From the IMG/VR virus record IMGVR_UViG_3300042888_000268: DNA of 64,000 bases; one strand, 5' to 3'. Below are positions 1-64,000 of the stretch, piece after piece. The stretch comes from an uncultured virus (IMG/VR IMGVR_UViG_3300042888_000268). Its lineage: Duplodnaviria; Heunggongvirae; Uroviricota; Caudoviricetes. A model generated the notes under the pieces. That model saw only the letters and a list, made by a program, of their open reading frames with translations, did no database searches and was not told the origin of the DNA. Numbering within the stretch: the first letter of the stretch is position 1; every line of letters starts with the position of its first letter. The translations under genes and the position numbers were made by a program.

Positions 1-29
1 ACTTAGAACATGTAGAATTTGTATAATCC

Positions 30-49
30 CTACAATATAATATACGAAA
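30..49 (-). promoter_or_regulatory. Phage-specific (putative late) promoter motif, pointing left out of the window
   Basis: Minus strand reads TTTCGTATATTATATTGTAG. Its 17-nt core is identical to the copy at 59975 and similar to copies at 39551 and 54088, which each lie just upstream of a minus-strand gene. Confidence 0.6.
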
Positions 50-65
50 TATTCAGGAAATTATC

Positions 66-73
66 TACATTTG
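66..73 (+). promoter_or_regulatory. Bacteroidota-type -7 promoter box (TAnnTTTG)
   Basis: TACATTTG, 18 nt upstream of the ATG at 92. Confidence 0.55.
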
Positions 74-91
74 TGAACATAAAATCTATAT

Positions 92-583
92 ATGAACCAA
101 CAACAATACGCCAGCCGTTTAGAGAAAAAGCTTATAGACAAGTTTAAAGAAGACTTTTTTAACAAATTTGAGTACTATCCTGTGGTTTTAACCAAAATTA
201 ACCTGATTACAGATGAATCTGATAGAACTGCATTAATCAGTTTAGATGAGTTAGAATCCTATTTTACCCCATTTTTACCTATCAGGTACGATAAAGTGGT
301 GCACTTAAAGCAAAAGCTTAGAATAAGAGAAATCACTGAACTAAGGTCTATTTTCTGCTTCTTAGCTAGAAATATGAGCTATTCTCTTAAAACTATTGGA
401 GAATACCTTAACGGGAGAGACCACACTACAGTAATTCATTCAGTTAACACCTTTAAAGATTTAATTGAAACCTGCCCGGTATTTAGAGAGAAGTATCATA
501 GAGTATTAGATAATATTAAACAAATAAACAATATAACAGATGAGTCACCAATTATGGAATGTTTGCAGAAAATACAGTATTAG
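92..583 (+). CDS. DnaA C-terminal (domain IV)-like HTH DNA-binding protein
   Basis: SLKTIGEYLNGRDHTTVIHS matches the DnaA domain IV signature (SLxxIGxxFGGRDHTTVxHA). No AAA+ domain is present. Confidence 0.8.
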   Translation: MNQQQYASRLEKKLIDKFKEDFFNKFEYYPVVLTKINLITDESDRTALISLDELESYFTPFLPIRYDKVVHLKQKLRIREITELRSIFCFLARNMSYSLKTIGEYLNGRDHTTVIHSVNTFKDLIETCPVFREKYHRVLDNIKQINNITDESPIMECLQKIQY

Positions 584-1097
584 CCCTAATCAGCTGTATT
601 ATTTAGATAGTTGTAGAGAAAAAATTGTACCTAGCCAAGTTATTAATACTGAGGCTCAAAGAGTTGTATGTGAACAGAGAGGATGGATAAGCCCTGATGG
701 TAAGTTAACAGAAGGAGCATTATATATTTTAGATGAATTTGAAACATTTCTAAAGAAGACTAAGTCTAGAATTACAAAAGAAATTTTAGGTGATGATTTT
801 ATAAAAAATGTAAATGAATACAGGGAAATGTTTCCTGCTAACAGACTGCCTTCTAAAGAGTTAGGTAGACAAATGCCTGCTGAGCTTACAAAGAAGTTTG
901 TAGAGTTCTTTAAGAAGTACCCCCAATATGATTGGGAATTAGTTTTGGATGCAACGGATTATTACGTAAATTACTATAAGAAGCTAGACTATAAATTTAT
1001 GGCTACTAGTAGTTATTTTATACTTAAAAATGACACGTCTAAATTAGCAGACACTTGTCAAGCTATATTAGATGACCCTAAAATATTAAATATTTAA
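540..1097 (+). CDS. Hypothetical replication-associated protein (possible initiator or helicase loader)
   Basis: 185-aa ORF between the DnaA-like gene and the helicase; function inferred from position only. Confidence 0.5.
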   Translation: MSHQLWNVCRKYSISPNQLYYLDSCREKIVPSQVINTEAQRVVCEQRGWISPDGKLTEGALYILDEFETFLKKTKSRITKEILGDDFIKNVNEYREMFPANRLPSKELGRQMPAELTKKFVEFFKKYPQYDWELVLDATDYYVNYYKKLDYKFMATSSYFILKNDTSKLADTCQAILDDPKILNI

Positions 1098-1175
1098 AAA
1101 TAATTTAAATATTTTTTGGAAGTTATAAACACATTTATTAACTTCACATCCCTCAAAATTACAAAAACACAGTGT

Positions 1176-1379
1176 ATGACAGATTATGAAAAAGAGATAG
1201 AAGATAAATTCTATCAAGTTACTATTCCTCTTAATGAGAAGAAATCAATCTACGGAATTAGTTTAGATGGTTTTAAATTAGCTGTTAATAATTTAATGAC
1301 TAAAGCTGTTCTAGAAGGAAAGATAGAAACATTAAATGAAGTTAGAGTGGATCTTAAGAACATTGTAACCACTTTATAA
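1176..1379 (+). CDS. Hypothetical protein
   Basis: Likely start MTDYEK at 1176; stop overlaps the helicase ATG. Confidence 0.55.
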   Translation: MTDYEKEIEDKFYQVTIPLNEKKSIYGISLDGFKLAVNNLMTKAVLEGKIETLNEVRVDLKNIVTTL

Positions 1380-2434
1380 TGTCAGAAAAGAAAGAAAGAC
1401 TTTACGGTGCTAGAAAGTATTCAGAAATCTTAACAGAGACTGCTAAATACGTAGATGATAGACGTAAAGGAAACATTAAATCTTTACTAACACCTTGGCC
1501 TGGGCTTAACAAAGCTGGTGTCAACGGTATAGAATGGGGCTCTCTTATTACAATTGGTGCAAGACCTGGTGCTGGTAAGACACTTATTGTAAGTCAGATT
1601 TTAAGAGAAGCTCGTAAGTTAAATCCTGGACAAGACTTTAACATCTTAGAGTTCCAATTTGAAATGGGAGCTAAACAGTCAGGCTCTAGAGCTTTTGCTG
1701 CAGAGACTGCTCTTGACTATAATCAAATCTTAAGTACTACACAAGCTCTTGATGACTATAGTTATAATCTATTATTAAAGTATATTAAAGAGACTGAATT
1801 ACTAGAGAGTCAAGGTATACATAGATTACAAATAAATAATCCTATTAACAATAGAGAGATAGTAGATGCTATTAAACAATTTTATGTTGCTCTTGGTAGC
1901 AAGCCGTTAATAGTGACTATTGACCATAGCTGGTTAATTAAAAAAGCACCAGATGAGAAAGAAAAGATTGCTACATTGTACAACACTGTAGAAGCCTTAA
2001 TGCAAGTTAAGAAAGAACTTCCTGTCATCATATTTATGGTCACACAACTTAACCGTACAATTGATGAGCCGTCAAGAAAGGAGCCAGGTAAAATTGGTAA
2101 CTATCCTGTATCATCAGATGTATTTGGTGGTGACGCTCTTATGCAAGGATCAGATATGCTAGTAGCATTAAACAATCCTCATAAAGCAAACATTCCTTTA
2201 TATGGACCTAAAGAGTATGATGCTAAAAAGAATCATATTTTTATGCACTTACTTAAAGTGAGAAACGGATCTGATGATAATAACTTACTATTCATGGATG
2301 CTAATTTCAATAGACAGAAATTAATAGAAGTGGCAGAGTTTGACTCTCAGAATCCAACAGGTACATATCAAAGACGTTCAGCTAGAAATCAAACAGCTGG
2401 ACAGCAATTTACAACAAATCAATTTCAACCTTAA
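1379..2434 (+). CDS. DnaB-like SF4 replicative helicase
   Basis: Walker A GARPGAGKT, FEM motif, Walker B-like VTIDH, QLNR motif and KVRNG arginine-finger region. Confidence 0.9.
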   Translation: MSEKKERLYGARKYSEILTETAKYVDDRRKGNIKSLLTPWPGLNKAGVNGIEWGSLITIGARPGAGKTLIVSQILREARKLNPGQDFNILEFQFEMGAKQSGSRAFAAETALDYNQILSTTQALDDYSYNLLLKYIKETELLESQGIHRLQINNPINNREIVDAIKQFYVALGSKPLIVTIDHSWLIKKAPDEKEKIATLYNTVEALMQVKKELPVIIFMVTQLNRTIDEPSRKEPGKIGNYPVSSDVFGGDALMQGSDMLVALNNPHKANIPLYGPKEYDAKKNHIFMHLLKVRNGSDDNNLLFMDANFNRQKLIEVAEFDSQNPTGTYQRRSARNQTAGQQFTTNQFQP

Positions 2435-2447
2435 CAAAAAACAGATT

Positions 2448-3041
2448 ATGTCAGATTTTAATTTTTTACAGTCTGCTGATGAGCAGAAAAAAGAATGGAA
2501 GCGTAGTAAGCTTGAAGCTGTACGATCCCATCATAAAACATTAATAGAAGATCTTGGTATTAGTATCACAGACTTCAATATGAAAATGCCCTTCCATGAT
2601 AAATCAGGAAGATTAGTAGTAGGTATCTTTTCATCAGAGTTTAAGAAAGAAAAAGGTTTCTATTTTGAATTAGTTACTAGAGAGCTAGACCCTGCAGACG
2701 TTAAACGTACAGTGTATAGAATCCCTTACAATGCAGCTTTTGAAGAAGAGTATGAATTAAATGAGAAAGGTTCTTATTTAGTCCCTATTGAACAACTAAG
2801 ATCTGTTAATCCTCAGTCTATTGCTATTAGTAAATATGCAGCAGTTGAGAGTACACAGAACATCTTTACAACAAATGCTAACCCGTCTTTAAAAGACATG
2901 CCTATGTATCCAGCACCTGCTTCTATGGATTCATCAGATGCTCCGTATAGTGAGATGACTATTAGAGATTACTATGCTATTCATACAGGTAAGCCTGTAA
3001 GTAGTAAGAATTGGTTAAACGAGCTTATAAAATCTAAATAA
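2448..3041 (+). CDS. Hypothetical protein of the replication module
   Basis: Likely start MSDFNF at 2448, just after the helicase stop; C-terminal MTIRDYYAI motif. Confidence 0.6.
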   Translation: MSDFNFLQSADEQKKEWKRSKLEAVRSHHKTLIEDLGISITDFNMKMPFHDKSGRLVVGIFSSEFKKEKGFYFELVTRELDPADVKRTVYRIPYNAAFEEEYELNEKGSYLVPIEQLRSVNPQSIAISKYAAVESTQNIFTTNANPSLKDMPMYPAPASMDSSDAPYSEMTIRDYYAIHTGKPVSSKNWLNELIKSK

Positions 3042-3058
3042 CAAATAATAACAATCAC

Positions 3059-3742
3059 ATGGCACAAGGAGTATTAATTATTGCAGAGTCCGGTGCAGGT
3101 AAGTCTACAGCTATTGAGACCCTGGACCCGAAAGAAACCTTCATCATTAATGTGGCTAACAAACCGTTACCCTTTAAAGGATGGAAAGCAAAGTATTCTA
3201 TATGGTCTAAAGACAATCCTACAGGTAATATGTATGATAAGTCTAGCACCCAGAATATTTATGCAGCATTACAGTATGTAAATGACAAGCGTCCTGAAAT
3301 CAAAACCATAGTGGTAGATGATTTTCAGTACATGAGCTCTTTTGAGTTCTTTGAAAGAGTAGACGAGAAAGGTTATGAGAAGTTCACTCAGATCGGTGCA
3401 GGTTTAGCTCGTATAGCTAGAATGCCTAAAGACTTGAGAGAAGACTTAACCGTATTCTTCTTAACTCATGCAGAAGAATCTACTGATATGGATGGTAAAC
3501 GTAAATTAAAAGCAAAGACTATTGGTAAAATGGTTGATGAAAAGCTTACTTTAGAGGGATTATTCTCTATAGTGCTTTACGGTAAAGTGAAGAAAGGAAA
3601 AGATGATGTAATTAGATATGTTTTTGAAACTCAGACTACAGGTGATAACACATGTAAATCACCTAAAGGAATGTTTGATACCTTTGAGATAGCAAACGAT
3701 TTAGGTTTAGTAAAGAAAGCAATCACAGATTTTGAAAATTAG
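3059..3742 (+). CDS. AAA_24/Sak4-like ATPase (putative recombinase)
   Basis: Walker A AESGAGKST, Walker B IVVDD, FLTH and KSPKGMF motifs typical of phage Sak4-like ATPases. Confidence 0.8.
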   Translation: MAQGVLIIAESGAGKSTAIETLDPKETFIINVANKPLPFKGWKAKYSIWSKDNPTGNMYDKSSTQNIYAALQYVNDKRPEIKTIVVDDFQYMSSFEFFERVDEKGYEKFTQIGAGLARIARMPKDLREDLTVFFLTHAEESTDMDGKRKLKAKTIGKMVDEKLTLEGLFSIVLYGKVKKGKDDVIRYVFETQTTGDNTCKSPKGMFDTFEIANDLGLVKKAITDFEN

Positions 3743-3773
3743 TTGAACGTTTAACATTTATAAAACAAACAGT

Positions 3774-4385
3774 ATGTTTAGTACAAAAGGACAAGAAGTA
3801 AAACAAGGTGGTGGAGTACAGAAGTCTCTACAACCAGGAGTAAATTATGCACACATCTTTAGTGCATCAGTAAGAGAATCTAAAAATACAGGTAAAAAAG
3901 CTCTGGAATTAGTTTTAGAGGGACCTGTATTAGAAAACTTTGAGGGGTGGACTATAGAAAAAGGTAATGAGAATGGCCCTAAATTCACAGGCCAATCTGC
4001 TAGAGTGTCTGCAAGTATGTGGATTGATTCTTATAATGAGACGAGTCCGTCTAAAAATGAGATTATGAACAAGCTTAGCATTATTGCTGTAGAATTAGGT
4101 TTAAAAGATGAGTTAGATACTATCAGTGCATCTAGTATTGAAGACTGGGTTGCTCAAGTAGCTAAGTTATTAAAAGGAAAGAATTTATATTTCTTCCTTA
4201 AAGCTCAAGAAGAAGAGTACAATGGTAAAACAATTGTTAAGTTATCACTTCCTAAGTTTAAATTTGCAAACGCAGATGAAAATAAATTAGAGAAGTTTGA
4301 TAAGAACAATCAATATCATTACAAAGCTTTACAGACTAAGCCAGTATCTGGTTTTGAGCCTGTAAACGAAGATTTTAACATGTAA
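3774..4385 (+). CDS. Putative single-stranded DNA-binding protein
   Basis: Follows the Sak4-like gene; beta-rich sequence with an acidic/aromatic tail (VNEDFNM). Confidence 0.5.
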   Translation: MFSTKGQEVKQGGGVQKSLQPGVNYAHIFSASVRESKNTGKKALELVLEGPVLENFEGWTIEKGNENGPKFTGQSARVSASMWIDSYNETSPSKNEIMNKLSIIAVELGLKDELDTISASSIEDWVAQVAKLLKGKNLYFFLKAQEEEYNGKTIVKLSLPKFKFANADENKLEKFDKNNQYHYKALQTKPVSGFEPVNEDFNM

Positions 4386-4410
4386 AGTCTTTCTTTCATA
4401 TACATTCTGA

Positions 4411-4442
4411 GGGGGGAGTTTCTACTCTCCCCAATTTTTTTT
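4411..4442 (+). terminator. Intrinsic terminator
   Basis: GGGGGGAGT-TTCT-ACTCTCCCC 9-bp stem (one G-U) followed by AA and T8. Confidence 0.75.
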
Positions 4443-4454
4443 AAATTCTTAGCT

Positions 4455-5423
4455 ATGTTTAAAACTAAAAATCTGGTACATGATATAAAGGATGTACCAA
4501 CACCTTGGGTATTTGAACATTTTTGCAAACTGAAAGAAAAGTTAGCTGGTGAAGATGTAAAAATTAAAAGCTTATTTAATAGTAAAGAACGCACGCCAAG
4601 CATGTGTATATACTTTGATGCAAAAGTTAAAGTGTATAAGTATAAAGATTTCTCTACAGGTAAGGGGGGCTCAGCTATAGATCTTGTAAAAGATATCTAT
4701 GACTTACCATATCATAAAGCCTGCAATCTAATTGTAGAGCAATATAATGATTATGTTCTCCATAACAATGGAGGATACGACGTAAAGGAATTTAAAGAGC
4801 AGTCTAAGTATAAAGTACATAGTTATATTTTTAGACCATGGACTACTCAAGATCAATACTTCTGGACCCAGTTTAATATTGGATCTAAATTACTAGATGA
4901 GTATTGCGTAAAACCCCTATCATATTACACTATGATAAAGGACGGTAAAGAATTAGTAATTAGTGGAAACTACATCTATGGGTATTTTACCAAAGGCGGG
5001 GAGCTATATAAAATCTACCAACCTAAAACATCAGATAAAAAGTTTCTAAAAATTAAAGACCATTTACAGGGAGAGCAGCATCTAGAGCAGAATGATTATT
5101 TAATTATTCTGTCCAGTCTTAAAGATATGATGTCTCTGAAGTCTCTTAAGCTTTCTAATATAAATGTAGTAGCTCCAGATAGTGAGAACTCTATGATTAA
5201 AAGAGACACTATGGAGCAATTTATAAAAGATTATAAGAAGGTGATAGTAATGTTTGATAATGACGATGCAGGTATTAAAGCTATGGAGAAGTATAAAACT
5301 ACTTATCCTGCAGTGGAAATCCTTCTTCTTCCTATGAGTAAAGACTTGTCTGACTCAATAAAAGACAATGGAGCTAAAGCTGTTAGAGACAGATTGGTTC
5401 CATTAATAAATAAAAAATTATAA
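4455..5423 (+). CDS. DNA primase (degenerate CHC2-like N-terminus plus TOPRIM)
   Basis: ERTPS...YKDFSTGKGG N-terminal region and TOPRIM DxD motif MFDNDDAG, followed by KDLSD. Confidence 0.85.
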   Translation: MFKTKNLVHDIKDVPTPWVFEHFCKLKEKLAGEDVKIKSLFNSKERTPSMCIYFDAKVKVYKYKDFSTGKGGSAIDLVKDIYDLPYHKACNLIVEQYNDYVLHNNGGYDVKEFKEQSKYKVHSYIFRPWTTQDQYFWTQFNIGSKLLDEYCVKPLSYYTMIKDGKELVISGNYIYGYFTKGGELYKIYQPKTSDKKFLKIKDHLQGEQHLEQNDYLIILSSLKDMMSLKSLKLSNINVVAPDSENSMIKRDTMEQFIKDYKKVIVMFDNDDAGIKAMEKYKTTYPAVEILLLPMSKDLSDSIKDNGAKAVRDRLVPLINKKL

Positions 5424-5815
5424 TGGCAACTAGAAAGAAACCTGTTAAAAAAACAAGTAGAGTTCCTAAAACTAGAAATGCGGGAACTATGACTGAATCA
5501 GCTTTTTGGTCATTCATACGTAGTGCCCTTAGACAGAAGTCTAGGTGGTGGAAACCTATTACAGAATGTAAAATGAAAGCTCGTAGGCCCTACAAGGGAC
5601 CTAACAAGAGACAGAAGTTTGAATACTTATGTAATAGTTGTAAGACATGGTTTCCTGATAAACAAATTAATGTGGACCATATTGTAGGAGCAGGTAGTTT
5701 AAACTGTGGGCAGGACCTTCCCGGATTTGTGGACAGGCTCTTCTGTGAACAAGATAATCTACAAGTGTTATGTACAACATGTCACGATCATAAAACAAAA
5801 TTAGAAAAGAAATAA
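5423..5815 (+). CDS. HNH endonuclease
   Basis: CNSC...VDHI...NLQVLCTTCHDHKT. Confidence 0.85.
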   Translation: MATRKKPVKKTSRVPKTRNAGTMTESAFWSFIRSALRQKSRWWKPITECKMKARRPYKGPNKRQKFEYLCNSCKTWFPDKQINVDHIVGAGSLNCGQDLPGFVDRLFCEQDNLQVLCTTCHDHKTKLEKK

Positions 5816-5816
5816 C

Positions 5817-6044
5817 ATGGCAATTTATAACAATGACATAGATCCAAACGTTAACGATTGGAATAAGTCAGAAGATGCAAAAGTATCTAGAGAGCAATTA
5901 GCTGCTGAATTAAAAAACTGTAATGATCTAATTAAAGAGTTAGTAGCTCTCCTTGAATATGAGGAAGCTATGACTGTAGATCCTAGATCTCAGCAAAAGA
6001 TGAGTGCTAAACTTATAGAACTAGGATTATGGCCAAGCAGATAA
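5817..6044 (+). CDS. Hypothetical protein
   Basis: Tightly packed 75-aa ORF within the operon. Confidence 0.6.
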   Translation: MAIYNNDIDPNVNDWNKSEDAKVSREQLAAELKNCNDLIKELVALLEYEEAMTVDPRSQQKMSAKLIELGLWPSR

Positions 6045-6472
6045 CTACAGAAGAAATAATAGCCAAGTATCCAAAGATATTTGAAGACTATCAGGGTAAT
6101 CCCGGCAGGGTTAACTGGCATGGTGTACCAGAAGGCTGGTTACCAATTATAGATAAACTATGTGATTGTATGCAATGGTATATAGATCATCATGTTAAAC
6201 ATACAAAAGAAGGGCAGTATAAACCAGCTCAAGTTACATGTACACAAATGAAAGAAAAGTTTGGAGGACTACGCTTCTATACAAATGGACATGATGAAGT
6301 GGTAGAAGGTATGATTAAGATGGCTGAAAGTATGTGTGATGACAAATGTCAAGACTGTGGATCAGAAGAAGACCTAGGTGTAACATCAGGTTGGATAACT
6401 GTTCTATGTAGAAATTGTGTAATAGCTCATGGTGATAGAGCCATGGGAGTTTGGAAACCTAAAAATTTATAG
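6029..6472 (+). CDS. Conserved phage hypothetical protein with C-terminal Zn ribbon
   Basis: GWLPII...QMKEKFGGLRFY...CQDCG...GWITVLCRNC, a motif set recurrent in uncharacterised phage proteins. Confidence 0.7.
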   Translation: MAKQITTEEIIAKYPKIFEDYQGNPGRVNWHGVPEGWLPIIDKLCDCMQWYIDHHVKHTKEGQYKPAQVTCTQMKEKFGGLRFYTNGHDEVVEGMIKMAESMCDDKCQDCGSEEDLGVTSGWITVLCRNCVIAHGDRAMGVWKPKNL

Positions 6473-6473
6473 T

Positions 6474-6812
6474 ATGGCAGATATAGATCAAGAAATAGAC
6501 CACAACTCAGCATTTAGAAAATGGATGGAAGATCCAGAAACTCAAAGAATGCAGGAAGAAGCTCAAAAGCAGTGGCAAGAAGAGAAACAAAAGTTAAAAG
6601 ATGATCTTACACCAGACATGGTTAATGACATTAGAGAATGGCGTTGTGTAGAAGACTACACCTGGAGAGCAATAGCTACAGCTTTTTACGAAAAGTATAA
6701 AGACTTCAGTTACTCTCACAGTATAATACCAAGTAATCAAATTGACGGTATGATGATTTGTGGTGTTGCACAAGATTTATTAAAACAAGAAAACTCAGAA
6801 GGATGGAATTAG
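6474..6812 (+). CDS. Hypothetical protein
   Basis: Likely start MADIDQ at 6474, immediately after the upstream stop. Confidence 0.6.
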   Translation: MADIDQEIDHNSAFRKWMEDPETQRMQEEAQKQWQEEKQKLKDDLTPDMVNDIREWRCVEDYTWRAIATAFYEKYKDFSYSHSIIPSNQIDGMMICGVAQDLLKQENSEGWN

Positions 6813-7831
6813 AATCATTAATGGAAGAGACAGTCATCAAATTACAAGATGACTTTTATAGTAAGAAGTTTAGCTTCTCTTATAGTAGCTTGAATAAGCT
6901 TATGTGGAACCCTGCAGTGTTTTATCAGATGTATGTTCTAGGTAATAAAGAAGAACGTACTGATGCTCACTTAGTACAAGGTAAGATTATTCACGCTCTT
7001 CTTTTAGAAGAAGAAAAGTTTAATGACCAGTTCGTTATTAGCCCCGGCAAACTTCCAGGTGATAATATCAAGATAATAGTTGACAGAGTGTACAGTCATC
7101 ATGTAGAAATATCTAAAGATGGTGACACTCGTACTAATTTAGAAGAGTTTGACGGTGCAATACTAGATGTAATGAAAGATATTAATTATTTTCAGAACCT
7201 GAAGACCGATCAACAGCGTGTAGAAAAAGTGATTACACTAGAAGCTACTAACTATTGGGCATTTCTTAAGATTAAAGGAGCTAAGACTCTGATTGATCAA
7301 GAGACATATGACTATTGTAAGAGTGCAGTGGACTTAATTAAGACTAACAAATCTATTTGTGAGCTAATTGGTTGTGATTTAAATGATTTTAGTAATGTAG
7401 AAGTGCATAACGAATTGCCTTTACAAATAGAATTATTAAATCAGCCTTTTGGACTTAAAGGAATTATAGATAATCTAGTTATAGATCATGATAAAAAGAC
7501 TATATTTGTCAACGATATCAAGACTACAAGTAAAGACTTAAAAGACTTTCCTGAAACTATTGAATTCTATTCCTACTGGATGCAAGCTGCAGCGTATATT
7601 GCAATGGTTGCTACAGTGTATAAAGAATTGATAGACAAAGGATATAATATTAATTTCCACTTTGTAGTTATAGATAAAGCATTTCAAACATATGCTTTCC
7701 CTGTATCTAGTACAACACTAAACAAATGGGGAAATAGATTGTTTGAAGTGATAGATAAAGCCAGCTGGCATTATAACAATAAAAACTACGAGTTACCTTA
7801 TGATTTTGCAACAGGTTCCGTAGTTTTGTAA
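6803..7831 (+). CDS. PD-(D/E)XK exonuclease (RecE/DUF3799-like)
   Basis: SYSSL, GKIIHALLLE, KGIIDNL...NDIKTT and YWMQAAAY motifs; likely start MELESL at 6803. Confidence 0.85.
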   Translation: MELESLMEETVIKLQDDFYSKKFSFSYSSLNKLMWNPAVFYQMYVLGNKEERTDAHLVQGKIIHALLLEEEKFNDQFVISPGKLPGDNIKIIVDRVYSHHVEISKDGDTRTNLEEFDGAILDVMKDINYFQNLKTDQQRVEKVITLEATNYWAFLKIKGAKTLIDQETYDYCKSAVDLIKTNKSICELIGCDLNDFSNVEVHNELPLQIELLNQPFGLKGIIDNLVIDHDKKTIFVNDIKTTSKDLKDFPETIEFYSYWMQAAAYIAMVATVYKELIDKGYNINFHFVVIDKAFQTYAFPVSSTTLNKWGNRLFEVIDKASWHYNNKNYELPYDFATGSVVL

Positions 7832-7842
7832 AGAAAAAAAAT

Positions 7843-8403
7843 ATGATAGAAAATCTTTATGGGAAGTATTTTCAAAAATCACGATCTTTTTTATATCCAG
7901 CTCTTGGTATTAGACGTTCTAGTAACATTAGTCCAACAGGGACCTATCTTTCTCTTGAGGGGAAGATAGATCCTGAGGATATGAGATTGGTAGTGGTATA
8001 TAAAGTTACTAAAGATGAAGGGTTTAAGGTGTTTGAAAAACAAATGCTACTTACTAATCCTTTATTTGACAGTAAAATAGATGTAAAAGAATACAGTCTT
8101 TATATATTTAATTTTGAGATATATAAAGATGACTGGTTCAACTTCTTATTAGGAAAATATTCTAAACTATCAAATGTTTTAAAAAGAGCTATTAAAACAT
8201 ATTATGGTGAAAGCTCTTCAGAGTATAAGTATATGGATACTTATTTGTATCCTGAAAAGTATCACGGTGTATACTCTAAGTTATTAGATGTAGACATAGA
8301 TACTATAAAGACTACCAAGGAATTATGTAACCCGTGTGATTTAGAAAAAGAAACTTTAAAAATTCCTATAGAAGATACACAATTATTAGAAAAGACTACT
8401 TAA
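7843..8403 (+). CDS. Hypothetical protein
   Basis: 186-aa ORF between the nuclease and PolB. Confidence 0.65.
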   Translation: MIENLYGKYFQKSRSFLYPALGIRRSSNISPTGTYLSLEGKIDPEDMRLVVVYKVTKDEGFKVFEKQMLLTNPLFDSKIDVKEYSLYIFNFEIYKDDWFNFLLGKYSKLSNVLKRAIKTYYGESSSEYKYMDTYLYPEKYHGVYSKLLDVDIDTIKTTKELCNPCDLEKETLKIPIEDTQLLEKTT

Positions 8404-8408
8404 CTTTG
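8401..8408 (+). promoter_or_regulatory. Bacteroidota-type -7 box
   Basis: TAACTTTG, 15 nt upstream of the ATG at 8424. Confidence 0.45.
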
Positions 8409-8423
8409 TAAAAAACAAACAAT

Positions 8424-8825
8424 ATGAATAAATCAATGATGTTAATTACATCCGTATGGGGAAGTAAAAAGACATTTAAATTAATCCCTGTAACATCAGA
8501 CTCCCCTTATAACGAGGCTATCTTTGACGTAGATAATAAAGTGCTAGCAGTTATATCAAAACAGAAAAAAGAATCATTACATATGCTTGCTAAGCTTAAT
8601 GAATTTGGAGATCCTCAGACAATGAAGATCGGCAGAAGAGCTAATGGTAAAGACTATGCTGAAGAACGTAAGACACTAGAGACTTTCTATGAATACTATG
8701 TAGAAAACGTTCCTGAGGTAGAAAACTTTATTAATATGTTTGCTATTAATGCAGACAGCTTTGATTATAAGAAATACTTTGTAGAAGAGAAACCAGCTAC
8801 GCCTAGTAGCATCGTGACCGTATAG
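8424..8825 (+). CDS. Hypothetical protein
   Basis: 133-aa ORF followed by a terminator hairpin. Confidence 0.65.
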   Translation: MNKSMMLITSVWGSKKTFKLIPVTSDSPYNEAIFDVDNKVLAVISKQKKESLHMLAKLNEFGDPQTMKIGRRANGKDYAEERKTLETFYEYYVENVPEVENFINMFAINADSFDYKKYFVEEKPATPSSIVTV

Positions 8826-8848
8826 ACTAACCCAAACAAAAACTGGAT

Positions 8849-8874
8849 AAGGGAAGAGAAATCTTCCCTTTTTT
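8849..8874 (+). terminator. Intrinsic terminator
   Basis: AAGGGAAGA-GAAA-TCTTCCCTT perfect stem with a GNRA loop, running into a T-tract. Confidence 0.8.
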
Positions 8875-8917
8875 CAGCTTCAATAACAAGGGGGGACAGC
8901 TTAACTGAACCATATAT

Positions 8918-10858
8918 ATGAAACAAGATTTACCAACCCATTGGGTTATGGATTATGAAACCCTTGTCAACTGTTTTGTAGGTGTGTTTCAACACTACAA
9001 AGATGACAGCATTAGTGAAATATTTATTATCACTAAAGACCAAAATGATTTACCTAAATTTATTGATTTTTTAAAGAAATGTGTACAGCTTAATCAGTGG
9101 CATATATCTTATAATGGTCTAGCATTTGATGCTCAGATCTCTCAACACATACTTAAAAATGAAGCTAAGTTGTTGAAACTTAGTGGATTAGAAGTAGCTA
9201 TGTATATTCATAAGCTAGCTCAAAGTATTATTGACAAGTCTAATAGAGGAGAGTTCCAAGAGTTTGCACCTAGACAGCTTAAAATTAGACAGATAGATTT
9301 ATTTAAAATGAATCACTGGGATAATAAAGCTAAGATGTCTTCTCTTAAATGGATACAGTATTCTATGGACTGGCAGAATGTAGAAGAAATGCCTCATCCT
9401 CATTTTGAACCTGTTGAGAATGATCAGCAGCTGCAGGATATAATAACTTATTGTATTAATGATGTACAATCTACTAAGAAGATATTTGATTACTCTAAAG
9501 AGCAAATAGAGCTTAGAAAGACTCTTACTAATGAATACGGTATAGATCTCTATTCTGCTTCAGAGCCTAGAATTTCTAAAGAACTATTCTTATTCTTCCT
9601 TGAGAAGAAACTAGGATGGGATAAAACAGAAATTAAAAGACTCAGAACAAAACGTGATGAGATATATCTTGGACAATGTATATTGCCTTATATTAAATTC
9701 CAGACAGCAGAGTTTCAGAAGATTCATGACTACTTTAGAACTAAGGTGGTTACATCTACTAAAGACAAGTTAAAATACACGCTTGATTATAAGGGTGTAA
9801 AAACTGACTACGGTCTTGGCGGTATCCATGGTGCAAAGGATGCAGGTGTATATGAAGCTAAGCCGGGATGGACAATAGTAACTTCAGATGTTACTAGTTA
9901 CTATCCTAATCTAGCTATTAAGAATAAGTTTCATCCAGAGCATCTCCCGCAGAAGGAGTTTGGTGACTTGTACGAATGGTTCTTTGAAGAGAGAAAGAAG
10001 ATACCTAAGACAGATCCAAAGAACTATGTATATAAATTGATACTAAATAGTACATACGGTCTTACAGGTGATGAAAACTCTTTCTTGTACGATCCTAGGA
10101 TGACTATGCAGATTACTATCAATGGTCAACTGTTACTATCTATGCTTTATGAGCAACTGAGTTTAGCTATACCTGAAGCTATTCCGCTTATGCAGAATAC
10201 AGATGGTCTAGAGATGATGATTCCTACTAGTGAATACAGTAAGTATATGGATGTCTGTGCACAGTGGGAAGTAATGACTCAACTTAATCTAGAACATGAC
10301 GAGTATTCTAAGATGGTTATTGCAGACGTAAATAACTATATAGCTGTACACAAAAATGGAAAGGTTAAGTCTAAAGGTAAGTTTGAATGGGAAGACCTAG
10401 AGAAAAAGAAGGTGGGGATATTTCATAAAAATAAATCTTTTCTTATTATTCCTAAAGCCATCTATGCCTACTTTGTTTATGGTACACTACCAGAAGAGTT
10501 TCTTGCCCAGAATAAATCTGTATATGATTACTGTGGCGGGGTTAAAGCTAAGTTTGGGTGGTACTATGAAGAAAGAAGTTTAGTTAATGGTGAGCTAGTT
10601 ACAAATAGATTGCAAAAGATTGTTAGATATTATGTAAGCAAGTCAGGAACTAAAATTATGAAATGTCATTCTGATGGCAGAGAGATGCAGGTGGAAGCCG
10701 GGGAATGGATGCAGAAGATAGCTAATGAAATAGATCCAAATATAGCTTACGAAGCATACGATATAGATACAGAATATTATTTAGAAAACATATACAAGCA
10801 AATAGAGCAGATTAATAAGATTAAGCTTAGCTCTTTCACACAATTATCATTATTTTAA
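8918..10858 (+). CDS. polB: Family B DNA polymerase with 3'-5' exonuclease
   Basis: ExoI DYET, ExoII YNGLAFD, ExoIII YCINDV; polymerase motifs SDVTSYYP, KLILNSTYG and NTDG. Confidence 0.93.
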   Translation: MKQDLPTHWVMDYETLVNCFVGVFQHYKDDSISEIFIITKDQNDLPKFIDFLKKCVQLNQWHISYNGLAFDAQISQHILKNEAKLLKLSGLEVAMYIHKLAQSIIDKSNRGEFQEFAPRQLKIRQIDLFKMNHWDNKAKMSSLKWIQYSMDWQNVEEMPHPHFEPVENDQQLQDIITYCINDVQSTKKIFDYSKEQIELRKTLTNEYGIDLYSASEPRISKELFLFFLEKKLGWDKTEIKRLRTKRDEIYLGQCILPYIKFQTAEFQKIHDYFRTKVVTSTKDKLKYTLDYKGVKTDYGLGGIHGAKDAGVYEAKPGWTIVTSDVTSYYPNLAIKNKFHPEHLPQKEFGDLYEWFFEERKKIPKTDPKNYVYKLILNSTYGLTGDENSFLYDPRMTMQITINGQLLLSMLYEQLSLAIPEAIPLMQNTDGLEMMIPTSEYSKYMDVCAQWEVMTQLNLEHDEYSKMVIADVNNYIAVHKNGKVKSKGKFEWEDLEKKKVGIFHKNKSFLIIPKAIYAYFVYGTLPEEFLAQNKSVYDYCGGVKAKFGWYYEERSLVNGELVTNRLQKIVRYYVSKSGTKIMKCHSDGREMQVEAGEWMQKIANEIDPNIAYEAYDIDTEYYLENIYKQIEQINKIKLSSFTQLSLF

Positions 10859-10868
10859 AATTACAATT

Positions 10869-11675
10869 ATGCCAGCAAAAACAGAGTTTACAACTGAGCA
10901 GCGTATTAGATCCGCTAATTTACCTACCCATGGTAAGACTTACACAACTATCCCTCACGGATATGTTATAGACGAAACAAGAAGAGAACTGCAAGCTGCA
11001 GGTTTTCATATACAAAAAGAAGTTTACAAGACTAATCTAGATGGTCAAGTGGCACAAGGTATATATCACTTAAATTATGGCAGTGACTCAGATATGGGTC
11101 TAATGTTTGCATGGTCAAACAGCTATAATAAGATGATGAAATTTAAATGTGCTGTAGGTGCACAAGTATTTATCTGTATGAATGGAATGGTATCTGGAGA
11201 CTTATCCAACTACTCAAGAAAACATACAGGTAATGCTTTGCAGGAAGCTACAGATACTATTAAACACCAAATTTCTAATGCTAGAACATACTACGATCAA
11301 CTAGTTAAAGATAAGGAGATGTTAAAAGTTATTACATTAACTAAAAGTCAGCAAGCAGCTATAGTAGGTCAGTTATTGATTGAACAAGATGTACTAACTC
11401 TTAGCCAAGTTGGTATTGTTAAGCGTGAGATAGAAACTCCTACGCATACTTATAACGCCCCGGCTGATTCAGCATGGACATTATACAATCATATTACGCT
11501 AGCTTTAAAAGACTCACATCCAATGAGTTATTTAAACGATCATCAGAAGTTGCACAGTTTCTTTGTAGATCAATATAGAATTACTAAGAAATTTATACAA
11601 CCAGAATTACTATTTGTAGAAGAAGCTGAAGAAGCTTTAGTAGAAAGTGATGATAGTGGTGTAATCTTTTTATAA
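10869..11675 (+). CDS. DUF932/DUF945-like protein
   Basis: WSNSYN...GAQVFICMNGMV...RKHTG and WTLYNHIT motifs. Confidence 0.7.
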   Translation: MPAKTEFTTEQRIRSANLPTHGKTYTTIPHGYVIDETRRELQAAGFHIQKEVYKTNLDGQVAQGIYHLNYGSDSDMGLMFAWSNSYNKMMKFKCAVGAQVFICMNGMVSGDLSNYSRKHTGNALQEATDTIKHQISNARTYYDQLVKDKEMLKVITLTKSQQAAIVGQLLIEQDVLTLSQVGIVKREIETPTHTYNAPADSAWTLYNHITLALKDSHPMSYLNDHQKLHSFFVDQYRITKKFIQPELLFVEEAEEALVESDDSGVIFL

Positions 11676-11683
11676 AATCTTAT

Positions 11684-12022
11684 ATGGAAGACAGCATAGG
11701 TTCAGTATTTAAATCAGTGTTACAACATCTAAAGTGTATTGAAGTGAGACTAGACTGTGCAAAAGCTCTAACTAGTCAAAAACAGAAATATGCCTTAGGT
11801 AATGCTGTACAGAAAGTAAAGCTAGCTATTAACCATATATGTGATCTATTACCAGACTCAAAGGGTGCAATGGAAGTAAAGAAAGAATTAGATAGTGAAC
11901 ATCTAGTTTATATAATGTTACTGACAGAGCAGCTCTTTGATCTTGGTAGTGATGACTTAGAAGAAATAATAGAGCTAGTAGATAATCATATTAACAAAAA
12001 GTATGGCAAGGGAGAAATGTAA
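11684..12022 (+). CDS. Hypothetical protein
   Basis: 112-aa helical ORF in the operon. Confidence 0.6.
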   Translation: MEDSIGSVFKSVLQHLKCIEVRLDCAKALTSQKQKYALGNAVQKVKLAINHICDLLPDSKGAMEVKKELDSEHLVYIMLLTEQLFDLGSDDLEEIIELVDNHINKKYGKGEM

Positions 12023-12359
12023 AGTGACTGGCAAGTCTAGGTTTCCAACACCTGGAGAAGCTAAGGAAGCTATGACTAGTCTCAAGTCAAGTAAAAGATA
12101 CTATGATACAACAGGTAAAAGAATAAATAGAGGAGCAGGTAAAGTAAAACAATGTAGATTTTACTACTGCTGCCACTGTAATGGTTATCATATGACTAGT
12201 CAAGATGCACCTTTAAATCAAAAAAAGAGAGAAAGAATGCATAAAGATAGAGTAGAGTCTACTAAGACTTTGGTAAAAAATAAACAAGAGGCAGCAGAGT
12301 GGATGAAAGACTCTCTGCCATTTCCTGAAACTAAAATTAATAACAATGAAGTGGTATAA
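12003..12359 (+). CDS. Small basic Zn-finger-like protein
   Basis: CKVTGK...RFYYCCHCNGYHMTS, the RxYxCxxCxGxHxTS motif common in phage proteins. Confidence 0.65.
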   Translation: MAREKCKVTGKSRFPTPGEAKEAMTSLKSSKRYYDTTGKRINRGAGKVKQCRFYYCCHCNGYHMTSQDAPLNQKKRERMHKDRVESTKTLVKNKQEAAEWMKDSLPFPETKINNNEVV

Positions 12360-12666
12360 ATTAAATGAAGATCACAGTGTAGAACTATTCCCAGAAGGTG
12401 AGTATCCTTTAAACGGTGATTTACGTAGTGCTATTAAACACATAGGAGACGATGTAGTAAATGATCAAAGAATCTCTACAGTGTTTTTACATCTAGATCA
12501 TAACTGGAACCCAGATGGTGAACCAGTATTATTTGAAACCATGATCTTTGGTGGAGAGTATGATGAAGAGATGTGGAGATACTGTACATGGGATGAAGCT
12601 AAAGCTGGACATGACAGAATTGTAAATTGCCTTAAAGAAGGTGTAACACCAATAGAAATTATATGA
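12346..12666 (+). CDS. Conserved phage hypothetical protein
   Basis: ISTVFLHLDH...LFETMIFGG...RYCTWDEAKAGH motif set. Confidence 0.7.
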   Translation: MKWYKLNEDHSVELFPEGEYPLNGDLRSAIKHIGDDVVNDQRISTVFLHLDHNWNPDGEPVLFETMIFGGEYDEEMWRYCTWDEAKAGHDRIVNCLKEGVTPIEII

Positions 12667-13400
12667 TTATAGGAATTAACGGATATGCCGGCAGTGGGAA
12701 AGACACTGTCGGTACTATCATACAGTATTTAATGTGTTCTAAACACGATCCTAATGTATCCTTAGATGATATAATAAATGAAACTGAGTATCATCAGTGG
12801 TGGTTAGAAGACGAGTCTGGATGGGAAGTAAAGAAATGGGCAGGTAAACTTAAAGCTATTGCCAGTATGCTAACTGGTATACCTCAAGAAAAGTTTGAAG
12901 ACCAAGAGTTTAAAAAAACTAATTTGGAAATGCAGTGGTCTACACTTAAAATGAAACCTGGTAAACGCCAAGACGGCATTTTCCCAAAGAAAATAGATAT
13001 GAATATAGTACCAATGACTGTTAGAGATTTCTTGCAGAAGCTAGGTACTGATGCTATTAGAGATGGTTTACATACTAATGCATGGGTTAATGCTCTAATG
13101 TCTGATTATACACCTACACAAGTACAATGGTCAGATGGACCCTTAGGTGGGTATGAAGATGGTCCAATGCCTAATTGGATTATTACAGATACTAGATTTC
13201 CTAATGAAGCACAAGCTATTAAGGATGCAGGAGGTTTAGTAATCCGTGTAGATAGACCAGGCGTTAAACCTATCAACGATCATCCTAGTGAAATAGGATT
13301 AGATGGTTGGAAGTTTGACTATAAGATAGCTAACGTGTCTGATCTTAAAGCTCTTACTGGGACAGTAGAGATGATATTATTAAAAGAAAACTTATTGTAA
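12663..13400 (+). CDS. Deoxynucleoside monophosphate kinase
   Basis: P-loop GYAGSGKDT, RDFLQKLGTD, ITDTRFPNE and HPSE motifs (T4 gp1-like). Confidence 0.88.
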   Translation: MIIGINGYAGSGKDTVGTIIQYLMCSKHDPNVSLDDIINETEYHQWWLEDESGWEVKKWAGKLKAIASMLTGIPQEKFEDQEFKKTNLEMQWSTLKMKPGKRQDGIFPKKIDMNIVPMTVRDFLQKLGTDAIRDGLHTNAWVNALMSDYTPTQVQWSDGPLGGYEDGPMPNWIITDTRFPNEAQAIKDAGGLVIRVDRPGVKPINDHPSEIGLDGWKFDYKIANVSDLKALTGTVEMILLKENLL

Positions 13401-13756
13401 TGTGTGAACACTGTATAACCTATGGAGATAATAATGACGATGTATATGAAGTTACTCAAGAAGATATTAATCTTTGGAAAGATAACGGTAAATACTTTGG
13501 CTATCCTAAATGCTGCATAGAAGAATTTTGTAATAGAGAAAGTATTGATATTACTCCAGAGCAGGAGCAAGTTATTGATAATCATGGGTTTATCCCATGT
13601 CAGAAACATGCTATCATGATCTTGGAAAATAAAACCACTTTAAAAGACCTTATTAATAATAGAGAGTGCCAATACGTTTATCCTATGGATGATGAAGACG
13701 CTGAACTAATGAAATTTCTAATAGAAAATGACCCAGAATTCCAAATTAACGACTGA
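13400..13756 (+). CDS. Hypothetical protein with GYPxCC motif
   Basis: GKYFGYPKCCIEEF...FIPCQKH. Confidence 0.6.
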   Translation: MCEHCITYGDNNDDVYEVTQEDINLWKDNGKYFGYPKCCIEEFCNRESIDITPEQEQVIDNHGFIPCQKHAIMILENKTTLKDLINNRECQYVYPMDDEDAELMKFLIENDPEFQIND

Positions 13757-13803
13757 TAAGTCCGTAAAGAAAAGAAAAAGATTTAAAATTCCTTATGTTA
13801 AAG

Positions 13804-13811
13804 TAACTTTG
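13804..13811 (+). promoter_or_regulatory. Bacteroidota-type -7 box
   Basis: TAACTTTG in the intergenic gap before 13852. Confidence 0.4.
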
Positions 13812-13851
13812 CAGCAGGATAAATCAGTATATAAAAATAATAGTAAACTAT

Positions 13852-14544
13852 ATGAAAATTCTACACATAAGTGATACTCATGGATTTCACAATACCTTCC
13901 CAGAAACAACCTGGGAGGGTATTGATGTAGTAGTCCATAGTGGAGACTGTTCTAATTACTATGATGTATTTAGAAATGAGCAAGAAGTAGTTAACTTCTT
14001 AAATTGGTATGAGCTTGTACCCGTAAAGTATAAAATATACGTAGCGGGTAACCATGATACCTCTATAGAAAGAAAGAGAATAACTAAAGAAGACTTTGAA
14101 AAACGTGGTCTTATCTATTTAGAAGACTCATTTACAAATATAGATGGGATTAAGTTCTATGGTTCTCCTTATACACCAACATTTGGTCAGTGGGCATTTA
14201 TGAAAGCTCGTGACAAGATGCATGATGTATGGCAGGCTGTACCAGAAGATACTCATGTACTAGTAGTTCATGGTCCTCCTAAAGCAATTAGAGATTTATC
14301 ATTTGATAGAAATGGTGACTTAGAGTTCTGTGGAGATATGGCTCTTTATAAAAGATGTATGCAATTAAAAGATACTCTTAAACTAGTATGTTTTGGACAT
14401 ATTCATAATATGGATGGTGTACCAACTAACCAAGGCATATCTCGTTTTGCACATACCTCTACAGCATTTTCTAATGCAGCTTGTGTATATGACGGACGCT
14501 TTGATTTAGGTCTACTATCTTTTGGTAATAAATTTAAATTCTAA
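13852..14544 (+). CDS. Calcineurin-like metallophosphoesterase (MPPED-like)
   Basis: SDTHG, HSGD, AGNHD, HGPP and FGHIH motifs. Confidence 0.9.
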   Translation: MKILHISDTHGFHNTFPETTWEGIDVVVHSGDCSNYYDVFRNEQEVVNFLNWYELVPVKYKIYVAGNHDTSIERKRITKEDFEKRGLIYLEDSFTNIDGIKFYGSPYTPTFGQWAFMKARDKMHDVWQAVPEDTHVLVVHGPPKAIRDLSFDRNGDLEFCGDMALYKRCMQLKDTLKLVCFGHIHNMDGVPTNQGISRFAHTSTAFSNAACVYDGRFDLGLLSFGNKFKF

Positions 14545-14547
14545 TAT

Positions 14548-14760
14548 ATGTTTTATTTAATCAATTACTGGATAATAACAACGATCATTGCTGTACGTTG
14601 GGTGATAAAAAACCCATCATCTAAATTTGGAGATCATGACCAAGTTCATTTTACATTATTAGAAGTGGCAGGTGTACTATTTCCATGTGCAATAGTAGGT
14701 TGGGTAGCTGTTCCTATTGGAATACTACATTCTATAAAATTTAAAAGAAATAAATTATGA
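14548..14760 (+). CDS. Small membrane protein
   Basis: Two hydrophobic segments in 70 aa. Confidence 0.55.
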   Translation: MFYLINYWIITTIIAVRWVIKNPSSKFGDHDQVHFTLLEVAGVLFPCAIVGWVAVPIGILHSIKFKRNKL

Positions 14761-14987
14761 AAGACAAATGTATTTTATGTGATGCTGATACAGCATATGA
14801 TAGTTCTACCCATATAGATATGAGAGTAGGATATATAGAAGGTGCAGGACAGTTATGTCATGCCTGTTGGATGAGAGGTACAGATAGAAGACACTTCTTA
14901 GTACCACATAGTATTGTTTACAACACTCCTAATGATCAAGAGTTAGGAGCTAAAGTAAGAGAATTATACAATGAAACAGAAAGCTAA
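14757..14987 (+). CDS. Conserved phage hypothetical Zn-ribbon protein
   Basis: CILC...HIDMRVGYIEGAGQLCHAC. Confidence 0.65.
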   Translation: MKDKCILCDADTAYDSSTHIDMRVGYIEGAGQLCHACWMRGTDRRHFLVPHSIVYNTPNDQELGAKVRELYNETES

Positions 14988-15240
14988 CGTTGCAGAAGAT
15001 CTTATTAACCAAATGTTTATTATAGCTGGCCATCCAGAGGTCAGCTATAATGACATCCTTGATAGAAAAGATGCTTGGTACACTGAATGGACTATGACTG
15101 AAGCTCAAAGAGATGAGTGGAAAGAATGGTGCTTCAACTATCTAAAGAAGAACAAAAAAGCATGGACTAAAAGGCTAGTAGAAAGAGAAGTAGCAATGTT
15201 TGACTTATGCTATGGTTTAAAAATAGATGATACTAAATAA
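14971..15240 (+). CDS. Hypothetical protein
   Basis: 89-aa Trp-rich ORF overlapping the upstream stop. Confidence 0.6.
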   Translation: MKQKANVAEDLINQMFIIAGHPEVSYNDILDRKDAWYTEWTMTEAQRDEWKEWCFNYLKKNKKAWTKRLVEREVAMFDLCYGLKIDDTK

Positions 15241-15244
15241 TTAA

Positions 15245-15252
15245 TAAATTTG
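15245..15252 (+). promoter_or_regulatory. Possible Bacteroidota-type -7 box
   Basis: TAAATTTG, 4 nt before the ATG at 15257, so the transcript would be nearly leaderless. Confidence 0.3.
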
Positions 15253-15256
15253 CAAT

Positions 15257-15532
15257 ATGTACAAAGCAGACATTTTATATGAGGATACATGTATTAGAGT
15301 GTATGACCCAGAGAAAAAAGAGTTAATAGCAGTTTTTAAAACCTATGCTAAAGCGTCTAGTAGACTTGGAGTGAGAGCATCAACGGTTCAACATAAATGT
15401 GAATCTAAACGTAGAATGCTTTCTCCAATACTAAACAAAGAAGTGGCCTGCAGAATAGGTGTAATAAAGGACGGTGACAAAGAATTAATAGACCGTACCG
15501 AAAAGTATTTAACAATTAAATCTATAAAATGA
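15257..15532 (+). CDS. NUMOD1-like HTH protein
   Basis: VYDPEKKELIAVFKTYAKASSRLGVRASTVQHKC resembles NUMOD1 DNA-binding motifs. Confidence 0.5.
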   Translation: MYKADILYEDTCIRVYDPEKKELIAVFKTYAKASSRLGVRASTVQHKCESKRRMLSPILNKEVACRIGVIKDGDKELIDRTEKYLTIKSIK

Positions 15533-15798
15533 AAAAGTATATAACAGCAATTTTAAGTATAGGAACAATTAGCTTATTGTTCTATACCCTATTTGATCTT
15601 AAGAATCAAGTAAAACAAATACCAGTGTTGCAACATCAATTAGACAGTGTGACTATTCAGTTAGATAGTTTATCTCTAATTAATTTTCAAAATGAAGTGC
15701 AAAATGGTAGATATGAAATAACTTTGGAGCAGCTTAAAGAAACTAATCCTAAAGCCGCTAAAGAGTTTGAAGAATTTATGAACAGTAAAACTGAATAA
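15529..15798 (+). CDS. Membrane-anchored coiled-coil protein
   Basis: N-terminal hydrophobic helix followed by a heptad-like segment. Confidence 0.6.
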   Translation: MKKYITAILSIGTISLLFYTLFDLKNQVKQIPVLQHQLDSVTIQLDSLSLINFQNEVQNGRYEITLEQLKETNPKAAKEFEEFMNSKTE

Positions 15799-15799
15799 A

Positions 15800-15922
15800 A
15801 TGAAGCAGTGGTTTAACAAAATCAAAAAGTATAATTGGACATTCCTAATAGTATGGGTATCAATATTTATACTATCATTTACTTTATGGTATTACATCTT
15901 TAAAATAGTAAAAAGCTTATGA
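15800..15922 (+). CDS. Small single-pass membrane protein (not in the ORF track)
   Basis: MKQWFNKIKKYNWTFLIVWVSIFILSFTLWYYIFKIVKSL (40 aa) exactly fills the gap and has an ATGA overlap with the thioredoxin gene. Confidence 0.65.
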   Translation: MKQWFNKIKKYNWTFLIVWVSIFILSFTLWYYIFKIVKSL

Positions 15923-16179
15923 GCACTTTAGAAGTAAAAACATTTATAGAAGACTGGTGTCCCACTTGTCAGAAAGTAGCACCAGGACTTTTAAACCTAG
16001 AAAGTAGGTATAATACAAGACTATCTTGGCAGAATTTAAACACTGACCAACATGGAGAAGCATATGAGGTTGGAGCAATACCTACAGTTATTTTTGTAAA
16101 AGACGGAGTGGAGGTAGAAAGAATGGTTGGAGAAAGACCTGCATTCCTCTATGAAGAGACTATTCTTAAATACTTGTAG
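15919..16179 (+). CDS. Thioredoxin-like protein
   Basis: WCPTC active site, cis-Pro motif IPT and KDGVEVERMVG. Confidence 0.88.
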   Translation: MSTLEVKTFIEDWCPTCQKVAPGLLNLESRYNTRLSWQNLNTDQHGEAYEVGAIPTVIFVKDGVEVERMVGERPAFLYEETILKYL

Positions 16180-16181
16180 AT

Positions 16182-16445
16182 ATGTCAACACCTACTAAGT
16201 ATAGACTAACAAGATTAAATGACGGTCTTGTTAAAGAAGGTATACAGATAGTTTGGATTAACTATAAGCTCACCGGCAACTCTAAATATAAACGCCCCGC
16301 TAAAGGTAGAGGGTTAGTTATATATAGAGGCATGGCTGACTACTGGCAAACTACAAGAGTACAGTCTTTTACAAGAGTGAAAGGTGGCACCGTAATATTT
16401 ACTACAGAAAATAGTAACTATATATTAGAAACAATAAAGATTTAG
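16182..16445 (+). CDS. Hypothetical protein
   Basis: WQTTRV...FTTENSNY motif seen in phage hypothetical proteins. Confidence 0.6.
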   Translation: MSTPTKYRLTRLNDGLVKEGIQIVWINYKLTGNSKYKRPAKGRGLVIYRGMADYWQTTRVQSFTRVKGGTVIFTTENSNYILETIKI

Positions 16446-16446
16446 C

Positions 16447-17049
16447 ATGAGTCATCAGCTAGAAAAGTATAAAGACTACTACTTAGAAAACGACAGAGTA
16501 ATCTTCACAGCTGCTTTTCACATAAACAGAGGAAGCTGCTGTGGTAGTGGGTGCCGCCACTGTCCATACACTAAACCTCATACAAGAGGTAACATTAAAA
16601 TATTAGAAAATATGAAAACAGCTCTCTATCTAGATGATGTAAGAACACCTACAGATACTATTCCAGGCTATGAGCCTTGGAATGTAGTGAGAAACTACGA
16701 AGAGTTTACTAGTTGGATTTTAGTTAATGGTATACCAGACTTAATCAGCTTTGACCACGATCTAGCTGAGGAGCATATAGATGACTATTTTAGCCAGCTG
16801 GCTTCTCAGGGATATCAGCATCCCAATTATGATAAATATGCTGAAAAAACAGGCTTAGACTGTGCTAAATGGTTAGTAGATCTTGTACAAGCTAATCCCA
16901 AGTTAGTAATTAAAGCCTGTTCTGTACATAGCCATAACCCAGTTGGAGCTAATAATATACATAGCTTCATCAATGGCTTTAAAAAACACATGGGTTGGGC
17001 TGAAGATTGTTATATAGGGAAGCACCCTTTCACTGTAGAAAACAAATAA
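16447..17049 (+). CDS. DUF5522-like Cys-rich domain fused to a cyclic-phosphate-processing receiver-like domain
   Basis: N-terminal RGSCCGSGCRHCPY, then LYLDDVR...ISFDHDL...TGLDCAKWL...HSHNPVG. Confidence 0.7.
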   Translation: MSHQLEKYKDYYLENDRVIFTAAFHINRGSCCGSGCRHCPYTKPHTRGNIKILENMKTALYLDDVRTPTDTIPGYEPWNVVRNYEEFTSWILVNGIPDLISFDHDLAEEHIDDYFSQLASQGYQHPNYDKYAEKTGLDCAKWLVDLVQANPKLVIKACSVHSHNPVGANNIHSFINGFKKHMGWAEDCYIGKHPFTVENK

Positions 17050-17051
17050 AT

Positions 17052-17222
17052 ATGCAAATAAGTATCTCACTACTAAGTAAAAATGAAACACTACTTGGTC
17101 TTATGATGGACCAAGGAGAACATGAAAGAGCAGAAAAGGTATGGGTACCTTTTACACGTCTAAAATTAGGATTTATATTCCTAACTCTAGACTGTATGTG
17201 GTATCATAATATCAAAAAGTAG
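17052..17222 (+). CDS. Hypothetical protein, last gene of the + arm
   Basis: Likely start MQISIS at 17052. Confidence 0.45.
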   Translation: MQISISLLSKNETLLGLMMDQGEHERAEKVWVPFTRLKLGFIFLTLDCMWYHNIKK

Positions 17223-17225
17223 TTA

Positions 17226-20200
17226 TTACTTTCTTCTTTGGAACTCTTGACCTTTAAGAGCTTTTACCGGGTCTATTTGAGATCCGGTAATACCAAAGAT
17301 CTTAGCTGCATCATTAATAAATTTAGGACTATCTTGCTTTTGGAAGCTGTAAGGACCCGCATCTTTTTTATAGAATGCTCCTTTATCATCCGTCATATAT
17401 CCTACAAGATGATCTAAGAAATCCATAGGTTGTTTTAATGTAACCCCGTATATAGCATCAGGCATAATAATGTTTCTACCTGTAGCTTTTACTTGAGACC
17501 ATGAAGAGAACTGTTGAGTCTCGTTAAGTGTACCTAACATAACCACTATACCATGATTAAATAACCAACCTTGAAAGTTAAAGTCTTTTTCATTAAGAGC
17601 ACCACTACGCTTTCTCATCTTTTCAAAACGGTCTTCATCATCACCATCATATCCAAATACTAAACCTAACATTGAGAATAATACTACTTGATGAGCTATG
17701 TCTGCAACAAACTTAACGAAGTTTTTCTTCTCTTCTAGACTCATCATGTTATAGTTACCTACACCATATTTAAAGAAGTCTCTAGCAGTCTTTAATACAG
17801 AAGTGTAATATCCTGTAGTAACTGTTCCTAAAGCAGCACTAGGTCTTGTAGCACCCACTCTGTTCATAAGCATAGAGGTAAAGAATTTCTTTAAGAATGC
17901 TACTAGTCTAAAGGCAGCATAACGTTGTGCCTCAGGCTGATCCATTCTAGAATAAGTACCTTGTAATCTATTAGATACTTCATGCATAGTGTTCTTAGTT
18001 CTATTAAACTCTTCTCCTCCAACATCATACTTCTTATCAATTCCCTCTTTTAGAGTGATCTGACCATTAACTACTTGCCAAGCATCAATATATCTGATCT
18101 TCTTAGTTTGACCATTTAAAGTTTGGTCAATCTTAATATGATGCATCATTCCAGAAAACATTTCCATAGTAGCTTCTACCTCTAAGAACTTACGTGGAGA
18201 CATAAAGAAGCTTAAGCTAGCAGTGTCAGATGCAAAAGATCTACCAAACTGCTCACCTAAAGTTTTATCAAACATACCCTGTCCTGGATCAAATACTTGT
18301 ATAAGCTGTGCATCTAATGATCTATTACCAGTCTTATATAATTGAGCACTATGTGCTAATATCATCTTAAGAGCTCTAGGTTTTCCTAACAAATAACTTT
18401 GATAGTTTATATATTTAGATCCGGCTGCTTCAATACTTAATTGAACAACTGCTCCCATTCTGTTCTTTAATGCAGATGGTAATACATTAAATGAGAAGAA
18501 CCCAAAGCTAGCTAAACTCATCACCTGACTTTGGAACTTAAGTAATGCAGGACTGTTAGCAAACCAACCAGCTTGGTTAACACCCTCAAACTCACGCTCG
18601 TATAATCTTTGTATAGCACTTGCTCTTACAGACTCACCTTTCTTAGTTAAATAAGATACACGTCCAGTCTTTTGGAACATCCACTTATTAATCTTACTCA
18701 TATCTTTTACAGCGTTATCAGGATCAGCTATAGAAGTCTTAAGTGCTTGAGCAAATGGATTAAGCTCAACTAATTTCTTTTGTCTTAAACCTGAATGCAT
18801 ATACTTAAGCATAGAGTCACCAATATTCATACTAACTTGATCTAACTCTAGATTGTAAAGACCTGTAATAGGTACTTTTTTAATCTCTTCATCAAACATA
18901 TTAGTATAAACTAACTGCTCAGGATTAAAGTTTAAACCGTCTTGATAGTCATCATTAGCTTTAAAGAACATTTGTTTAATTCCTCTCATCCATTCTTTAG
19001 CCTTGCTAGCTTCCTTATCTGTAGTAGTCCCTTGTAAATATTCTAATCTAGGTTTACGGTATCTAGGAATTTGTAGATACAATCTACTCTCTCTAGGCAA
19101 ACCCTCTTGGAACTTAAGATGGAACTCTTTAAACTTTTCTAGTACAGCAAAAGCAGTAGGTCTTTCTCTTCTTAATTTCTCATAAGCAGGATTCATATAC
19201 TTATCATCAACGGCTCCTTCTGCTACAGTTTTAGGTAACCAGTTACCTTTATTGTCCACAGTTACCCCCACTTCTTTTTTAGTTCTATAGTCTTTCTTAA
19301 CTGATCTATAGAAATAAGATAGGTTAGGCTTACCTAATATCTTTTCTCCATCAGCTAGTGTAATAGTCTCAAATGACTCAGGATCATTAGGACGAGTTCT
19401 ATTCCATATAAATATACGCTCGTATACTGTCTTAGTAGTTCCTAACTCAACATCAAATACTTCTTTAGATACATGATTAGCTTTGAACCATGTTTCATAC
19501 TCAGAGCTCTCGTTAAATAATGTAACATAAGAGTTAGGTTGTAAAAGACCTTGAACAGTTTCATTATCTAGTAAAGGAAGATCTAATCTTTCCATCCAGC
19601 TATTAGCTATATCTACATAGTAATCAGTAGCTTCTTTAGATTGAAGTTCACTAAGCTTTTGGTAAATACGATTTAACTCAGCTTTCTGCATTAGGTTTAA
19701 CTTAATCTTAATACCTTTATCTACTAACTCATTCATTCTAGCAGAATCCTCAGGAGATAATCTAGTATTTATACTTTGATCTTTCTTGTTAAATAGATCT
19801 GATAACTCCTCAGTTTCAGCTTTACTTAAACCACTATATAATGTTTTCCTTTTCTCATTAATCTTTTCTTGTAGAGTCTTAGCTTTATCTTTACTCTTCT
19901 GAGTAATATCTGTTCCAATAATCTGACCATCTTGATCTCTAAATCCTGTAGCCATATCCAGCATCTCTTCCATCTCTGTAGATGAGTCAATCATGTCTCT
20001 AGTCTGTTGAGGAAGTGTTTCCATAAAGGTTCTAAGATCATTTAACACTTTGTTTCTTTCATCAAAGAACTTTTGAGTGTAAGCTACAACTGTATTATTT
20101 TTAATCCACTTATCACGTGCCTCTATAAATTCAGGGGATCCTGCAGCAATACCATCATCTACAAGAGTTTGTTCCATTCTTCTTAAGTTAGACTCAAATA

Positions 20201-22574
20201 ATCCTGGAGTAGGTACCCATTCAAAAAACTCTCTAGACTCTTTTCTATATTGACGTTCTATTTTAGCAACTTCTAACTCCTCTCCTGTTTTAGGATTACC
20301 TTCAGCATCTGTTAAAGAAGCCAATTGAGAGTATTGTCTCCATAAAAGTTTCTTTTGTTCAGAGATTTCATCATAGAAGTTCTCATCATAGTTTTGAGCA
20401 TCTAGTTCCTTAACTGTATTTAGAATAGTCTGCTTTCTTTTATAAGCTTCCTTTCCTAATTCTGACTCATATATCTTTTCTCTTTCATAGTATTCATTAA
20501 CATACTCTTGATGAAAGTAATCTCTTCTATGCTTTCTCAAATCTTTAAGAATCTGATCAGCTAATATCTCATCACCTTTTTGTAAAGCTGCATCATACTC
20601 ATGCTTTAAACGAGATGTTTCTACTGAAGTCTCTTTAAACTTATCTATAAACGACCAAACATCTTTAGTCTCAAACTCTCCCTTTTCATTCAAGAAAGGA
20701 ACCTTTTCTACAGTAACTAGGCTTTTCATTAGTTCTGTATAGTTACTACGATTATATCCAGCTGCTTTTAACAGTGGCTCCATTTCACGAATGAAGTCAT
20801 TCATATTACGTTGAGTCTGAGAATCAACATCATTGTAAGCATTTTTTAAGAACATTGCAAATCCACCAATAACAGGATCAGGAGAGTTTGTGTAAGACTC
20901 TAAGAATGCTGAATAGGCATTAGTATCTCCAGCTCTACCAGTAATAAGATCATTAATCTTTTTCTTAGTAAGTCTCATAGAGTCCCACTTCTGCTGCATA
21001 TCTTTGACCTTTTGTTCAGATCCAGATATAGCTTTTAATCTTTGTATTTCATCAGAGAAGTGTCTGTCAATACCTTCAGCTAAAGGAGTTAAGCTTTCAA
21101 ACAATACACTATCTACATTGTTTGCGTATATCTTATGCACTTTCTTTGTAGTAGTATCAATAGTATATTTCAAGCCGGCAACTAATCTTCCAAACTCAGA
21201 GTTTGTAGGTAAACCGTTGGCAGCTAATCTGTTATTAGTCTCATCTATAAAATCACTCCAGTTACGTAATAACAAATCATAATAAAATAAATTACTAATG
21301 ACATCTTTACTTTGTCCTTGAGTGGCTAATTTATCAATATGGCTACTTATACTAACTGTCATTTTATCTAGACGAAATATAGAGTGTACAAAGTTTTGAG
21401 TAGTTTTCTGTCTTATTGTAAACTTGTCAAATATCTTCTGAAGCTCTTCATTAATTTCTGTATTATCTAATGTAGACTTTAACTCTTGTAACTGACCTCT
21501 TCCTGTTTCATCAACTAAGAACTTTCTGGTTTCAGAGTAGTTCTTATTTTCTTTAATACGTCTTATATGGTTAGTAACTACATCATAGAAACGTTGTACA
21601 GTTTCAGATATAGCTAGGTATTCTACGTTCTCTAGTTCATTAGTAAAATTAGTAATATCACGCACATAGTCTACATAGTCCTGCTGACTAATCACTTCTG
21701 TATTTATATCAAACTTATCCGATCTAAGCATATCTGCTAACTGAGATAGACTAGTATTAGCTGATAGCTTTTCTACTTTAACTGCTGTACCAAAAGCTTT
21801 ACGGAGCATTTGCTTAAACGCAAATAATAACTTATTAATAAAGTCTTTAAAACCTTTACTTGTTTCTTCATTAGCGTTGTTAGCAGCTAAAGCTCTTACC
21901 AACACCTCTTGTCTAAATTGAGCAGATGTATCTTCTAAATCAGGATAAAGGTTTCTTACATCAGATATAATACTTTCCCCCTCCACTGTAGCAGATAAGT
22001 CACTATATATCTTATTAAATAGTGTTGGGTTCTCTATAAAAATAGAGGCAGCTAAAGGGTGGGCATACTCATGCAAAATATTATCTGCAGTAAATCGTCC
22101 CTCTAATAGATACACCTTACCGCTAAAAAAGAAAGCAGCTTCTCCAGTCCAAGGATTAGTTGTATCTTTTGTTAAATTTCTAGCATCCTGAGCATTGATG
22201 ACACTATAAGGTATACCAAAGCTAGTAGCTAACTGATTAGCTAATGCAACTGCTGCAGTGTTTCCAATGTCCACCTTTTGATCAGCTTCTGAAAATATAG
22301 GATTAGTCTCATCCACCTTGGTGTCTAGACCTACAATGTATTTAATAGATGGTTCTCCATTAGAATCTTTTTCTAAATCAGAATCAATTACCTCCCAGTA
22401 ACCATACTTATCTTTAAAAGTTTCAGTGTATGGTTGAGCCCAATATCTTAAAGCCTTTTCAGCATTAGGCTGAACAGCTAAGATATCTTTATAAAGGATT
22501 GACTCTTTACCATTAGGAGCCAACACTTTTTCAATGTCACTAGTTTCTTTATTACGAATTATGCTACAAGCCAT
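17226..22574 (-). CDS. Giant virion cargo/ejection protein with N-terminal zincin motif
   Basis: 1782 aa; HEYAH at 22059-22073; hydrophobic segments near the C-terminus; lies directly downstream of the RNAP gene as in crAss-like phages. Confidence 0.75.
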   Translation of the reverse strand: MACSIIRNKETSDIEKVLAPNGKESILYKDILAVQPNAEKALRYWAQPYTETFKDKYGYWEVIDSDLEKDSNGEPSIKYIVGLDTKVDETNPIFSEADQKVDIGNTAAVALANQLATSFGIPYSVINAQDARNLTKDTTNPWTGEAAFFFSGKVYLLEGRFTADNILHEYAHPLAASIFIENPTLFNKIYSDLSATVEGESIISDVRNLYPDLEDTSAQFRQEVLVRALAANNANEETSKGFKDFINKLLFAFKQMLRKAFGTAVKVEKLSANTSLSQLADMLRSDKFDINTEVISQQDYVDYVRDITNFTNELENVEYLAISETVQRFYDVVTNHIRRIKENKNYSETRKFLVDETGRGQLQELKSTLDNTEINEELQKIFDKFTIRQKTTQNFVHSIFRLDKMTVSISSHIDKLATQGQSKDVISNLFYYDLLLRNWSDFIDETNNRLAANGLPTNSEFGRLVAGLKYTIDTTTKKVHKIYANNVDSVLFESLTPLAEGIDRHFSDEIQRLKAISGSEQKVKDMQQKWDSMRLTKKKINDLITGRAGDTNAYSAFLESYTNSPDPVIGGFAMFLKNAYNDVDSQTQRNMNDFIREMEPLLKAAGYNRSNYTELMKSLVTVEKVPFLNEKGEFETKDVWSFIDKFKETSVETSRLKHEYDAALQKGDEILADQILKDLRKHRRDYFHQEYVNEYYEREKIYESELGKEAYKRKQTILNTVKELDAQNYDENFYDEISEQKKLLWRQYSQLASLTDAEGNPKTGEELEVAKIERQYRKESREFFEWVPTPGLFESNLRRMEQTLVDDGIAAGSPEFIEARDKWIKNNTVVAYTQKFFDERNKVLNDLRTFMETLPQQTRDMIDSSTEMEEMLDMATGFRDQDGQIIGTDITQKSKDKAKTLQEKINEKRKTLYSGLSKAETEELSDLFNKKDQSINTRLSPEDSARMNELVDKGIKIKLNLMQKAELNRIYQKLSELQSKEATDYYVDIANSWMERLDLPLLDNETVQGLLQPNSYVTLFNESSEYETWFKANHVSKEVFDVELGTTKTVYERIFIWNRTRPNDPESFETITLADGEKILGKPNLSYFYRSVKKDYRTKKEVGVTVDNKGNWLPKTVAEGAVDDKYMNPAYEKLRRERPTAFAVLEKFKEFHLKFQEGLPRESRLYLQIPRYRKPRLEYLQGTTTDKEASKAKEWMRGIKQMFFKANDDYQDGLNFNPEQLVYTNMFDEEIKKVPITGLYNLELDQVSMNIGDSMLKYMHSGLRQKKLVELNPFAQALKTSIADPDNAVKDMSKINKWMFQKTGRVSYLTKKGESVRASAIQRLYEREFEGVNQAGWFANSPALLKFQSQVMSLASFGFFSFNVLPSALKNRMGAVVQLSIEAAGSKYINYQSYLLGKPRALKMILAHSAQLYKTGNRSLDAQLIQVFDPGQGMFDKTLGEQFGRSFASDTASLSFFMSPRKFLEVEATMEMFSGMMHHIKIDQTLNGQTKKIRYIDAWQVVNGQITLKEGIDKKYDVGGEEFNRTKNTMHEVSNRLQGTYSRMDQPEAQRYAAFRLVAFLKKFFTSMLMNRVGATRPSAALGTVTTGYYTSVLKTARDFFKYGVGNYNMMSLEEKKNFVKFVADIAHQVVLFSMLGLVFGYDGDDEDRFEKMRKRSGALNEKDFNFQGWLFNHGIVVMLGTLNETQQFSSWSQVKATGRNIIMPDAIYGVTLKQPMDFLDHLVGYMTDDKGAFYKKDAGPYSFQKQDSPKFINDAAKIFGITGSQIDPVKALKGQEFQRRK

Positions 22575-22577
22575 ATG

Positions 22578-25500
22578 CTATGAATTACAGTTTTTAGATT
22601 CTTCTACCTTTTGTTCTATGATGCTTTCTATCTCTTCATCAGTTATAGGCTGACTAGATTGAAACTCTTTTCTAAAGCCTAAATTTGACTCTGCTCCTGG
22701 GTTTACATATCCATACTTCTTATAAAGTTCAGATACTAAATATGTATAAGTTCTAGGAGCTTTATCTTTTAACACATCAATTTGGGCATCTTCCTTACCT
22801 AGTATTGTAGTTAATCCTGAAGAAGGAAAGACAACCTTTGTACCATTACCTAAGTGATTATCAATAACCTCTAAAGCCTGATTTATAAGATCTACATTAC
22901 TATCATAACTTTCATCTGACCAAGATTGTGAACCACCTTTCTGTTTAATCGGTATACCAACACTGTTTCCTGCAGTTTTATAAGGAGTTGTTAGCACCTC
23001 TGCAATACCATCTTGATTAGTAGGGTATACAAATATACTTTCTTTATTACTATTAATAACAGTTTCAAAATCTTTTATCTCAGAATTAGTTCTTGGATTA
23101 TCGTACACAGTAGCTTTACCAGCTTCTCTGAAATCAGACTGACCTTCTTCCATATCTCTAGCAACTGTTTCTCCTGTACTCTCTGTATATTGAATATAGT
23201 TTCTATATCTTAAACGACTGCTACTAGAATTAGAACTCCAGTTGGAATCAAATATATCAGAATACTTATTCAAAAATTCTTCAGACATACCTTTTTCTAA
23301 TACCTCTTTCATAGGCTCTTCTAGTAATTTCATTAGAGTTTCTGTAGGTAGTATAGAAGATAGTGTACTTCCTGATTTATTTATGCCAGCTCTTAAGTAC
23401 TCAGCTACTATTAATCTGCTAAAAAACTTAGATACTTCTAGATTTTTAGCTTTGTCTGCAACTTTTAATGTTCCAACATCAGATAATCTTACTAAATTCT
23501 CGTGCAAAACATTAATCATTTCTGAATCAAGTTTATCAGACTTTAACTTTAGTGTTCTAAGTTTTCTACCTTTATTCTTACCAGCCTCACCAATAAAGCC
23601 AATTTGATCCATAATTATATACTCTTGCTCTAGCTCAGGGTAAACTCTCTTTATGTTTAAGAACTCATCAGCAATACTGTTCTTAGATTTAAGAATAGTA
23701 TAGAAATTAAAAGTTCTCTCTAAAGCACGATCAGCTAGTATTTGTTCATAAGCTTCTCTACTTTGGTTCTCTTTCATTGGAATTACAGATCTTAAGTATT
23801 CTCTCTCTAATACAAAGTGAGTATACTCTTGTAAGTTCTGACTTCTCTTAGGTCCCATTTGGAAAGCTCCTATATCAGTTTTAGCTAACTGTAAAGACTC
23901 ATATCCTTTTCCTGCATATTCTTTTTGATCAAAGTCTAATGCAATCTGCTGAGGATCAACATACATCACACCTTCTTTTACAAATGCTCCGTATTTAATT
24001 TGAACCTTTTCAACAGGAATACTCTTATTTATAAGTAATCCTTTATACTCTTTTATATTCTTCAGATCTATACCCTTAACATAGTTTTGCATTAAGTACA
24101 TAGGTATATCATTCTTAAATGCTGCTACATATTTCTCAGCATCTTCAAATGTCTTTTTATACTTACCAGTATTGATCTTATTAATTAAATAGTTATTTAT
24201 AATTTCATCTCCTCTAAGTTTCATTAATGGCTTCCATAGTTTTAGCTGGAAAGCTTGTACAAGAAACGACTTAATAGGAGAGTTGTATAATATATCTTTA
24301 ACTAAACTTTGGTTCACAGCATCCACATTCTTTAACTTATCTATTTTGCTAAGTCTCTCTTGAGCAGAGTACAAAGATTTAGAAGGAGCGGTGTCTAAGT
24401 TAACGGTTAACTTAACATTAGTTAATTGACTCATTAGATCTTCTAATTCAAAAAAGTGTAGTAAAGCAGCTTTAGCCATCTCAGATTGCGTATTCTTTTC
24501 TTTAATGTTACCTAGTAATCCATCTGCAGTATACTCCTGATTACCGTTATACTTATTAATAATTCTATAAATATCAGCATTACTTACAATAATATCTCCA
24601 TTTTCAGTTTCTCTTGGACGACCTGTCTTTTTATCTATAGTTAAGTCCTCATAGAAATTACGAATAATAAACTCCTTTCTTATATTATATTTATCAAGAC
24701 CTTTACCCTTGCTAACCTCGTTACCTGCAGCCTCATAGAAAGGACTATTACGTTTAGCTCTATCTTTAATATACTTAATAACTAAAGGTTGTGATACAAA
24801 GTAAGCAGCTGTCTTAAAGTCTACACCTGTTTCTAATAAGAATAACAACACTGGTCCAGCTACATTATTACCGTTGATATTAAATATCCAAGCATCTTTT
24901 TCAATATCTACCCATCCATTCATCAATTGAGAAATTAAATCAGAGATCTTATCTCCTGTTACAGTTTCAACATCTGATAAAGATATATAGCTCTTACCAT
25001 CCTTAGTAACCATATTATGTTTCATACGGATATTAATAGGACGAATTTCAGTAACAACCTTTCCGTTCTTTACTTTATATTCTTTAGTAATAGGATCTAT
25101 AGGATAGTGAGTGTATTGTTTTTCAAGTCTAGCTCCCACTCTTTTAAAGATGGAAGAGTACTTATTATCTACAGCACCAATACCTAATGTTCTCTTACCA
25201 ATGTTATTAGACTCATGTTTATACAAGTTATATCTAGGCTCTAATGTACGAGTAGGACTAATCTTAGAACCTTGCTCTTTAGTCTTATTAGCCAAAGGAT
25301 TGTATCCTTGGATATTTTCAACAGATAACTCATCAGCCACACCTTTAACAATGTCTGTATTGTTAGGACGAATAAGAGCATCAAAGTTATCAGGGTGCTC
25401 TAAAATTTGACGAATAGTTTCAATTATTTGATTCTCAATAGCCTTAACACTCTTACCAGTTGCATAAGTAGCTTCTTCATTATCAAATTTATAATTAGGT

Positions 25501-28500
25501 TGGAAAATAGTTAACTTGTCAATATCAAAGTCAGATCCTGATTTAGCTACAATCTCAGCTGGAGGTACAATAATAGATCCTGCTTCTTCAGGAAGAAACT
25601 CATAGACTTCCATGAACTCCATAGAGTTAAATCCTTGTACAGGAATACGCACTCCTACCATAGTGATAAGCTTACGATTATCATTTTTATCTAACCACTT
25701 ATCATTCTTAAGCACTTCATTCAAACGTTCTATTGTACCAATCTTTTTACCATCTGTATGCTTAAGTTCAAGTAACTTGTAATAGTCACCTTTCATAGCA
25801 ATCTTTACTTTCATAGCAGAAGTAGATCCATTCTTACCTTTACCTGGACGGTAAGTAGGTAAGTCATTAGTACCATATCTAGCTAATTGATCCTCTGTAG
25901 GATTCTTAAATCCTGATTCAAAACCAGCACCTGATACTTGTACTAACTGTTCTCCGTTCATCTTCTGACGAACCAATCGTTTTATTACAATAGAGTTTAA
26001 TAGTTTTTCTATCTTCTCAGCATTAAGACTAAAGCTTAAGTCACTTTGTAAACCAAAGTTTTTAATAAAGTCTATATCATGTTCAGGTAAACCTTGACGA
26101 TCTAACTCTTTCTGTACAAAATTCATAAGACTCTCTGTACTTCCAGATAGGTTTCCTTTAGCATCTTCTTTCCAACCAGCTTGTTCTAACAACTCTTTCT
26201 TTTTACCTTCTTGTAGAACATCAAGTAGTTTTTCAAATCTAGATACAAGTAATTCAAAGTCTTTAGATATAGGTATCCCTTGCTTAAATAAGTCATTGAT
26301 AATCAATGTTCTAAGCTGGGTAGAGAATATAGTTTTATTCTTCCAAGTAGATTGAATATCCACTTGATCTTTTAAATATTGTATAAACACTCCGTTCTTA
26401 GTGTACTCTGCTTCTCCTTCATTCCAAGACTTAATAGATCTAGCAGCATAGTCATCATTCTCATATAGAGAATCAGGTTTTCCATTAGATGTTATAGTAG
26501 CCATCTTACTTCCAGACTCAAACAATGCGTAATCTACTCCTTGTTTAACTAAGTTATCATGAAGAGTCTCCATGTTAGTTCCTTTAACCATAGATGGAAT
26601 GAGAGGCATTAGTGAAAACTTATGCAAAACTTGCACATGTAACTTCTCAGTTTTTACAGGACCAGCATATTGAAACTTCTTCGTAGGAAAGAATTCAGTA
26701 ATCTCAGCAGGATCTACAACTTCATCATTAATAATTTTATTGTATAGCTCGTTCTGCTTAGGAGACCAAGCTCCTTCTAAAAGAGATAAGATTCTATATG
26801 AGTCAAAGGTAATCCATCCTTGAGCATCTCCTTCTGTCATTTCTTTATAAGGAGATAAAATCTTTTCAGCTTGCTCTTTTGTATATTTACCAGAATTTAC
26901 TAAAGCCGTTACATACTCTTCAAAATAAACTGAATCTACTTTATTATCTTTAAACACTACAGAGTTTATTACACCATCAGATGAACGCTGAGCTGCTCCA
27001 ATTTTATTAGCGTATGCTCTACCTATATTATTAATAAACATAGATGTAGATTCACTAAAAGAAAAAGATCTACCTGTAGATCCAATAGCAGCATTACGTT
27101 TATGAAACTCATCCTTATCATGATTATACATAGCCAAGTCTGCATATAATATAGAAACAGCTTCCATATTATGGATTAAAGCATTTACTGTAAATGATCT
27201 TAAAGCAATCATAGTAAGTTCTTGTTCCTTACCTTTACCTATATTTAAACCTGTATCTTTTCTAACTAGGTTACTTAATGATGGTATACCCTTACCTCCA
27301 AATAATATCTCTTCAGACATATAAGGAAGAGTAACAAAAATTTCAAAGTTCTCATCTACTAAGTTATTAATATAGTTATTAATATCATTAGAGATTCTTT
27401 CAGCAAACTTAGGATCATCCAAAATGCTTAGTGAATCTTTTTCATTAGCTACAGCTATTAAATCAGTCTTAAGACTATCTGATAATATATCATCAAACAT
27501 TGTAAATGTTAAACCTCTCTCATTAAATCCTGGAATATTATCAGCTTTGCCTGCTTTTAGTATAGCAATACGTTCCATCTCAGCAGCAATCTTTGGCTTA
27601 AGAAGAGATACAGTAGCATTATGACTTTTAACTCTATCTGCAAAGTAACCACTACTAATATATAAATGATTAGCATTTTGATTAAACTCTGTATCTATCT
27701 TAGATACACTAACACCATAAGCAGTAGACTTAGCTGCATGTCTTGAAAGTTCCATAACACCACGTATTAGCATGGTATGTACATCCATTAAAAACTTACT
27801 AATAGGATCTAGCTGAGAAGTCTTAATACCTGTTGAGGCACTTTGAGTACCAACTATATTCTCTATTACATTCTTGATACCGTTTAAGTTATCAATATTT
27901 ATAGTAACATTAGTAGCTCCATATGAAGCTTTACTAGTCTTTCTTTTATTCTTATTACTTAAATCAAATACTTTACCTACAGGAATATGAAACAAACTAT
28001 TTAACCATATAGAATACTTAGCAAAAGGATTTTTTCTATAGTCTAAATGAGACATATGAGGTTGACTAACCATTTCATTATAGTCCTTATCCTTATCATT
28101 AAGTTCAGATAGCACCTTTGTAATAGTATTGTTTAATGATAAGTCATGTTCTCTATTTCCTTCCACATTCTGCACAGAGTTATTACTATACTTACCAGAG
28201 TCAGTAGCTTCTATTTCTAAAATCTTAGAAACACTACTAGATTCTCCTTTGTATACAGACTCTCCTTCTATCTTTACTTCACTACGCAAAGCTAAAACAG
28301 GGTTAGTAGTCTTTATATTATACTTTTTAAGATCTTGAATTCCTTTATATAGATAATATACAGCAGTGTAGTTATCGTATACTTTCTGTTTAACAGCTCT
28401 ATTATCTGTTAAATAAAATCCTATTGCTCTTAAGAATTCAAATGCTTTATCTTCATCAATAATAGTTCTATTACCTTTTCCAAAAAGATCATTATAAGGA

Positions 28501-31500
28501 AACGCTTTAAGTATAGCATCTATATTCAATTCATTACCCTGCGTTCCAGCTATAACAAAACTGCTGTTTTTAATTCCTTGAAATTGTGAAACAAACACAT
28601 CTTCTACTTGTCTAGTAGTTGGACTAGATTCAGTAAATTCTATACGGAAACCACCAGTTTCAGCTGAATTAATAATACGAACCTCTTTAACTAGTATACG
28701 ATATACACTAAAGTCACGTACAAAACTGATCCACATCTTTTGATAAGGCCAATCTTTAGCTTGTACATGATCCATAGGATTACCTAGACGATCAACTAAA
28801 TACTTTATCTCAGGATACTTAGCAGATGCTTCTATAAGTTTATTGTACATCTGAACATCAGACGTAGCTCCTTGAACAGCATTAATAATAATTCCCCATG
28901 TTCTATTAAAGTCAGCTAATTTAGCCACACCTAAACTGTTTAATTTAGGTTTACCTGTTTTAGGATCAATTGCCGGAAGACTCTTTACTAAATATACACT
29001 TTCACTACTAGCTAGTTCTCTAACAGATAACTCGTTACCTTTTCTTTCAAAAACATTTTTACCAAAGTTTTCTTCAAGTTGCTTATCAGTTAAACTTAAA
29101 CCATCTTCTTCCTCACTTTTATTAACCTCTACATCATCTTCAGCTTCTTCTTGCTCTATAGGACTCATTTCAGAGTATCTATCTTCAAAAGTAAGATAGG
29201 AAGAACGTTTCTTATGAAAAGCTAGTATACCATCAGCTTGCTCATTTCTAGAAACCTTTTCAAATTCTCCCCAGTTATCTAATGCAAATTGAGCTATACG
29301 TCTAGCATTCTCTGATAACTCTGTGTTATTTAAAATAGTTTTAAAATCATTTCTGATCTTCTCATATAATGGTCCTAGTAATTCAGGATTAGTAAATATA
29401 ATCCCTACACTTTTATCATATGAACTTAATGTAGATGCTATTAGAGAATCCATAGTTTCTACAAGAGTTATTGAATCTTGATAGTTTAATCCTTCAGCTT
29501 TCGTATCTAGACTCTGTATTCCTTTATTAAGTAGTGAAAACTGTACATTTTTAATAGAAGGAGTATAGTCATTAATATTACCTACATATAACTTATCATA
29601 AAGTTCTTGTATGCTTTCTGTAGCTAGTGCATCTTCAGCAATTGACTTTAAACTTGCTCCTTTAAATACTTGCTTTAAGAAGTTCCATATACGTCTAAAG
29701 ATAGTATTACGTACAGGCTTACCATTTACTGTGTAGTTACCATTAGCCATGGCATATTTACGAAAATCTTCAGCCATAAACTCTTCTAACTGTAAATCAG
29801 TAGCACCATTAAACTTAACTGTTCTACCATCAGCAGTAGTAAAACTACCTGCTAACTTTCTAGCTTCAGAATACAATTCAACCTTTTGTTCTTTAGTTAA
29901 AAACATTTGAGTAAAAGCATGAAAAGCTTCATGATAGACATCACTAAAGTTAGATCCAGCATATAAAACTATACCAGAGGTAGTCCATTCACCAACGGCA
30001 TTACTATTAACTATATTAAATAAAGTTTTAAGTGCTACAAACTTGGAAAGAGGACTGGTCTTAAACCACTGCTCAGCTAGATCAATCTGTTCTTTAGTAG
30101 CTTCACTAGATAGCAGCAATGATTTCTTTAGGGAGAAGTCTTTACTATCTAATAAACTTTTAAAATCATCTATAGAATTATCTGTAGGAGTGGCTTGCTC
30201 TATTGTAGAAACCTTTTCCGCTTTGTTTACTTTTGAGCCAAACAGTTTAGTCTGAACTTCTGTAGTTGGAAAAATAGTATTATAGGCATTTAAACTTACT
30301 AATCTACCTTCAGCATTTTTAGATAAGTATGTATTAAAGTTTGCACTTAAGAAGTTGTTATAACGTTCTTTCTGCAACTGTACCTTACCATCTAAACTAA
30401 CAGGCATCTGCATAAAAGATCCAATAAGATCTTTGTTTACATTAACTGTTTGCTCTTTAAGGTTATTTACAAATGTCTCACGACCTGCAATATCTGTAGT
30501 ATCAAATTCTTGCTCTCCTTGCTTTACAAACACTTTACCTTCACGCTCAAATGCTTTAGTATCATTGCTAAAAACAAACTGCTTTAAAACATTAATCTTA
30601 TCAATATTAGATTGTGTACTATCATTAAATAGTAACTCACCTAAGTTTTCAGCTAAGTTAGTTACATTACCAAACTTTGGTCTTTGAATAAGAACTGGAT
30701 AATCATAACCTGGAACATTAAAATATACACCACCAGAAACAACTACACCAGAAGTTTGCTTAGATACCCATGGGTTAAATCCTTTTTCTAATTGTATAGA
30801 AGATATAGAACTAGCTTTACTAAAGTCTTCTTTAATATAGCCATTTCTACCAGGAGTAATTGAAAATATAAGAGACTCATCAGGGTTATTAGTTACAAAA
30901 CTACGAGCAGCATCTAATACATCTATCTCATTAGCTCTTTGCTCTTGTATACTTTTAATATCTTCTTCAGTCTTATCAGACTTACTTACTAATTCCTCAA
31001 CAGTTTGTACTCTTGGTATATAACGTTGACCACTTCTATCTGTATAAGCATTTCTTAACTTACCATAAACTAATCTACCACCTTCTTCTTTAGTAGTAAT
31101 GTTACCTTCTTGATTAAAGTATAATATGTTTCCAGCCTTATCTGTATATACTAAAGCTAATCCTGTAGCATTATGTTTAGCTTTATTCTCCTCACTCTGA
31201 TTGATGTATGCTCTATCAGATATGTATAACTCATCTTCAGCTATTGTATTAGCTTTTACAAGCTTCATGTAAATACCTTTAACATTATTTAATTTAACGT
31301 TATCAGCAGTTTGAAAGTTGTATTTATCCATTAACTCATTAAGCTTTCTCACTACAGCGTAGTAAGTCTTCTTAGCTGGATCTGGATCAGGAATATTATC
31401 TGTAGCTACAGCTCCATCATATTCTTTAGCTTCTTGATTAAATACAGCTAAACCACTTTCTGGAGTGGCAGTAAAATTATTACCGGATTTGTAAGCTTGC

Positions 31501-31940
31501 TTCTTTAACTCAATATCTTTTTGCTCAATCTCAGTATAAACTTCTGTAGGAATAACAGGTGTAGAAGGATTGCTCTCCTCTACAATTTGCTCTACTACTT
31601 CATTAACATTACTGTTCAGTCCTAAAAAAGATACTACATTCTCTATATCCTTAAACTCTTTTCTTAATTTATTAAGAGCATTAAAATCTACACCACTATC
31701 AGTTAAATAATCAGCAATCTTCTCTTCACTACCATAAGCTGATGCAATCATTCTAGGAATATGCTGAACATAGTCTAAAGCATTATCTCTATCTCCTGAT
31801 GCATTAAAAATCATAGCATAGAAATCACGCATAAATCCCTCAGGACTATACTGCTGTCCATTATTTTTACCTGCTGCAATACTACCTATTACTGCTTTAA
31901 ATAATAATTCTACTTGATCGTCTGATAATCTACATGCCAT
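22578..31940 (-). CDS. Virion-packaged single-chain RNA polymerase (two-barrel, crAss-like) with zincin domain
   Basis: RIPVQG...GSDFDIDKL catalytic motif (25515-25532) and HEAFH...EEFMAE zincin motif (29919-29933). Likely start MACRL at 31940, 1 nt after the upstream stop, giving ~3120 aa. Confidence 0.9.
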   Translation of the reverse strand: MACRLSDDQVELLFKAVIGSIAAGKNNGQQYSPEGFMRDFYAMIFNASGDRDNALDYVQHIPRMIASAYGSEEKIADYLTDSGVDFNALNKLRKEFKDIENVVSFLGLNSNVNEVVEQIVEESNPSTPVIPTEVYTEIEQKDIELKKQAYKSGNNFTATPESGLAVFNQEAKEYDGAVATDNIPDPDPAKKTYYAVVRKLNELMDKYNFQTADNVKLNNVKGIYMKLVKANTIAEDELYISDRAYINQSEENKAKHNATGLALVYTDKAGNILYFNQEGNITTKEEGGRLVYGKLRNAYTDRSGQRYIPRVQTVEELVSKSDKTEEDIKSIQEQRANEIDVLDAARSFVTNNPDESLIFSITPGRNGYIKEDFSKASSISSIQLEKGFNPWVSKQTSGVVVSGGVYFNVPGYDYPVLIQRPKFGNVTNLAENLGELLFNDSTQSNIDKINVLKQFVFSNDTKAFEREGKVFVKQGEQEFDTTDIAGRETFVNNLKEQTVNVNKDLIGSFMQMPVSLDGKVQLQKERYNNFLSANFNTYLSKNAEGRLVSLNAYNTIFPTTEVQTKLFGSKVNKAEKVSTIEQATPTDNSIDDFKSLLDSKDFSLKKSLLLSSEATKEQIDLAEQWFKTSPLSKFVALKTLFNIVNSNAVGEWTTSGIVLYAGSNFSDVYHEAFHAFTQMFLTKEQKVELYSEARKLAGSFTTADGRTVKFNGATDLQLEEFMAEDFRKYAMANGNYTVNGKPVRNTIFRRIWNFLKQVFKGASLKSIAEDALATESIQELYDKLYVGNINDYTPSIKNVQFSLLNKGIQSLDTKAEGLNYQDSITLVETMDSLIASTLSSYDKSVGIIFTNPELLGPLYEKIRNDFKTILNNTELSENARRIAQFALDNWGEFEKVSRNEQADGILAFHKKRSSYLTFEDRYSEMSPIEQEEAEDDVEVNKSEEEDGLSLTDKQLEENFGKNVFERKGNELSVRELASSESVYLVKSLPAIDPKTGKPKLNSLGVAKLADFNRTWGIIINAVQGATSDVQMYNKLIEASAKYPEIKYLVDRLGNPMDHVQAKDWPYQKMWISFVRDFSVYRILVKEVRIINSAETGGFRIEFTESSPTTRQVEDVFVSQFQGIKNSSFVIAGTQGNELNIDAILKAFPYNDLFGKGNRTIIDEDKAFEFLRAIGFYLTDNRAVKQKVYDNYTAVYYLYKGIQDLKKYNIKTTNPVLALRSEVKIEGESVYKGESSSVSKILEIEATDSGKYSNNSVQNVEGNREHDLSLNNTITKVLSELNDKDKDYNEMVSQPHMSHLDYRKNPFAKYSIWLNSLFHIPVGKVFDLSNKNKRKTSKASYGATNVTINIDNLNGIKNVIENIVGTQSASTGIKTSQLDPISKFLMDVHTMLIRGVMELSRHAAKSTAYGVSVSKIDTEFNQNANHLYISSGYFADRVKSHNATVSLLKPKIAAEMERIAILKAGKADNIPGFNERGLTFTMFDDILSDSLKTDLIAVANEKDSLSILDDPKFAERISNDINNYINNLVDENFEIFVTLPYMSEEILFGGKGIPSLSNLVRKDTGLNIGKGKEQELTMIALRSFTVNALIHNMEAVSILYADLAMYNHDKDEFHKRNAAIGSTGRSFSFSESTSMFINNIGRAYANKIGAAQRSSDGVINSVVFKDNKVDSVYFEEYVTALVNSGKYTKEQAEKILSPYKEMTEGDAQGWITFDSYRILSLLEGAWSPKQNELYNKIINDEVVDPAEITEFFPTKKFQYAGPVKTEKLHVQVLHKFSLMPLIPSMVKGTNMETLHDNLVKQGVDYALFESGSKMATITSNGKPDSLYENDDYAARSIKSWNEGEAEYTKNGVFIQYLKDQVDIQSTWKNKTIFSTQLRTLIINDLFKQGIPISKDFELLVSRFEKLLDVLQEGKKKELLEQAGWKEDAKGNLSGSTESLMNFVQKELDRQGLPEHDIDFIKNFGLQSDLSFSLNAEKIEKLLNSIVIKRLVRQKMNGEQLVQVSGAGFESGFKNPTEDQLARYGTNDLPTYRPGKGKNGSTSAMKVKIAMKGDYYKLLELKHTDGKKIGTIERLNEVLKNDKWLDKNDNRKLITMVGVRIPVQGFNSMEFMEVYEFLPEEAGSIIVPPAEIVAKSGSDFDIDKLTIFQPNYKFDNEEATYATGKSVKAIENQIIETIRQILEHPDNFDALIRPNNTDIVKGVADELSVENIQGYNPLANKTKEQGSKISPTRTLEPRYNLYKHESNNIGKRTLGIGAVDNKYSSIFKRVGARLEKQYTHYPIDPITKEYKVKNGKVVTEIRPINIRMKHNMVTKDGKSYISLSDVETVTGDKISDLISQLMNGWVDIEKDAWIFNINGNNVAGPVLLFLLETGVDFKTAAYFVSQPLVIKYIKDRAKRNSPFYEAAGNEVSKGKGLDKYNIRKEFIIRNFYEDLTIDKKTGRPRETENGDIIVSNADIYRIINKYNGNQEYTADGLLGNIKEKNTQSEMAKAALLHFFELEDLMSQLTNVKLTVNLDTAPSKSLYSAQERLSKIDKLKNVDAVNQSLVKDILYNSPIKSFLVQAFQLKLWKPLMKLRGDEIINNYLINKINTGKYKKTFEDAEKYVAAFKNDIPMYLMQNYVKGIDLKNIKEYKGLLINKSIPVEKVQIKYGAFVKEGVMYVDPQQIALDFDQKEYAGKGYESLQLAKTDIGAFQMGPKRSQNLQEYTHFVLEREYLRSVIPMKENQSREAYEQILADRALERTFNFYTILKSKNSIADEFLNIKRVYPELEQEYIIMDQIGFIGEAGKNKGRKLRTLKLKSDKLDSEMINVLHENLVRLSDVGTLKVADKAKNLEVSKFFSRLIVAEYLRAGINKSGSTLSSILPTETLMKLLEEPMKEVLEKGMSEEFLNKYSDIFDSNWSSNSSSSRLRYRNYIQYTESTGETVARDMEEGQSDFREAGKATVYDNPRTNSEIKDFETVINSNKESIFVYPTNQDGIAEVLTTPYKTAGNSVGIPIKQKGGSQSWSDESYDSNVDLINQALEVIDNHLGNGTKVVFPSSGLTTILGKEDAQIDVLKDKAPRTYTYLVSELYKKYGYVNPGAESNLGFRKEFQSSQPITDEEIESIIEQKVEESKNCNS

Positions 31941-31941
31941 A

Positions 31942-34900
31942 TTATGCACCTTTAGTTTTACAACCCATGTTGTCAATTATATTCTGAATATTATTACTGT
32001 TGTCTTTTCCTGTGTTAGCCATTACATCATTGATAGCATTCTTAACTCTAGCTGCATCAGATGTAAAACTATCTACAGTATCTTTAGAAGCTTCTACTTC
32101 TGGTTTATTCTCAGGAGCAACCTCTACTTGTACAGTTTCTTCAACTGCTGCAATCTTACCGTTCTCTACCATCTTAATTTTTTTAGATATTTCAGCAGCT
32201 GGTACAACTTCTAGACCCTTAGATTTACTATTGAAAAGTTTAACCTTTATAGCATCCTTAGTCATTGACTTTACTATACCTTTTCTACCGTCAGTAAAGA
32301 TAACTATATCTCCTGTCTTTATATCATTTATAGATAAGTTTTCAGATAGTTCTTGACGTCTTTTTTCCACCATGTCAATTATTTCTTTTGAAGTAACTTC
32401 TCCAGAGCTAATTAAATCTAACAGCTTGAAAGTGAATGGGTTACCATTTACAGCATTTAAGTTAGGTAGGTCCTTAATAGAAGATACCGAATTTAATATA
32501 TCTTGAGCTTTTTTAAGTCCACTTTCTTTAGTAGGTTCTATATTTTCTTCTGTAACTACAGACTCAGGTCCTTTAACACTAAGATATGCATCTGTAAGAG
32601 CTTTTATAAACCAGTTTTTTCCTCCTGTTTCCCAAACTGTATTTCTAGATGTAGGTTGATGTGTAGCTTTTGATAACCAGCTTTTACCACCAGCTTTATC
32701 TATTTCAGATACTAATCTAGGATACTGTTCTAACTTAGCTTTTAAGATTTCAACCATTAAGTTATAAGTACTATTTGGACCATCATCTTTAGTAGCAGTT
32801 CCTTTTAATGCTTGATAAGCAGCTTCTGCATCAGGGTATTCTTTTCCACGAACAGTTACAGGATAAGACTCTGTCAAGTTTCCTTTCTTTTTAGCTAACT
32901 CAGTTGGGTTAGTAAGAGCAGCAGCTAATCCCTTAGAATTAGAAGATATCTCTACAGAATCTACAGAAGGTGTGGGTTCAGTTGGAGCAGATTCAGTAGT
33001 AGGTACTTGAGCGTTTTTATAATAGGTATCTTTAATACGAGATGCTGTAGTAGATGTAGCAATATAGTTTTCAAATGTAATATCTGAATCATTACTTATT
33101 ACATAGTTATCATGAGCTGCTCTTAATAAAGCTTCAAGATCTGCAGGAAGTTCTTCAGTAGGTTTAGCTTCTTGTACAGGAGTCTCAACTACTGGAGCTG
33201 GTGCTTCTTCTACAGGAGCTGGCTCAGGTTGATCCTTAATCTCATCATCAATTTTCATGATGTCATTAGCAAGAATAGCTTTCTCAGATGTAGGATCTAA
33301 AGGTTGTCCTGTAGCTGCATCCAAGAATGTAGTAGGTCTAACATCATTTTCAACAAAGTCTTCTAGCTGTTCAGGAGTAATCATTATTCCTTGAGCTGCT
33401 AAAGTCTTTAGTAAATTATTAAACTCCATCATCCTTTGAGCTTTGTCTATACGTTCAGCTACATTTTCATCTTTACTACCCCAAAGCGTTGTATAATACT
33501 CACTAATAGATTCAGCTAACTTATATAAATTTGTAGGATCAAGAAGAGTGTTAACAGCGTTATTATGATCTTTAGAATCTTGATTTAGAGAGTAATAGTC
33601 TAACACTTTAGCAAAAGAATCATCAATCTTCTCATTAAAAACGTAATCGTTATTAACAGAAGCTAATTGCTTTAAATACTTTTCATAGCTTTTTCTTAAA
33701 GCATTAGTAGTATCTTCAGAGAATTGAATCTTAAACTGTCCATTCTCTTCCACCTCATTAGCAGATAAAGATTCTAAGTGAGAGTTTAATTTATCTTTAT
33801 AGTCTTGCAAGCTTTCTAACTTAGCAGTCTTCTGTTTTATAAGTTTCTTCTGCTCAGCCGTTGGTTCTACATATCCTGTTATTTCTTTCTTTAAAGTATC
33901 TATTTCATTGTTAATATCGTTAATATCAAACAATACACTTAAGTCACTATTAGATGCTTTTGCTACAGGTTTATCTGCAACAAGATCTGAATACACTTTA
34001 GTCATTCTTTCAAGAGATCTATCAAAACTATGTTGAGATGCTACAGCTACTCTTTTAGCCTGCTCAAAAGCTTTATAAGCAATAGCTTCTCCTTCAAACT
34101 CAGGAGTCTTAGCTTTATAAGCTCTTGGGTTAAAAGGATTAGCAAACTGTGTATTTACAACCTCATATCTATTCTTAATCTCTTTAGCTCTAGATACTAT
34201 CTCATCAAGCTTTTCACTAGCTTTTTCTGTTTTAGCTATACCCAAGAAGTCAGCTAATTCATCATTATCAAGCTTTTTAAGCTCAGCATAGCTACTAAGT
34301 AAGTTATCAAATGTACCATTATCTAAAGCTTGAAATACATGATCAAATGTTCTTATATCCTTAGCGTCTTGAAAAGTTTTAGCATCACCGTTTTCTTCAG
34401 CTGTATTCATAGCATCCGCAGATTTTTTCTGAATAACTGCACTTTCATTCTTAGAGCTAAAATACTTTAATGGATTACTATACATCTCATTAAGTCCTGC
34501 TATAGCATCAGCTTTAGATATAGCTTTAGCTTCTTTATACTCAGCATATTTAGTAGGGTCACTAAGTTGGTAATAGATATTAGGAGCTTTATTTAAAAAT
34601 GCATTTTGACTTACTCCAATAAATCCTCCCATTAAGAATCCTGATGCAAATGTTTCAGCACCTTGTGCAGTGGTAGCCTCTTTCTTAATAGCATTCCATG
34701 CTAATCCAGAACCATACTCTAATGAACCAACTGTACCATCTTTATAAATACCATCATAATAGTTTTTAACAGATTCAGAAACTATGTTCTGAGCATTCTC
34801 TTGGAAACCTTCAGCTAGATTTCTTTTACTATAGTTAAGGAATCTACCAAACTGTGCACCATAATATCTTGCAGAGGTTAAATTCTTTTTAGCACCTTCC

Positions 34901-36261
34901 ATAAAACCTAAGGCAGCTTCATCTGTAAAGCCTACACCTTTCTTAAACCCAATACCTTTCTCTAGAAGTGTAGCTTCTTTACTTAAGTTATCTAAACTTC
35001 TAAATCCTCTAAACTTAAATAGACCGTCAAAAGTTACACGGTTTGTAGCATATATAATAGGAAAGTTAATAGCTGTTACACCATAACCTACATCTTCAGC
35101 TTGCTTATAAATCTTTTCTAAGTCAGCTCCTTCAGCTGGCTTACCATTCTCTTGTTCATATAAAGACAATAATCTTTCAGCTTCTTCTCTTTTAGCAGAA
35201 CCACCTTCTAATTTAGATTCAGATAGTGCTAAGTTAGCATCTCTCATATCTCTATAGAAAGAACCAAAGGTTTGTTTCATCTTAGCAAAGTTGCTTAAGT
35301 TTCTTACACTTGCACTTCCTTTTGCTATATCCATTAAATCTTGAGTAGTTCTTGAAGCAGGATTGACAAAGTTAAATAAACCTTTACCTAAAGTGCCACT
35401 ACCAGCTTTTACAGCTGTATAAAAATCTTTTGCATCTCCTACCTTTCCTAAAGACTTAGCAAGTTGAACACTTCCTTTAAATACATTACCTACAGCATTT
35501 AGTTTAAAAGCTTTACTAAGTCTTTCCATATTCATAGCAGTTCTAGCTGCTACTAGTGGAGTGGCTCCACCAACAGTTAGTGCTTCTAAACCAGCCATTG
35601 CCATTTCTTCAGCAAGAATACTTACACCAATACCAACAGTATATGCAGAGTTTAATACAAAGTTATTAACAAAACCTCCAAAGCCTCCTCGGCTTGACAT
35701 ACCAATAGAGTTAGCTTTATCAAAGCCCTCAGCAGTCTTATCATCAGGAGAGAAAAAGTCTTCACCAGAAAGTATAGATCCCATTGATCTATATCCACCC
35801 ATAGCACCTTCATAAGCTAGACTACCAAATACACCAGACATTCTACCTAGGTCATTCCATATAGTAGTCTTCTCATTAAAAATCTTTTCATTATCTGTAA
35901 AAGGAACAAAGCCCACTCTATTAAAAGTGGACTTACCATATCCTAAGTATCTATCAATATTAGATTTATTAGCATCAAACTCTACAACTCTTGCTCTTTG
36001 TATTGGATCACGTGAGCCTTCTTGAGCTCTAAGAATACCTTCACTACCAAACTGCTTTAAAGATTTCATTTGCTTATTGTAATTAGCAATTAAATCTGTT
36101 TTAGTAGCAGGTTTAGGTTTAGGAATAGGATCTTGCTGTTCTAATTGTTCTACATTAACTCCTGACAATGGGTCCATAGGATCATCTATACCAGAAAAAT
36201 CCAAGCCAGTATTAACTTCTTGAGTTTCATCAAGACTATTATCTAATGGTTCTAATGCCAT
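31942..36261 (-). CDS. Large virion cargo/ejection protein with NADAR-like insert
   Basis: 1439 aa; Gly/Ala-rich hydrophobic segments, EGFQENAQ motif, coiled coils and a NADAR-like segment at ~32570-32960. Confidence 0.7.
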   Translation of the reverse strand: MALEPLDNSLDETQEVNTGLDFSGIDDPMDPLSGVNVEQLEQQDPIPKPKPATKTDLIANYNKQMKSLKQFGSEGILRAQEGSRDPIQRARVVEFDANKSNIDRYLGYGKSTFNRVGFVPFTDNEKIFNEKTTIWNDLGRMSGVFGSLAYEGAMGGYRSMGSILSGEDFFSPDDKTAEGFDKANSIGMSSRGGFGGFVNNFVLNSAYTVGIGVSILAEEMAMAGLEALTVGGATPLVAARTAMNMERLSKAFKLNAVGNVFKGSVQLAKSLGKVGDAKDFYTAVKAGSGTLGKGLFNFVNPASRTTQDLMDIAKGSASVRNLSNFAKMKQTFGSFYRDMRDANLALSESKLEGGSAKREEAERLLSLYEQENGKPAEGADLEKIYKQAEDVGYGVTAINFPIIYATNRVTFDGLFKFRGFRSLDNLSKEATLLEKGIGFKKGVGFTDEAALGFMEGAKKNLTSARYYGAQFGRFLNYSKRNLAEGFQENAQNIVSESVKNYYDGIYKDGTVGSLEYGSGLAWNAIKKEATTAQGAETFASGFLMGGFIGVSQNAFLNKAPNIYYQLSDPTKYAEYKEAKAISKADAIAGLNEMYSNPLKYFSSKNESAVIQKKSADAMNTAEENGDAKTFQDAKDIRTFDHVFQALDNGTFDNLLSSYAELKKLDNDELADFLGIAKTEKASEKLDEIVSRAKEIKNRYEVVNTQFANPFNPRAYKAKTPEFEGEAIAYKAFEQAKRVAVASQHSFDRSLERMTKVYSDLVADKPVAKASNSDLSVLFDINDINNEIDTLKKEITGYVEPTAEQKKLIKQKTAKLESLQDYKDKLNSHLESLSANEVEENGQFKIQFSEDTTNALRKSYEKYLKQLASVNNDYVFNEKIDDSFAKVLDYYSLNQDSKDHNNAVNTLLDPTNLYKLAESISEYYTTLWGSKDENVAERIDKAQRMMEFNNLLKTLAAQGIMITPEQLEDFVENDVRPTTFLDAATGQPLDPTSEKAILANDIMKIDDEIKDQPEPAPVEEAPAPVVETPVQEAKPTEELPADLEALLRAAHDNYVISNDSDITFENYIATSTTASRIKDTYYKNAQVPTTESAPTEPTPSVDSVEISSNSKGLAAALTNPTELAKKKGNLTESYPVTVRGKEYPDAEAAYQALKGTATKDDGPNSTYNLMVEILKAKLEQYPRLVSEIDKAGGKSWLSKATHQPTSRNTVWETGGKNWFIKALTDAYLSVKGPESVVTEENIEPTKESGLKKAQDILNSVSSIKDLPNLNAVNGNPFTFKLLDLISSGEVTSKEIIDMVEKRRQELSENLSINDIKTGDIVIFTDGRKGIVKSMTKDAIKVKLFNSKSKGLEVVPAAEISKKIKMVENGKIAAVEETVQVEVAPENKPEVEASKDTVDSFTSDAARVKNAINDVMANTGKDNSNNIQNIIDNMGCKTKGA

Positions 36262-36266
36262 AAATG

Positions 36267-38138
36267 TTATTGTGATAATTGTTTAGGATCTCTTACACCT
36301 CTAAGTTTTTTATCTGCATTTAACTGAGAGTGATTAAGTTTAAAATTACTAATCCCTTGCTTACGAATAAATTTAGCTAACTGATCTAAATCAACATCTA
36401 ATCCGTATTGAGATTTAATATCTAAAGCATTAAGAGGAACTGTATCATACTTTGCAGTGGTAGGATTATAAGCTACAGCATTTCCGCTAACTACATAAGA
36501 CCCTTGACTAGTATTACGTTTAATACTAACATTCATACCATTAGGAATATTAATATTATATTCTCCTTTAGGACTTAATGCAATATTGCCTTCTACATAA
36601 GATATAGAAGTACCTTTTAAAGAACGAGCTCCTATGTTTGTTTTCTTACTTGATTCAACTGGAACATATACAGTGTATCCCTCCTCAGGTATTTTACCAC
36701 TAACTGCAGCATCTATTAATTCACCTTCATCATTTGTCTCACCAGTTCTAGCATATCCTGGTTCAGTTTTAGTCCCCATATACTTTTTAAAATATTCAGG
36801 TCTCATTTTTACATGATAAGCATGGTACTGTTCATCTCCTAATCCAATAGGTTGCATAGTAATTTCACCAAAAGGTCTTCCTTTATCATTAGGCTTTCTA
36901 CTCTTATCATATAAGGTGTTACGAATATCATCATAAAGTCTTCTAAATAATTTAGCAGCATCTGCATCTACCTCTCTCCCATTTTCTGTAGATGGGGCAC
37001 CTTTAGAAAACAGTAATCCTTCTGTGTCTCTTAACTTGCTTACAAAGTCTACAACTTCTCCCATTTGATTAGAGATCTGTTTGTTTCCCTGCTCATCTTT
37101 TGTATAAGCATTATCAGTATCAAATCTTACATTATAAGTAGAAGCAGCCATTGTAGCTCCTCCTGCATTATTAGTATATATTCCTTGTCTTTCAGCTTGA
37201 ACTTTTCTAGTCTTACTATTTTTATTATACTCTTCTATAATACGTTTATTAGAATCATTGTATTGTTTTATAGCTTGTTCGTATAAAGTACTACTTTTCA
37301 TATTACTAGCTGTTACAGGTTCTAACAAAGGCATTGCTCTCATTAGACTTTGTTCCCTAAGTTGATCTTCAGATATTTTCTTAGGTTTAAAGTTAACTAC
37401 ATTAAGGTTTGGATATTTTGTCCTATCTATACCATACTCCTCAGCTTCATAACCATAAGACATTCTTTGTCCAGCTGAATTAAGTGGAGGATTTTTACCT
37501 TGGAATAGTAAATTTCTTATACTATTAGGATCAGACATCTTATAACGCCTTGCTACAGCATTAGTCTTTTCAATTATCTGATTAATATAATTAAGTGACC
37601 ATTCATCAGCATTTACAAAAGATCCATTAGAAGATATCATTGAATTATGACTAGCATAAGAACTAGATTTACCTTGAGCTTTTAATTTAGCATCAACGGT
37701 AATAGCAGCATTTTGTAAATCCTTACCAATCAATTGGTTAGATAAACTAATAGAACCTATAATCTCATCTAAGTCCAATCTTTTTTCTAATAAACTTGCT
37801 GCTATCTCATCATCTAAATCTGGTTTGTCTGTAATAATCTTACTAGCCTGTTCTAAAATTGATTGGCTAGCATTAGGATCCTTCATGTATTTAGTTAATT
37901 CATCTATACTACTTAACTGTTTACCATTCACTGTAGGTAATGTTTCACCAACTGTAAAGGCTTGAGTAGCAAATGATAATGCATCTTGACCATATTTATC
38001 TACTTGCTTTTTTATATAGTTAGTATTAGCTTCCCAAGCAGGAGTGGTATTTCTAGTAGTAGAAACACCTCCTTTAATAGGTTTTGGATCACCAGGTTCT
38101 TGGTCAACAATCATATCTAAATTATCTTCTTGTAACAT
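36267..38138 (-). CDS. Putative virion cargo protein
   Basis: 623 aa, Cys-free, within the ejection-protein operon. Confidence 0.6.
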   Translation of the reverse strand: MLQEDNLDMIVDQEPGDPKPIKGGVSTTRNTTPAWEANTNYIKKQVDKYGQDALSFATQAFTVGETLPTVNGKQLSSIDELTKYMKDPNASQSILEQASKIITDKPDLDDEIAASLLEKRLDLDEIIGSISLSNQLIGKDLQNAAITVDAKLKAQGKSSSYASHNSMISSNGSFVNADEWSLNYINQIIEKTNAVARRYKMSDPNSIRNLLFQGKNPPLNSAGQRMSYGYEAEEYGIDRTKYPNLNVVNFKPKKISEDQLREQSLMRAMPLLEPVTASNMKSSTLYEQAIKQYNDSNKRIIEEYNKNSKTRKVQAERQGIYTNNAGGATMAASTYNVRFDTDNAYTKDEQGNKQISNQMGEVVDFVSKLRDTEGLLFSKGAPSTENGREVDADAAKLFRRLYDDIRNTLYDKSRKPNDKGRPFGEITMQPIGLGDEQYHAYHVKMRPEYFKKYMGTKTEPGYARTGETNDEGELIDAAVSGKIPEEGYTVYVPVESSKKTNIGARSLKGTSISYVEGNIALSPKGEYNINIPNGMNVSIKRNTSQGSYVVSGNAVAYNPTTAKYDTVPLNALDIKSQYGLDVDLDQLAKFIRKQGISNFKLNHSQLNADKKLRGVRDPKQLSQ

Positions 38139-38176
38139 AAAGTTAAACTATTTTAAAATCAATTAGATGAATCATA

Positions 38177-39544
38177 TTATAGATCATCAGGAGTATTCTC
38201 TTTATTTGGATTATTAAACCCGTCCTTAAATAAGCTATCTAATAGAGAATCATCGTCAGTAGAATCATCTTTATCTTTACCATCTTTATATTTACCTCTT
38301 TCAGCTATTTCTATCATTGTATAATCATGTCTAGCCTTTAAGGTGCTTAATGCATTACGTAGTGCTAAACTACTATTTAATTGAGACATTGCAACAGGAT
38401 CAGCTTTAACAGAAATATCACTATTCTTATACGCTAAATACTTAGCAATTTTATTAGATATTCCAGTATAACCATATTGAGAAACTGCTCCATCAGCCGC
38501 AGATCTTAAATCATTTATATTACTAAGATCTAATGTAGATTGTTTAGCTACTCTATCTCTAGCTGATACAATAGACTTATCTAGTAAATCTATTCTTTGC
38601 ATATCTGTAAGGTAATCTAAGTGTTCTTGAGATCCAGGAATAATACCTTTTGTAGATATTAACTTATCCCAACTTTCTTTTTTTCCTCTCAATGCTTTTA
38701 AATCTTGAGAATCAACTTGTAACTGAGCTTGTAAACCAGAGTTTATAGTTGTCATAACATCTTTAATATAAACTTGCTCAGCTGCTTGATTAGATCCGTA
38801 TTTAGCTGCATTAGCTTTAACAAAATCTTTACGCTGAACAAATGCCTCAGCATTCAACATATCTTTAATAGCAGGATCATTATCAAATAAAGTGCTAACC
38901 ATACTCTGTGTTAAAGGTACAGCTAATTCTCCATTCTTTTGAGTCCATATATAACCACCAGTTATCTGATCTTTCTTTACAGAGATGCCAGACTCTTTGT
39001 ACATTTTTTCAGCTAATGTAAATAAATCTACATTAGGAATATAAGAAGGAGAGGATGCACGTAATGCATCTTGAGATGAACCATTTTTAAATTCTTCAGC
39101 TTGATAGTCAAGTAATTTTCTACCAGTATCCCAATACTGTCTTCTAGTAGCAGGATCTTGAGATGACTTTAACTGTTCAGCTTTAGCCACTTCATTTTGA
39201 TACTGTCTAGTAAACTGAATATCTTTTACAATACTTTGATCTGTAGTTACAGGTTCAAATAGTTTAGTAGCTATCTCCTGGTTTTGAGGAAGAGATAGAT
39301 CAAGAGCAGAGACCTTTTTAAGACCCTCATCAATTGCTTTAAGATAGGCATCTCTCCTTTGGATGTCTTCATTTCTTAACATGCTGGAATTAAAAACTGA
39401 CTCATACAAGTTTTTAACTCGTTGAGCTCCTTGCTTGTACATACCTTCTCTCTGCTGCAGCATTCTTTCTACCCTGTTAAAATCAGGAGTATAGAGCACT
39501 GGCTCAGGAAAAACATCTGTAATATTTGGGATATAGCTTGCCAT
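38177..39544 (-). CDS. Putative virion cargo protein
   Basis: 455 aa, helical, Cys-free; first gene after the promoter motif at 39551. Confidence 0.6.
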   Translation of the reverse strand: MASYIPNITDVFPEPVLYTPDFNRVERMLQQREGMYKQGAQRVKNLYESVFNSSMLRNEDIQRRDAYLKAIDEGLKKVSALDLSLPQNQEIATKLFEPVTTDQSIVKDIQFTRQYQNEVAKAEQLKSSQDPATRRQYWDTGRKLLDYQAEEFKNGSSQDALRASSPSYIPNVDLFTLAEKMYKESGISVKKDQITGGYIWTQKNGELAVPLTQSMVSTLFDNDPAIKDMLNAEAFVQRKDFVKANAAKYGSNQAAEQVYIKDVMTTINSGLQAQLQVDSQDLKALRGKKESWDKLISTKGIIPGSQEHLDYLTDMQRIDLLDKSIVSARDRVAKQSTLDLSNINDLRSAADGAVSQYGYTGISNKIAKYLAYKNSDISVKADPVAMSQLNSSLALRNALSTLKARHDYTMIEIAERGKYKDGKDKDDSTDDDSLLDSLFKDGFNNPNKENTPDDL

Positions 39545-39550
39545 AGTTGT

Positions 39551-39607
39551 CTACATAATAATATACGGTAAAATCTTTAAAGTTTAAAACTAAACTTAAT
39601 AGGTTTA
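39551..39607 (-). promoter_or_regulatory. Phage-specific promoter motif with upstream AAGTTT/AAACTT inverted repeat
   Basis: Minus strand TAAACCT-ATT-AAGTTT-N6-AAACTT-TAAAGATTTTA-CCGTATATTATTATGTAG ends 6 nt before the ATG at 39544; near-copy at 54088-54145. Confidence 0.65.
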
Positions 39608-42583
39608 CAGGATATCGTTGTTAAAATCATCATCAAAATTATTAGGGTTCACTCCAGTAAATTCAGTACTTCTTTGATTAAACATAAAAGGATTTCTTGA
39701 GTTAACAGTTCTAGTTTGTTGCATACTTCTTAAACCTAAGTTTGCTAAGTTAGCAGCTTGCTTTTTCTTTTCCTCAGGTGTCATGTCAGCACTATCTTTT
39801 AACTGAGATAAATAGTTATTGTATAAAGTATTATATGTACTACCTAAATTACTTACACCTCTTTGACCCATGTTCATAGAAGAACCATACATTCCTAAAC
39901 TTGAAATATCTCCAATAGGTCCTTTAAATACATTTCTTCCACTTCTAGGATCTTTATACATATAAGCCATGTTATCATTCATGTCACCAAAGTTCATACG
40001 ATTATTCCATGCATTAGCATAAGACTTAGTAAGATTAGTAAAATAAGCTCTTTTAGAATTATCATATTGCTGATTAGCTATTACATTACCTTTAAATAAT
40101 TCATTAGTTCTTTCAGCAGCATACATAGCTTGCTTGTTCATTGCTTCTGCTACCATTGGACTAAACTGATTAGCAACACCCACATTAAGATTATTATATC
40201 TTCCTAATGTATTTGTAGCCTGCTCAGCAGCCTTTCCCTGTATAGCAGATATGTTAGTCATATAATTACCAGGACTTCCAGCAACATTAGATAATCCTTG
40301 AGACATAATGTTAGCTTGTTCAGCATTAGCTGCTAACTCACGCTCAGGACTATAAAATGTAGGAGTTGGAATATTAGCAGCATAGTTTGCAAAGTATGGT
40401 AAATACTTCTTAGGAGGATTCATACCTGCAGCTAACATACTCATTTTATCAGGAGCTAAGAAATCATACGGTGTAGGAATTTTCTTTCCTGGAGTTTCTG
40501 TTGGTGGAACAAGTGGTGGAGTCTTAGGTGGTGGAACTACTGGAGGTGGGTCTACTGGAGGTGGAGCTACTGGAGGTGGAGGAGGCGGTGGAATAGCACT
40601 AGGATCTAATTGACGAGCTCCAAAAAATCCATCTACATAAGCTTTCTTTAAATCTTTTAACTGATCTAAACTAAGTTGCTTAGTAAATTTACCATCTTTA
40701 GTTAAACTATTTAAACCTTTATACTTCTTGCCCTCTTTAGTTAAACCATAATTTGTCCACATCTCATTAATAGCATTTGGATTCTGCTGATAAATAAGAT
40801 CATAGATTTTACTCTGAGCTTCTTTATTAGATAACTTACTAATACCAGGAATAAATTTCTCCCAGTTTTCTAAGTAGTCTTTACCACGATCATACTTATT
40901 ACTCTTACCTGTTGGAGTTTTTTCCTTTCCACCAGCATATGGATCTATCTGTTCTGGTTCTGGTAAAGAACCACCAGTAGCAAACATAGGTACATATCCA
41001 CCATAAGCAGCTTGTTCAAGTGAGTTAGTATACACTTGAGGTATACCTTCTTTAAAACCTTTTTTAGCTTCTTGAACTAAAGCTAGTTGTCCAAGTTTCT
41101 TTTTATAATTATCACTCATCATTTGAGCAGTAGATTTAGATAAAGGATCAGCGTTAGGATCATCTAATATAGATTTAAACTTATTTAAATCATACTGACT
41201 TGATATATTAGAATAAGATACTCCACCACGTTTGTATGTCTTGTTAAATTTAGACAATATTTCTGGATTACTTTCCTTAAGTTTTTTAGAATAGATATAA
41301 GAACCTGATGGAATTTGAGATGCTGTATTTTTAATACCACCATTAGCATGACTGTCCCCTACTAATCTAAACTTGGTTCCGTCAGGACGCAATACTTCCT
41401 CACCACCTTCAGTTTCTAAAACATAAGGTTCATTAGGATTTTCAATTTCAGACATAGAGCTAGACATATTATTTATAGGATTACCATACATCTGCTCATA
41501 GAATTTTCCCTGTCCTAAATCTAAGCTATATCCATTTTTAGTTTGACCGCCATATTCCATTTTAGCTGGTCCTGATATTATACGTATTTTCATAGTTTCT
41601 GTATTTAATTCTCCACCCATTTTAGCAAACATACCCTTGTTAACTGTCATTTGATCTGGTCTAAATGCTCCATAAGATGTACCTGTTTGAACATAGTCTC
41701 CACGAGAACCTTGTTGAACAGGGTATAAATTATCAGACATCTGTTGCTCTCTCATATAAGAGTTGAAATCATTCTGTTTATTTTTATTATCTATAAAATC
41801 AGTAAGAGCACCTGCAGCATAAATAGCTCCAGTTAATGCACCACTAGCTGCACCAATAGTTTTGTATGTATCATTACCTTTTAAACTTCTCTTAAGTTGT
41901 CTAGCGTATTTAGGATCATTCTTAATTCTCTGATCCATTTCATATCCTGTAGGATCAGCTCTTTGAGCAACTTGATCTGCTAAACCTGGCATAGTAGAAG
42001 GATTAATAGGAGCATTAGGATTCTTAGCTCTAAAATCTGCTTCAGCTTTTTGAGTTCTAGCTTGATTTCTTGCATCTCTACGACTCATAGTTTCTACAGG
42101 AGCCACTAAAGACTCTTCTTCATAACCAGGTATTACAGGAGCTTTAAAACCAGATAGATCAACTTTATCAGGTTCTGCTATAGGAGCTTGTTGCATATTT
42201 GGCATAGCCCCTGTAAATGATGTAGGAGCAGAAAACGGTTGAATACTAGGAAAAGTTTTAGGAATACTTGCACTTGCAGAAGGTATTGATGATACTTTAA
42301 CAGTTTCATGTCTATTATAATCAGCTAGATCACCAGCTCTTTCAGCATCATCTTGTTTCTTAATAGCATCTAAAGTGGCTTGAGTTCTAATATTTTCATT
42401 CTCTATGTCATTAATCTTTTTTAATGCCTGCTCATAGGTAGTTATCTTTCCAGTTTGTGGATCAGTATAAGACTGCCCTGGTCTCAATGTAACCTTATTA
42501 TATACTACAGGTTGGCCCGAAGCGGTAACTGGTCCTGCATTTTGGTACTTTTTCAATCCTTTTCCTGTTATACGTATTCTCAT
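39605..42583 (-). CDS. Virion cargo protein (crAss-like, GxSHxxGG motif)
   Basis: 992 aa; ETEGGE...GDSHANGGI motif, xxxGG repeats, Pro-rich linker, Gln/Asn/Ala-rich helical C-terminus. Confidence 0.65.
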   Translation of the reverse strand: MRIRITGKGLKKYQNAGPVTASGQPVVYNKVTLRPGQSYTDPQTGKITTYEQALKKINDIENENIRTQATLDAIKKQDDAERAGDLADYNRHETVKVSSIPSASASIPKTFPSIQPFSAPTSFTGAMPNMQQAPIAEPDKVDLSGFKAPVIPGYEEESLVAPVETMSRRDARNQARTQKAEADFRAKNPNAPINPSTMPGLADQVAQRADPTGYEMDQRIKNDPKYARQLKRSLKGNDTYKTIGAASGALTGAIYAAGALTDFIDNKNKQNDFNSYMREQQMSDNLYPVQQGSRGDYVQTGTSYGAFRPDQMTVNKGMFAKMGGELNTETMKIRIISGPAKMEYGGQTKNGYSLDLGQGKFYEQMYGNPINNMSSSMSEIENPNEPYVLETEGGEEVLRPDGTKFRLVGDSHANGGIKNTASQIPSGSYIYSKKLKESNPEILSKFNKTYKRGGVSYSNISSQYDLNKFKSILDDPNADPLSKSTAQMMSDNYKKKLGQLALVQEAKKGFKEGIPQVYTNSLEQAAYGGYVPMFATGGSLPEPEQIDPYAGGKEKTPTGKSNKYDRGKDYLENWEKFIPGISKLSNKEAQSKIYDLIYQQNPNAINEMWTNYGLTKEGKKYKGLNSLTKDGKFTKQLSLDQLKDLKKAYVDGFFGARQLDPSAIPPPPPPPVAPPPVDPPPVVPPPKTPPLVPPTETPGKKIPTPYDFLAPDKMSMLAAGMNPPKKYLPYFANYAANIPTPTFYSPERELAANAEQANIMSQGLSNVAGSPGNYMTNISAIQGKAAEQATNTLGRYNNLNVGVANQFSPMVAEAMNKQAMYAAERTNELFKGNVIANQQYDNSKRAYFTNLTKSYANAWNNRMNFGDMNDNMAYMYKDPRSGRNVFKGPIGDISSLGMYGSSMNMGQRGVSNLGSTYNTLYNNYLSQLKDSADMTPEEKKKQAANLANLGLRSMQQTRTVNSRNPFMFNQRSTEFTGVNPNNFDDDFNNDIL
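40500..40592 (-). repeat. Low-complexity polyproline linker
   Basis: PPPPPPPVAPPPVDPPPVVPPPKTPPLVPP. Confidence 0.8.
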
Positions 42584-42586
42584 ATA

Positions 42587-45500
42587 TTATAGTATTTCAA
42601 ATTGATAACCTTGTTGACGTAACATTTCTGCTTCTTGAGGAGTAACCTCCATTTCTTGCCCTACTCTTCCACCATTATCAAAGGTAAAGTTTTTAGCTTG
42701 ATTACCATAATAATTTTGAGGAGCACCACCATAAGCCATTTGATAATCAGGAATGTATCCACCCATTTCATAACCATATCCATATGCACCACTTGAATTC
42801 ATTGTATTAGTATCATCATAATCTCCACCATCTTGATACCAAGCGTTACCACTAAATGTAGAACCACCATCTTCAAATCCTCCTGTACCTGTTAATACTT
42901 TTTGCTTATAACTATTTACTTGATCAGGGCTCAAGTTAATAAATTGATTACCTCTACGTAATTGAGAAATAGGATTTCCTTGGTTTGTATTATGGAAAAA
43001 CTCTTCAGTTCCTATAGGAGTATTACGTGTATACATGTATGAGGTATCATTCCCCATATTAGCATATTTATTAATAGTTGTAGAATACTGATTAAAATCA
43101 TTTGAGTTAGCTCCTCTATCACCAGCTGATAATAATGAATTAGTTACAGATTTTATTTCAGATGACTCTGCATCAGGTCTACTTTTATAAGTGCTTGGAT
43201 CAAACTTAACCTTTTTAGGATTATCACTAAAAATAGAACCACCGTTTTCCCAAGTCTTTCTAGCAAATGCTCTAAAGAATGGATTACCAGCTAAATTCTT
43301 TTTATGACGAGCATAGAAAGCAGCTTTTCTTTCTGGATCTTTAGGATGTTGTCCTAATTTAGAATCACCAAAGTATTTAACAACTCCACCAGGACCTGTC
43401 ACTTTGTGTGTCTTACCTTTTCTATCATTACTTCTAGTTACAACATACCCACCATTAGCCATCATTTCTTCCTGACCCTCTTGCTGATCTCCTTCTCCCA
43501 TTTCTTCTTCTCCACCTTCTCCTTGAGCTTCTGGATTATACATCATATAATCAGAAATAGCTGCAGTAGAATCGTCAATGACAGCAAGCTTAGAAGCAAT
43601 CCATGGATCTAAGTTTTGTTCAGGAGAAATAAACTGACGTAACTTATTCATCTTATCAGATACAGCCATAATTTGACCTAATGCCATACTACCATTAGCT
43701 TCACCACCTTCTGCCATATAGGGATTGTAATAACCTCCATAACCCATTTGACTTAAGATTTTAGCTTGTACATATTCAGGCAAGGCTTCAAAACCTGCAT
43801 TGTTGGTACCACCGTTTTCCATATTTTTAGCTTTAATTTTTCTTTCCTGTTCTAACATTTCTTTAGTAGGCTTTTTACCTGAACCTTTATTAGCACGAAT
43901 ATTATCCCATAAACCTCTTTTAGAATAAGAGCCATCTGCTCTACGTATCATTTCTCCACCTTTACCCATCATAGGATACTCATCTACATACTCAGCACCA
44001 CCAAATTCATACTCTTGTTCAGGATACATCATCTGCTTTTTACCATTAGAACCTATACCAAGTACAGGATAGTTAACATCTTTCATAGTTATATTAGTTT
44101 TATTATTTTTATTATCACCAGGTATACGAGTCACTTGACCTGGATGAGCCCATTGACCTCTTGGATCTACAATAGGACCTCCTTCTGCTTTTTGTTGAGC
44201 ACCTAATACTCCTGCTGCACCTACTGCTCCAGGAATAACATATGCTTTATTTAATTTATCTAAAAGTACTTTTCTAGTATTTTTACCATACCTCTTTGCA
44301 ACATTATCAACCAGATCTACTACATCATCAGAACTTTCACTATAATATGGATTATACCTTGTGTCTACCCAATCATCAAACTGTTCAGGAGTTATTATAT
44401 CACCCTTAGGTATACCTTTAGACTTTTCAATATCTTCTAATATTTTTAAATACCTAACTTGCTGCTCTGGTGCCTTGTTTAGATAATCTGCGTGCGTACC
44501 TAAACCATTAATATTTCTTTCAAACCAGTTTCCAACTTTAACTTTTGGATAACCTTTGTAGTTATTATTGGTAGCAAACTGGCTCATAGCATGTTTTATC
44601 TCATGATCTAAAGCACTCATATGTCTTTCAAAAGGTAAACCTTGTTTAACAGATACTTCAGCAGGTATATCTTTTTTACCTAATACCTTTCTTTCAAACC
44701 AATCATATTTTTTTGGTCTAGTATAATATCCTTCAGTATTTGTATTACTGTAAGGTTTTACTTCAAACTTTGTCTTTTCCCCTTCTGCTAATATTTTAGC
44801 TACATCAGCTTTTACCTGTACTGCTGTTTCTCCTGTTGCTGCCATCCTTCTTTTTAAATACTGAGGACTTTCTAACCATTGAGCATTTTTAGACATTATA
44901 GCATCTGTATCTGTTACAAGGTATGGAGCCATTCCTTCTGGTGGTGGTGGTGTAGCACCAGTGGTAACAGGTCTAGTTTCTATACCCTGATTAATTGCTT
45001 TTATCTCATTAGTAGTTAACTTTTTGCTATTACCTATTACATTACCATCTACATCATAATTTACAGATGTGCCTGTTTCTGGATTATAAACAGTTTGTGA
45101 TACAGGATCTTGTCTATTTGGGTTATAACTTTTTAAAGAAGATCTGTTTGGTACACGTTGTCTAGGTACTTCTTTGTACCCCTGTAACCAATCTTCTTTA
45201 TAAAATTTAACACCTTGATTATCAATTGGTATATTTTGTTTTGAATAAAGAACAGGATCATCAAACATAGGTCCTGTATAAGAAGCAACATTCTCATCTA
45301 CAAATAAATCTCTGTTCCCTTTTACTTCTGCCATATAAGGTCCTTCATATCCTGCTCTTCCGGTAGCATCTCTAAGTTTTGTATCTAAAGGATATCCTTT
45401 GTTATAGTATGCTTCTGTATGACCTGATCCTTTTGGAGGTCTAATAACTCCACTAGTTAATGCATCAGCATATCCTTCATTTCCAATCATTCTATAAGCA

Positions 45501-46303
45501 GCATCTGAATTAGGTTTAAATGCAAAAGGATTAACTTTATATGCATTAGAAAGTAAACCAGATTCTTTAGATGCTTTAACAGCAGCTTTTACTCCTGGTG
45601 CTACAGATGAAGCAAATGGTAAAGCATCAAGTGTTGTTAATGCTGTTTGTGCTGTAGCATCTCCTATATTACTCAATGTAGGATTTTGATAAGCTGTCTT
45701 TATAGAACGACCTACATTAGGAAGATTTTTAGCTGCTTGATATGCAAATCCAGCATTCATAACATTAGTACCAGTAAGTCCTGCCACTCCTGCCATAGGA
45801 GCATTCATAGCTGCACCTAATATAGGAGCAGCAGCCGATGCTGCACCTGCAACAAATGGAGCAGCTGCTAAAGCTGCTGGAGCATAGAATAAAGGATTTT
45901 TAATCATCTCTTTATTTGATTGAGCTACTTCAGCTTTTCTTAATTCTTTTCCAGCTGCTGTATTAGAGTTAAATCTTTTACTATAAGATTTTTTTCCATA
46001 GGTAGCTGTAGCTTTTTCTTTATCAGCATCAGATACATTAGCCCATTCACTTTCCTTAAGTTTTACTAGTTGATTTGTATTAGGATCAAAACCAAATCTT
46101 CCACTTAAAACAGATTCTCTTACAAGAGCATCATATTGTTTATTACCTGTGTTAGACCAATTTGCACGACTATCAAACCAATCTTTATTATTTTTCATAC
46201 TAACATACTCCTTACCCTTCTGAGCTTTAGGTAGCTTAGGTACAGATTGTGTACTAGACTGCTTCTGCATTTGAAGCATATATGTTAATAATTTATTCTC
46301 CAC
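42587..46303 (-). CDS. Mosaic (polyvalent-like) virion cargo protein with xxxGG-separated modules and a zincin motif
   Basis: 1238 aa; GTG start overlaps the upstream TAG; HEIKH at 44591-44605; about 12 xxxGG motifs. Confidence 0.65.
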   Translation of the reverse strand: MENKLLTYMLQMQKQSSTQSVPKLPKAQKGKEYVSMKNNKDWFDSRANWSNTGNKQYDALVRESVLSGRFGFDPNTNQLVKLKESEWANVSDADKEKATATYGKKSYSKRFNSNTAAGKELRKAEVAQSNKEMIKNPLFYAPAALAAAPFVAGAASAAAPILGAAMNAPMAGVAGLTGTNVMNAGFAYQAAKNLPNVGRSIKTAYQNPTLSNIGDATAQTALTTLDALPFASSVAPGVKAAVKASKESGLLSNAYKVNPFAFKPNSDAAYRMIGNEGYADALTSGVIRPPKGSGHTEAYYNKGYPLDTKLRDATGRAGYEGPYMAEVKGNRDLFVDENVASYTGPMFDDPVLYSKQNIPIDNQGVKFYKEDWLQGYKEVPRQRVPNRSSLKSYNPNRQDPVSQTVYNPETGTSVNYDVDGNVIGNSKKLTTNEIKAINQGIETRPVTTGATPPPPEGMAPYLVTDTDAIMSKNAQWLESPQYLKRRMAATGETAVQVKADVAKILAEGEKTKFEVKPYSNTNTEGYYTRPKKYDWFERKVLGKKDIPAEVSVKQGLPFERHMSALDHEIKHAMSQFATNNNYKGYPKVKVGNWFERNINGLGTHADYLNKAPEQQVRYLKILEDIEKSKGIPKGDIITPEQFDDWVDTRYNPYYSESSDDVVDLVDNVAKRYGKNTRKVLLDKLNKAYVIPGAVGAAGVLGAQQKAEGGPIVDPRGQWAHPGQVTRIPGDNKNNKTNITMKDVNYPVLGIGSNGKKQMMYPEQEYEFGGAEYVDEYPMMGKGGEMIRRADGSYSKRGLWDNIRANKGSGKKPTKEMLEQERKIKAKNMENGGTNNAGFEALPEYVQAKILSQMGYGGYYNPYMAEGGEANGSMALGQIMAVSDKMNKLRQFISPEQNLDPWIASKLAVIDDSTAAISDYMMYNPEAQGEGGEEEMGEGDQQEGQEEMMANGGYVVTRSNDRKGKTHKVTGPGGVVKYFGDSKLGQHPKDPERKAAFYARHKKNLAGNPFFRAFARKTWENGGSIFSDNPKKVKFDPSTYKSRPDAESSEIKSVTNSLLSAGDRGANSNDFNQYSTTINKYANMGNDTSYMYTRNTPIGTEEFFHNTNQGNPISQLRRGNQFINLSPDQVNSYKQKVLTGTGGFEDGGSTFSGNAWYQDGGDYDDTNTMNSSGAYGYGYEMGGYIPDYQMAYGGAPQNYYGNQAKNFTFDNGGRVGQEMEVTPQEAEMLRQQGYQFEIL

Positions 46304-49300
46304 TATCTTGTAGAACTTTGTAGCTTTTGATTAAATATTTTAAATAGAAACTTAACGTCATTACTTACATGCTTTTTTAAGAACACTCTGTTTACATTGT
46401 GTCTAAACTTCTTGCGTTCAGTGATAGACTTCTTATAGTTTACATACGTAGGATTGATGTTAAATTCATAACCGTTAGCCTTAGTATCAAACATAGGAGG
46501 ATGTACTAATCCTGATGTATCAAATTCTCCACGGTTCTTTGTAATATCAAAGAACTGATTAAACCTATACTTGTTTTCTTCTTTAGCAAACAAGATTTTT
46601 ATATAGTCAGCATTAACTATAGGATAGTTTAAAGCTAAGAAAGGATTACCCTTTGGTTTAATCTCTAACTGAAGAAGACCAGAGATCTGCTCAGAGTTAT
46701 AAATAATAGCCTGATCAAAGTTTTCATCTAATACATGAAACTTATCTTTACCATCATTAGAATACTTGTATGCTTCTAATAGATATTCAACACTCTTAAG
46801 GCTGTTTACCTGTTGTCCTGTAGCTGATATAAACTCCACCTCAAACGGGTAGTCTACATTATAGAAGTTACAGAACTCATCAGTTCTAATATTATGTTTC
46901 CAAATAGTGTCTTTGTTAACAGACATAAAGTGAGACTTACCAGGCAACATGAATGTAGGTTCCCAATCATGGAAGCTTAACCAAACCTTAGATTTAGGAT
47001 CGTAAGATATAGTCCAGCTAGCATCCTCAAAGTATTCAGGATTTGTAAGAGCTATCTCAGTCTTTATATTATTAGAAGATATGAAAAAAGCTCCTTTCTC
47101 ATCATATACATAATTAGAGCTTTTAGGCTTAAAGTCTTTTTTAGTAATATAAATAATCTCATTAGTATTATCATATATCACTTGAACTCCTACCCCTCTT
47201 ATAGGGTTATCAAATAATGGATAGTTAGGATAGACCTTTAATAACTCAGATGGTAAGTATTTAGCAAACCACCATTTCATACCACTCTTAGATATTTCTT
47301 CTAGACTACCGGCATAGTTAAAAATCTTTCCTTGATTTTGACTAACCCAAGTTACACCATAAGGAGTAGATACAGATGAAAACTTGCTTTGGTTAGATCC
47401 ATACTCATAAGAGTCATCTGTGTTAATTAGATTCTGAAGGGGTTGATTAAACAATCCTCCGTCACCTACAGTAAGCTTTGTACCTATATCTGTCTGTACA
47501 GTATCAACACCTACAAACTGCATAGGACTCATATAGTTCATCATGAACAATGCTCCTGTTTTATTGATAGGTTTAATAGCCGTCACTCTAGATTGGAATG
47601 ACTTATAGTTATTAGTCAAGAACAATCTCCAGTTATCTTTTTTAAGTTCTTCAGATTGAGGTAGTGAGTATATCACCTTATTAGGTCTATACACATAACA
47701 TGTCTCAGCCACCTTTGGATCGTAATCTCTAGGTAGTAATGACCCCCAAGATATATAATTAGAATACAACTTAGATACACTTAGAGAATAGTCATACTTG
47801 TAGTAGTTACCATCTTTGATAAAGTCAGATCTAAATAGAGACTTATAGTCTGTAAATCTATGTGGGTCATAGTGACGTTTATTCATTACATCTTCCCAAT
47901 CTCTATTAGCTGTGTTCACTTCAGACTCACAAAAGAAATCTCTTACACCATTAAAGAATAAATAGAAGTATCCTTTCTTTACATAGAATAAGTCACTTTC
48001 TCTTTCATCAAGATGTCTATTGTTACTAGCAGCATTAAATAATCTAAAGGTAGTTTTACTACTGTCTACCCAGAATCTTGGATAAGCTATATTACCATAG
48101 TTTCTATAATCTACTTCTGTTTCATCTGGTTCACCCATTAACCAAGAGTTAAAGAAGAAGAACGGATTCTTTTCTGTAAAACGATTAATATATGCATCAC
48201 CTCCAAATAGTATACTACTAGTATATTTAGTTTTAGTACCTGCTACTACTGTCTCTATACACGTGGATACAGGAAGCTGCTTAATGTTTTCAAGCTGCCC
48301 ATACTGAGAAGGAATACCAACTTTAAGAGAACCATAGAATGCAGAAGCTGTAGATGTCACTGCAGTGTCTAACTTTCCACCTTTCTGTCCTATTCTAAAT
48401 CTAGAAGTATCAATAGTAGTAGGATCAGAAATATCCTGCCCTAGTTTAATTGCTACATAGCTACTTCTATATAAATTATTAATCTGGTATTTAGCATCAA
48501 AACCTTGAATGTTAGGACTAACATAAACAGAGTTTTCTACCTTTCTTCTTCTATTACCAACATACACTTCTTTAAAATTATTAAAATAAGCATGACTATC
48601 ATACTGAAGACCAAATTGTCTTCTTGGTACTAATGCATACATGATTCTAAATAATTGCTCTCCTGTAGTTTGAGCTTCAATATATGTCATAGAAATTGCT
48701 ATAGCGGCATTGTAAACACCAATAGCAGTATTATAAACTGCAATTACAGGGTTAGGTATAGATACCGTAGCACTACCTCCAGTTCCTAAAAAACTACCAC
48801 CACCTCCATAAGTTAGAGCATGGTTAGTAATCTTTTGAAGTGTAAGCTTTTTAGTATATGGTAAGTCATCTGTTCCTTGTAATGCAATATTACTATCATT
48901 AGCTATAGCTCCTAAGTAGTTTCCAATTGCTCCAATTGTACCAACAATACTAGCTAAACTAGAACTAAAGTTGGTAAGCAATTTAAATTTAGGATGTTTA
49001 TGTGGAGTGGAAAATACACCCTCAACATCACCATAAATTTCAGTTTCAATCTTAGCCTCGTTAAACGCTAAGAAAGGTTTAGAGAATGTAGTGTCTGGAC
49101 TATGAAAAGAAAAGTGATCTTTCTTATATGTAGTTAAAGGATAGCCTGTATTTATATCTGCACTACCTTTTTCAAATACATTTTTATCAGATGTTAAAAG
49201 ATCATCTGCTCTTAAATCATTATAAGGATAGTTTTGATATAATCCTTTTACAGAAGTGTTACCAGGAATATCATATTCTCTCATATTAGAAAACATGCCT

Positions 49301-51327
49301 TTAGCTACAATAGACTTCTGTCCTTCTCTAGAACCACGAAGTATTTCGTAACCTACCACTTCTGGTATATCGTTACCATAGTTGTCTACAGGATGAGTAA
49401 TGTTTTCAAATTGTACACCAAGTACAATTACATTGTTTCCATTATCTACAACATGGTTTAATGCTGGATGAACAGTTACATCTGGAAACTTATGATGTCT
49501 AATTTGAGCACCACACAATGGTCCCCAAATTTCTGGTTTGTTAGGAGGATATATTTCTGTAGATTCCCAATACCCCATTAATCCTTTACCAATAACTAAT
49601 CCACCATCTCCTACAGCAACATTAGTTAAACTTGTTACAGTAGCCGTATTTTTAACTTGCCAGTTTAATCTAGGCACACCATCTCTAGTTTCAAAAGCAT
49701 CTTGCCCAATAGCTGTTTCTAAATCTTTAGGATCAGCTTGTCTTCCAGGAATATGAAAAGAAGCACTACGCTCTCCTGTATTATATATCCAACGTATAAA
49801 GAAAGCATATTGCTCATCTCTCATATACGTGGTATTATTACCACCTTTTCTATAATAGTCTTCAGGATACTTTACAGCAACCCATGAAGTTTTAATCTTA
49901 TTTGCTTGAAGCTGATAGTTAAACTGAAACTTACTATATGTACCCACTCTTAATAAGTAGTTACTTACAGTGTACATAGCATCAGTTTTTTCTATAGGCT
50001 CAGATCTTAATGGAATATTACTAATAGGAATACTTATAGCATCTGGTTGAATCTGATCTATATATATAGTCTTCTGAGTAGTGTAGTATATACCTAATCT
50101 TTTAGCTGTAGTCTGTCCATTCACTGTAGAAAGGATAACTAATTCAAATTCATCAAAGTCTGTATCTATATCAGACACTGTTATTTCTAAAGATCCATTT
50201 AGATTCTCATGAGAAAATAATGACTGAACATCTGAGAAACCAATATAGTCAGATATCTTATTTTCATTTACAGTGTATGCCATTACCACTTGATAAGAAC
50301 CATTAGGTAATGTACCTGCCACCTTACCTTTTTGTAAAGACAAACAAGGATGAGTTATAAATGGAATTAATCTAAGTCTCTCTGTATCAAGCTGATCTGT
50401 ATATTTTTTAAGAATACAGTTCTCTCCAATATCTGTTAAGAATTGATCAGTTATGTCTGTTAAGCTATATACAATAATATCATTATCATCATAAAAACTA
50501 CATTCACAATCCTCTGCAATTCTTTGAATAACCTTTATGTTAGGTTCTAACTTTCCACCAGGAAACTGAATCTCTCTAGCTTCTTTGATAGACATACAAG
50601 TTCTATATTCACTCTTACGTCCATCAAGTAATTTCTGACTTACAGTGGTAGTATAACAAGGAAGAGGTTTACATGTCTCTTGCTTTACAGATACAGATGC
50701 TTTATCCCATGTAGCAAACTGATACACCTCATTAGCAGGAACTCTTACAACTTTAAGAGCACCATGAGTATCTTTATAACTAACTACAGTTGTTCCAGTG
50801 CCATCCCCGCATGCTCCAGCAACTAATTTGTAATGTCTTGATACAGCATCACCTACTCTCTCAGGAACAAACATATAAGGAGGATTGTCTATATCCATAA
50901 CCCTAGTTGGGTTAATACCGTCATCCCAATAAACTAATCTTTCACAGTTATATCTTTTACGATAGGTACCTGTTATTAAGTTTGCTCTATTAAAATTAAG
51001 ACCTGGGTCATTAACTACTTTCTTATAAGAACATTCTGATTCATCAAAGATTCCTATCTCAGAATTAATATCATCAGTTGTATATATAGCCCATTGGTCA
51101 TCATTAAGATGTATACAACCAATTAGAGTGTAAGGAAGCTGAGCACATAACATATTAGCTGGCTCATTACCAAGAACACCAACTTGCCCATCATGAGAAT
51201 TGTTTACAGCATTTCTAGCATGTGTCCATAACCCTTCCCCTACGAAAGTCTCGTTATAATCTTTAACCATCCCTTTAGTAAAGGTATTGGTAGTAATCCC
51301 TGAATTCTGTTGTTCTTTATCTGCCAT
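46303..51327 (-). CDS. Tail muzzle/stabilisation protein (crAss-like)
   Basis: 1674 aa; FTKGMVKD N-terminus, YWDDGINP, YMRDEQYAF, IRHHKFP, FGGDAYINRF and SWTISY...WLSFHDW motifs; lies between the ring and cargo genes. Confidence 0.8.
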   Translation of the reverse strand: MADKEQQNSGITTNTFTKGMVKDYNETFVGEGLWTHARNAVNNSHDGQVGVLGNEPANMLCAQLPYTLIGCIHLNDDQWAIYTTDDINSEIGIFDESECSYKKVVNDPGLNFNRANLITGTYRKRYNCERLVYWDDGINPTRVMDIDNPPYMFVPERVGDAVSRHYKLVAGACGDGTGTTVVSYKDTHGALKVVRVPANEVYQFATWDKASVSVKQETCKPLPCYTTTVSQKLLDGRKSEYRTCMSIKEAREIQFPGGKLEPNIKVIQRIAEDCECSFYDDNDIIVYSLTDITDQFLTDIGENCILKKYTDQLDTERLRLIPFITHPCLSLQKGKVAGTLPNGSYQVVMAYTVNENKISDYIGFSDVQSLFSHENLNGSLEITVSDIDTDFDEFELVILSTVNGQTTAKRLGIYYTTQKTIYIDQIQPDAISIPISNIPLRSEPIEKTDAMYTVSNYLLRVGTYSKFQFNYQLQANKIKTSWVAVKYPEDYYRKGGNNTTYMRDEQYAFFIRWIYNTGERSASFHIPGRQADPKDLETAIGQDAFETRDGVPRLNWQVKNTATVTSLTNVAVGDGGLVIGKGLMGYWESTEIYPPNKPEIWGPLCGAQIRHHKFPDVTVHPALNHVVDNGNNVIVLGVQFENITHPVDNYGNDIPEVVGYEILRGSREGQKSIVAKGMFSNMREYDIPGNTSVKGLYQNYPYNDLRADDLLTSDKNVFEKGSADINTGYPLTTYKKDHFSFHSPDTTFSKPFLAFNEAKIETEIYGDVEGVFSTPHKHPKFKLLTNFSSSLASIVGTIGAIGNYLGAIANDSNIALQGTDDLPYTKKLTLQKITNHALTYGGGGSFLGTGGSATVSIPNPVIAVYNTAIGVYNAAIAISMTYIEAQTTGEQLFRIMYALVPRRQFGLQYDSHAYFNNFKEVYVGNRRRKVENSVYVSPNIQGFDAKYQINNLYRSSYVAIKLGQDISDPTTIDTSRFRIGQKGGKLDTAVTSTASAFYGSLKVGIPSQYGQLENIKQLPVSTCIETVVAGTKTKYTSSILFGGDAYINRFTEKNPFFFFNSWLMGEPDETEVDYRNYGNIAYPRFWVDSSKTTFRLFNAASNNRHLDERESDLFYVKKGYFYLFFNGVRDFFCESEVNTANRDWEDVMNKRHYDPHRFTDYKSLFRSDFIKDGNYYKYDYSLSVSKLYSNYISWGSLLPRDYDPKVAETCYVYRPNKVIYSLPQSEELKKDNWRLFLTNNYKSFQSRVTAIKPINKTGALFMMNYMSPMQFVGVDTVQTDIGTKLTVGDGGLFNQPLQNLINTDDSYEYGSNQSKFSSVSTPYGVTWVSQNQGKIFNYAGSLEEISKSGMKWWFAKYLPSELLKVYPNYPLFDNPIRGVGVQVIYDNTNEIIYITKKDFKPKSSNYVYDEKGAFFISSNNIKTEIALTNPEYFEDASWTISYDPKSKVWLSFHDWEPTFMLPGKSHFMSVNKDTIWKHNIRTDEFCNFYNVDYPFEVEFISATGQQVNSLKSVEYLLEAYKYSNDGKDKFHVLDENFDQAIIYNSEQISGLLQLEIKPKGNPFLALNYPIVNADYIKILFAKEENKYRFNQFFDITKNRGEFDTSGLVHPPMFDTKANGYEFNINPTYVNYKKSITERKKFRHNVNRVFLKKHVSNDVKFLFKIFNQKLQSSTR

Positions 51328-51679
51328 GAGTTATTGCAATGTTCTTCTTTTCTAAAAATTTATAAATAACACCAGTAACGTGCCCAGCTAACCAAGCTTG
51401 AGCTTCTTCATCAGTTATGTCTCTATCTTCTGTCACCCTAACAGTTGCATGAAATATTTCATGAGCTATTGTGTTGTGAGATAGGTATTTAGCATTTAGT
51501 AATAAATAATATTTATCTATATCTATTAGCACTACAGCTCCTTCACACTCACCCTCAAACTCTTCTTTTATCTTATACTTCTTATAGATCCTATTGGCTT
51601 CACCAACAAGATCATCAGTGACAGTAATAATAAGTTCACAACTATACGTTGGAATCTTTAAGGTGGTGGTTATTTTCAT
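51317..51679 (-). CDS. Small zincin-like metallopeptidase
   Basis: IAHEIFHA...DEEAQAWL (HExxH plus a downstream E). Confidence 0.7.
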   Translation of the reverse strand: MKITTTLKIPTYSCELIITVTDDLVGEANRIYKKYKIKEEFEGECEGAVVLIDIDKYYLLLNAKYLSHNTIAHEIFHATVRVTEDRDITDEEAQAWLAGHVTGVIYKFLEKKNIAITHGR

Positions 51680-51701
51680 AAATGGTTTTTAAGAGTCTCT
51701 C

Positions 51702-52571
51702 TTAAGATTTAAACATATCGTAGTACTTTTGATATTGAGCTCTACGATTCATTTGCCATAAAGCTTTCATCTCTGCAAAGTTTGGCGTATTTACAATACC
51801 CAAAGCATTATTTCTAGCTGCTCTTAACTTCCCTTCAATCAAATTTATTTTCTGAGAAACATCTTCACCATTCATATATAAGTTTTCTAGAATACGTTGT
51901 TTCATTGCATATTCATAATACTCATTAATCATTGGATGATCAAGTACTAATAAGTTACCCTCATCATCTTCTAAAGCACCTTCATAAGAAAGATATACTT
52001 GACCCTGTTCTAAGTTTGTATAGATAAAACCATTTTTAATTTCTCCATTATTAGGAGAAGGATGATCATTATGTAACTCATCATTCTGTAAATACTTACC
52101 CCCACCCAAACTAATTCTTTCAAAGTGATCATACACTCTAGTCTCTGACTTAATCTTTTGTACAAGAACAAGACTTCCTGACTCATCACCATATACATCT
52201 ACAGCTACTGAATAGATATCATCACATCCACATTCATTAGAATTACCATGGCATTTTCTACATATAGCCGCTGCATGTATAGATTCTCTTTGGTCTCCTT
52301 GTATAGCTGGGGTAGTAACTGTATACCTTCCAATTAACATAGCATAATTAACTACATAAAAATCATCAGGTAGTTTAGCTTTTCTTTTCTCTACATCTAA
52401 AATAACTTCCTTTGTCTTATGTATACGTAATCCAAGATCGTAGTTAACTCTTTGAGCCACTTTAATTAATTGACCAGGCTCTATCATTCCTTCATTATTA
52501 TACATAGTGAAGTCAATAGTTACCTCGTCTAATAACTGATCAAAGGTTTTATATTTTATTTCTGTATTCAT
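51702..52571 (-). CDS. Tail ring/adaptor protein (crAss-like)
   Basis: KAKLPDDF, IYTNLEQGQVYLSYEG...DDEGNLLV and EYYEY motifs; position next to the muzzle gene. Confidence 0.7.
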   Translation of the reverse strand: MNTEIKYKTFDQLLDEVTIDFTMYNNEGMIEPGQLIKVAQRVNYDLGLRIHKTKEVILDVEKRKAKLPDDFYVVNYAMLIGRYTVTTPAIQGDQRESIHAAAICRKCHGNSNECGCDDIYSVAVDVYGDESGSLVLVQKIKSETRVYDHFERISLGGGKYLQNDELHNDHPSPNNGEIKNGFIYTNLEQGQVYLSYEGALEDDEGNLLVLDHPMINEYYEYAMKQRILENLYMNGEDVSQKINLIEGKLRAARNNALGIVNTPNFAEMKALWQMNRRAQYQKYYDMFKS

Positions 52572-52578
52572 TTCTTAA

Positions 52579-52818
52579 TTATTGAAAACAAACAGATGCA
52601 TTGCTAACTACTTTCTTAATTGGTACTATAACACCGTTATCTGTTCTGATAAGTGTTATTGTATTAAATAATCCAGCAGCATCTACAGTTAATGCACTAA
52701 TACTTACCGCAGGAGTTTGACCAGCAAACCATGCAGTTAATTCACCAAGGCTATTAATAAAGACATGTCTATTATTACCATGGTCAATAAGGATATACTT
52801 TTTATAAGCTTTTGCCAT
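52579..52818 (-). CDS. Hypothetical structural protein
   Basis: 79-aa ORF tightly packed between the ring genes. Confidence 0.55.
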   Translation of the reverse strand: MAKAYKKYILIDHGNNRHVFINSLGELTAWFAGQTPAVSISALTVDAAGLFNTITLIRTDNGVIVPIKKVVSNASVCFQ

Positions 52819-52819
52819 T

Positions 52820-53494
52820 TTATCTTAAAGGGTTTTGTTTATCAGCAGAATTATCTGAAGGTAATTGATACATAAAAATAAGATCTTTTAATACTGCTGA
52901 TTCTACTTCACCATGAAGATAGTCAGGTACATTAAACTGTAAGTCTGTTCTTGTAACACAAGAATCATCAGCACAGGTGTACAAACTAATATCATCTTCA
53001 AAGATGCCTTCTATACGTACACCATCCCAATCAAGATTAGGAAAGTACATGTAGCTATCTAAGAACCAATAGTATTTAGTCTTGTTATATTTAAAGTTTT
53101 TACTCTTACTTAAAGCTAAGTAAGTTGAAGGAAGGATGGGTTGCAACTCTTCAGAACCATCTAAAGAAGCTACAGTGCGTACAAGAGGCCCATAATATCC
53201 TTGTAGGAATATAGGCAATTGAGCTTTAGTTCTTTTAATAGTACAGTCTGAACTAAGACCTACACACATAGACTGCACTTTATCTACTTCTTCAAGTTCA
53301 ACAAAGTCCATTGTTTGCATAACACCAGAAAAAGACATAAGCTTGTTCTTACTATCTTCACGTTTCATTAACCACTTTGAATGCTTAAGCACAAAACTAT
53401 ATATAAGACGGTCAGTAAGCATAGAGTCTTGCCTCACCGCTTTTACTTGACTACGAATTCTTGAGATGATATCTCCCACTGTATTTTTTGACAT
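52820..53494 (-). CDS. Tail ring protein (crAss-like)
   Basis: CTIKRTKAQLP, YYWFLDSYMYF and VRIEGIFED motifs. Confidence 0.65.
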   Translation of the reverse strand: MSKNTVGDIISRIRSQVKAVRQDSMLTDRLIYSFVLKHSKWLMKREDSKNKLMSFSGVMQTMDFVELEEVDKVQSMCVGLSSDCTIKRTKAQLPIFLQGYYGPLVRTVASLDGSEELQPILPSTYLALSKSKNFKYNKTKYYWFLDSYMYFPNLDWDGVRIEGIFEDDISLYTCADDSCVTRTDLQFNVPDYLHGEVESAVLKDLIFMYQLPSDNSADKQNPLR

Positions 53495-53495
53495 A

Positions 53496-54080
53496 TTAGT
53501 CTAAATTAAACTCATCATAATTTTTAAGTAAATCTATAGTTTCATTCTTTTTAAAGTCTTTAAGCTTCTGCTTTCTAAAAACTCTACTCACTCTAACCAA
53601 GTTATCTACAACTACATACTTTTTCCATTCTATAGGATATGTCTTAGCTACGGTTCTTCTAAAGTCTCTCACTGCTGCAAACCCCCACATATCATTATGC
53701 TTAAATCTATACTTAGTTTCGTAGTTAGTATAAAAGATTTTAGCAATATACTGATCTGACTCCCAGTTCTGATTCTGTACCACCTTACCAAAATGCTCTG
53801 ACTTTTTAAAGTCTACATTCTTTTTCTTAGATCTAGGACAGGTACCAATAAAAATAAACCCAAGTTGCTCAGGCAGCTCTATTCCATCTCGGTCTTGAAC
53901 AGCAGTTTCCCAGATCTTCCCATTAAAAGTTTTAATAACCTCTTTAAATACATCATATGTTATAGAAGCGTATTTAGGATTTTCCTCAATAAACTTGTTA
54001 TAAAATTCTGTATTTGTAAAGTTTAACTTCTTAGGTCTGTATCTAGGAGCGTTTAAATCTGGCTTTTGGTATATTTTCAC
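53496..54080 (-). CDS. HU/IHF-like DNA-binding protein
   Basis: VFKEVIKTFNGKIWETAVQDRDGIELPEQLGFIFIG resembles the HU/IHF core; GTG start; crAss-like phages carry IHF-like genes in this module. Confidence 0.55.
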   Translation of the reverse strand: MKIYQKPDLNAPRYRPKKLNFTNTEFYNKFIEENPKYASITYDVFKEVIKTFNGKIWETAVQDRDGIELPEQLGFIFIGTCPRSKKKNVDFKKSEHFGKVVQNQNWESDQYIAKIFYTNYETKYRFKHNDMWGFAAVRDFRRTVAKTYPIEWKKYVVVDNLVRVSRVFRKQKLKDFKKNETIDLLKNYDEFNLD

Positions 54081-54087
54081 TATAGTG

Positions 54088-54145
54088 CTACATTAATAAT
54101 TTACGAAAAATCTATGAAGTTTCCTAGTTAAACTTTTAGAGTTTA
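54088..54145 (-). promoter_or_regulatory. Phage-specific promoter motif with upstream AAGTTT/AAACTT inverted repeat
   Basis: Minus strand TAAACTCT-AA-AAGTTT-N7-AAACTT-CATAGATTTT-TCGTAAATTATTAATGTAG ends 7 nt before the GTG at 54080. Confidence 0.65.
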
Positions 54146-55459
54146 AGCTGTATAGGTAAATTCAGAAATCTTCCCCTTAACTTTATCATGTATTTCCATG
54201 ATGGCTTGGCGTTTAGATCCTGTAAACTTATTATGGTAATGCCAGTAATCTGATTTACAAAGACTTGGAAGATGCTTAATAGCAAACCCGTGCACTTCGT
54301 TATCTGTTACAAACTCGGTAACCTTCTTGGTATGGAAGTGTCCTGTATAGCAAGTTCTGTATATTGTAGCTCCCCATTGTTTAGGAAACTCAGTGGCATA
54401 GACCAAGGGAGTTAGTTTCTTTGTAACATCCCCATGCTCAAACGCAAAAAAGTTATCACCGTAAGTAATAACTTTTCTTTCTGAATAGGTAGCATTAAAT
54501 TCAACATTAGGTTCTTTTATAAAACATTTAGACAAGGCATGTACTAAATGGTAAGAACTTAATCTATCATGATTACCAGGTAGGTAGACCACCTCTAGGG
54601 TGTCACAAAATTGCTTAATAAAGTTAACTGACCAGAACATACTTTCAAAAGCCGTGTCATACGCATCCTGAGCCCTCTGGTCAGAGTCTACAGGTGTTCC
54701 CTTAGTAGTTAATCCACCAAAGGTGTCCATGTTAAGAAGGTCCCCTCCAATCACATATACTATCTTTTCTAGTTTATGAGAGTAATAAGACCTAAGCATC
54801 AACTCTTGAATAGCTTTTTCAAAGGCTGTCTTTACATCAGCATTGTCTTCTTTACCAAAGTGGAGATCTTGTATAGACAAAACCCCCACGGTTGGATCAG
54901 AAAACTTGTCGTTTATGTGTACCTTAGCAACGGGTATATATTTAGGATTAAAGTTTTTAATAGTCTCACTTAAGAAATCTTGAGGCTCAAGTTTCTTTTG
55001 ACTAATCATGGCTGAGACCAGCCAGTATTCTTTATGCTGTTTGTTCCAATAAGAACTCAGCTTCCACTTTTCTGTATCTATCTTTAATATTCTAATAATC
55101 TCTTCTGGACTCTTAGGTTCTGTAAAAGCAATGCCCTTAACCTCAGCAGTACCATCTTCTAGATTTTCTTTCCACTCTACCACCTTCTCTTTCTGCTGAT
55201 TTATAACATCAACTAATTGATTCTCAAGGTCTGATATATACTGATTTTTTATAGAACTATCGTCTATAAGATCAAGCATACGTTGTCCTACAATATTAAC
55301 TAAACTACTGTCTAGCTCATCCTGTAAGATGTCTTTCACCGATAAAATTTGTTTCTTAATTTCTTGGTATTTTTGAAGAGAAATACCTAATTTAGCAGCA
55401 CAGACTTCATCCGTTTTCTTCCAACGGAGAGACCCATAGACCTGGTTGATTAAATTCAT
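54143..55459 (-). CDS. Calcineurin-like metallophosphoesterase/nuclease with N-terminal HTH-like region
   Basis: DLHFG, GGDL, PGNHD, HGD and TGHFH motifs; N-terminal CAAKLGIS helix-turn-helix-like segment. Confidence 0.85.
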   Translation of the reverse strand: MNLINQVYGSLRWKKTDEVCAAKLGISLQKYQEIKKQILSVKDILQDELDSSLVNIVGQRMLDLIDDSSIKNQYISDLENQLVDVINQQKEKVVEWKENLEDGTAEVKGIAFTEPKSPEEIIRILKIDTEKWKLSSYWNKQHKEYWLVSAMISQKKLEPQDFLSETIKNFNPKYIPVAKVHINDKFSDPTVGVLSIQDLHFGKEDNADVKTAFEKAIQELMLRSYYSHKLEKIVYVIGGDLLNMDTFGGLTTKGTPVDSDQRAQDAYDTAFESMFWSVNFIKQFCDTLEVVYLPGNHDRLSSYHLVHALSKCFIKEPNVEFNATYSERKVITYGDNFFAFEHGDVTKKLTPLVYATEFPKQWGATIYRTCYTGHFHTKKVTEFVTDNEVHGFAIKHLPSLCKSDYWHYHNKFTGSKRQAIMEIHDKVKGKISEFTYTA

Positions 55460-55545
55460 AAATAGAGTTTAGTATATGGTGTATAAAGTTAGAGCAAAGT
55501 TTTTGCCTACAACTTTTATTATACACATAATATCCCCATTGGTTT

Positions 55546-55580
55546 AAAAATATAGCCCCACCATAGAAATGGCAGGGCTT
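55546..55580 (-). terminator. Intrinsic terminator
   Basis: Minus strand AGCCCTGCCAT-TTCT-ATGGTGGGGCT 11-bp stem then ATATTTTT; two of its pairs are G-U wobbles that form only on this strand. Confidence 0.7.
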
Positions 55581-55625
55581 TGTTTGTCAGGTGGAAACCA
55601 ACAAAACCACTGACTTTTTATTATT

Positions 55626-56738
55626 TTAATAAGCTAATGTATAATCTCTATAAACGTTTATACGATAGATAACACCATTATGAGTATGAACAACCGGATT
55701 ATTTACTGAACCCCCACTGCTATTAAATACTTCTATACCATTTACTTGATAATTAAAAGTGCTTGGGTCAGTAGTACTAAATCTAAGATTTGTACTACGC
55801 AAACTAGACCAGTTTGAACCTGTAGTACCTTGAACAGCCATAGATTCAGTAGCTGGAAGATCTAATCCACTAATAATAACTTCTTGAGATGTATTGTTAT
55901 TAGTGCCAGATACACCAGAACCTGTAATAGCATACCCTATTCTTATACTAAATGGTAAAAGATTATTACCAGTTAATAACATACCCATTGCTTCACCAGT
56001 TAATGTCCAACGAACTGTAGCATTGCTTGTACCTGAATTAATTTCAAAAGCATTAAGATAGAGTGATCTTGTAGGTAAAGCAGTTCCTCCTCCAGTATAT
56101 GTTAAATTACAAGTGAGAGAACCATTTACTAATGTAGTGGGATTACCAGATGCAAAGGATATATTACTAATTCTGTCATTAGATCCAGATGCTTGAACAT
56201 ATGATGTAGATGTAGAACTACCAGATGGAATCGTAAGACTAACATTGGATGATGTACTACCTATAGGACTAGCACAATCTCCTGTCTCTACTGTCTGAGT
56301 AAGATTTACAGTTAATGCCGTAGATGTATTTACAAGAGCTCCACCTTCGGTAGTAAGTTTAATTCTATAGCCAGGTTTAGTACAACTTGTTGTATTACCA
56401 GATGCTCCAATTTCATAACTTACAGATGGGTCTTCATAAAGTACTACTCTATAAGGACATGCTGGAGTAGTTGGTGTGCCACCACCTCCACCTGAACTTG
56501 CAATAACAACAGGACCAAAAGATCTTGGAGTTCCATAGCTAACTCCACATTTAGCTTCTATTGTTCCAGAATAACTAGTTGAATTTAAGTCTGTAAGTAC
56601 TAAAGGAAATGCTGTAGTAAATACAGTACTAATATTAGTAGGACTACTTGTTGGCCAATATTTAACACGGTACTCAGTTACATACTGATATCCGTTTCCA
56701 GTTGGGGGTGTAAAATTTATAGTTAAACTATATGGCAT
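55626..56738 (-). CDS. Tail/capsid appendage protein with N-terminal FN3-like module
   Basis: Thr/Ser/Gly-rich beta sequence; N-terminal YRVKYWP...YSGTIEAKCG module. Confidence 0.65.
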   Translation of the reverse strand: MPYSLTINFTPPTGNGYQYVTEYRVKYWPTSSPTNISTVFTTAFPLVLTDLNSTSYSGTIEAKCGVSYGTPRSFGPVVIASSGGGGGTPTTPACPYRVVLYEDPSVSYEIGASGNTTSCTKPGYRIKLTTEGGALVNTSTALTVNLTQTVETGDCASPIGSTSSNVSLTIPSGSSTSTSYVQASGSNDRISNISFASGNPTTLVNGSLTCNLTYTGGGTALPTRSLYLNAFEINSGTSNATVRWTLTGEAMGMLLTGNNLLPFSIRIGYAITGSGVSGTNNNTSQEVIISGLDLPATESMAVQGTTGSNWSSLRSTNLRFSTTDPSTFNYQVNGIEVFNSSGGSVNNPVVHTHNGVIYRINVYRDYTLAY

Positions 56739-56741
56739 CTA

Positions 56742-57299
56742 TTAAGTATTAGACATTGAAAAATTTGTTACTCCACTACCATTAGTACAATTAACTTCTG
56801 TAAGAGTCCATGTATAACTTCCTATAGGAATATTAGCAGATGCCACTGTAAGAGGAGTGTTACTTGCAGTAACTGTAGAAGTTACTGTAGCAGTTATAGT
56901 TTGTCCTTGTTTAATAGTAAGTGTAGCTCCCGGTCTTGATCCTGATCCACTATAGTATACAGTGGTAACCTTAGCTTTATATCCTGCAGTGTACACTACA
57001 AGAACTCCTGTAGATGCATTACCGCAACTAGCAATAGGATTACCTCCAGTAATAGAATAAGGAGGATTCTCAACGAGAGTTACATTAAATGCAACTGGAG
57101 TACTTAACACTCCACCGCCACATGCAGCTTGAATTGTTCCTTGGTATACACCAGCAGGAACATTATTAAAAACAGCAGGACTTGCCGTAACTGTTTTTCC
57201 ATCACCATCTTCAATTCTACCAACAGGCCAGTATTTAACTACATAGCCTCCAATTGGAGCAGGGGTTGTACCAGTAAAAGTTACAGTTAAAGTTGCCAT
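56742..57299 (-). CDS. Appendage protein with N-terminal FN3-like module
   Basis: YVVKYWP...YQGTIQAACG, paralogous to both neighbours. Confidence 0.65.
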   Translation of the reverse strand: MATLTVTFTGTTPAPIGGYVVKYWPVGRIEDGDGKTVTASPAVFNNVPAGVYQGTIQAACGGGVLSTPVAFNVTLVENPPYSITGGNPIASCGNASTGVLVVYTAGYKAKVTTVYYSGSGSRPGATLTIKQGQTITATVTSTVTASNTPLTVASANIPIGSYTWTLTEVNCTNGSGVTNFSMSNT

Positions 57300-57302
57300 T
57301 TA

Positions 57303-57734
57303 TTATGCAATTACATCTAAACGTGATACCCCAGTCATAGGGCTAATGCTGCCTTCATATGCTGAAACAGTAACAGCAGTTGTTCCTACAGTTACAGTGG
57401 TAGATTGGTTTGTACTACAAGACGTGTAAGTATATGTAGTACCATTTGTAGCAAATGAATATAAGAAACAAGTTTTAACAGATCCAGAAACAGCAAAATA
57501 ACTAGTTTTACCTAAGTTACCATCTCCACAATTTGCTTGTATAGTTCCTTCAATGTTATAACAAGCTGGTACATTTGGAATAAGAATAGGATTATTATAT
57601 AATCCTTCTACAGTATTCCATGCAGTGTTGCCTACCGCTCTCCATTGTACAGTGTATCCATTAGCTGGTTCTACTGCAGGAGGAGCATAATTTAAACTAA
57701 GTACTTTATATTTATCACATTCAGGTAATGCCAT
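57303..57734 (-). CDS. Appendage protein with N-terminal FN3-like module
   Basis: YTVQWRA...IEGTIQANCG. Confidence 0.65.
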   Translation of the reverse strand: MALPECDKYKVLSLNYAPPAVEPANGYTVQWRAVGNTAWNTVEGLYNNPILIPNVPACYNIEGTIQANCGDGNLGKTSYFAVSGSVKTCFLYSFATNGTTYTYTSCSTNQSTTVTVGTTAVTVSAYEGSISPMTGVSRLDVIA

Positions 57735-57743
57735 ATATTAATT

Positions 57744-58169
57744 TTAGCAAGTTACAGTGGTAAGTGAAAGACTAGCACTACCAGATACAACAGCTGGTGT
57801 AGTAAGTAATGCACAAATAGTTTGTGGGCTAGTTAAATTAGTAACGGTTATAGAAGTTATTACACCTAGTTTACTTAAGTATTCAACAGTGGCTTTTCCT
57901 TGTACAGCAGTGACAGTGATAACATAATTTTTTGCTACGGGATTAGCTCCTAATAAAAAAACATTTAAGGCTGCAAAAGCAGTCTTTAAACGCATACCAT
58001 TAGTAATACCAAGTGATGGTAAATTAGGACCAGTGTATTTTACACACTGGCTAAATAACAAATCTTCACAAGGCTCACTAGAAGGAGGACAATCAGGTAA
58101 CCCTACAGCATTGGCAGGATCTGGATTGTTACAGTCATAACAGTTTTGTAAAGGAAGTCCTGAAGACAT
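57744..58169 (-). CDS. Cys-rich structural protein
   Basis: SQCVKYTGPNL module shared with 58190-59416. Confidence 0.6.
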   Translation of the reverse strand: MSSGLPLQNCYDCNNPDPANAVGLPDCPPSSEPCEDLLFSQCVKYTGPNLPSLGITNGMRLKTAFAALNVFLLGANPVAKNYVITVTAVQGKATVEYLSKLGVITSITVTNLTSPQTICALLTTPAVVSGSASLSLTTVTC

Positions 58170-58189
58170 ATCAAATAAGTTTTAAAATA

Positions 58190-59416
58190 TTAAGCTAATG
58201 ATGCTGTTACACCTGTTACAGTAGGACAAGGAATAGTAATAGTTTCTGTATAAGACTTATTACAAGAAACACCATCTTTGATTACGCAACCTTCTACGGT
58301 AATAGTATATGGTGAAGAGAAGTTTAAACCTGATGAAGCAATTGCAAATGTTACACCTGCAGTGTTACTTACAGCAGTTGATAATATAACACGTCCTGTA
58401 TAAGTTTTACCAACATTATCTTTAATTGTAACTGAAGCACCTGCTCCATCACAATCACTAAATCCTGTAGGAATTGTAGTATAAGTATCAAATCTTAATG
58501 TAACATTCTGACGAGTGTTATCAGCAAAAGCAGCAAACTTAAGAATAAAGCCAGCACATGCTCCACCACCAGCACCTGTTCCAATAATATCTTTCATAAC
58601 AGCTCTCATATCACAAACTGTCAACCATAAGTTATGAAATGAATCAGCAAGTGTAGTTATAGTAGGTTTCCATCCTGGGATGTTACCTAACGCTCCACTT
58701 TGAGAAAAGGCTGTAGCCTGAGCTAAACCAGCACATTGTTGTGCGGCAGCAGCTGTGATAGCAGTTGTAGTACCTAGTGTTCCTCTAAGAACACAAAACT
58801 GATCTTCTAAAGTATCTAAAGCTAGGTTAAGAGTCTTAGCGGTAGTGTCAGTTCCATATATACAGTTAGGGACAATTGTAGGAAGTAAGTCTGTAGTTTT
58901 GTTTTCAAGAACTACAATTCTATTTTCATGACCTGTAATTTGACTAGTATGGTTATTTACCAAAGTGTTCATAGCACAAACCTTAGTAGCCATTGTACTA
59001 CTAAATGCAGTGTGGGCTACAGAGGTAACATTCTGACCTTGAGCATTTACATATTGTAAACATGCTGGCAAGGTTAAATTTGGTTCTATATAATCACTAG
59101 TACCATTTTGCAAATCAGTAATGAGTTGTTCTATATCACAAGTCTTTGTGATGATAAGATCTAATACGGCTGACAAGGTTTTTACTGGCTCTGGACAAGT
59201 TTGACAAGCTTGAACTACACAGGATAAGTCAAGATCAGAAAGATCTAAATGGGCTTGCAAATCACATAGTTCTACAGCAAGTTTGTAGACTACATCTGAT
59301 ACGGTATCACCGTTGCAAAGGTTAATACATGACAGGCTCGGACCCTGCCATATTACGCAATTGGAAGAGACTGGAGCACAACCCTTATCAGCAGTATTAG
59401 ATTTTGTAGGTAACAT
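58190..59416 (-). CDS. Cys-rich fibre/hub structural protein
   Basis: SNCVIWQGPSL module, coiled-coil segments and a beta-rich C-terminal domain. Confidence 0.65.
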   Translation of the reverse strand: MLPTKSNTADKGCAPVSSNCVIWQGPSLSCINLCNGDTVSDVVYKLAVELCDLQAHLDLSDLDLSCVVQACQTCPEPVKTLSAVLDLIITKTCDIEQLITDLQNGTSDYIEPNLTLPACLQYVNAQGQNVTSVAHTAFSSTMATKVCAMNTLVNNHTSQITGHENRIVVLENKTTDLLPTIVPNCIYGTDTTAKTLNLALDTLEDQFCVLRGTLGTTTAITAAAAQQCAGLAQATAFSQSGALGNIPGWKPTITTLADSFHNLWLTVCDMRAVMKDIIGTGAGGGACAGFILKFAAFADNTRQNVTLRFDTYTTIPTGFSDCDGAGASVTIKDNVGKTYTGRVILSTAVSNTAGVTFAIASSGLNFSSPYTITVEGCVIKDGVSCNKSYTETITIPCPTVTGVTASLA

Positions 59417-59440
59417 AAGTAGTTATATATCAATGAGTTA

Positions 59441-59944
59441 TTAACAATCAATTACATTCTCAGCTCCGAATAAACCGTCAAGCTTAGCTTTCAATTTACC
59501 ATATCCAAATGCAAAGATGTCTATTTCTTCAGCTCCTGACATATCAGGTACTGTCTTAGTAATTGTTTCTTCAACATCTTGCTCTTCCATAGAATGTCTA
59601 GTAACAGTTTGAGTAGTTGGTTCACCACCTTCTTCTGTTGCAGGTACAGTAACTTCTTCAGTAGTTTCCACTGGAACCATACGTTTAACCGTAATAGTTT
59701 CAGTAACTTCTTTAGTCATAGGTACATACAAGCTTTCACCAATTTGTTGGTTTCTAGATACTCCACCATAAGGTCCAGGATAACCTGCACCAATAGCTGG
59801 AGTTAAGTCAGCTTGAGACTGATAGATTTCAATACGGAAGTTAGCAGATCCATACTTAGAAATTTGGTAATCTGCAATACGAATGTAAGCTTCAGATGTA
59901 ATACCTTTATCGGTTCCAATCTGAGTAGTAATTTTTAGTGCCAT
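59441..59944 (-). CDS. Hypothetical tail-associated protein
   Basis: 167 aa, preceded by the phage promoter motif; Glu/Thr-rich insert. Confidence 0.6.
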   Translation of the reverse strand: MALKITTQIGTDKGITSEAYIRIADYQISKYGSANFRIEIYQSQADLTPAIGAGYPGPYGGVSRNQQIGESLYVPMTKEVTETITVKRMVPVETTEEVTVPATEEGGEPTTQTVTRHSMEEQDVEETITKTVPDMSGAEEIDIFAFGYGKLKAKLDGLFGAENVIDC

Positions 59945-59974
59945 GTAATATTAAGTTTAAAAAGTTTAGATACT

Positions 59975-59998
59975 CTACAATATAATATACGGAAAAAA
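59975..59998 (-). promoter_or_regulatory. Phage-specific promoter motif
   Basis: Minus strand TTTTTTCCGTATATTATATTGTAG, 30 nt before the ATG at 59944 and just downstream of a terminator. Confidence 0.65.
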
Positions 59999-60010
59999 GG
60001 TCTATAAAAC

Positions 60011-60042
60011 AAAAAAACCATCTAGATTTCTCCAGATGGTTT
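60011..60042 (-). terminator. Intrinsic terminator
   Basis: Minus strand AAACCATCTGGA-GAAA-TCTAGATGGTTT followed by TTTT. Confidence 0.8.
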
Positions 60043-60068
60043 ATAGTACGTATACTAGACTTGGTTGC

Positions 60069-60584
60069 TTATTTCATAGGGACTACCTTAGCTTCTTCCA
60101 CCTTTATAAGTTTAAAGAAGGTACCATAGTTTTCTGATGTTTCTACATTAGCAAAATCTGCTAGTGTAATTGGCTTATATTCCAACTCCTTTTCAGTTTG
60201 TAAAAGCTCATTAAACTCTTTCTCAAACAATTGAAAATCAGGGTTTAAGATCTTTCTAGGACCAGTTTTTCCTTCAGCATCAGGCTCTGTATATACTACA
60301 GCTCCATCTGCATCAACCTCATCAATAGCCATAGGAATAGAGATGCCACCATTGCCATCTTCTTTTCCGTACTTCTTGATCAAGTCATTCTTAAGTTCTT
60401 CCACTGCAGCCTTTTCAGCTGTTACTTTTTTACCTAGGTCTGTTAACCAATACTTAGTTACTAAAGGTAACTTTTCTTGTAATAAACCAGAGGCAGTTTT
60501 TTCACCAGTTTGTTGGTTGGTGATACCATTGAGTTCAGCTTCTAGGTTGTAGAACTCATAAAGTTTTAATGTAATTTTTTCCAT
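60069..60584 (-). CDS. DUF1617-like hypothetical protein (possible tail chaperone)
   Basis: YWLTDL...DLIKKYGKEDGNG...FEKEFNELL pattern. Confidence 0.5.
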   Translation of the reverse strand: MEKITLKLYEFYNLEAELNGITNQQTGEKTASGLLQEKLPLVTKYWLTDLGKKVTAEKAAVEELKNDLIKKYGKEDGNGGISIPMAIDEVDADGAVVYTEPDAEGKTGPRKILNPDFQLFEKEFNELLQTEKELEYKPITLADFANVETSENYGTFFKLIKVEEAKVVPMK

Positions 60585-60611
60585 AAATGGGTTTTAAAGA
60601 TTAATCTAATA

Positions 60612-60619
60612 CAAAGTTA
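60612..60619 (-). promoter_or_regulatory. Bacteroidota-type -7 box
   Basis: TAACTTTG on the minus strand, 27 nt upstream of the ATG at 60584. Confidence 0.45.
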
Positions 60620-60668
60620 TGTATATTAATCAATAACTATGCCAATGACATATTAACATATGTGGATA

Positions 60669-61478
60669 TTATTCAAAATCACCTCCGCCACCTCCCCCAC
60701 CACCACCGCCACCAAAGCAGCATGCTTCTGTGTTATACTGAATAACTTCTGCTTGGTATGATCCTCCACTTCCGTTTGCTCTTATAGCAACTAAATTACA
60801 TCCTACACATTCACTATTTAAATACTCTCCATATGCTGGATAACAAGGTCCATTATCTACAATTCCTCTTGTTCCACCACCTGTATATCCAGTAACACCT
60901 TGAGAACCTATATGTCCAGCACCGTCATTTGTTGAAAAATTCCAAATTCTACCTTTTCTAGCACATATTGTCGTTGTTTGCCCATTTGGTAAGCCATTTA
61001 TAACTTGTAAAGAACCATTACAATCAACCCACCATATACTACCAGTACCTTGGCCAGTTCTTGATGATGTAATCGTATAACTGTGACATGCATTAATATC
61101 ATTGCAATCACAAGGAAATCCTATATCTAAATAAGCAGATCCATTTGTATTAGTCCAAGTAAAACTACCCTCTAAAGCACACGGTACAACGTAATGCCAA
61201 TTACCTGCTCCAGTATTATAAACTGATTGAGTTACACCATTACAATCAATCCAAGAAACAGTACCAGCGTAACCAGTTGAACCTAATAAATAGGCTCTGT
61301 AATTAAATACACAATTTGAAGTTGATATAATCATTCCAGAAAAGTTTACCTGATAACTTGTAGTGCCATCAGATACCCAACCAGGTCCTACGGTTGCTGT
61401 TCTTTTAATATCAGTATAAAGATAACAACCCGTGGTTAAACTAGAACAATAACTATAAAAAGGTAAACATTGTGCCAT
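60669..61478 (-). CDS. Cys-rich appendage protein with poly-Gly tail
   Basis: Two WxDCNG...CA modules; ends in GGGGGGGGGGDFE. Confidence 0.65.
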   Translation of the reverse strand: MAQCLPFYSYCSSLTTGCYLYTDIKRTATVGPGWVSDGTTSYQVNFSGMIISTSNCVFNYRAYLLGSTGYAGTVSWIDCNGVTQSVYNTGAGNWHYVVPCALEGSFTWTNTNGSAYLDIGFPCDCNDINACHSYTITSSRTGQGTGSIWWVDCNGSLQVINGLPNGQTTTICARKGRIWNFSTNDGAGHIGSQGVTGYTGGGTRGIVDNGPCYPAYGEYLNSECVGCNLVAIRANGSGGSYQAEVIQYNTEACCFGGGGGGGGGGGDFE

Positions 61479-61487
61479 AATTAATAT

Positions 61488-62279
61488 TTAAAGATTACCA
61501 TTACAATTATTTGAAAGAGTATGCACACAAGCATCATTTGCAGAAGTTGTACTATAAGATTTATTATAAGAATAAGTTATAAATGACCATGCTTTAACAT
61601 AATAACTTGTCCCAGCTTGAACAGTAAAACTATGAGTAAGCTCTGTTAAATTAGGAGCAAATGATGCGTTTTTAAATACAGATTGATCATGTATTAATGC
61701 TCCATTAGCAAACACTTGTAAAAACCCATATCCAGGAGCATCCCATCCATAACTTGGTCCATCAGGAGTTGGTAAACCAAAATTAGCTTGAACAGTAATT
61801 TGATTTCCTACTCTTACAGCACTTGACATATTAGGAGACTCTTGAGGACCTCCAAAAAATAACCAGTCTAAATTAGATCCTGGATCTAATCTTAGTGGAA
61901 CTCCATTTACATACCCACCTAAGTCAGCATTTAAATACGGATTACCTTCTTGATTTAAATTAAAATAAAAAGAGGGACTACCACTAGTGTCTACTAACCT
62001 TGTAGCATTTATATAATCATAGTTACAAGTAAGCCAAGGAGAAGGACCAGAATTATATTGTGTTTGACCATTACCTAAATCTGTAGTCCAACTACTAAAA
62101 GGTATAAATGCACCTGTAGAAGAATCACCAACATCCACATGAACACGGTTAGCTACTTCTTGACGAGTTAAACATCTATTAGTAGCAGGTATAGTTTGAC
62201 CAGCTCGTAACCCAATTAACTTTTCGTTAACCATAGCTTGAAGTTCATCTCCAGTTATTTGAAAACCGTTACTTCTCAT
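61488..62279 (-). CDS. Putative tail-fibre-associated protein
   Basis: 263 aa, beta-rich; start overlaps the fibre stop. Confidence 0.6.
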   Translation of the reverse strand: MRSNGFQITGDELQAMVNEKLIGLRAGQTIPATNRCLTRQEVANRVHVDVGDSSTGAFIPFSSWTTDLGNGQTQYNSGPSPWLTCNYDYINATRLVDTSGSPSFYFNLNQEGNPYLNADLGGYVNGVPLRLDPGSNLDWLFFGGPQESPNMSSAVRVGNQITVQANFGLPTPDGPSYGWDAPGYGFLQVFANGALIHDQSVFKNASFAPNLTELTHSFTVQAGTSYYVKAWSFITYSYNKSYSTTSANDACVHTLSNNCNGNL

Positions 62280-64000
62280 TATTTAGATTCTAATTGTTTT
62301 ATTCTAACTTCTAATTCCTGTACTGCTTTTAATAACACACCAATAGTATTATTAGAATCCATTACATTCTTGTTTCTTGTAGATAATTCTTCTGGGGTAT
62401 CTTCTGCAATAAAACCTACATGCTTATTTATAATATCTGTTTTATAGTTAAAACTTACTACAGTGACATCTCTAATAATATCTAATGCAGATTTTGTAAA
62501 AGGATTAATATTTGTTTTTAATTCTCTACTAGATGCTTGATAAAAACCTGTTGCTACTAACTGACCACTAGCATTTCTTAATGCAATAGTATCTGCAGTT
62601 TCTGAGGCTGTAATTGTTTTAGTAACACTAAATGCTGTACCAGTTAATGTAAGTCCAGTGCTTGCTGTATAGGTAGTGTTAGTATCTGTATCAGCATCAT
62701 CACGCCATGCTGGTTCTCCAGTAGCATTTGTCTTCCAAACTTTATTAGCAACATCTCCTGGTGCAGCTACATAACCGGCTACTGTTTTAGTGTTGGCATT
62801 CCAAGTGTTAGTATCTGTGTCTACATAAGAAGAAGCTATTTGAAATATACCAGCAGAAACTTCACTAATAGTTACATTAGCTCCTTGACGTAAACGAATA
62901 TTACCAGTTCTATAATCAGTAGCTGATGTAGTTCCATCACTATCTTCACGTCTAATTGATGTAACTGTATTGGTATCTGTATCAGTATCTGCGTCATCTC
63001 TCCATGCAGGATTACCTGCTGCATCTGTTTTCCACACCTTATTTGCCACTGCACCAGGAGCGGCTACATAACCTGCTACATCTTTAGAGTTGGCATTCCA
63101 TGTATTAGTATCCGTATCTACATCTGCTCCCCATGCAGCTGCACCATCTGCAGACCATCTTAATATTTGACCAGCTACTCCTCCTGCGGGAATGTGTTTA
63201 TTACCAGCAGTAGTTGGATGAACATAAACTGTATCAGTGTCTGTATCAGGAGGTACAACCCATGTACCATCTTCTCGTAAATATCTATTAGTAGTTGCTG
63301 CTCCTGGATTAGGTACAAGACCAGCTACAGTTCTTGTAAAGTTAACATAAGTAGTATTAGTATCAGTTGATGATAATACACCATTACCATCTATAGAAAG
63401 ATTAGTACCCACCTTTATACCACCAAGAACACTAGAAGTTGCTATAGGTAATGTATAAGTTGAAGCAGTAGTTATAGTCCAAGCTCTATCTGCTGACAAG
63501 TCATAAGCAGTTCCATTAATAGTTATTGTTCTAGTAGTTGGAACATAAGAACTTAAATCACTTGTCAATGCTATTGTTCCACTTGCATTTGGAAAAGTAT
63601 AAGTTCTACCAACATCATTAGTTAAACCACTAAAATCAAAAGTTGCAGTTTTATTATATGAACTTGTAAGAAATGAATTAAATATAAATTGTTGAGTTGC
63701 ACCGGCACCAATAGTATTAAAACCACTAGAAGCTTGCACACTATTACCATTCTTTATAAATATTTGCCCAGCAGCCATTCCACTACCATTTGCAATTGTA
63801 AATCTAGAACTTATATCAAATGCTCCTAAATTAACTGTGCTTGTTGCACCTGTGTATGGTACATAAAGACTTAAGTTATAAGTAGGTAATGTCTGCCAGC
63901 TCTTATCACCTCTCCAATACTGAGATATTGTACCAGCAGTTATAACAGGTTCATAAGTAGTAGCAGCTGAAGCAGTAGTTAGATATGTACTATTATCTAA
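62279..64000 (-). CDS. Tail fibre with C-terminal peptidase S74-like intramolecular chaperone (5' end outside the window)
   Basis: The frame stays open from 64000 (LDNSTYL...QYWRGDKSWQTL...YVPYTGAT). C-terminal SSRELKTNI...GFIAED...LLKAVQEL is the S74 chaperone signature. Confidence 0.85.
   Translation of the reverse strand, partial: LDNSTYLTTASAATTYEPVITAGTISQYWRGDKSWQTLPTYNLSLYVPYTGATSTVNLGAFDISSRFTIANGSGMAAGQIFIKNGNSVQASSGFNTIGAGATQQFIFNSFLTSSYNKTATFDFSGLTNDVGRTYTFPNASGTIALTSDLSSYVPTTRTITINGTAYDLSADRAWTITTASTYTLPIATSSVLGGIKVGTNLSIDGNGVLSSTDTNTTYVNFTRTVAGLVPNPGAATTNRYLREDGTWVVPPDTDTDTVYVHPTTAGNKHIPAGGVAGQILRWSADGAAAWGADVDTDTNTWNANSKDVAGYVAAPGAVANKVWKTDAAGNPAWRDDADTDTDTNTVTSIRREDSDGTTSATDYRTGNIRLRQGANVTISEVSAGIFQIASSYVDTDTNTWNANTKTVAGYVAAPGDVANKVWKTNATGEPAWRDDADTDTNTTYTASTGLTLTGTAFSVTKTITASETADTIALRNASGQLVATGFYQASSRELKTNINPFTKSALDIIRDVTVVSFNYKTDIINKHVGFIAEDTPEELSTRNKNVMDSNNTIGVLLKAVQELEVRIKQLESK
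62680..63120 (-). repeat. Internal ~47-aa duplication in the tail fibre
   Basis: DTDTNTWNANSKDVAGYVAAPGAVANKVWKTDAAGNPAWRDDADTDT (~62978-63120) and DTDTNTWNANTKTVAGYVAAPGDVANKVWKTNATGEPAWRDDADTDT (~62680-62820). Confidence 0.85.

Follow-up and report, generated by a model that had tools for sequence, protein, structure and literature searches.

Gene content of the cargo region

The window, that is, the whole 64,000-nucleotide stretch of uncultured virus DNA analyzed here, carries three giant cargo genes in series, encoding a gp67-like protein, a virion RNA polymerase (RNAP), and a gp65-like zincin protein (Table 1). The intergenic gaps within this trio are 1 and 3 nucleotides long. Upstream on the same strand, Pfam matches to CrAss_Ring_1 (E 6e-11) and CrAss_Ring_2 (E 3e-21) place the trio in a crAss-type structural context, and a 1674-aa muzzle-like protein matches the virion-structural family phrog_37948. 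The giant proteins themselves had no PHROG matches, and the phage is distant from cultured crassviruses. Four smaller cargo genes also lie upstream; the 1238-aa product has one transmembrane (TM)-like segment in a Kyte-Doolittle scan, and ORFs at the same positions in IMG/VR relatives have no terminal cysteine and 0 to 4 internal ones. Packaging in the virion is known by mass spectrometry only for the orthologues of crAss001 (PMC10172136) and phi14:2 (preprint).

Table 1. Positions of the cargo genes and their features in the window
Feature	Coordinates	Strand	Basis
Four further Cys-free cargo genes (623, 455, 992, 1238 aa), upstream of the chain	36267..46303	-	
gp67-like cargo protein P0001, 1439 aa, first chain link; sole Cys at residue 1434	31942..36261	-	
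Cys1434 codon of P0001 (position -6), motif ..N-M-G-C-K-T..	31960..31962	-	
Virion RNAP P0002, 3120 aa, middle link; Cys solely at 3 and 3118	22578..31940	-	
Cys3 codon of RNAP, head M-A-C-R-L	31932..31934	-	
HExxH motif of RNAP protein (H670, E671, H674)	29919..29933	-	Invariant columns, alignment A2
Catalytic D-F-D-I-D motif of RNAP (D2137, D2139, D2141)	25518..25532	-	Invariant, A2 and A5
DUF7831 domain near RNAP C-terminus (residues 2961-3070)	22731..23060	-	Pfam PF25176, E 6.5e-10
Predicted RNAP C-terminal tail helix, residues 3101-3118, ending at Cys3118	22587..22640	-	AF2 model
Cys3118 codon of RNAP, third residue from the end, ..K-N-C-N-S	22587..22589	-	
gp65-like zincin protein P0003, 1782 aa, last link; sole Cys at residue 3	17226..22574	-	
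Cys3 codon of P0003, head M-A-C-S-I-I-R-N	22566..22568	-	
N-terminal head module of P0003, residues 1 to ~85, portable domain starting with Cys	22320..22574	-	
Zincin motif (HExxH) of P0003, H-E-Y-A-H, residues 168-172	22059..22073	-	
Hydrophobic TM-like segment of P0003, residues 1622-1640	17655..17711	-	Kyte-Doolittle mean 1.85 over 19 residues

P0002 has the makeup of a two-barrel RNAP with a DxDxD motif that is homologous to phi14:2 gp66: it matches PDB 6VR4 chain A (the gp66 RNAP) in phmmer (E 6.3e-27), shows tblastn matches to annotated crAss RNAPs, and is ~23% identical to gp66, in which the D-F-D-I-D motif was designated catalytic (gp66 preprint). The mechanically called ORF begins at a TTG (31976); the ATG at 31940 was preferred as the start because a cysteine occupies residue 3 in 35 of 71 homologues, most of them starting MAC. 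An AF2 model of the last 250 residues predicts an alpha/beta domain in the DUF7831 region (block-mean pLDDT mostly 73 to 94) and the tail helix at model residues 231 to 248, the latter with moderate pLDDT (~66 to 68) and as a prediction only. The tail is conserved in alignment A6.

P0003, downstream of the RNAP, is a zincin-like HExxH protein in which E169 and H172 are invariant in alignment A1. Its fold matches to zincin peptidases are weak (Z 5.5 to 6.8; Foldseek E > 0.01), and gp65 was called zincin-like in the gp66 preprint. Its N-terminal head module has matches in 249 representative clusters (E <= 1e-3), which lie almost without exception at the very N-terminal end, and it is also found on bodies carrying PF18760, PF12705, or PF13589 domains. 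In the AF2 model, residues 1 to 80 have a block-mean pLDDT of 85 to 96, with the first strand predicted from residue 4, and the best fold match is 6VR4 chain B residues 2 to 95 (Z 7.2, rmsd 2.3 Å, 71 residues aligned).

Cysteines in the cargo proteins of the window and their homologues

A scripted count on the translations found four cysteines in total in the three giant proteins, at position -6 of the 1439-aa protein, +3 and -3 of the RNAP, and +3 of the zincin protein, and none in the 623-, 455-, 992-, and 1238-aa cargo proteins. By the same count, the muzzle-like protein has 17 cysteines and the tail proteins reach 4.9 to 5.9%. The sequence-only reading, in which the four cysteines had been counted and placed by eye, the other four cargo proteins judged Cys-free, and the muzzle and tail proteins Cys-rich, was reproduced exactly. 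At the background rate of the remaining window ORFs that reach 150 aa (27 ORFs with 121 Cys in 8,967 aa, 1.35%), ~130 cysteines were expected in the 9,649 cargo residues, versus 4 observed (Poisson P ~4e-50), and under uniform placement the probability that all four 6-residue facing windows contain one cysteine apiece is ~2e-11. On these two grounds, chance is excluded as the source of the pattern.

The same placement recurs in each protein family, with the proviso that relatedness (phylogeny) inflates all homologue and junction counts given here. Among gp67-like homologues, 58 of 62 have exactly one cysteine, located in the last 10 residues, with a tail logo of N-L-G-C-K-T in those 58 and a single internal cysteine in 96,586 aa. 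For the RNAP, a cysteine lies in the last 10 residues of 69 of 71 homologues (offsets -1 to -6) and in the first 6 residues of 53 of 71, most of the others being N-terminally extended or truncated, and 29 internal cysteines occur in 250,049 aa; both C3 and C3118 are invariant in a 14-sequence RNAP alignment reaching down to 29% identity. One RNAP homologue of 4847 aa (P0107) has no cysteine at all, which counts against a chain. Gp65-like proteins carry a cysteine at residues 2 to 5 in 50 of 51 cases, with 7 internal cysteines in 101,958 aa, and C3 of P0003 is among the invariant columns of both A1 (8 such columns) and A3 (4 such columns).

Facing cysteines are paired at gene breaks and lost upon fusion

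The sequence-only reading also held that a C-terminal cysteine should co-occur with an N-terminal one in the next protein and that both should vanish where the genes are fused, and it noted that the outer ends of the trio lack cysteine, as a linear chain would. Both comparative expectations were borne out, and its interpretation is supported in part. In 68 IMG/VR loci with 207 adjacent giant-ORF pairs, both facing cysteines were present in 126 pairs, neither in 80, and one alone in a single pair with a doubtful start; counting distinct pairs only, which still share ancestry, the figures were 93, 71, and 1 (Fisher P 1e-46). Each additional gene break brings one more cysteine pair, as in 7 four-link chains, whereas a fully fused ORF of 8083 aa (L136) has no terminal cysteine. 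Exceptions at the outer ends were limited to 2 of 51 N-termini and 1 of 62 C-termini, and are read as threshold artifacts or a doubtful start. In 14 annotated genomes (Steigviridae, Intestiviridae, Suoliviridae, and Flavobacterium phage FpV4), paired cysteines were found at all 8 split gp67-like/RNAP junctions, with a start correction needed in one, and at all 11 split RNAP/gp65-like junctions; of the fused forms (6 and 5, respectively), none had the terminal cysteine. Judged from these sequences, the facing-cysteine rule is deeply conserved across hundreds of relatives.

In all 94 distinct junctions, the cysteine lies 1 to 7 residues from the C-terminus and at residues 3 to 7 of the N-terminus, leaving 0 to 6 residues after the former and 2 to 6 before the latter. 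Internal cysteines amount to 0.0064% of 455,896 chain residues, versus 255 terminal ones. In the 6 of 6 loci in which the head module is internal, no cysteine precedes it (P0220 has a lysine there), and in P0214 the sole cysteine is residue 8 of a new N-terminal extension; the cysteine tracks the terminus rather than the domain. The RNAP of locus L171 is 91% identical to that of locus L169, yet its last 26 residues are 77% identical to the tail of the 583-aa middle link of L169, and the downstream head is common to both. In this natural tail swap, the last ~26 residues follow the head of the partner rather than the body that carries them. Two observations count against a chain: in 7 of 74 head-module loci (6 when counted as distinct), all that lies upstream is a short ORF lacking a terminal cysteine, and p-crAssphage gp47 and FpV4 gp30 each bear a lone terminal cysteine without an evident partner. 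The sequence rule itself, its conservation, the pairing, the loss upon fusion, and the tail-head specificity are established by these data.

Comparison with known systems

The orthologous trios of phi14:2 (gp67-gp66-gp65, gp66 being PDB 6VR4) and crAss001 (gp47-gp50-gp49), each with a downstream zincin, follow the pattern of the window, with terminal cysteines at -1 and +3, then -2 and +3 in phi14:2, and at -3 and +5, then -9 and +5 in crAss001. The crAss001 atlas (PMC10172136) and the gp66 preprint do not use the word "cysteine" and mention disulfides for tail proteins only; the atlas lists many inter-subunit disulfides in crAss001 virions, solely for tail and portal-vertex proteins, gp47, gp49, and gp50 not being resolved. 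The presence of disulfides in the particle favors a coupling bond, although those of the tail could have formed during aerobic purification. No description of head-to-tail cysteine coupling in Crassvirales was found in the literature searched.

The sequence-only reading knew of no such mechanism anywhere, and on this point it has to be corrected. In a PNAS 2025 report (PMC12002296), cryo-EM of the pre-ejectosome of Anabaena phage A-4L (A4) revealed a disulfide between gp27 Cys1715 and gp26 Cys5, with the gp27 C-terminal helix sitting in a gp26 cleft. Cys1715 is the sole cysteine of the 1717 residues of cyanophage A-4L gp27, third from the end, and Cys5 the sole one of the 1114 residues of gp26, so that A4 and the window share a single cysteine near the upstream C-terminus and a single cysteine near the next N-terminus. 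In both, the upstream cysteine is borne by a C-terminal helix (an AF2 prediction for the crassviruses), and gp27 and gp26 are both packaged and ejected, as crass cargo is taken to be. The A4 case differs in that a single link joins two proteins, which belong to an ordered pentameric ring in a T7-like phage, whereas the crass chain would have 2 to 3 links in series and 5,000 to 9,000 residues including an RNA polymerase; the authors present the bond as a local stabilizer, neither as a rule nor as a chain (PMC12002296). A4 gp26 to gp29 had no phmmer match at E <= 1 to the 187 proteins of this analysis, and no A4 chain was among the matches of fold searches with the window models. The parallel is an analogy only.

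Cysteine suppression in ejected proteins has been published for N4-like Schitoviridae, where N4 gp50 (the virion RNAP), gp51, and gp52 and DEV gp71 to gp73 are near Cys-free, like crass cargo (PMC11445570), the rationale given being passage of the envelope in an unfolded state. The N4 RNAP has 0 cysteines among the 3,492 residues covered. N4 unites its functions in one chain without terminal cysteines, whereas the crassviruses have a split chain with one cysteine pair per break; a wholly Cys-free type, termini included, is ruled out for them by the 255 terminal cysteines. Crass cargo also resembles the polyvalent proteins of phages and conjugative elements (Iyer et al. 2017, PMC5512222), which are likewise injected, giant, and multidomain and include zincin-like peptidase domains; release of their domains is explained by autoproteolysis, unlike in the model proposed here, and that paper contains no occurrence of "cysteine" or "disulfide."

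Two other coupling types were rejected. Intein halves comprise an N-intein of ~100 aa starting with Cys and a C-intein ending in Asn before a +1 Cys; a split intein with protein trans-splicing is contradicted by the 0 to 6 and 2 to 6 flanking residues, and no intein family was found in Pfam. In a zinc hook, both partners carry a CxxC, or a Cys together with a His or Asp that is conserved; such an inter-chain metal hook does not fit one cysteine per terminus and no conserved ligand in the anchored logos.

A head-to-tail disulfide chain as the proposed explanation

On balance, a head-to-tail disulfide chain is probably the explanation of the pattern as a whole. The four cysteines would form two coupling sites. 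The last ~20 to 26 residues of the upstream protein would make a helix ending in the cysteine, and this tail would dock on the next protein at its small N-terminal head domain, in which the first strand starts just past that protein's own cysteine. The two thiols would then oxidize to an intermolecular disulfide in the assembled or released particle; by analogy with A4, such a bond probably exists at crassvirus junctions. It counts against the bond that the cytoplasm of the anaerobic hosts is reducing, which would confine oxidation to assembly or a later stage. The product would be one covalent thread of 6,341 residues, running N to C in the same sense throughout from the gp67-like protein through the RNA polymerase to the zincin protein, with branch stubs of only 2 to 5 residues at the joints. 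The remaining cysteines would have been purged, and consequently no wrong cross-link could arise among proteins unfolded to pass the tail. The link would hold the trio in a fixed order for storage and ejection, and thiol reductants of the host cytoplasm would undo it. Ordered threading as one chain is an extension that we offer tentatively, and release by reduction in the host is put forward with the same reserve.

Real disulfides might instead act as static staples that hold a folded cargo complex in the head, ensuring co-packaging and 1:1:1 stoichiometry, with no single-thread exit and with a link that may break before or during ejection. The A4 cysteine pair does sit in a folded pentameric ring, stabilizing a helix-in-cleft contact in the authors' account (PMC12002296), and both the tail-head specificity of L169 and L171 and the folded head domain model fit docking of folded parts. 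A staple could, however, sit anywhere on an interface, yet the cysteine hugs the termini in 94 of 94 distinct junctions, a placement that threading would predict because branch stubs must stay short, and the crass cargo lacks ordered density in crAss001 (PMC10172136). We regard static staples as unlikely. Quite improbable, in our estimation, is a metal bridge (for instance through Zn, Cu(I), or Fe) or a key non-covalent contact between facing termini, with no disulfide. The anaerobic habitat and the reducing host cytoplasm disfavor early oxidation and would suit such a site, as would the histidine beside the cysteine in some ..K-H-C.. tails (Suoliviridae-like loci) and M-A-K-H-C heads, but anchored logos of 58, 53, 69, and 50 termini show neither a second Cys nor any His or Asp conserved at a set distance, two thiolates alone are a poor structural metal site, and the sole solved case with the same signature, A4, is a disulfide (PMC12002296).

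We give still less credence to each terminal cysteine bonding the portal barrel, inner capsid, or muzzle, which would anchor the cargo instead of chaining it. The particle does have Cys-rich structural proteins, crAss001 has many inter-protein disulfides (PMC10172136), and a few cargo proteins carry an unpaired terminal cysteine, but such strict pairing of facing cysteines (both in 126 cases, neither in 80, one alone in 1) would be unexpected, joint loss upon fusion and Cys-less outer ends would not be predicted, and the L169/L171 tail swap points to a partner-specific contact. Finally, that the termini are merely Cys-tolerant, or the codons part of junction nucleotide signals, as the tight gene packing (1 and 3 nucleotides) and the use of TGT in 165 of 188 junction Cys codons might suggest, has virtually no likelihood, being contradicted by the pairs kept in crAss001 and cr128_1 despite non-adjacent partner genes on opposite strands (which rules out a nucleotide or translational-coupling signal), by the absence of cysteine from the equally tolerant outer termini, and by the invariance of C3 to the same degree as catalytic residues.

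If the head-to-tail disulfide chain holds, it may represent a more general code, although this broader reading is doubtful. Crassviruses, and probably many podophages with giant proteins, would mark each break with a cysteine pair and partner-specific tails of ~25 residues; a thread of 5,000 to 9,000 residues would leave end to end, and host reduction would cut it, freeing and perhaps activating the RNAP. The bond would then serve as a redox arrival sensor for the RNA polymerase, and the order of the chain, hence the order of ejection, would be readable from sequence alone.

Cysteine distribution in the cargo block

The cargo genes of the window lie on the minus strand after the gene for a 1674-aa muzzle-like protein and encode, in order, proteins of 1238, 992, 455, 623, 1439, 3120, and 1782 aa. 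The 1439-aa protein is gp67-like. The 3120-aa protein is a virion RNA polymerase (RNAP) matching PDB 6VR4, the gp66 RNAP of phi14:2 (E 6e-27), and its D-F-D-I-D motif is invariant in the alignment. The HExxH motif of the 1782-aa protein is also invariant, and its counterpart is the zincin-bearing gp65. The CrAss_Ring_1 and CrAss_Ring_2 families are found upstream of the cargo block, and the window phage is a distant crassvirus. A PHROGs search returned no family for any of the three giants, and blastn with the junction as the query matched none of 50,697 phage records.

The sequence-only reading had placed all cargo cysteines at the facing ends of these three giants, and a script count over the seven proteins (9,649 aa) agrees with it exactly, finding 4 cysteines at those positions (see the table). 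Since cysteine makes up 1.35 % of the remaining 27 window ORFs of at least 150 aa, about 130 would be expected in the cargo, and the Poisson probability of 4 or fewer is ~4e-50. For all four facing windows of 6 residues to hold one cysteine apiece, the probability is ~2e-11. The cargo-cysteine pattern is real and far beyond chance. Two very Cys-rich proteins of the structural block contrast with the Cys-free cargo, and a 200-aa protein is encoded on the opposite strand immediately beyond the block of cargo genes.

Positions of cysteines and associated features in the window and in compared records
Feature	Record	Position (strand)	Description
Cys of 1439-aa gp67-like protein	Window	Residue 1434/1439	Script count of translation
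Cys of 3120-aa RNAP	Window	Residues 3 and 3118/3120	Script count of translation
Cys of 1782-aa gp65-like protein	Window	Residue 3/1782	Script count of translation
DUF7831 of RNAP	Window	22731-23060 (-)	Sole Foldseek matches weak, to PTP-fold phosphatases (best E 2.5e-3, TM 0.30-0.42)
Structural-block protein, 408 aa	Window	58190-59416 (-)	20 Cys
Structural-block protein, 269 aa	Window	60669-61478 (-)	16 Cys; Gly run at end
200-aa protein	Window	16447-17049 (+)	DUF5522 and cyclic-phosphate-processing receiver domain (cREC_REC); 7 Cys
RNAP interruption	cr108_1 (L011, NC_055878)	21833-22124	~290 nt break the frame exactly within the catalytic motif (..G-S-D stop ... Y-D-I-D-K..)
2208-aa structural protein	csAssE-Sib (L001, OR575929)	Within 4745-14253	Sole Cys is the last residue
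282-aa protein	csAssE-Sib (L001, OR575929)	22430-23275	8 kb off; sole Cys at +5

Conservation of the terminal cysteines

Each giant was searched against a collection of 5.8 billion proteins. A cysteine occupies residues 2-5 in 50 of 51 gp65-like matches, with 7 internal cysteines in 101,958 aa. The 71 RNAP matches carry one within the last 10 residues (69 proteins) and the first 6 residues (53 proteins), with 29 internal in 250,049 aa, and 58 of 62 gp67-like matches have exactly one, within the last 10 residues (1 internal in 96,586 aa). C3 is among 8 invariant columns across 34 gp65-like sequences (the alignment took 33 of the 51 matches) and is invariant together with the catalytic residues in 32 RNAPs (31 of the 71 matches); neither C3 nor C3118 varies in an alignment of 14 RNAP sequences.

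Errors of gene calling seem to account for most exceptions. The start of P0013 corresponds to Met29 of a 90 %-identical protein and that of P0099 to residue 22 of a relative, while P0092 is missing 688 residues. The four gp67-like proteins without cysteine are short (938-1319 aa), three of them from contigs of 4-7.3 kb. Fifteen RNAP homologues without an N-terminal cysteine are long (3,518-4,847 aa); 11 of them keep HExxH, and its shift by +860 to +1,730 residues suggests that these proteins are extended at the N-terminus. By blastp, 4 of the 15 are colinearly similar to gp67-like proteins, and an HMM of gp67-like N-terminal parts matched 1 of the 15; beyond the four supported by blastp, the long RNAPs are read as fusions because of the HExxH shift. 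One of the 15, P0107, has no cysteine at all, and metagenome and viral scans for its neighbour yielded no relative.

Pairing across junctions and loss upon gene fusion

Of 117 phage records matching the RNAP, 14 genomes were picked by name for taxonomic spread, before cysteine inspection, and compared at the gp67-like/RNAP (J1) and RNAP/gp65-like (J2) junctions. J1 is split in 8 genomes, all 8 with both cysteines, although the pair in cr110_1 holds only with a corrected start (the annotated one is 14 residues longer than in its relative cr11_1). Eleven cases have a split J2 (the window, locus L005, and 9 genomes), again with both cysteines every time. Upon fusion, the N-terminus lacks cysteine at J1 (6/6), as does the C-terminus at J2 (5/5). 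Both crAss001 and cr128_1 encode the gp47-like protein, an orthologue of gp67, on the strand opposite the RNAP gene gp50, and this protein still has the C-terminal cysteine; an artefact of the junction DNA is therefore rejected as the cause of the pair.

An IMG/VR search with the RNAP as the query yielded 68 distinct loci with 10-kb flanks. Adjacent same-strand ORFs of at least 250 aa separated by at most 200 nt were scored as pairs, skipping wider gaps and 3'-cut ORFs. Both cysteines were present in 126 of the 207 pairs and neither in 80; the single discordant pair has a start overlapping its neighbour by 56 nt. Distinct pairs gave 93, 71, and 1, respectively (Fisher P 1e-46). Of the loci with complete chains, 37 have three links and 7 have four, and two apparent two-link chains proved to be artefacts (contig end; gap threshold). 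The chains sum to 5,034-9,087 aa (median 7,403), and the 455,896 aa of their members hold 29 internal and 255 terminal cysteines. At all 94 distinct junctions, the cysteine lies 1-7 residues from the C-terminal end and at residues 3-7 on the N-terminal side. In locus L136, read with TAG as Gln, all parts are fused into one 8,083-aa ORF without terminal cysteine. The earlier propositions, that a C-terminal cysteine co-occurs with an N-terminal one in the next protein and that the pair vanishes in fused genes, hold in these comparisons with hardly an exception.

Giant ORFs in several of these loci (L066, L069, L080, L084, L085, L087-L089, L091, L095, L099, L102, and L136) are open only with TAG as a sense codon (TAG=Q assumed), and those of L034 need TGA readthrough; the terminal pair is kept in all of these recoded loci but L136.

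Other cysteine layouts were observed in the annotated genomes. The cr108_1 RNAP is annotated as two genes, has no Cys pair at the interruption, and looks like it contains an intron or other insertion rather than a real protein break. Lone terminal cysteines occur in smaller cargo proteins upstream of the chain, namely p-crAssphage gp47 (L010, 857 aa, offset -2), FpV4 gp30 (L016, 598 aa, +5), and cr52_1 gp32 (L021, +9), where the adjacent gene offers no facing partner. In csAssE-Sib, the 2208-aa protein is followed by a 192-aa Cys-containing ORF and then by a 752-aa head-module protein with Cys at +5 and -2; taken with the 282-aa protein 8 kb off, this layout suggests non-adjacent chain partners. 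Thioredoxin-family genes are annotated in p-crAssphage (gp39), cr108_1, cr128_1, and ctcc615; they may concern the redox state of the cargo, or only nucleotide metabolism.

A portable head module and its partner tails

The 1782-aa protein starts with a portable head module of ~85 residues. At E <=1e-3 this module matches 249 representative clusters, in which it almost always occupies the extreme N-terminus of very different bodies. A cysteine lies within the first 8 residues of 146 of the best 150 matches. P0220 carries the module internally (residues 4104-4181), with Lys where the cysteine would be, and in P0214 it begins at residue 80 without cysteine there, the sole cysteine being residue 8 of the new N-terminus. 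Among matches of at least 600 aa, 39 of 94 have cysteine at both ends, and we read these as putative middle links. Among the best 80 of 112 IMG/VR relatives retrieved with the module, it is N-terminal in 74, all with cysteine within the first 8 residues when starts are set by an unbiased first-ATG rule; in the other 6 it lies inside a longer ORF, and no cysteine precedes it (0/6). All 63 long upstream neighbours (49 distinct) have a cysteine in their last 11 residues, and at 7 head-module loci (6 distinct) the sole upstream ORF is short and lacks a terminal cysteine.

The tail and head motif families of J1 differ from those of J2, each being conserved. In L169, the chain runs from the RNAP through a 583-aa link to an 1852-aa protein, whereas L171 lacks this link. 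The two RNAPs are 91 % identical over 3,159 residues, yet over its last 26 residues the L171 RNAP matches the tail of the L169 583-aa link at 77 % identity, and both loci have the same downstream head. This natural swap shows partner specificity, the tail going with its partner; as judged from these sequences, the cysteine belongs to the terminus and the tail to the partner.

The idea that Cys3 acts as a cysteine switch for the zincin was rejected, because the module with its cysteine is also found on RNAP and non-zincin bodies and the cysteine is lost where the module is internal. Intein, sortase-like, or leaving-group chemistry is dismissed since the cysteine is the very last residue at 19 of the 94 distinct junctions.

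Predicted structure of the termini

An AF2 model of residues 1-400 of the 1782-aa protein (alignment of 33 sequences) predicts the head domain with confidence (block-mean pLDDT 85-96, residues 1-80), with a first strand from residue 4, followed by a zincin-like domain. In structural comparison, the head scores highest against the phi14:2 gp66 N-terminal domain (6VR4 chain B, residues 2-95; 71 residues aligned, rmsd 2.3 A), with a Z of 7.2 that falls under the caution line of 8; in agreement with this match, blastp shows one gp65-like head to be weakly similar to the N-termini of some RNAPs. The last 250 residues of the RNAP are predicted to form a DUF7831 alpha/beta domain and a terminal helix (3101-3118) ending at the cysteine. 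DUF7831 contains no cysteine, which rules out a Cys-dependent phosphatase.

Searched with Foldseek against the PDB, neither model had a match at E <=0.001, and no chain of cyanopodophage A4 is among the Foldseek or VIA matches listed. A profile of alignment A3 found no phage protein among PDB sequences; its best match was EmrA (E 4e-5), and the other 11, which include several coiled coils, were weak (E > 0.09). Prediction of the tail-head complex from the window's own two segments alone, with no alignments, gave an ipSAE of 0.00 in two runs, a value that speaks neither for nor against the contact.

Comparison with known ejection systems

In the record of Anabaena phage A-4L (cyanopodophage A4), gp27 (1717 aa) and gp26 (1114 aa) have one cysteine each, which are the disulfide pair: the accessible text of the pre-ejectosome study describes these terminal cysteines as joined by a disulfide (PMC12002296). 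In the one case with a solved structure, the sequence signature thus goes with a real disulfide. The A4 and crAss-like proteins showed no similarity in sequence. For ejected proteins of Schitoviridae, the available part of one report explains cysteine suppression by passage through the envelope (PMC11445570). The N4 vRNAP has no cysteine in the 3,492 residues examined; in T7, gp15 and gp16 have none, and the sole cysteine of the internal core protein gp14 is residue 2.

The accessible part of the crAss001 atlas reports numerous disulfides between subunits in the tail and at the portal vertex, with the cargo not resolved, and holds no per-protein values for reduced versus non-reduced mass spectrometry (PMC10172136). 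Cargo cysteines are not mentioned in that part or in the available text of the gp66 preprint, nor in the 2026 N4 paper, a Crassvirales review, or the polyvalent-protein paper (PMC5512222), and a full-text literature search found no description of such a mechanism for Crassvirales.

Proposed coupling and its significance

By all sequence comparisons made here, the cargo-cysteine rule is kept throughout Crassvirales and beyond. The reading that we favour is a coupling in which the tail of one protein would dock on the head of the next and a disulfide would lock the two, giving a single covalent thread. We consider a disulfide at the crassvirus junctions probable. Threading as one chain is put forward tentatively, at somewhat less than an even chance, and reductive release is a possibility that we hold with similar reserve.

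How crassviruses pass ~700 kDa of polymerase proteins through a tail channel of <50 A is posed as an open question in the 2026 N4 paper and in the accessible part of the crAss001 atlas (PMC10172136). A conserved covalent tether would explain the 1:1:1 ratio and order of three separately encoded proteins, the purge of cysteine from nearly half a million residues, and the free fusion and fission of genes in the RNAP module. In uncultured phage genomes, the sequence rule is a marker by which annotators can recognise members of an injected chain and the true start codons.
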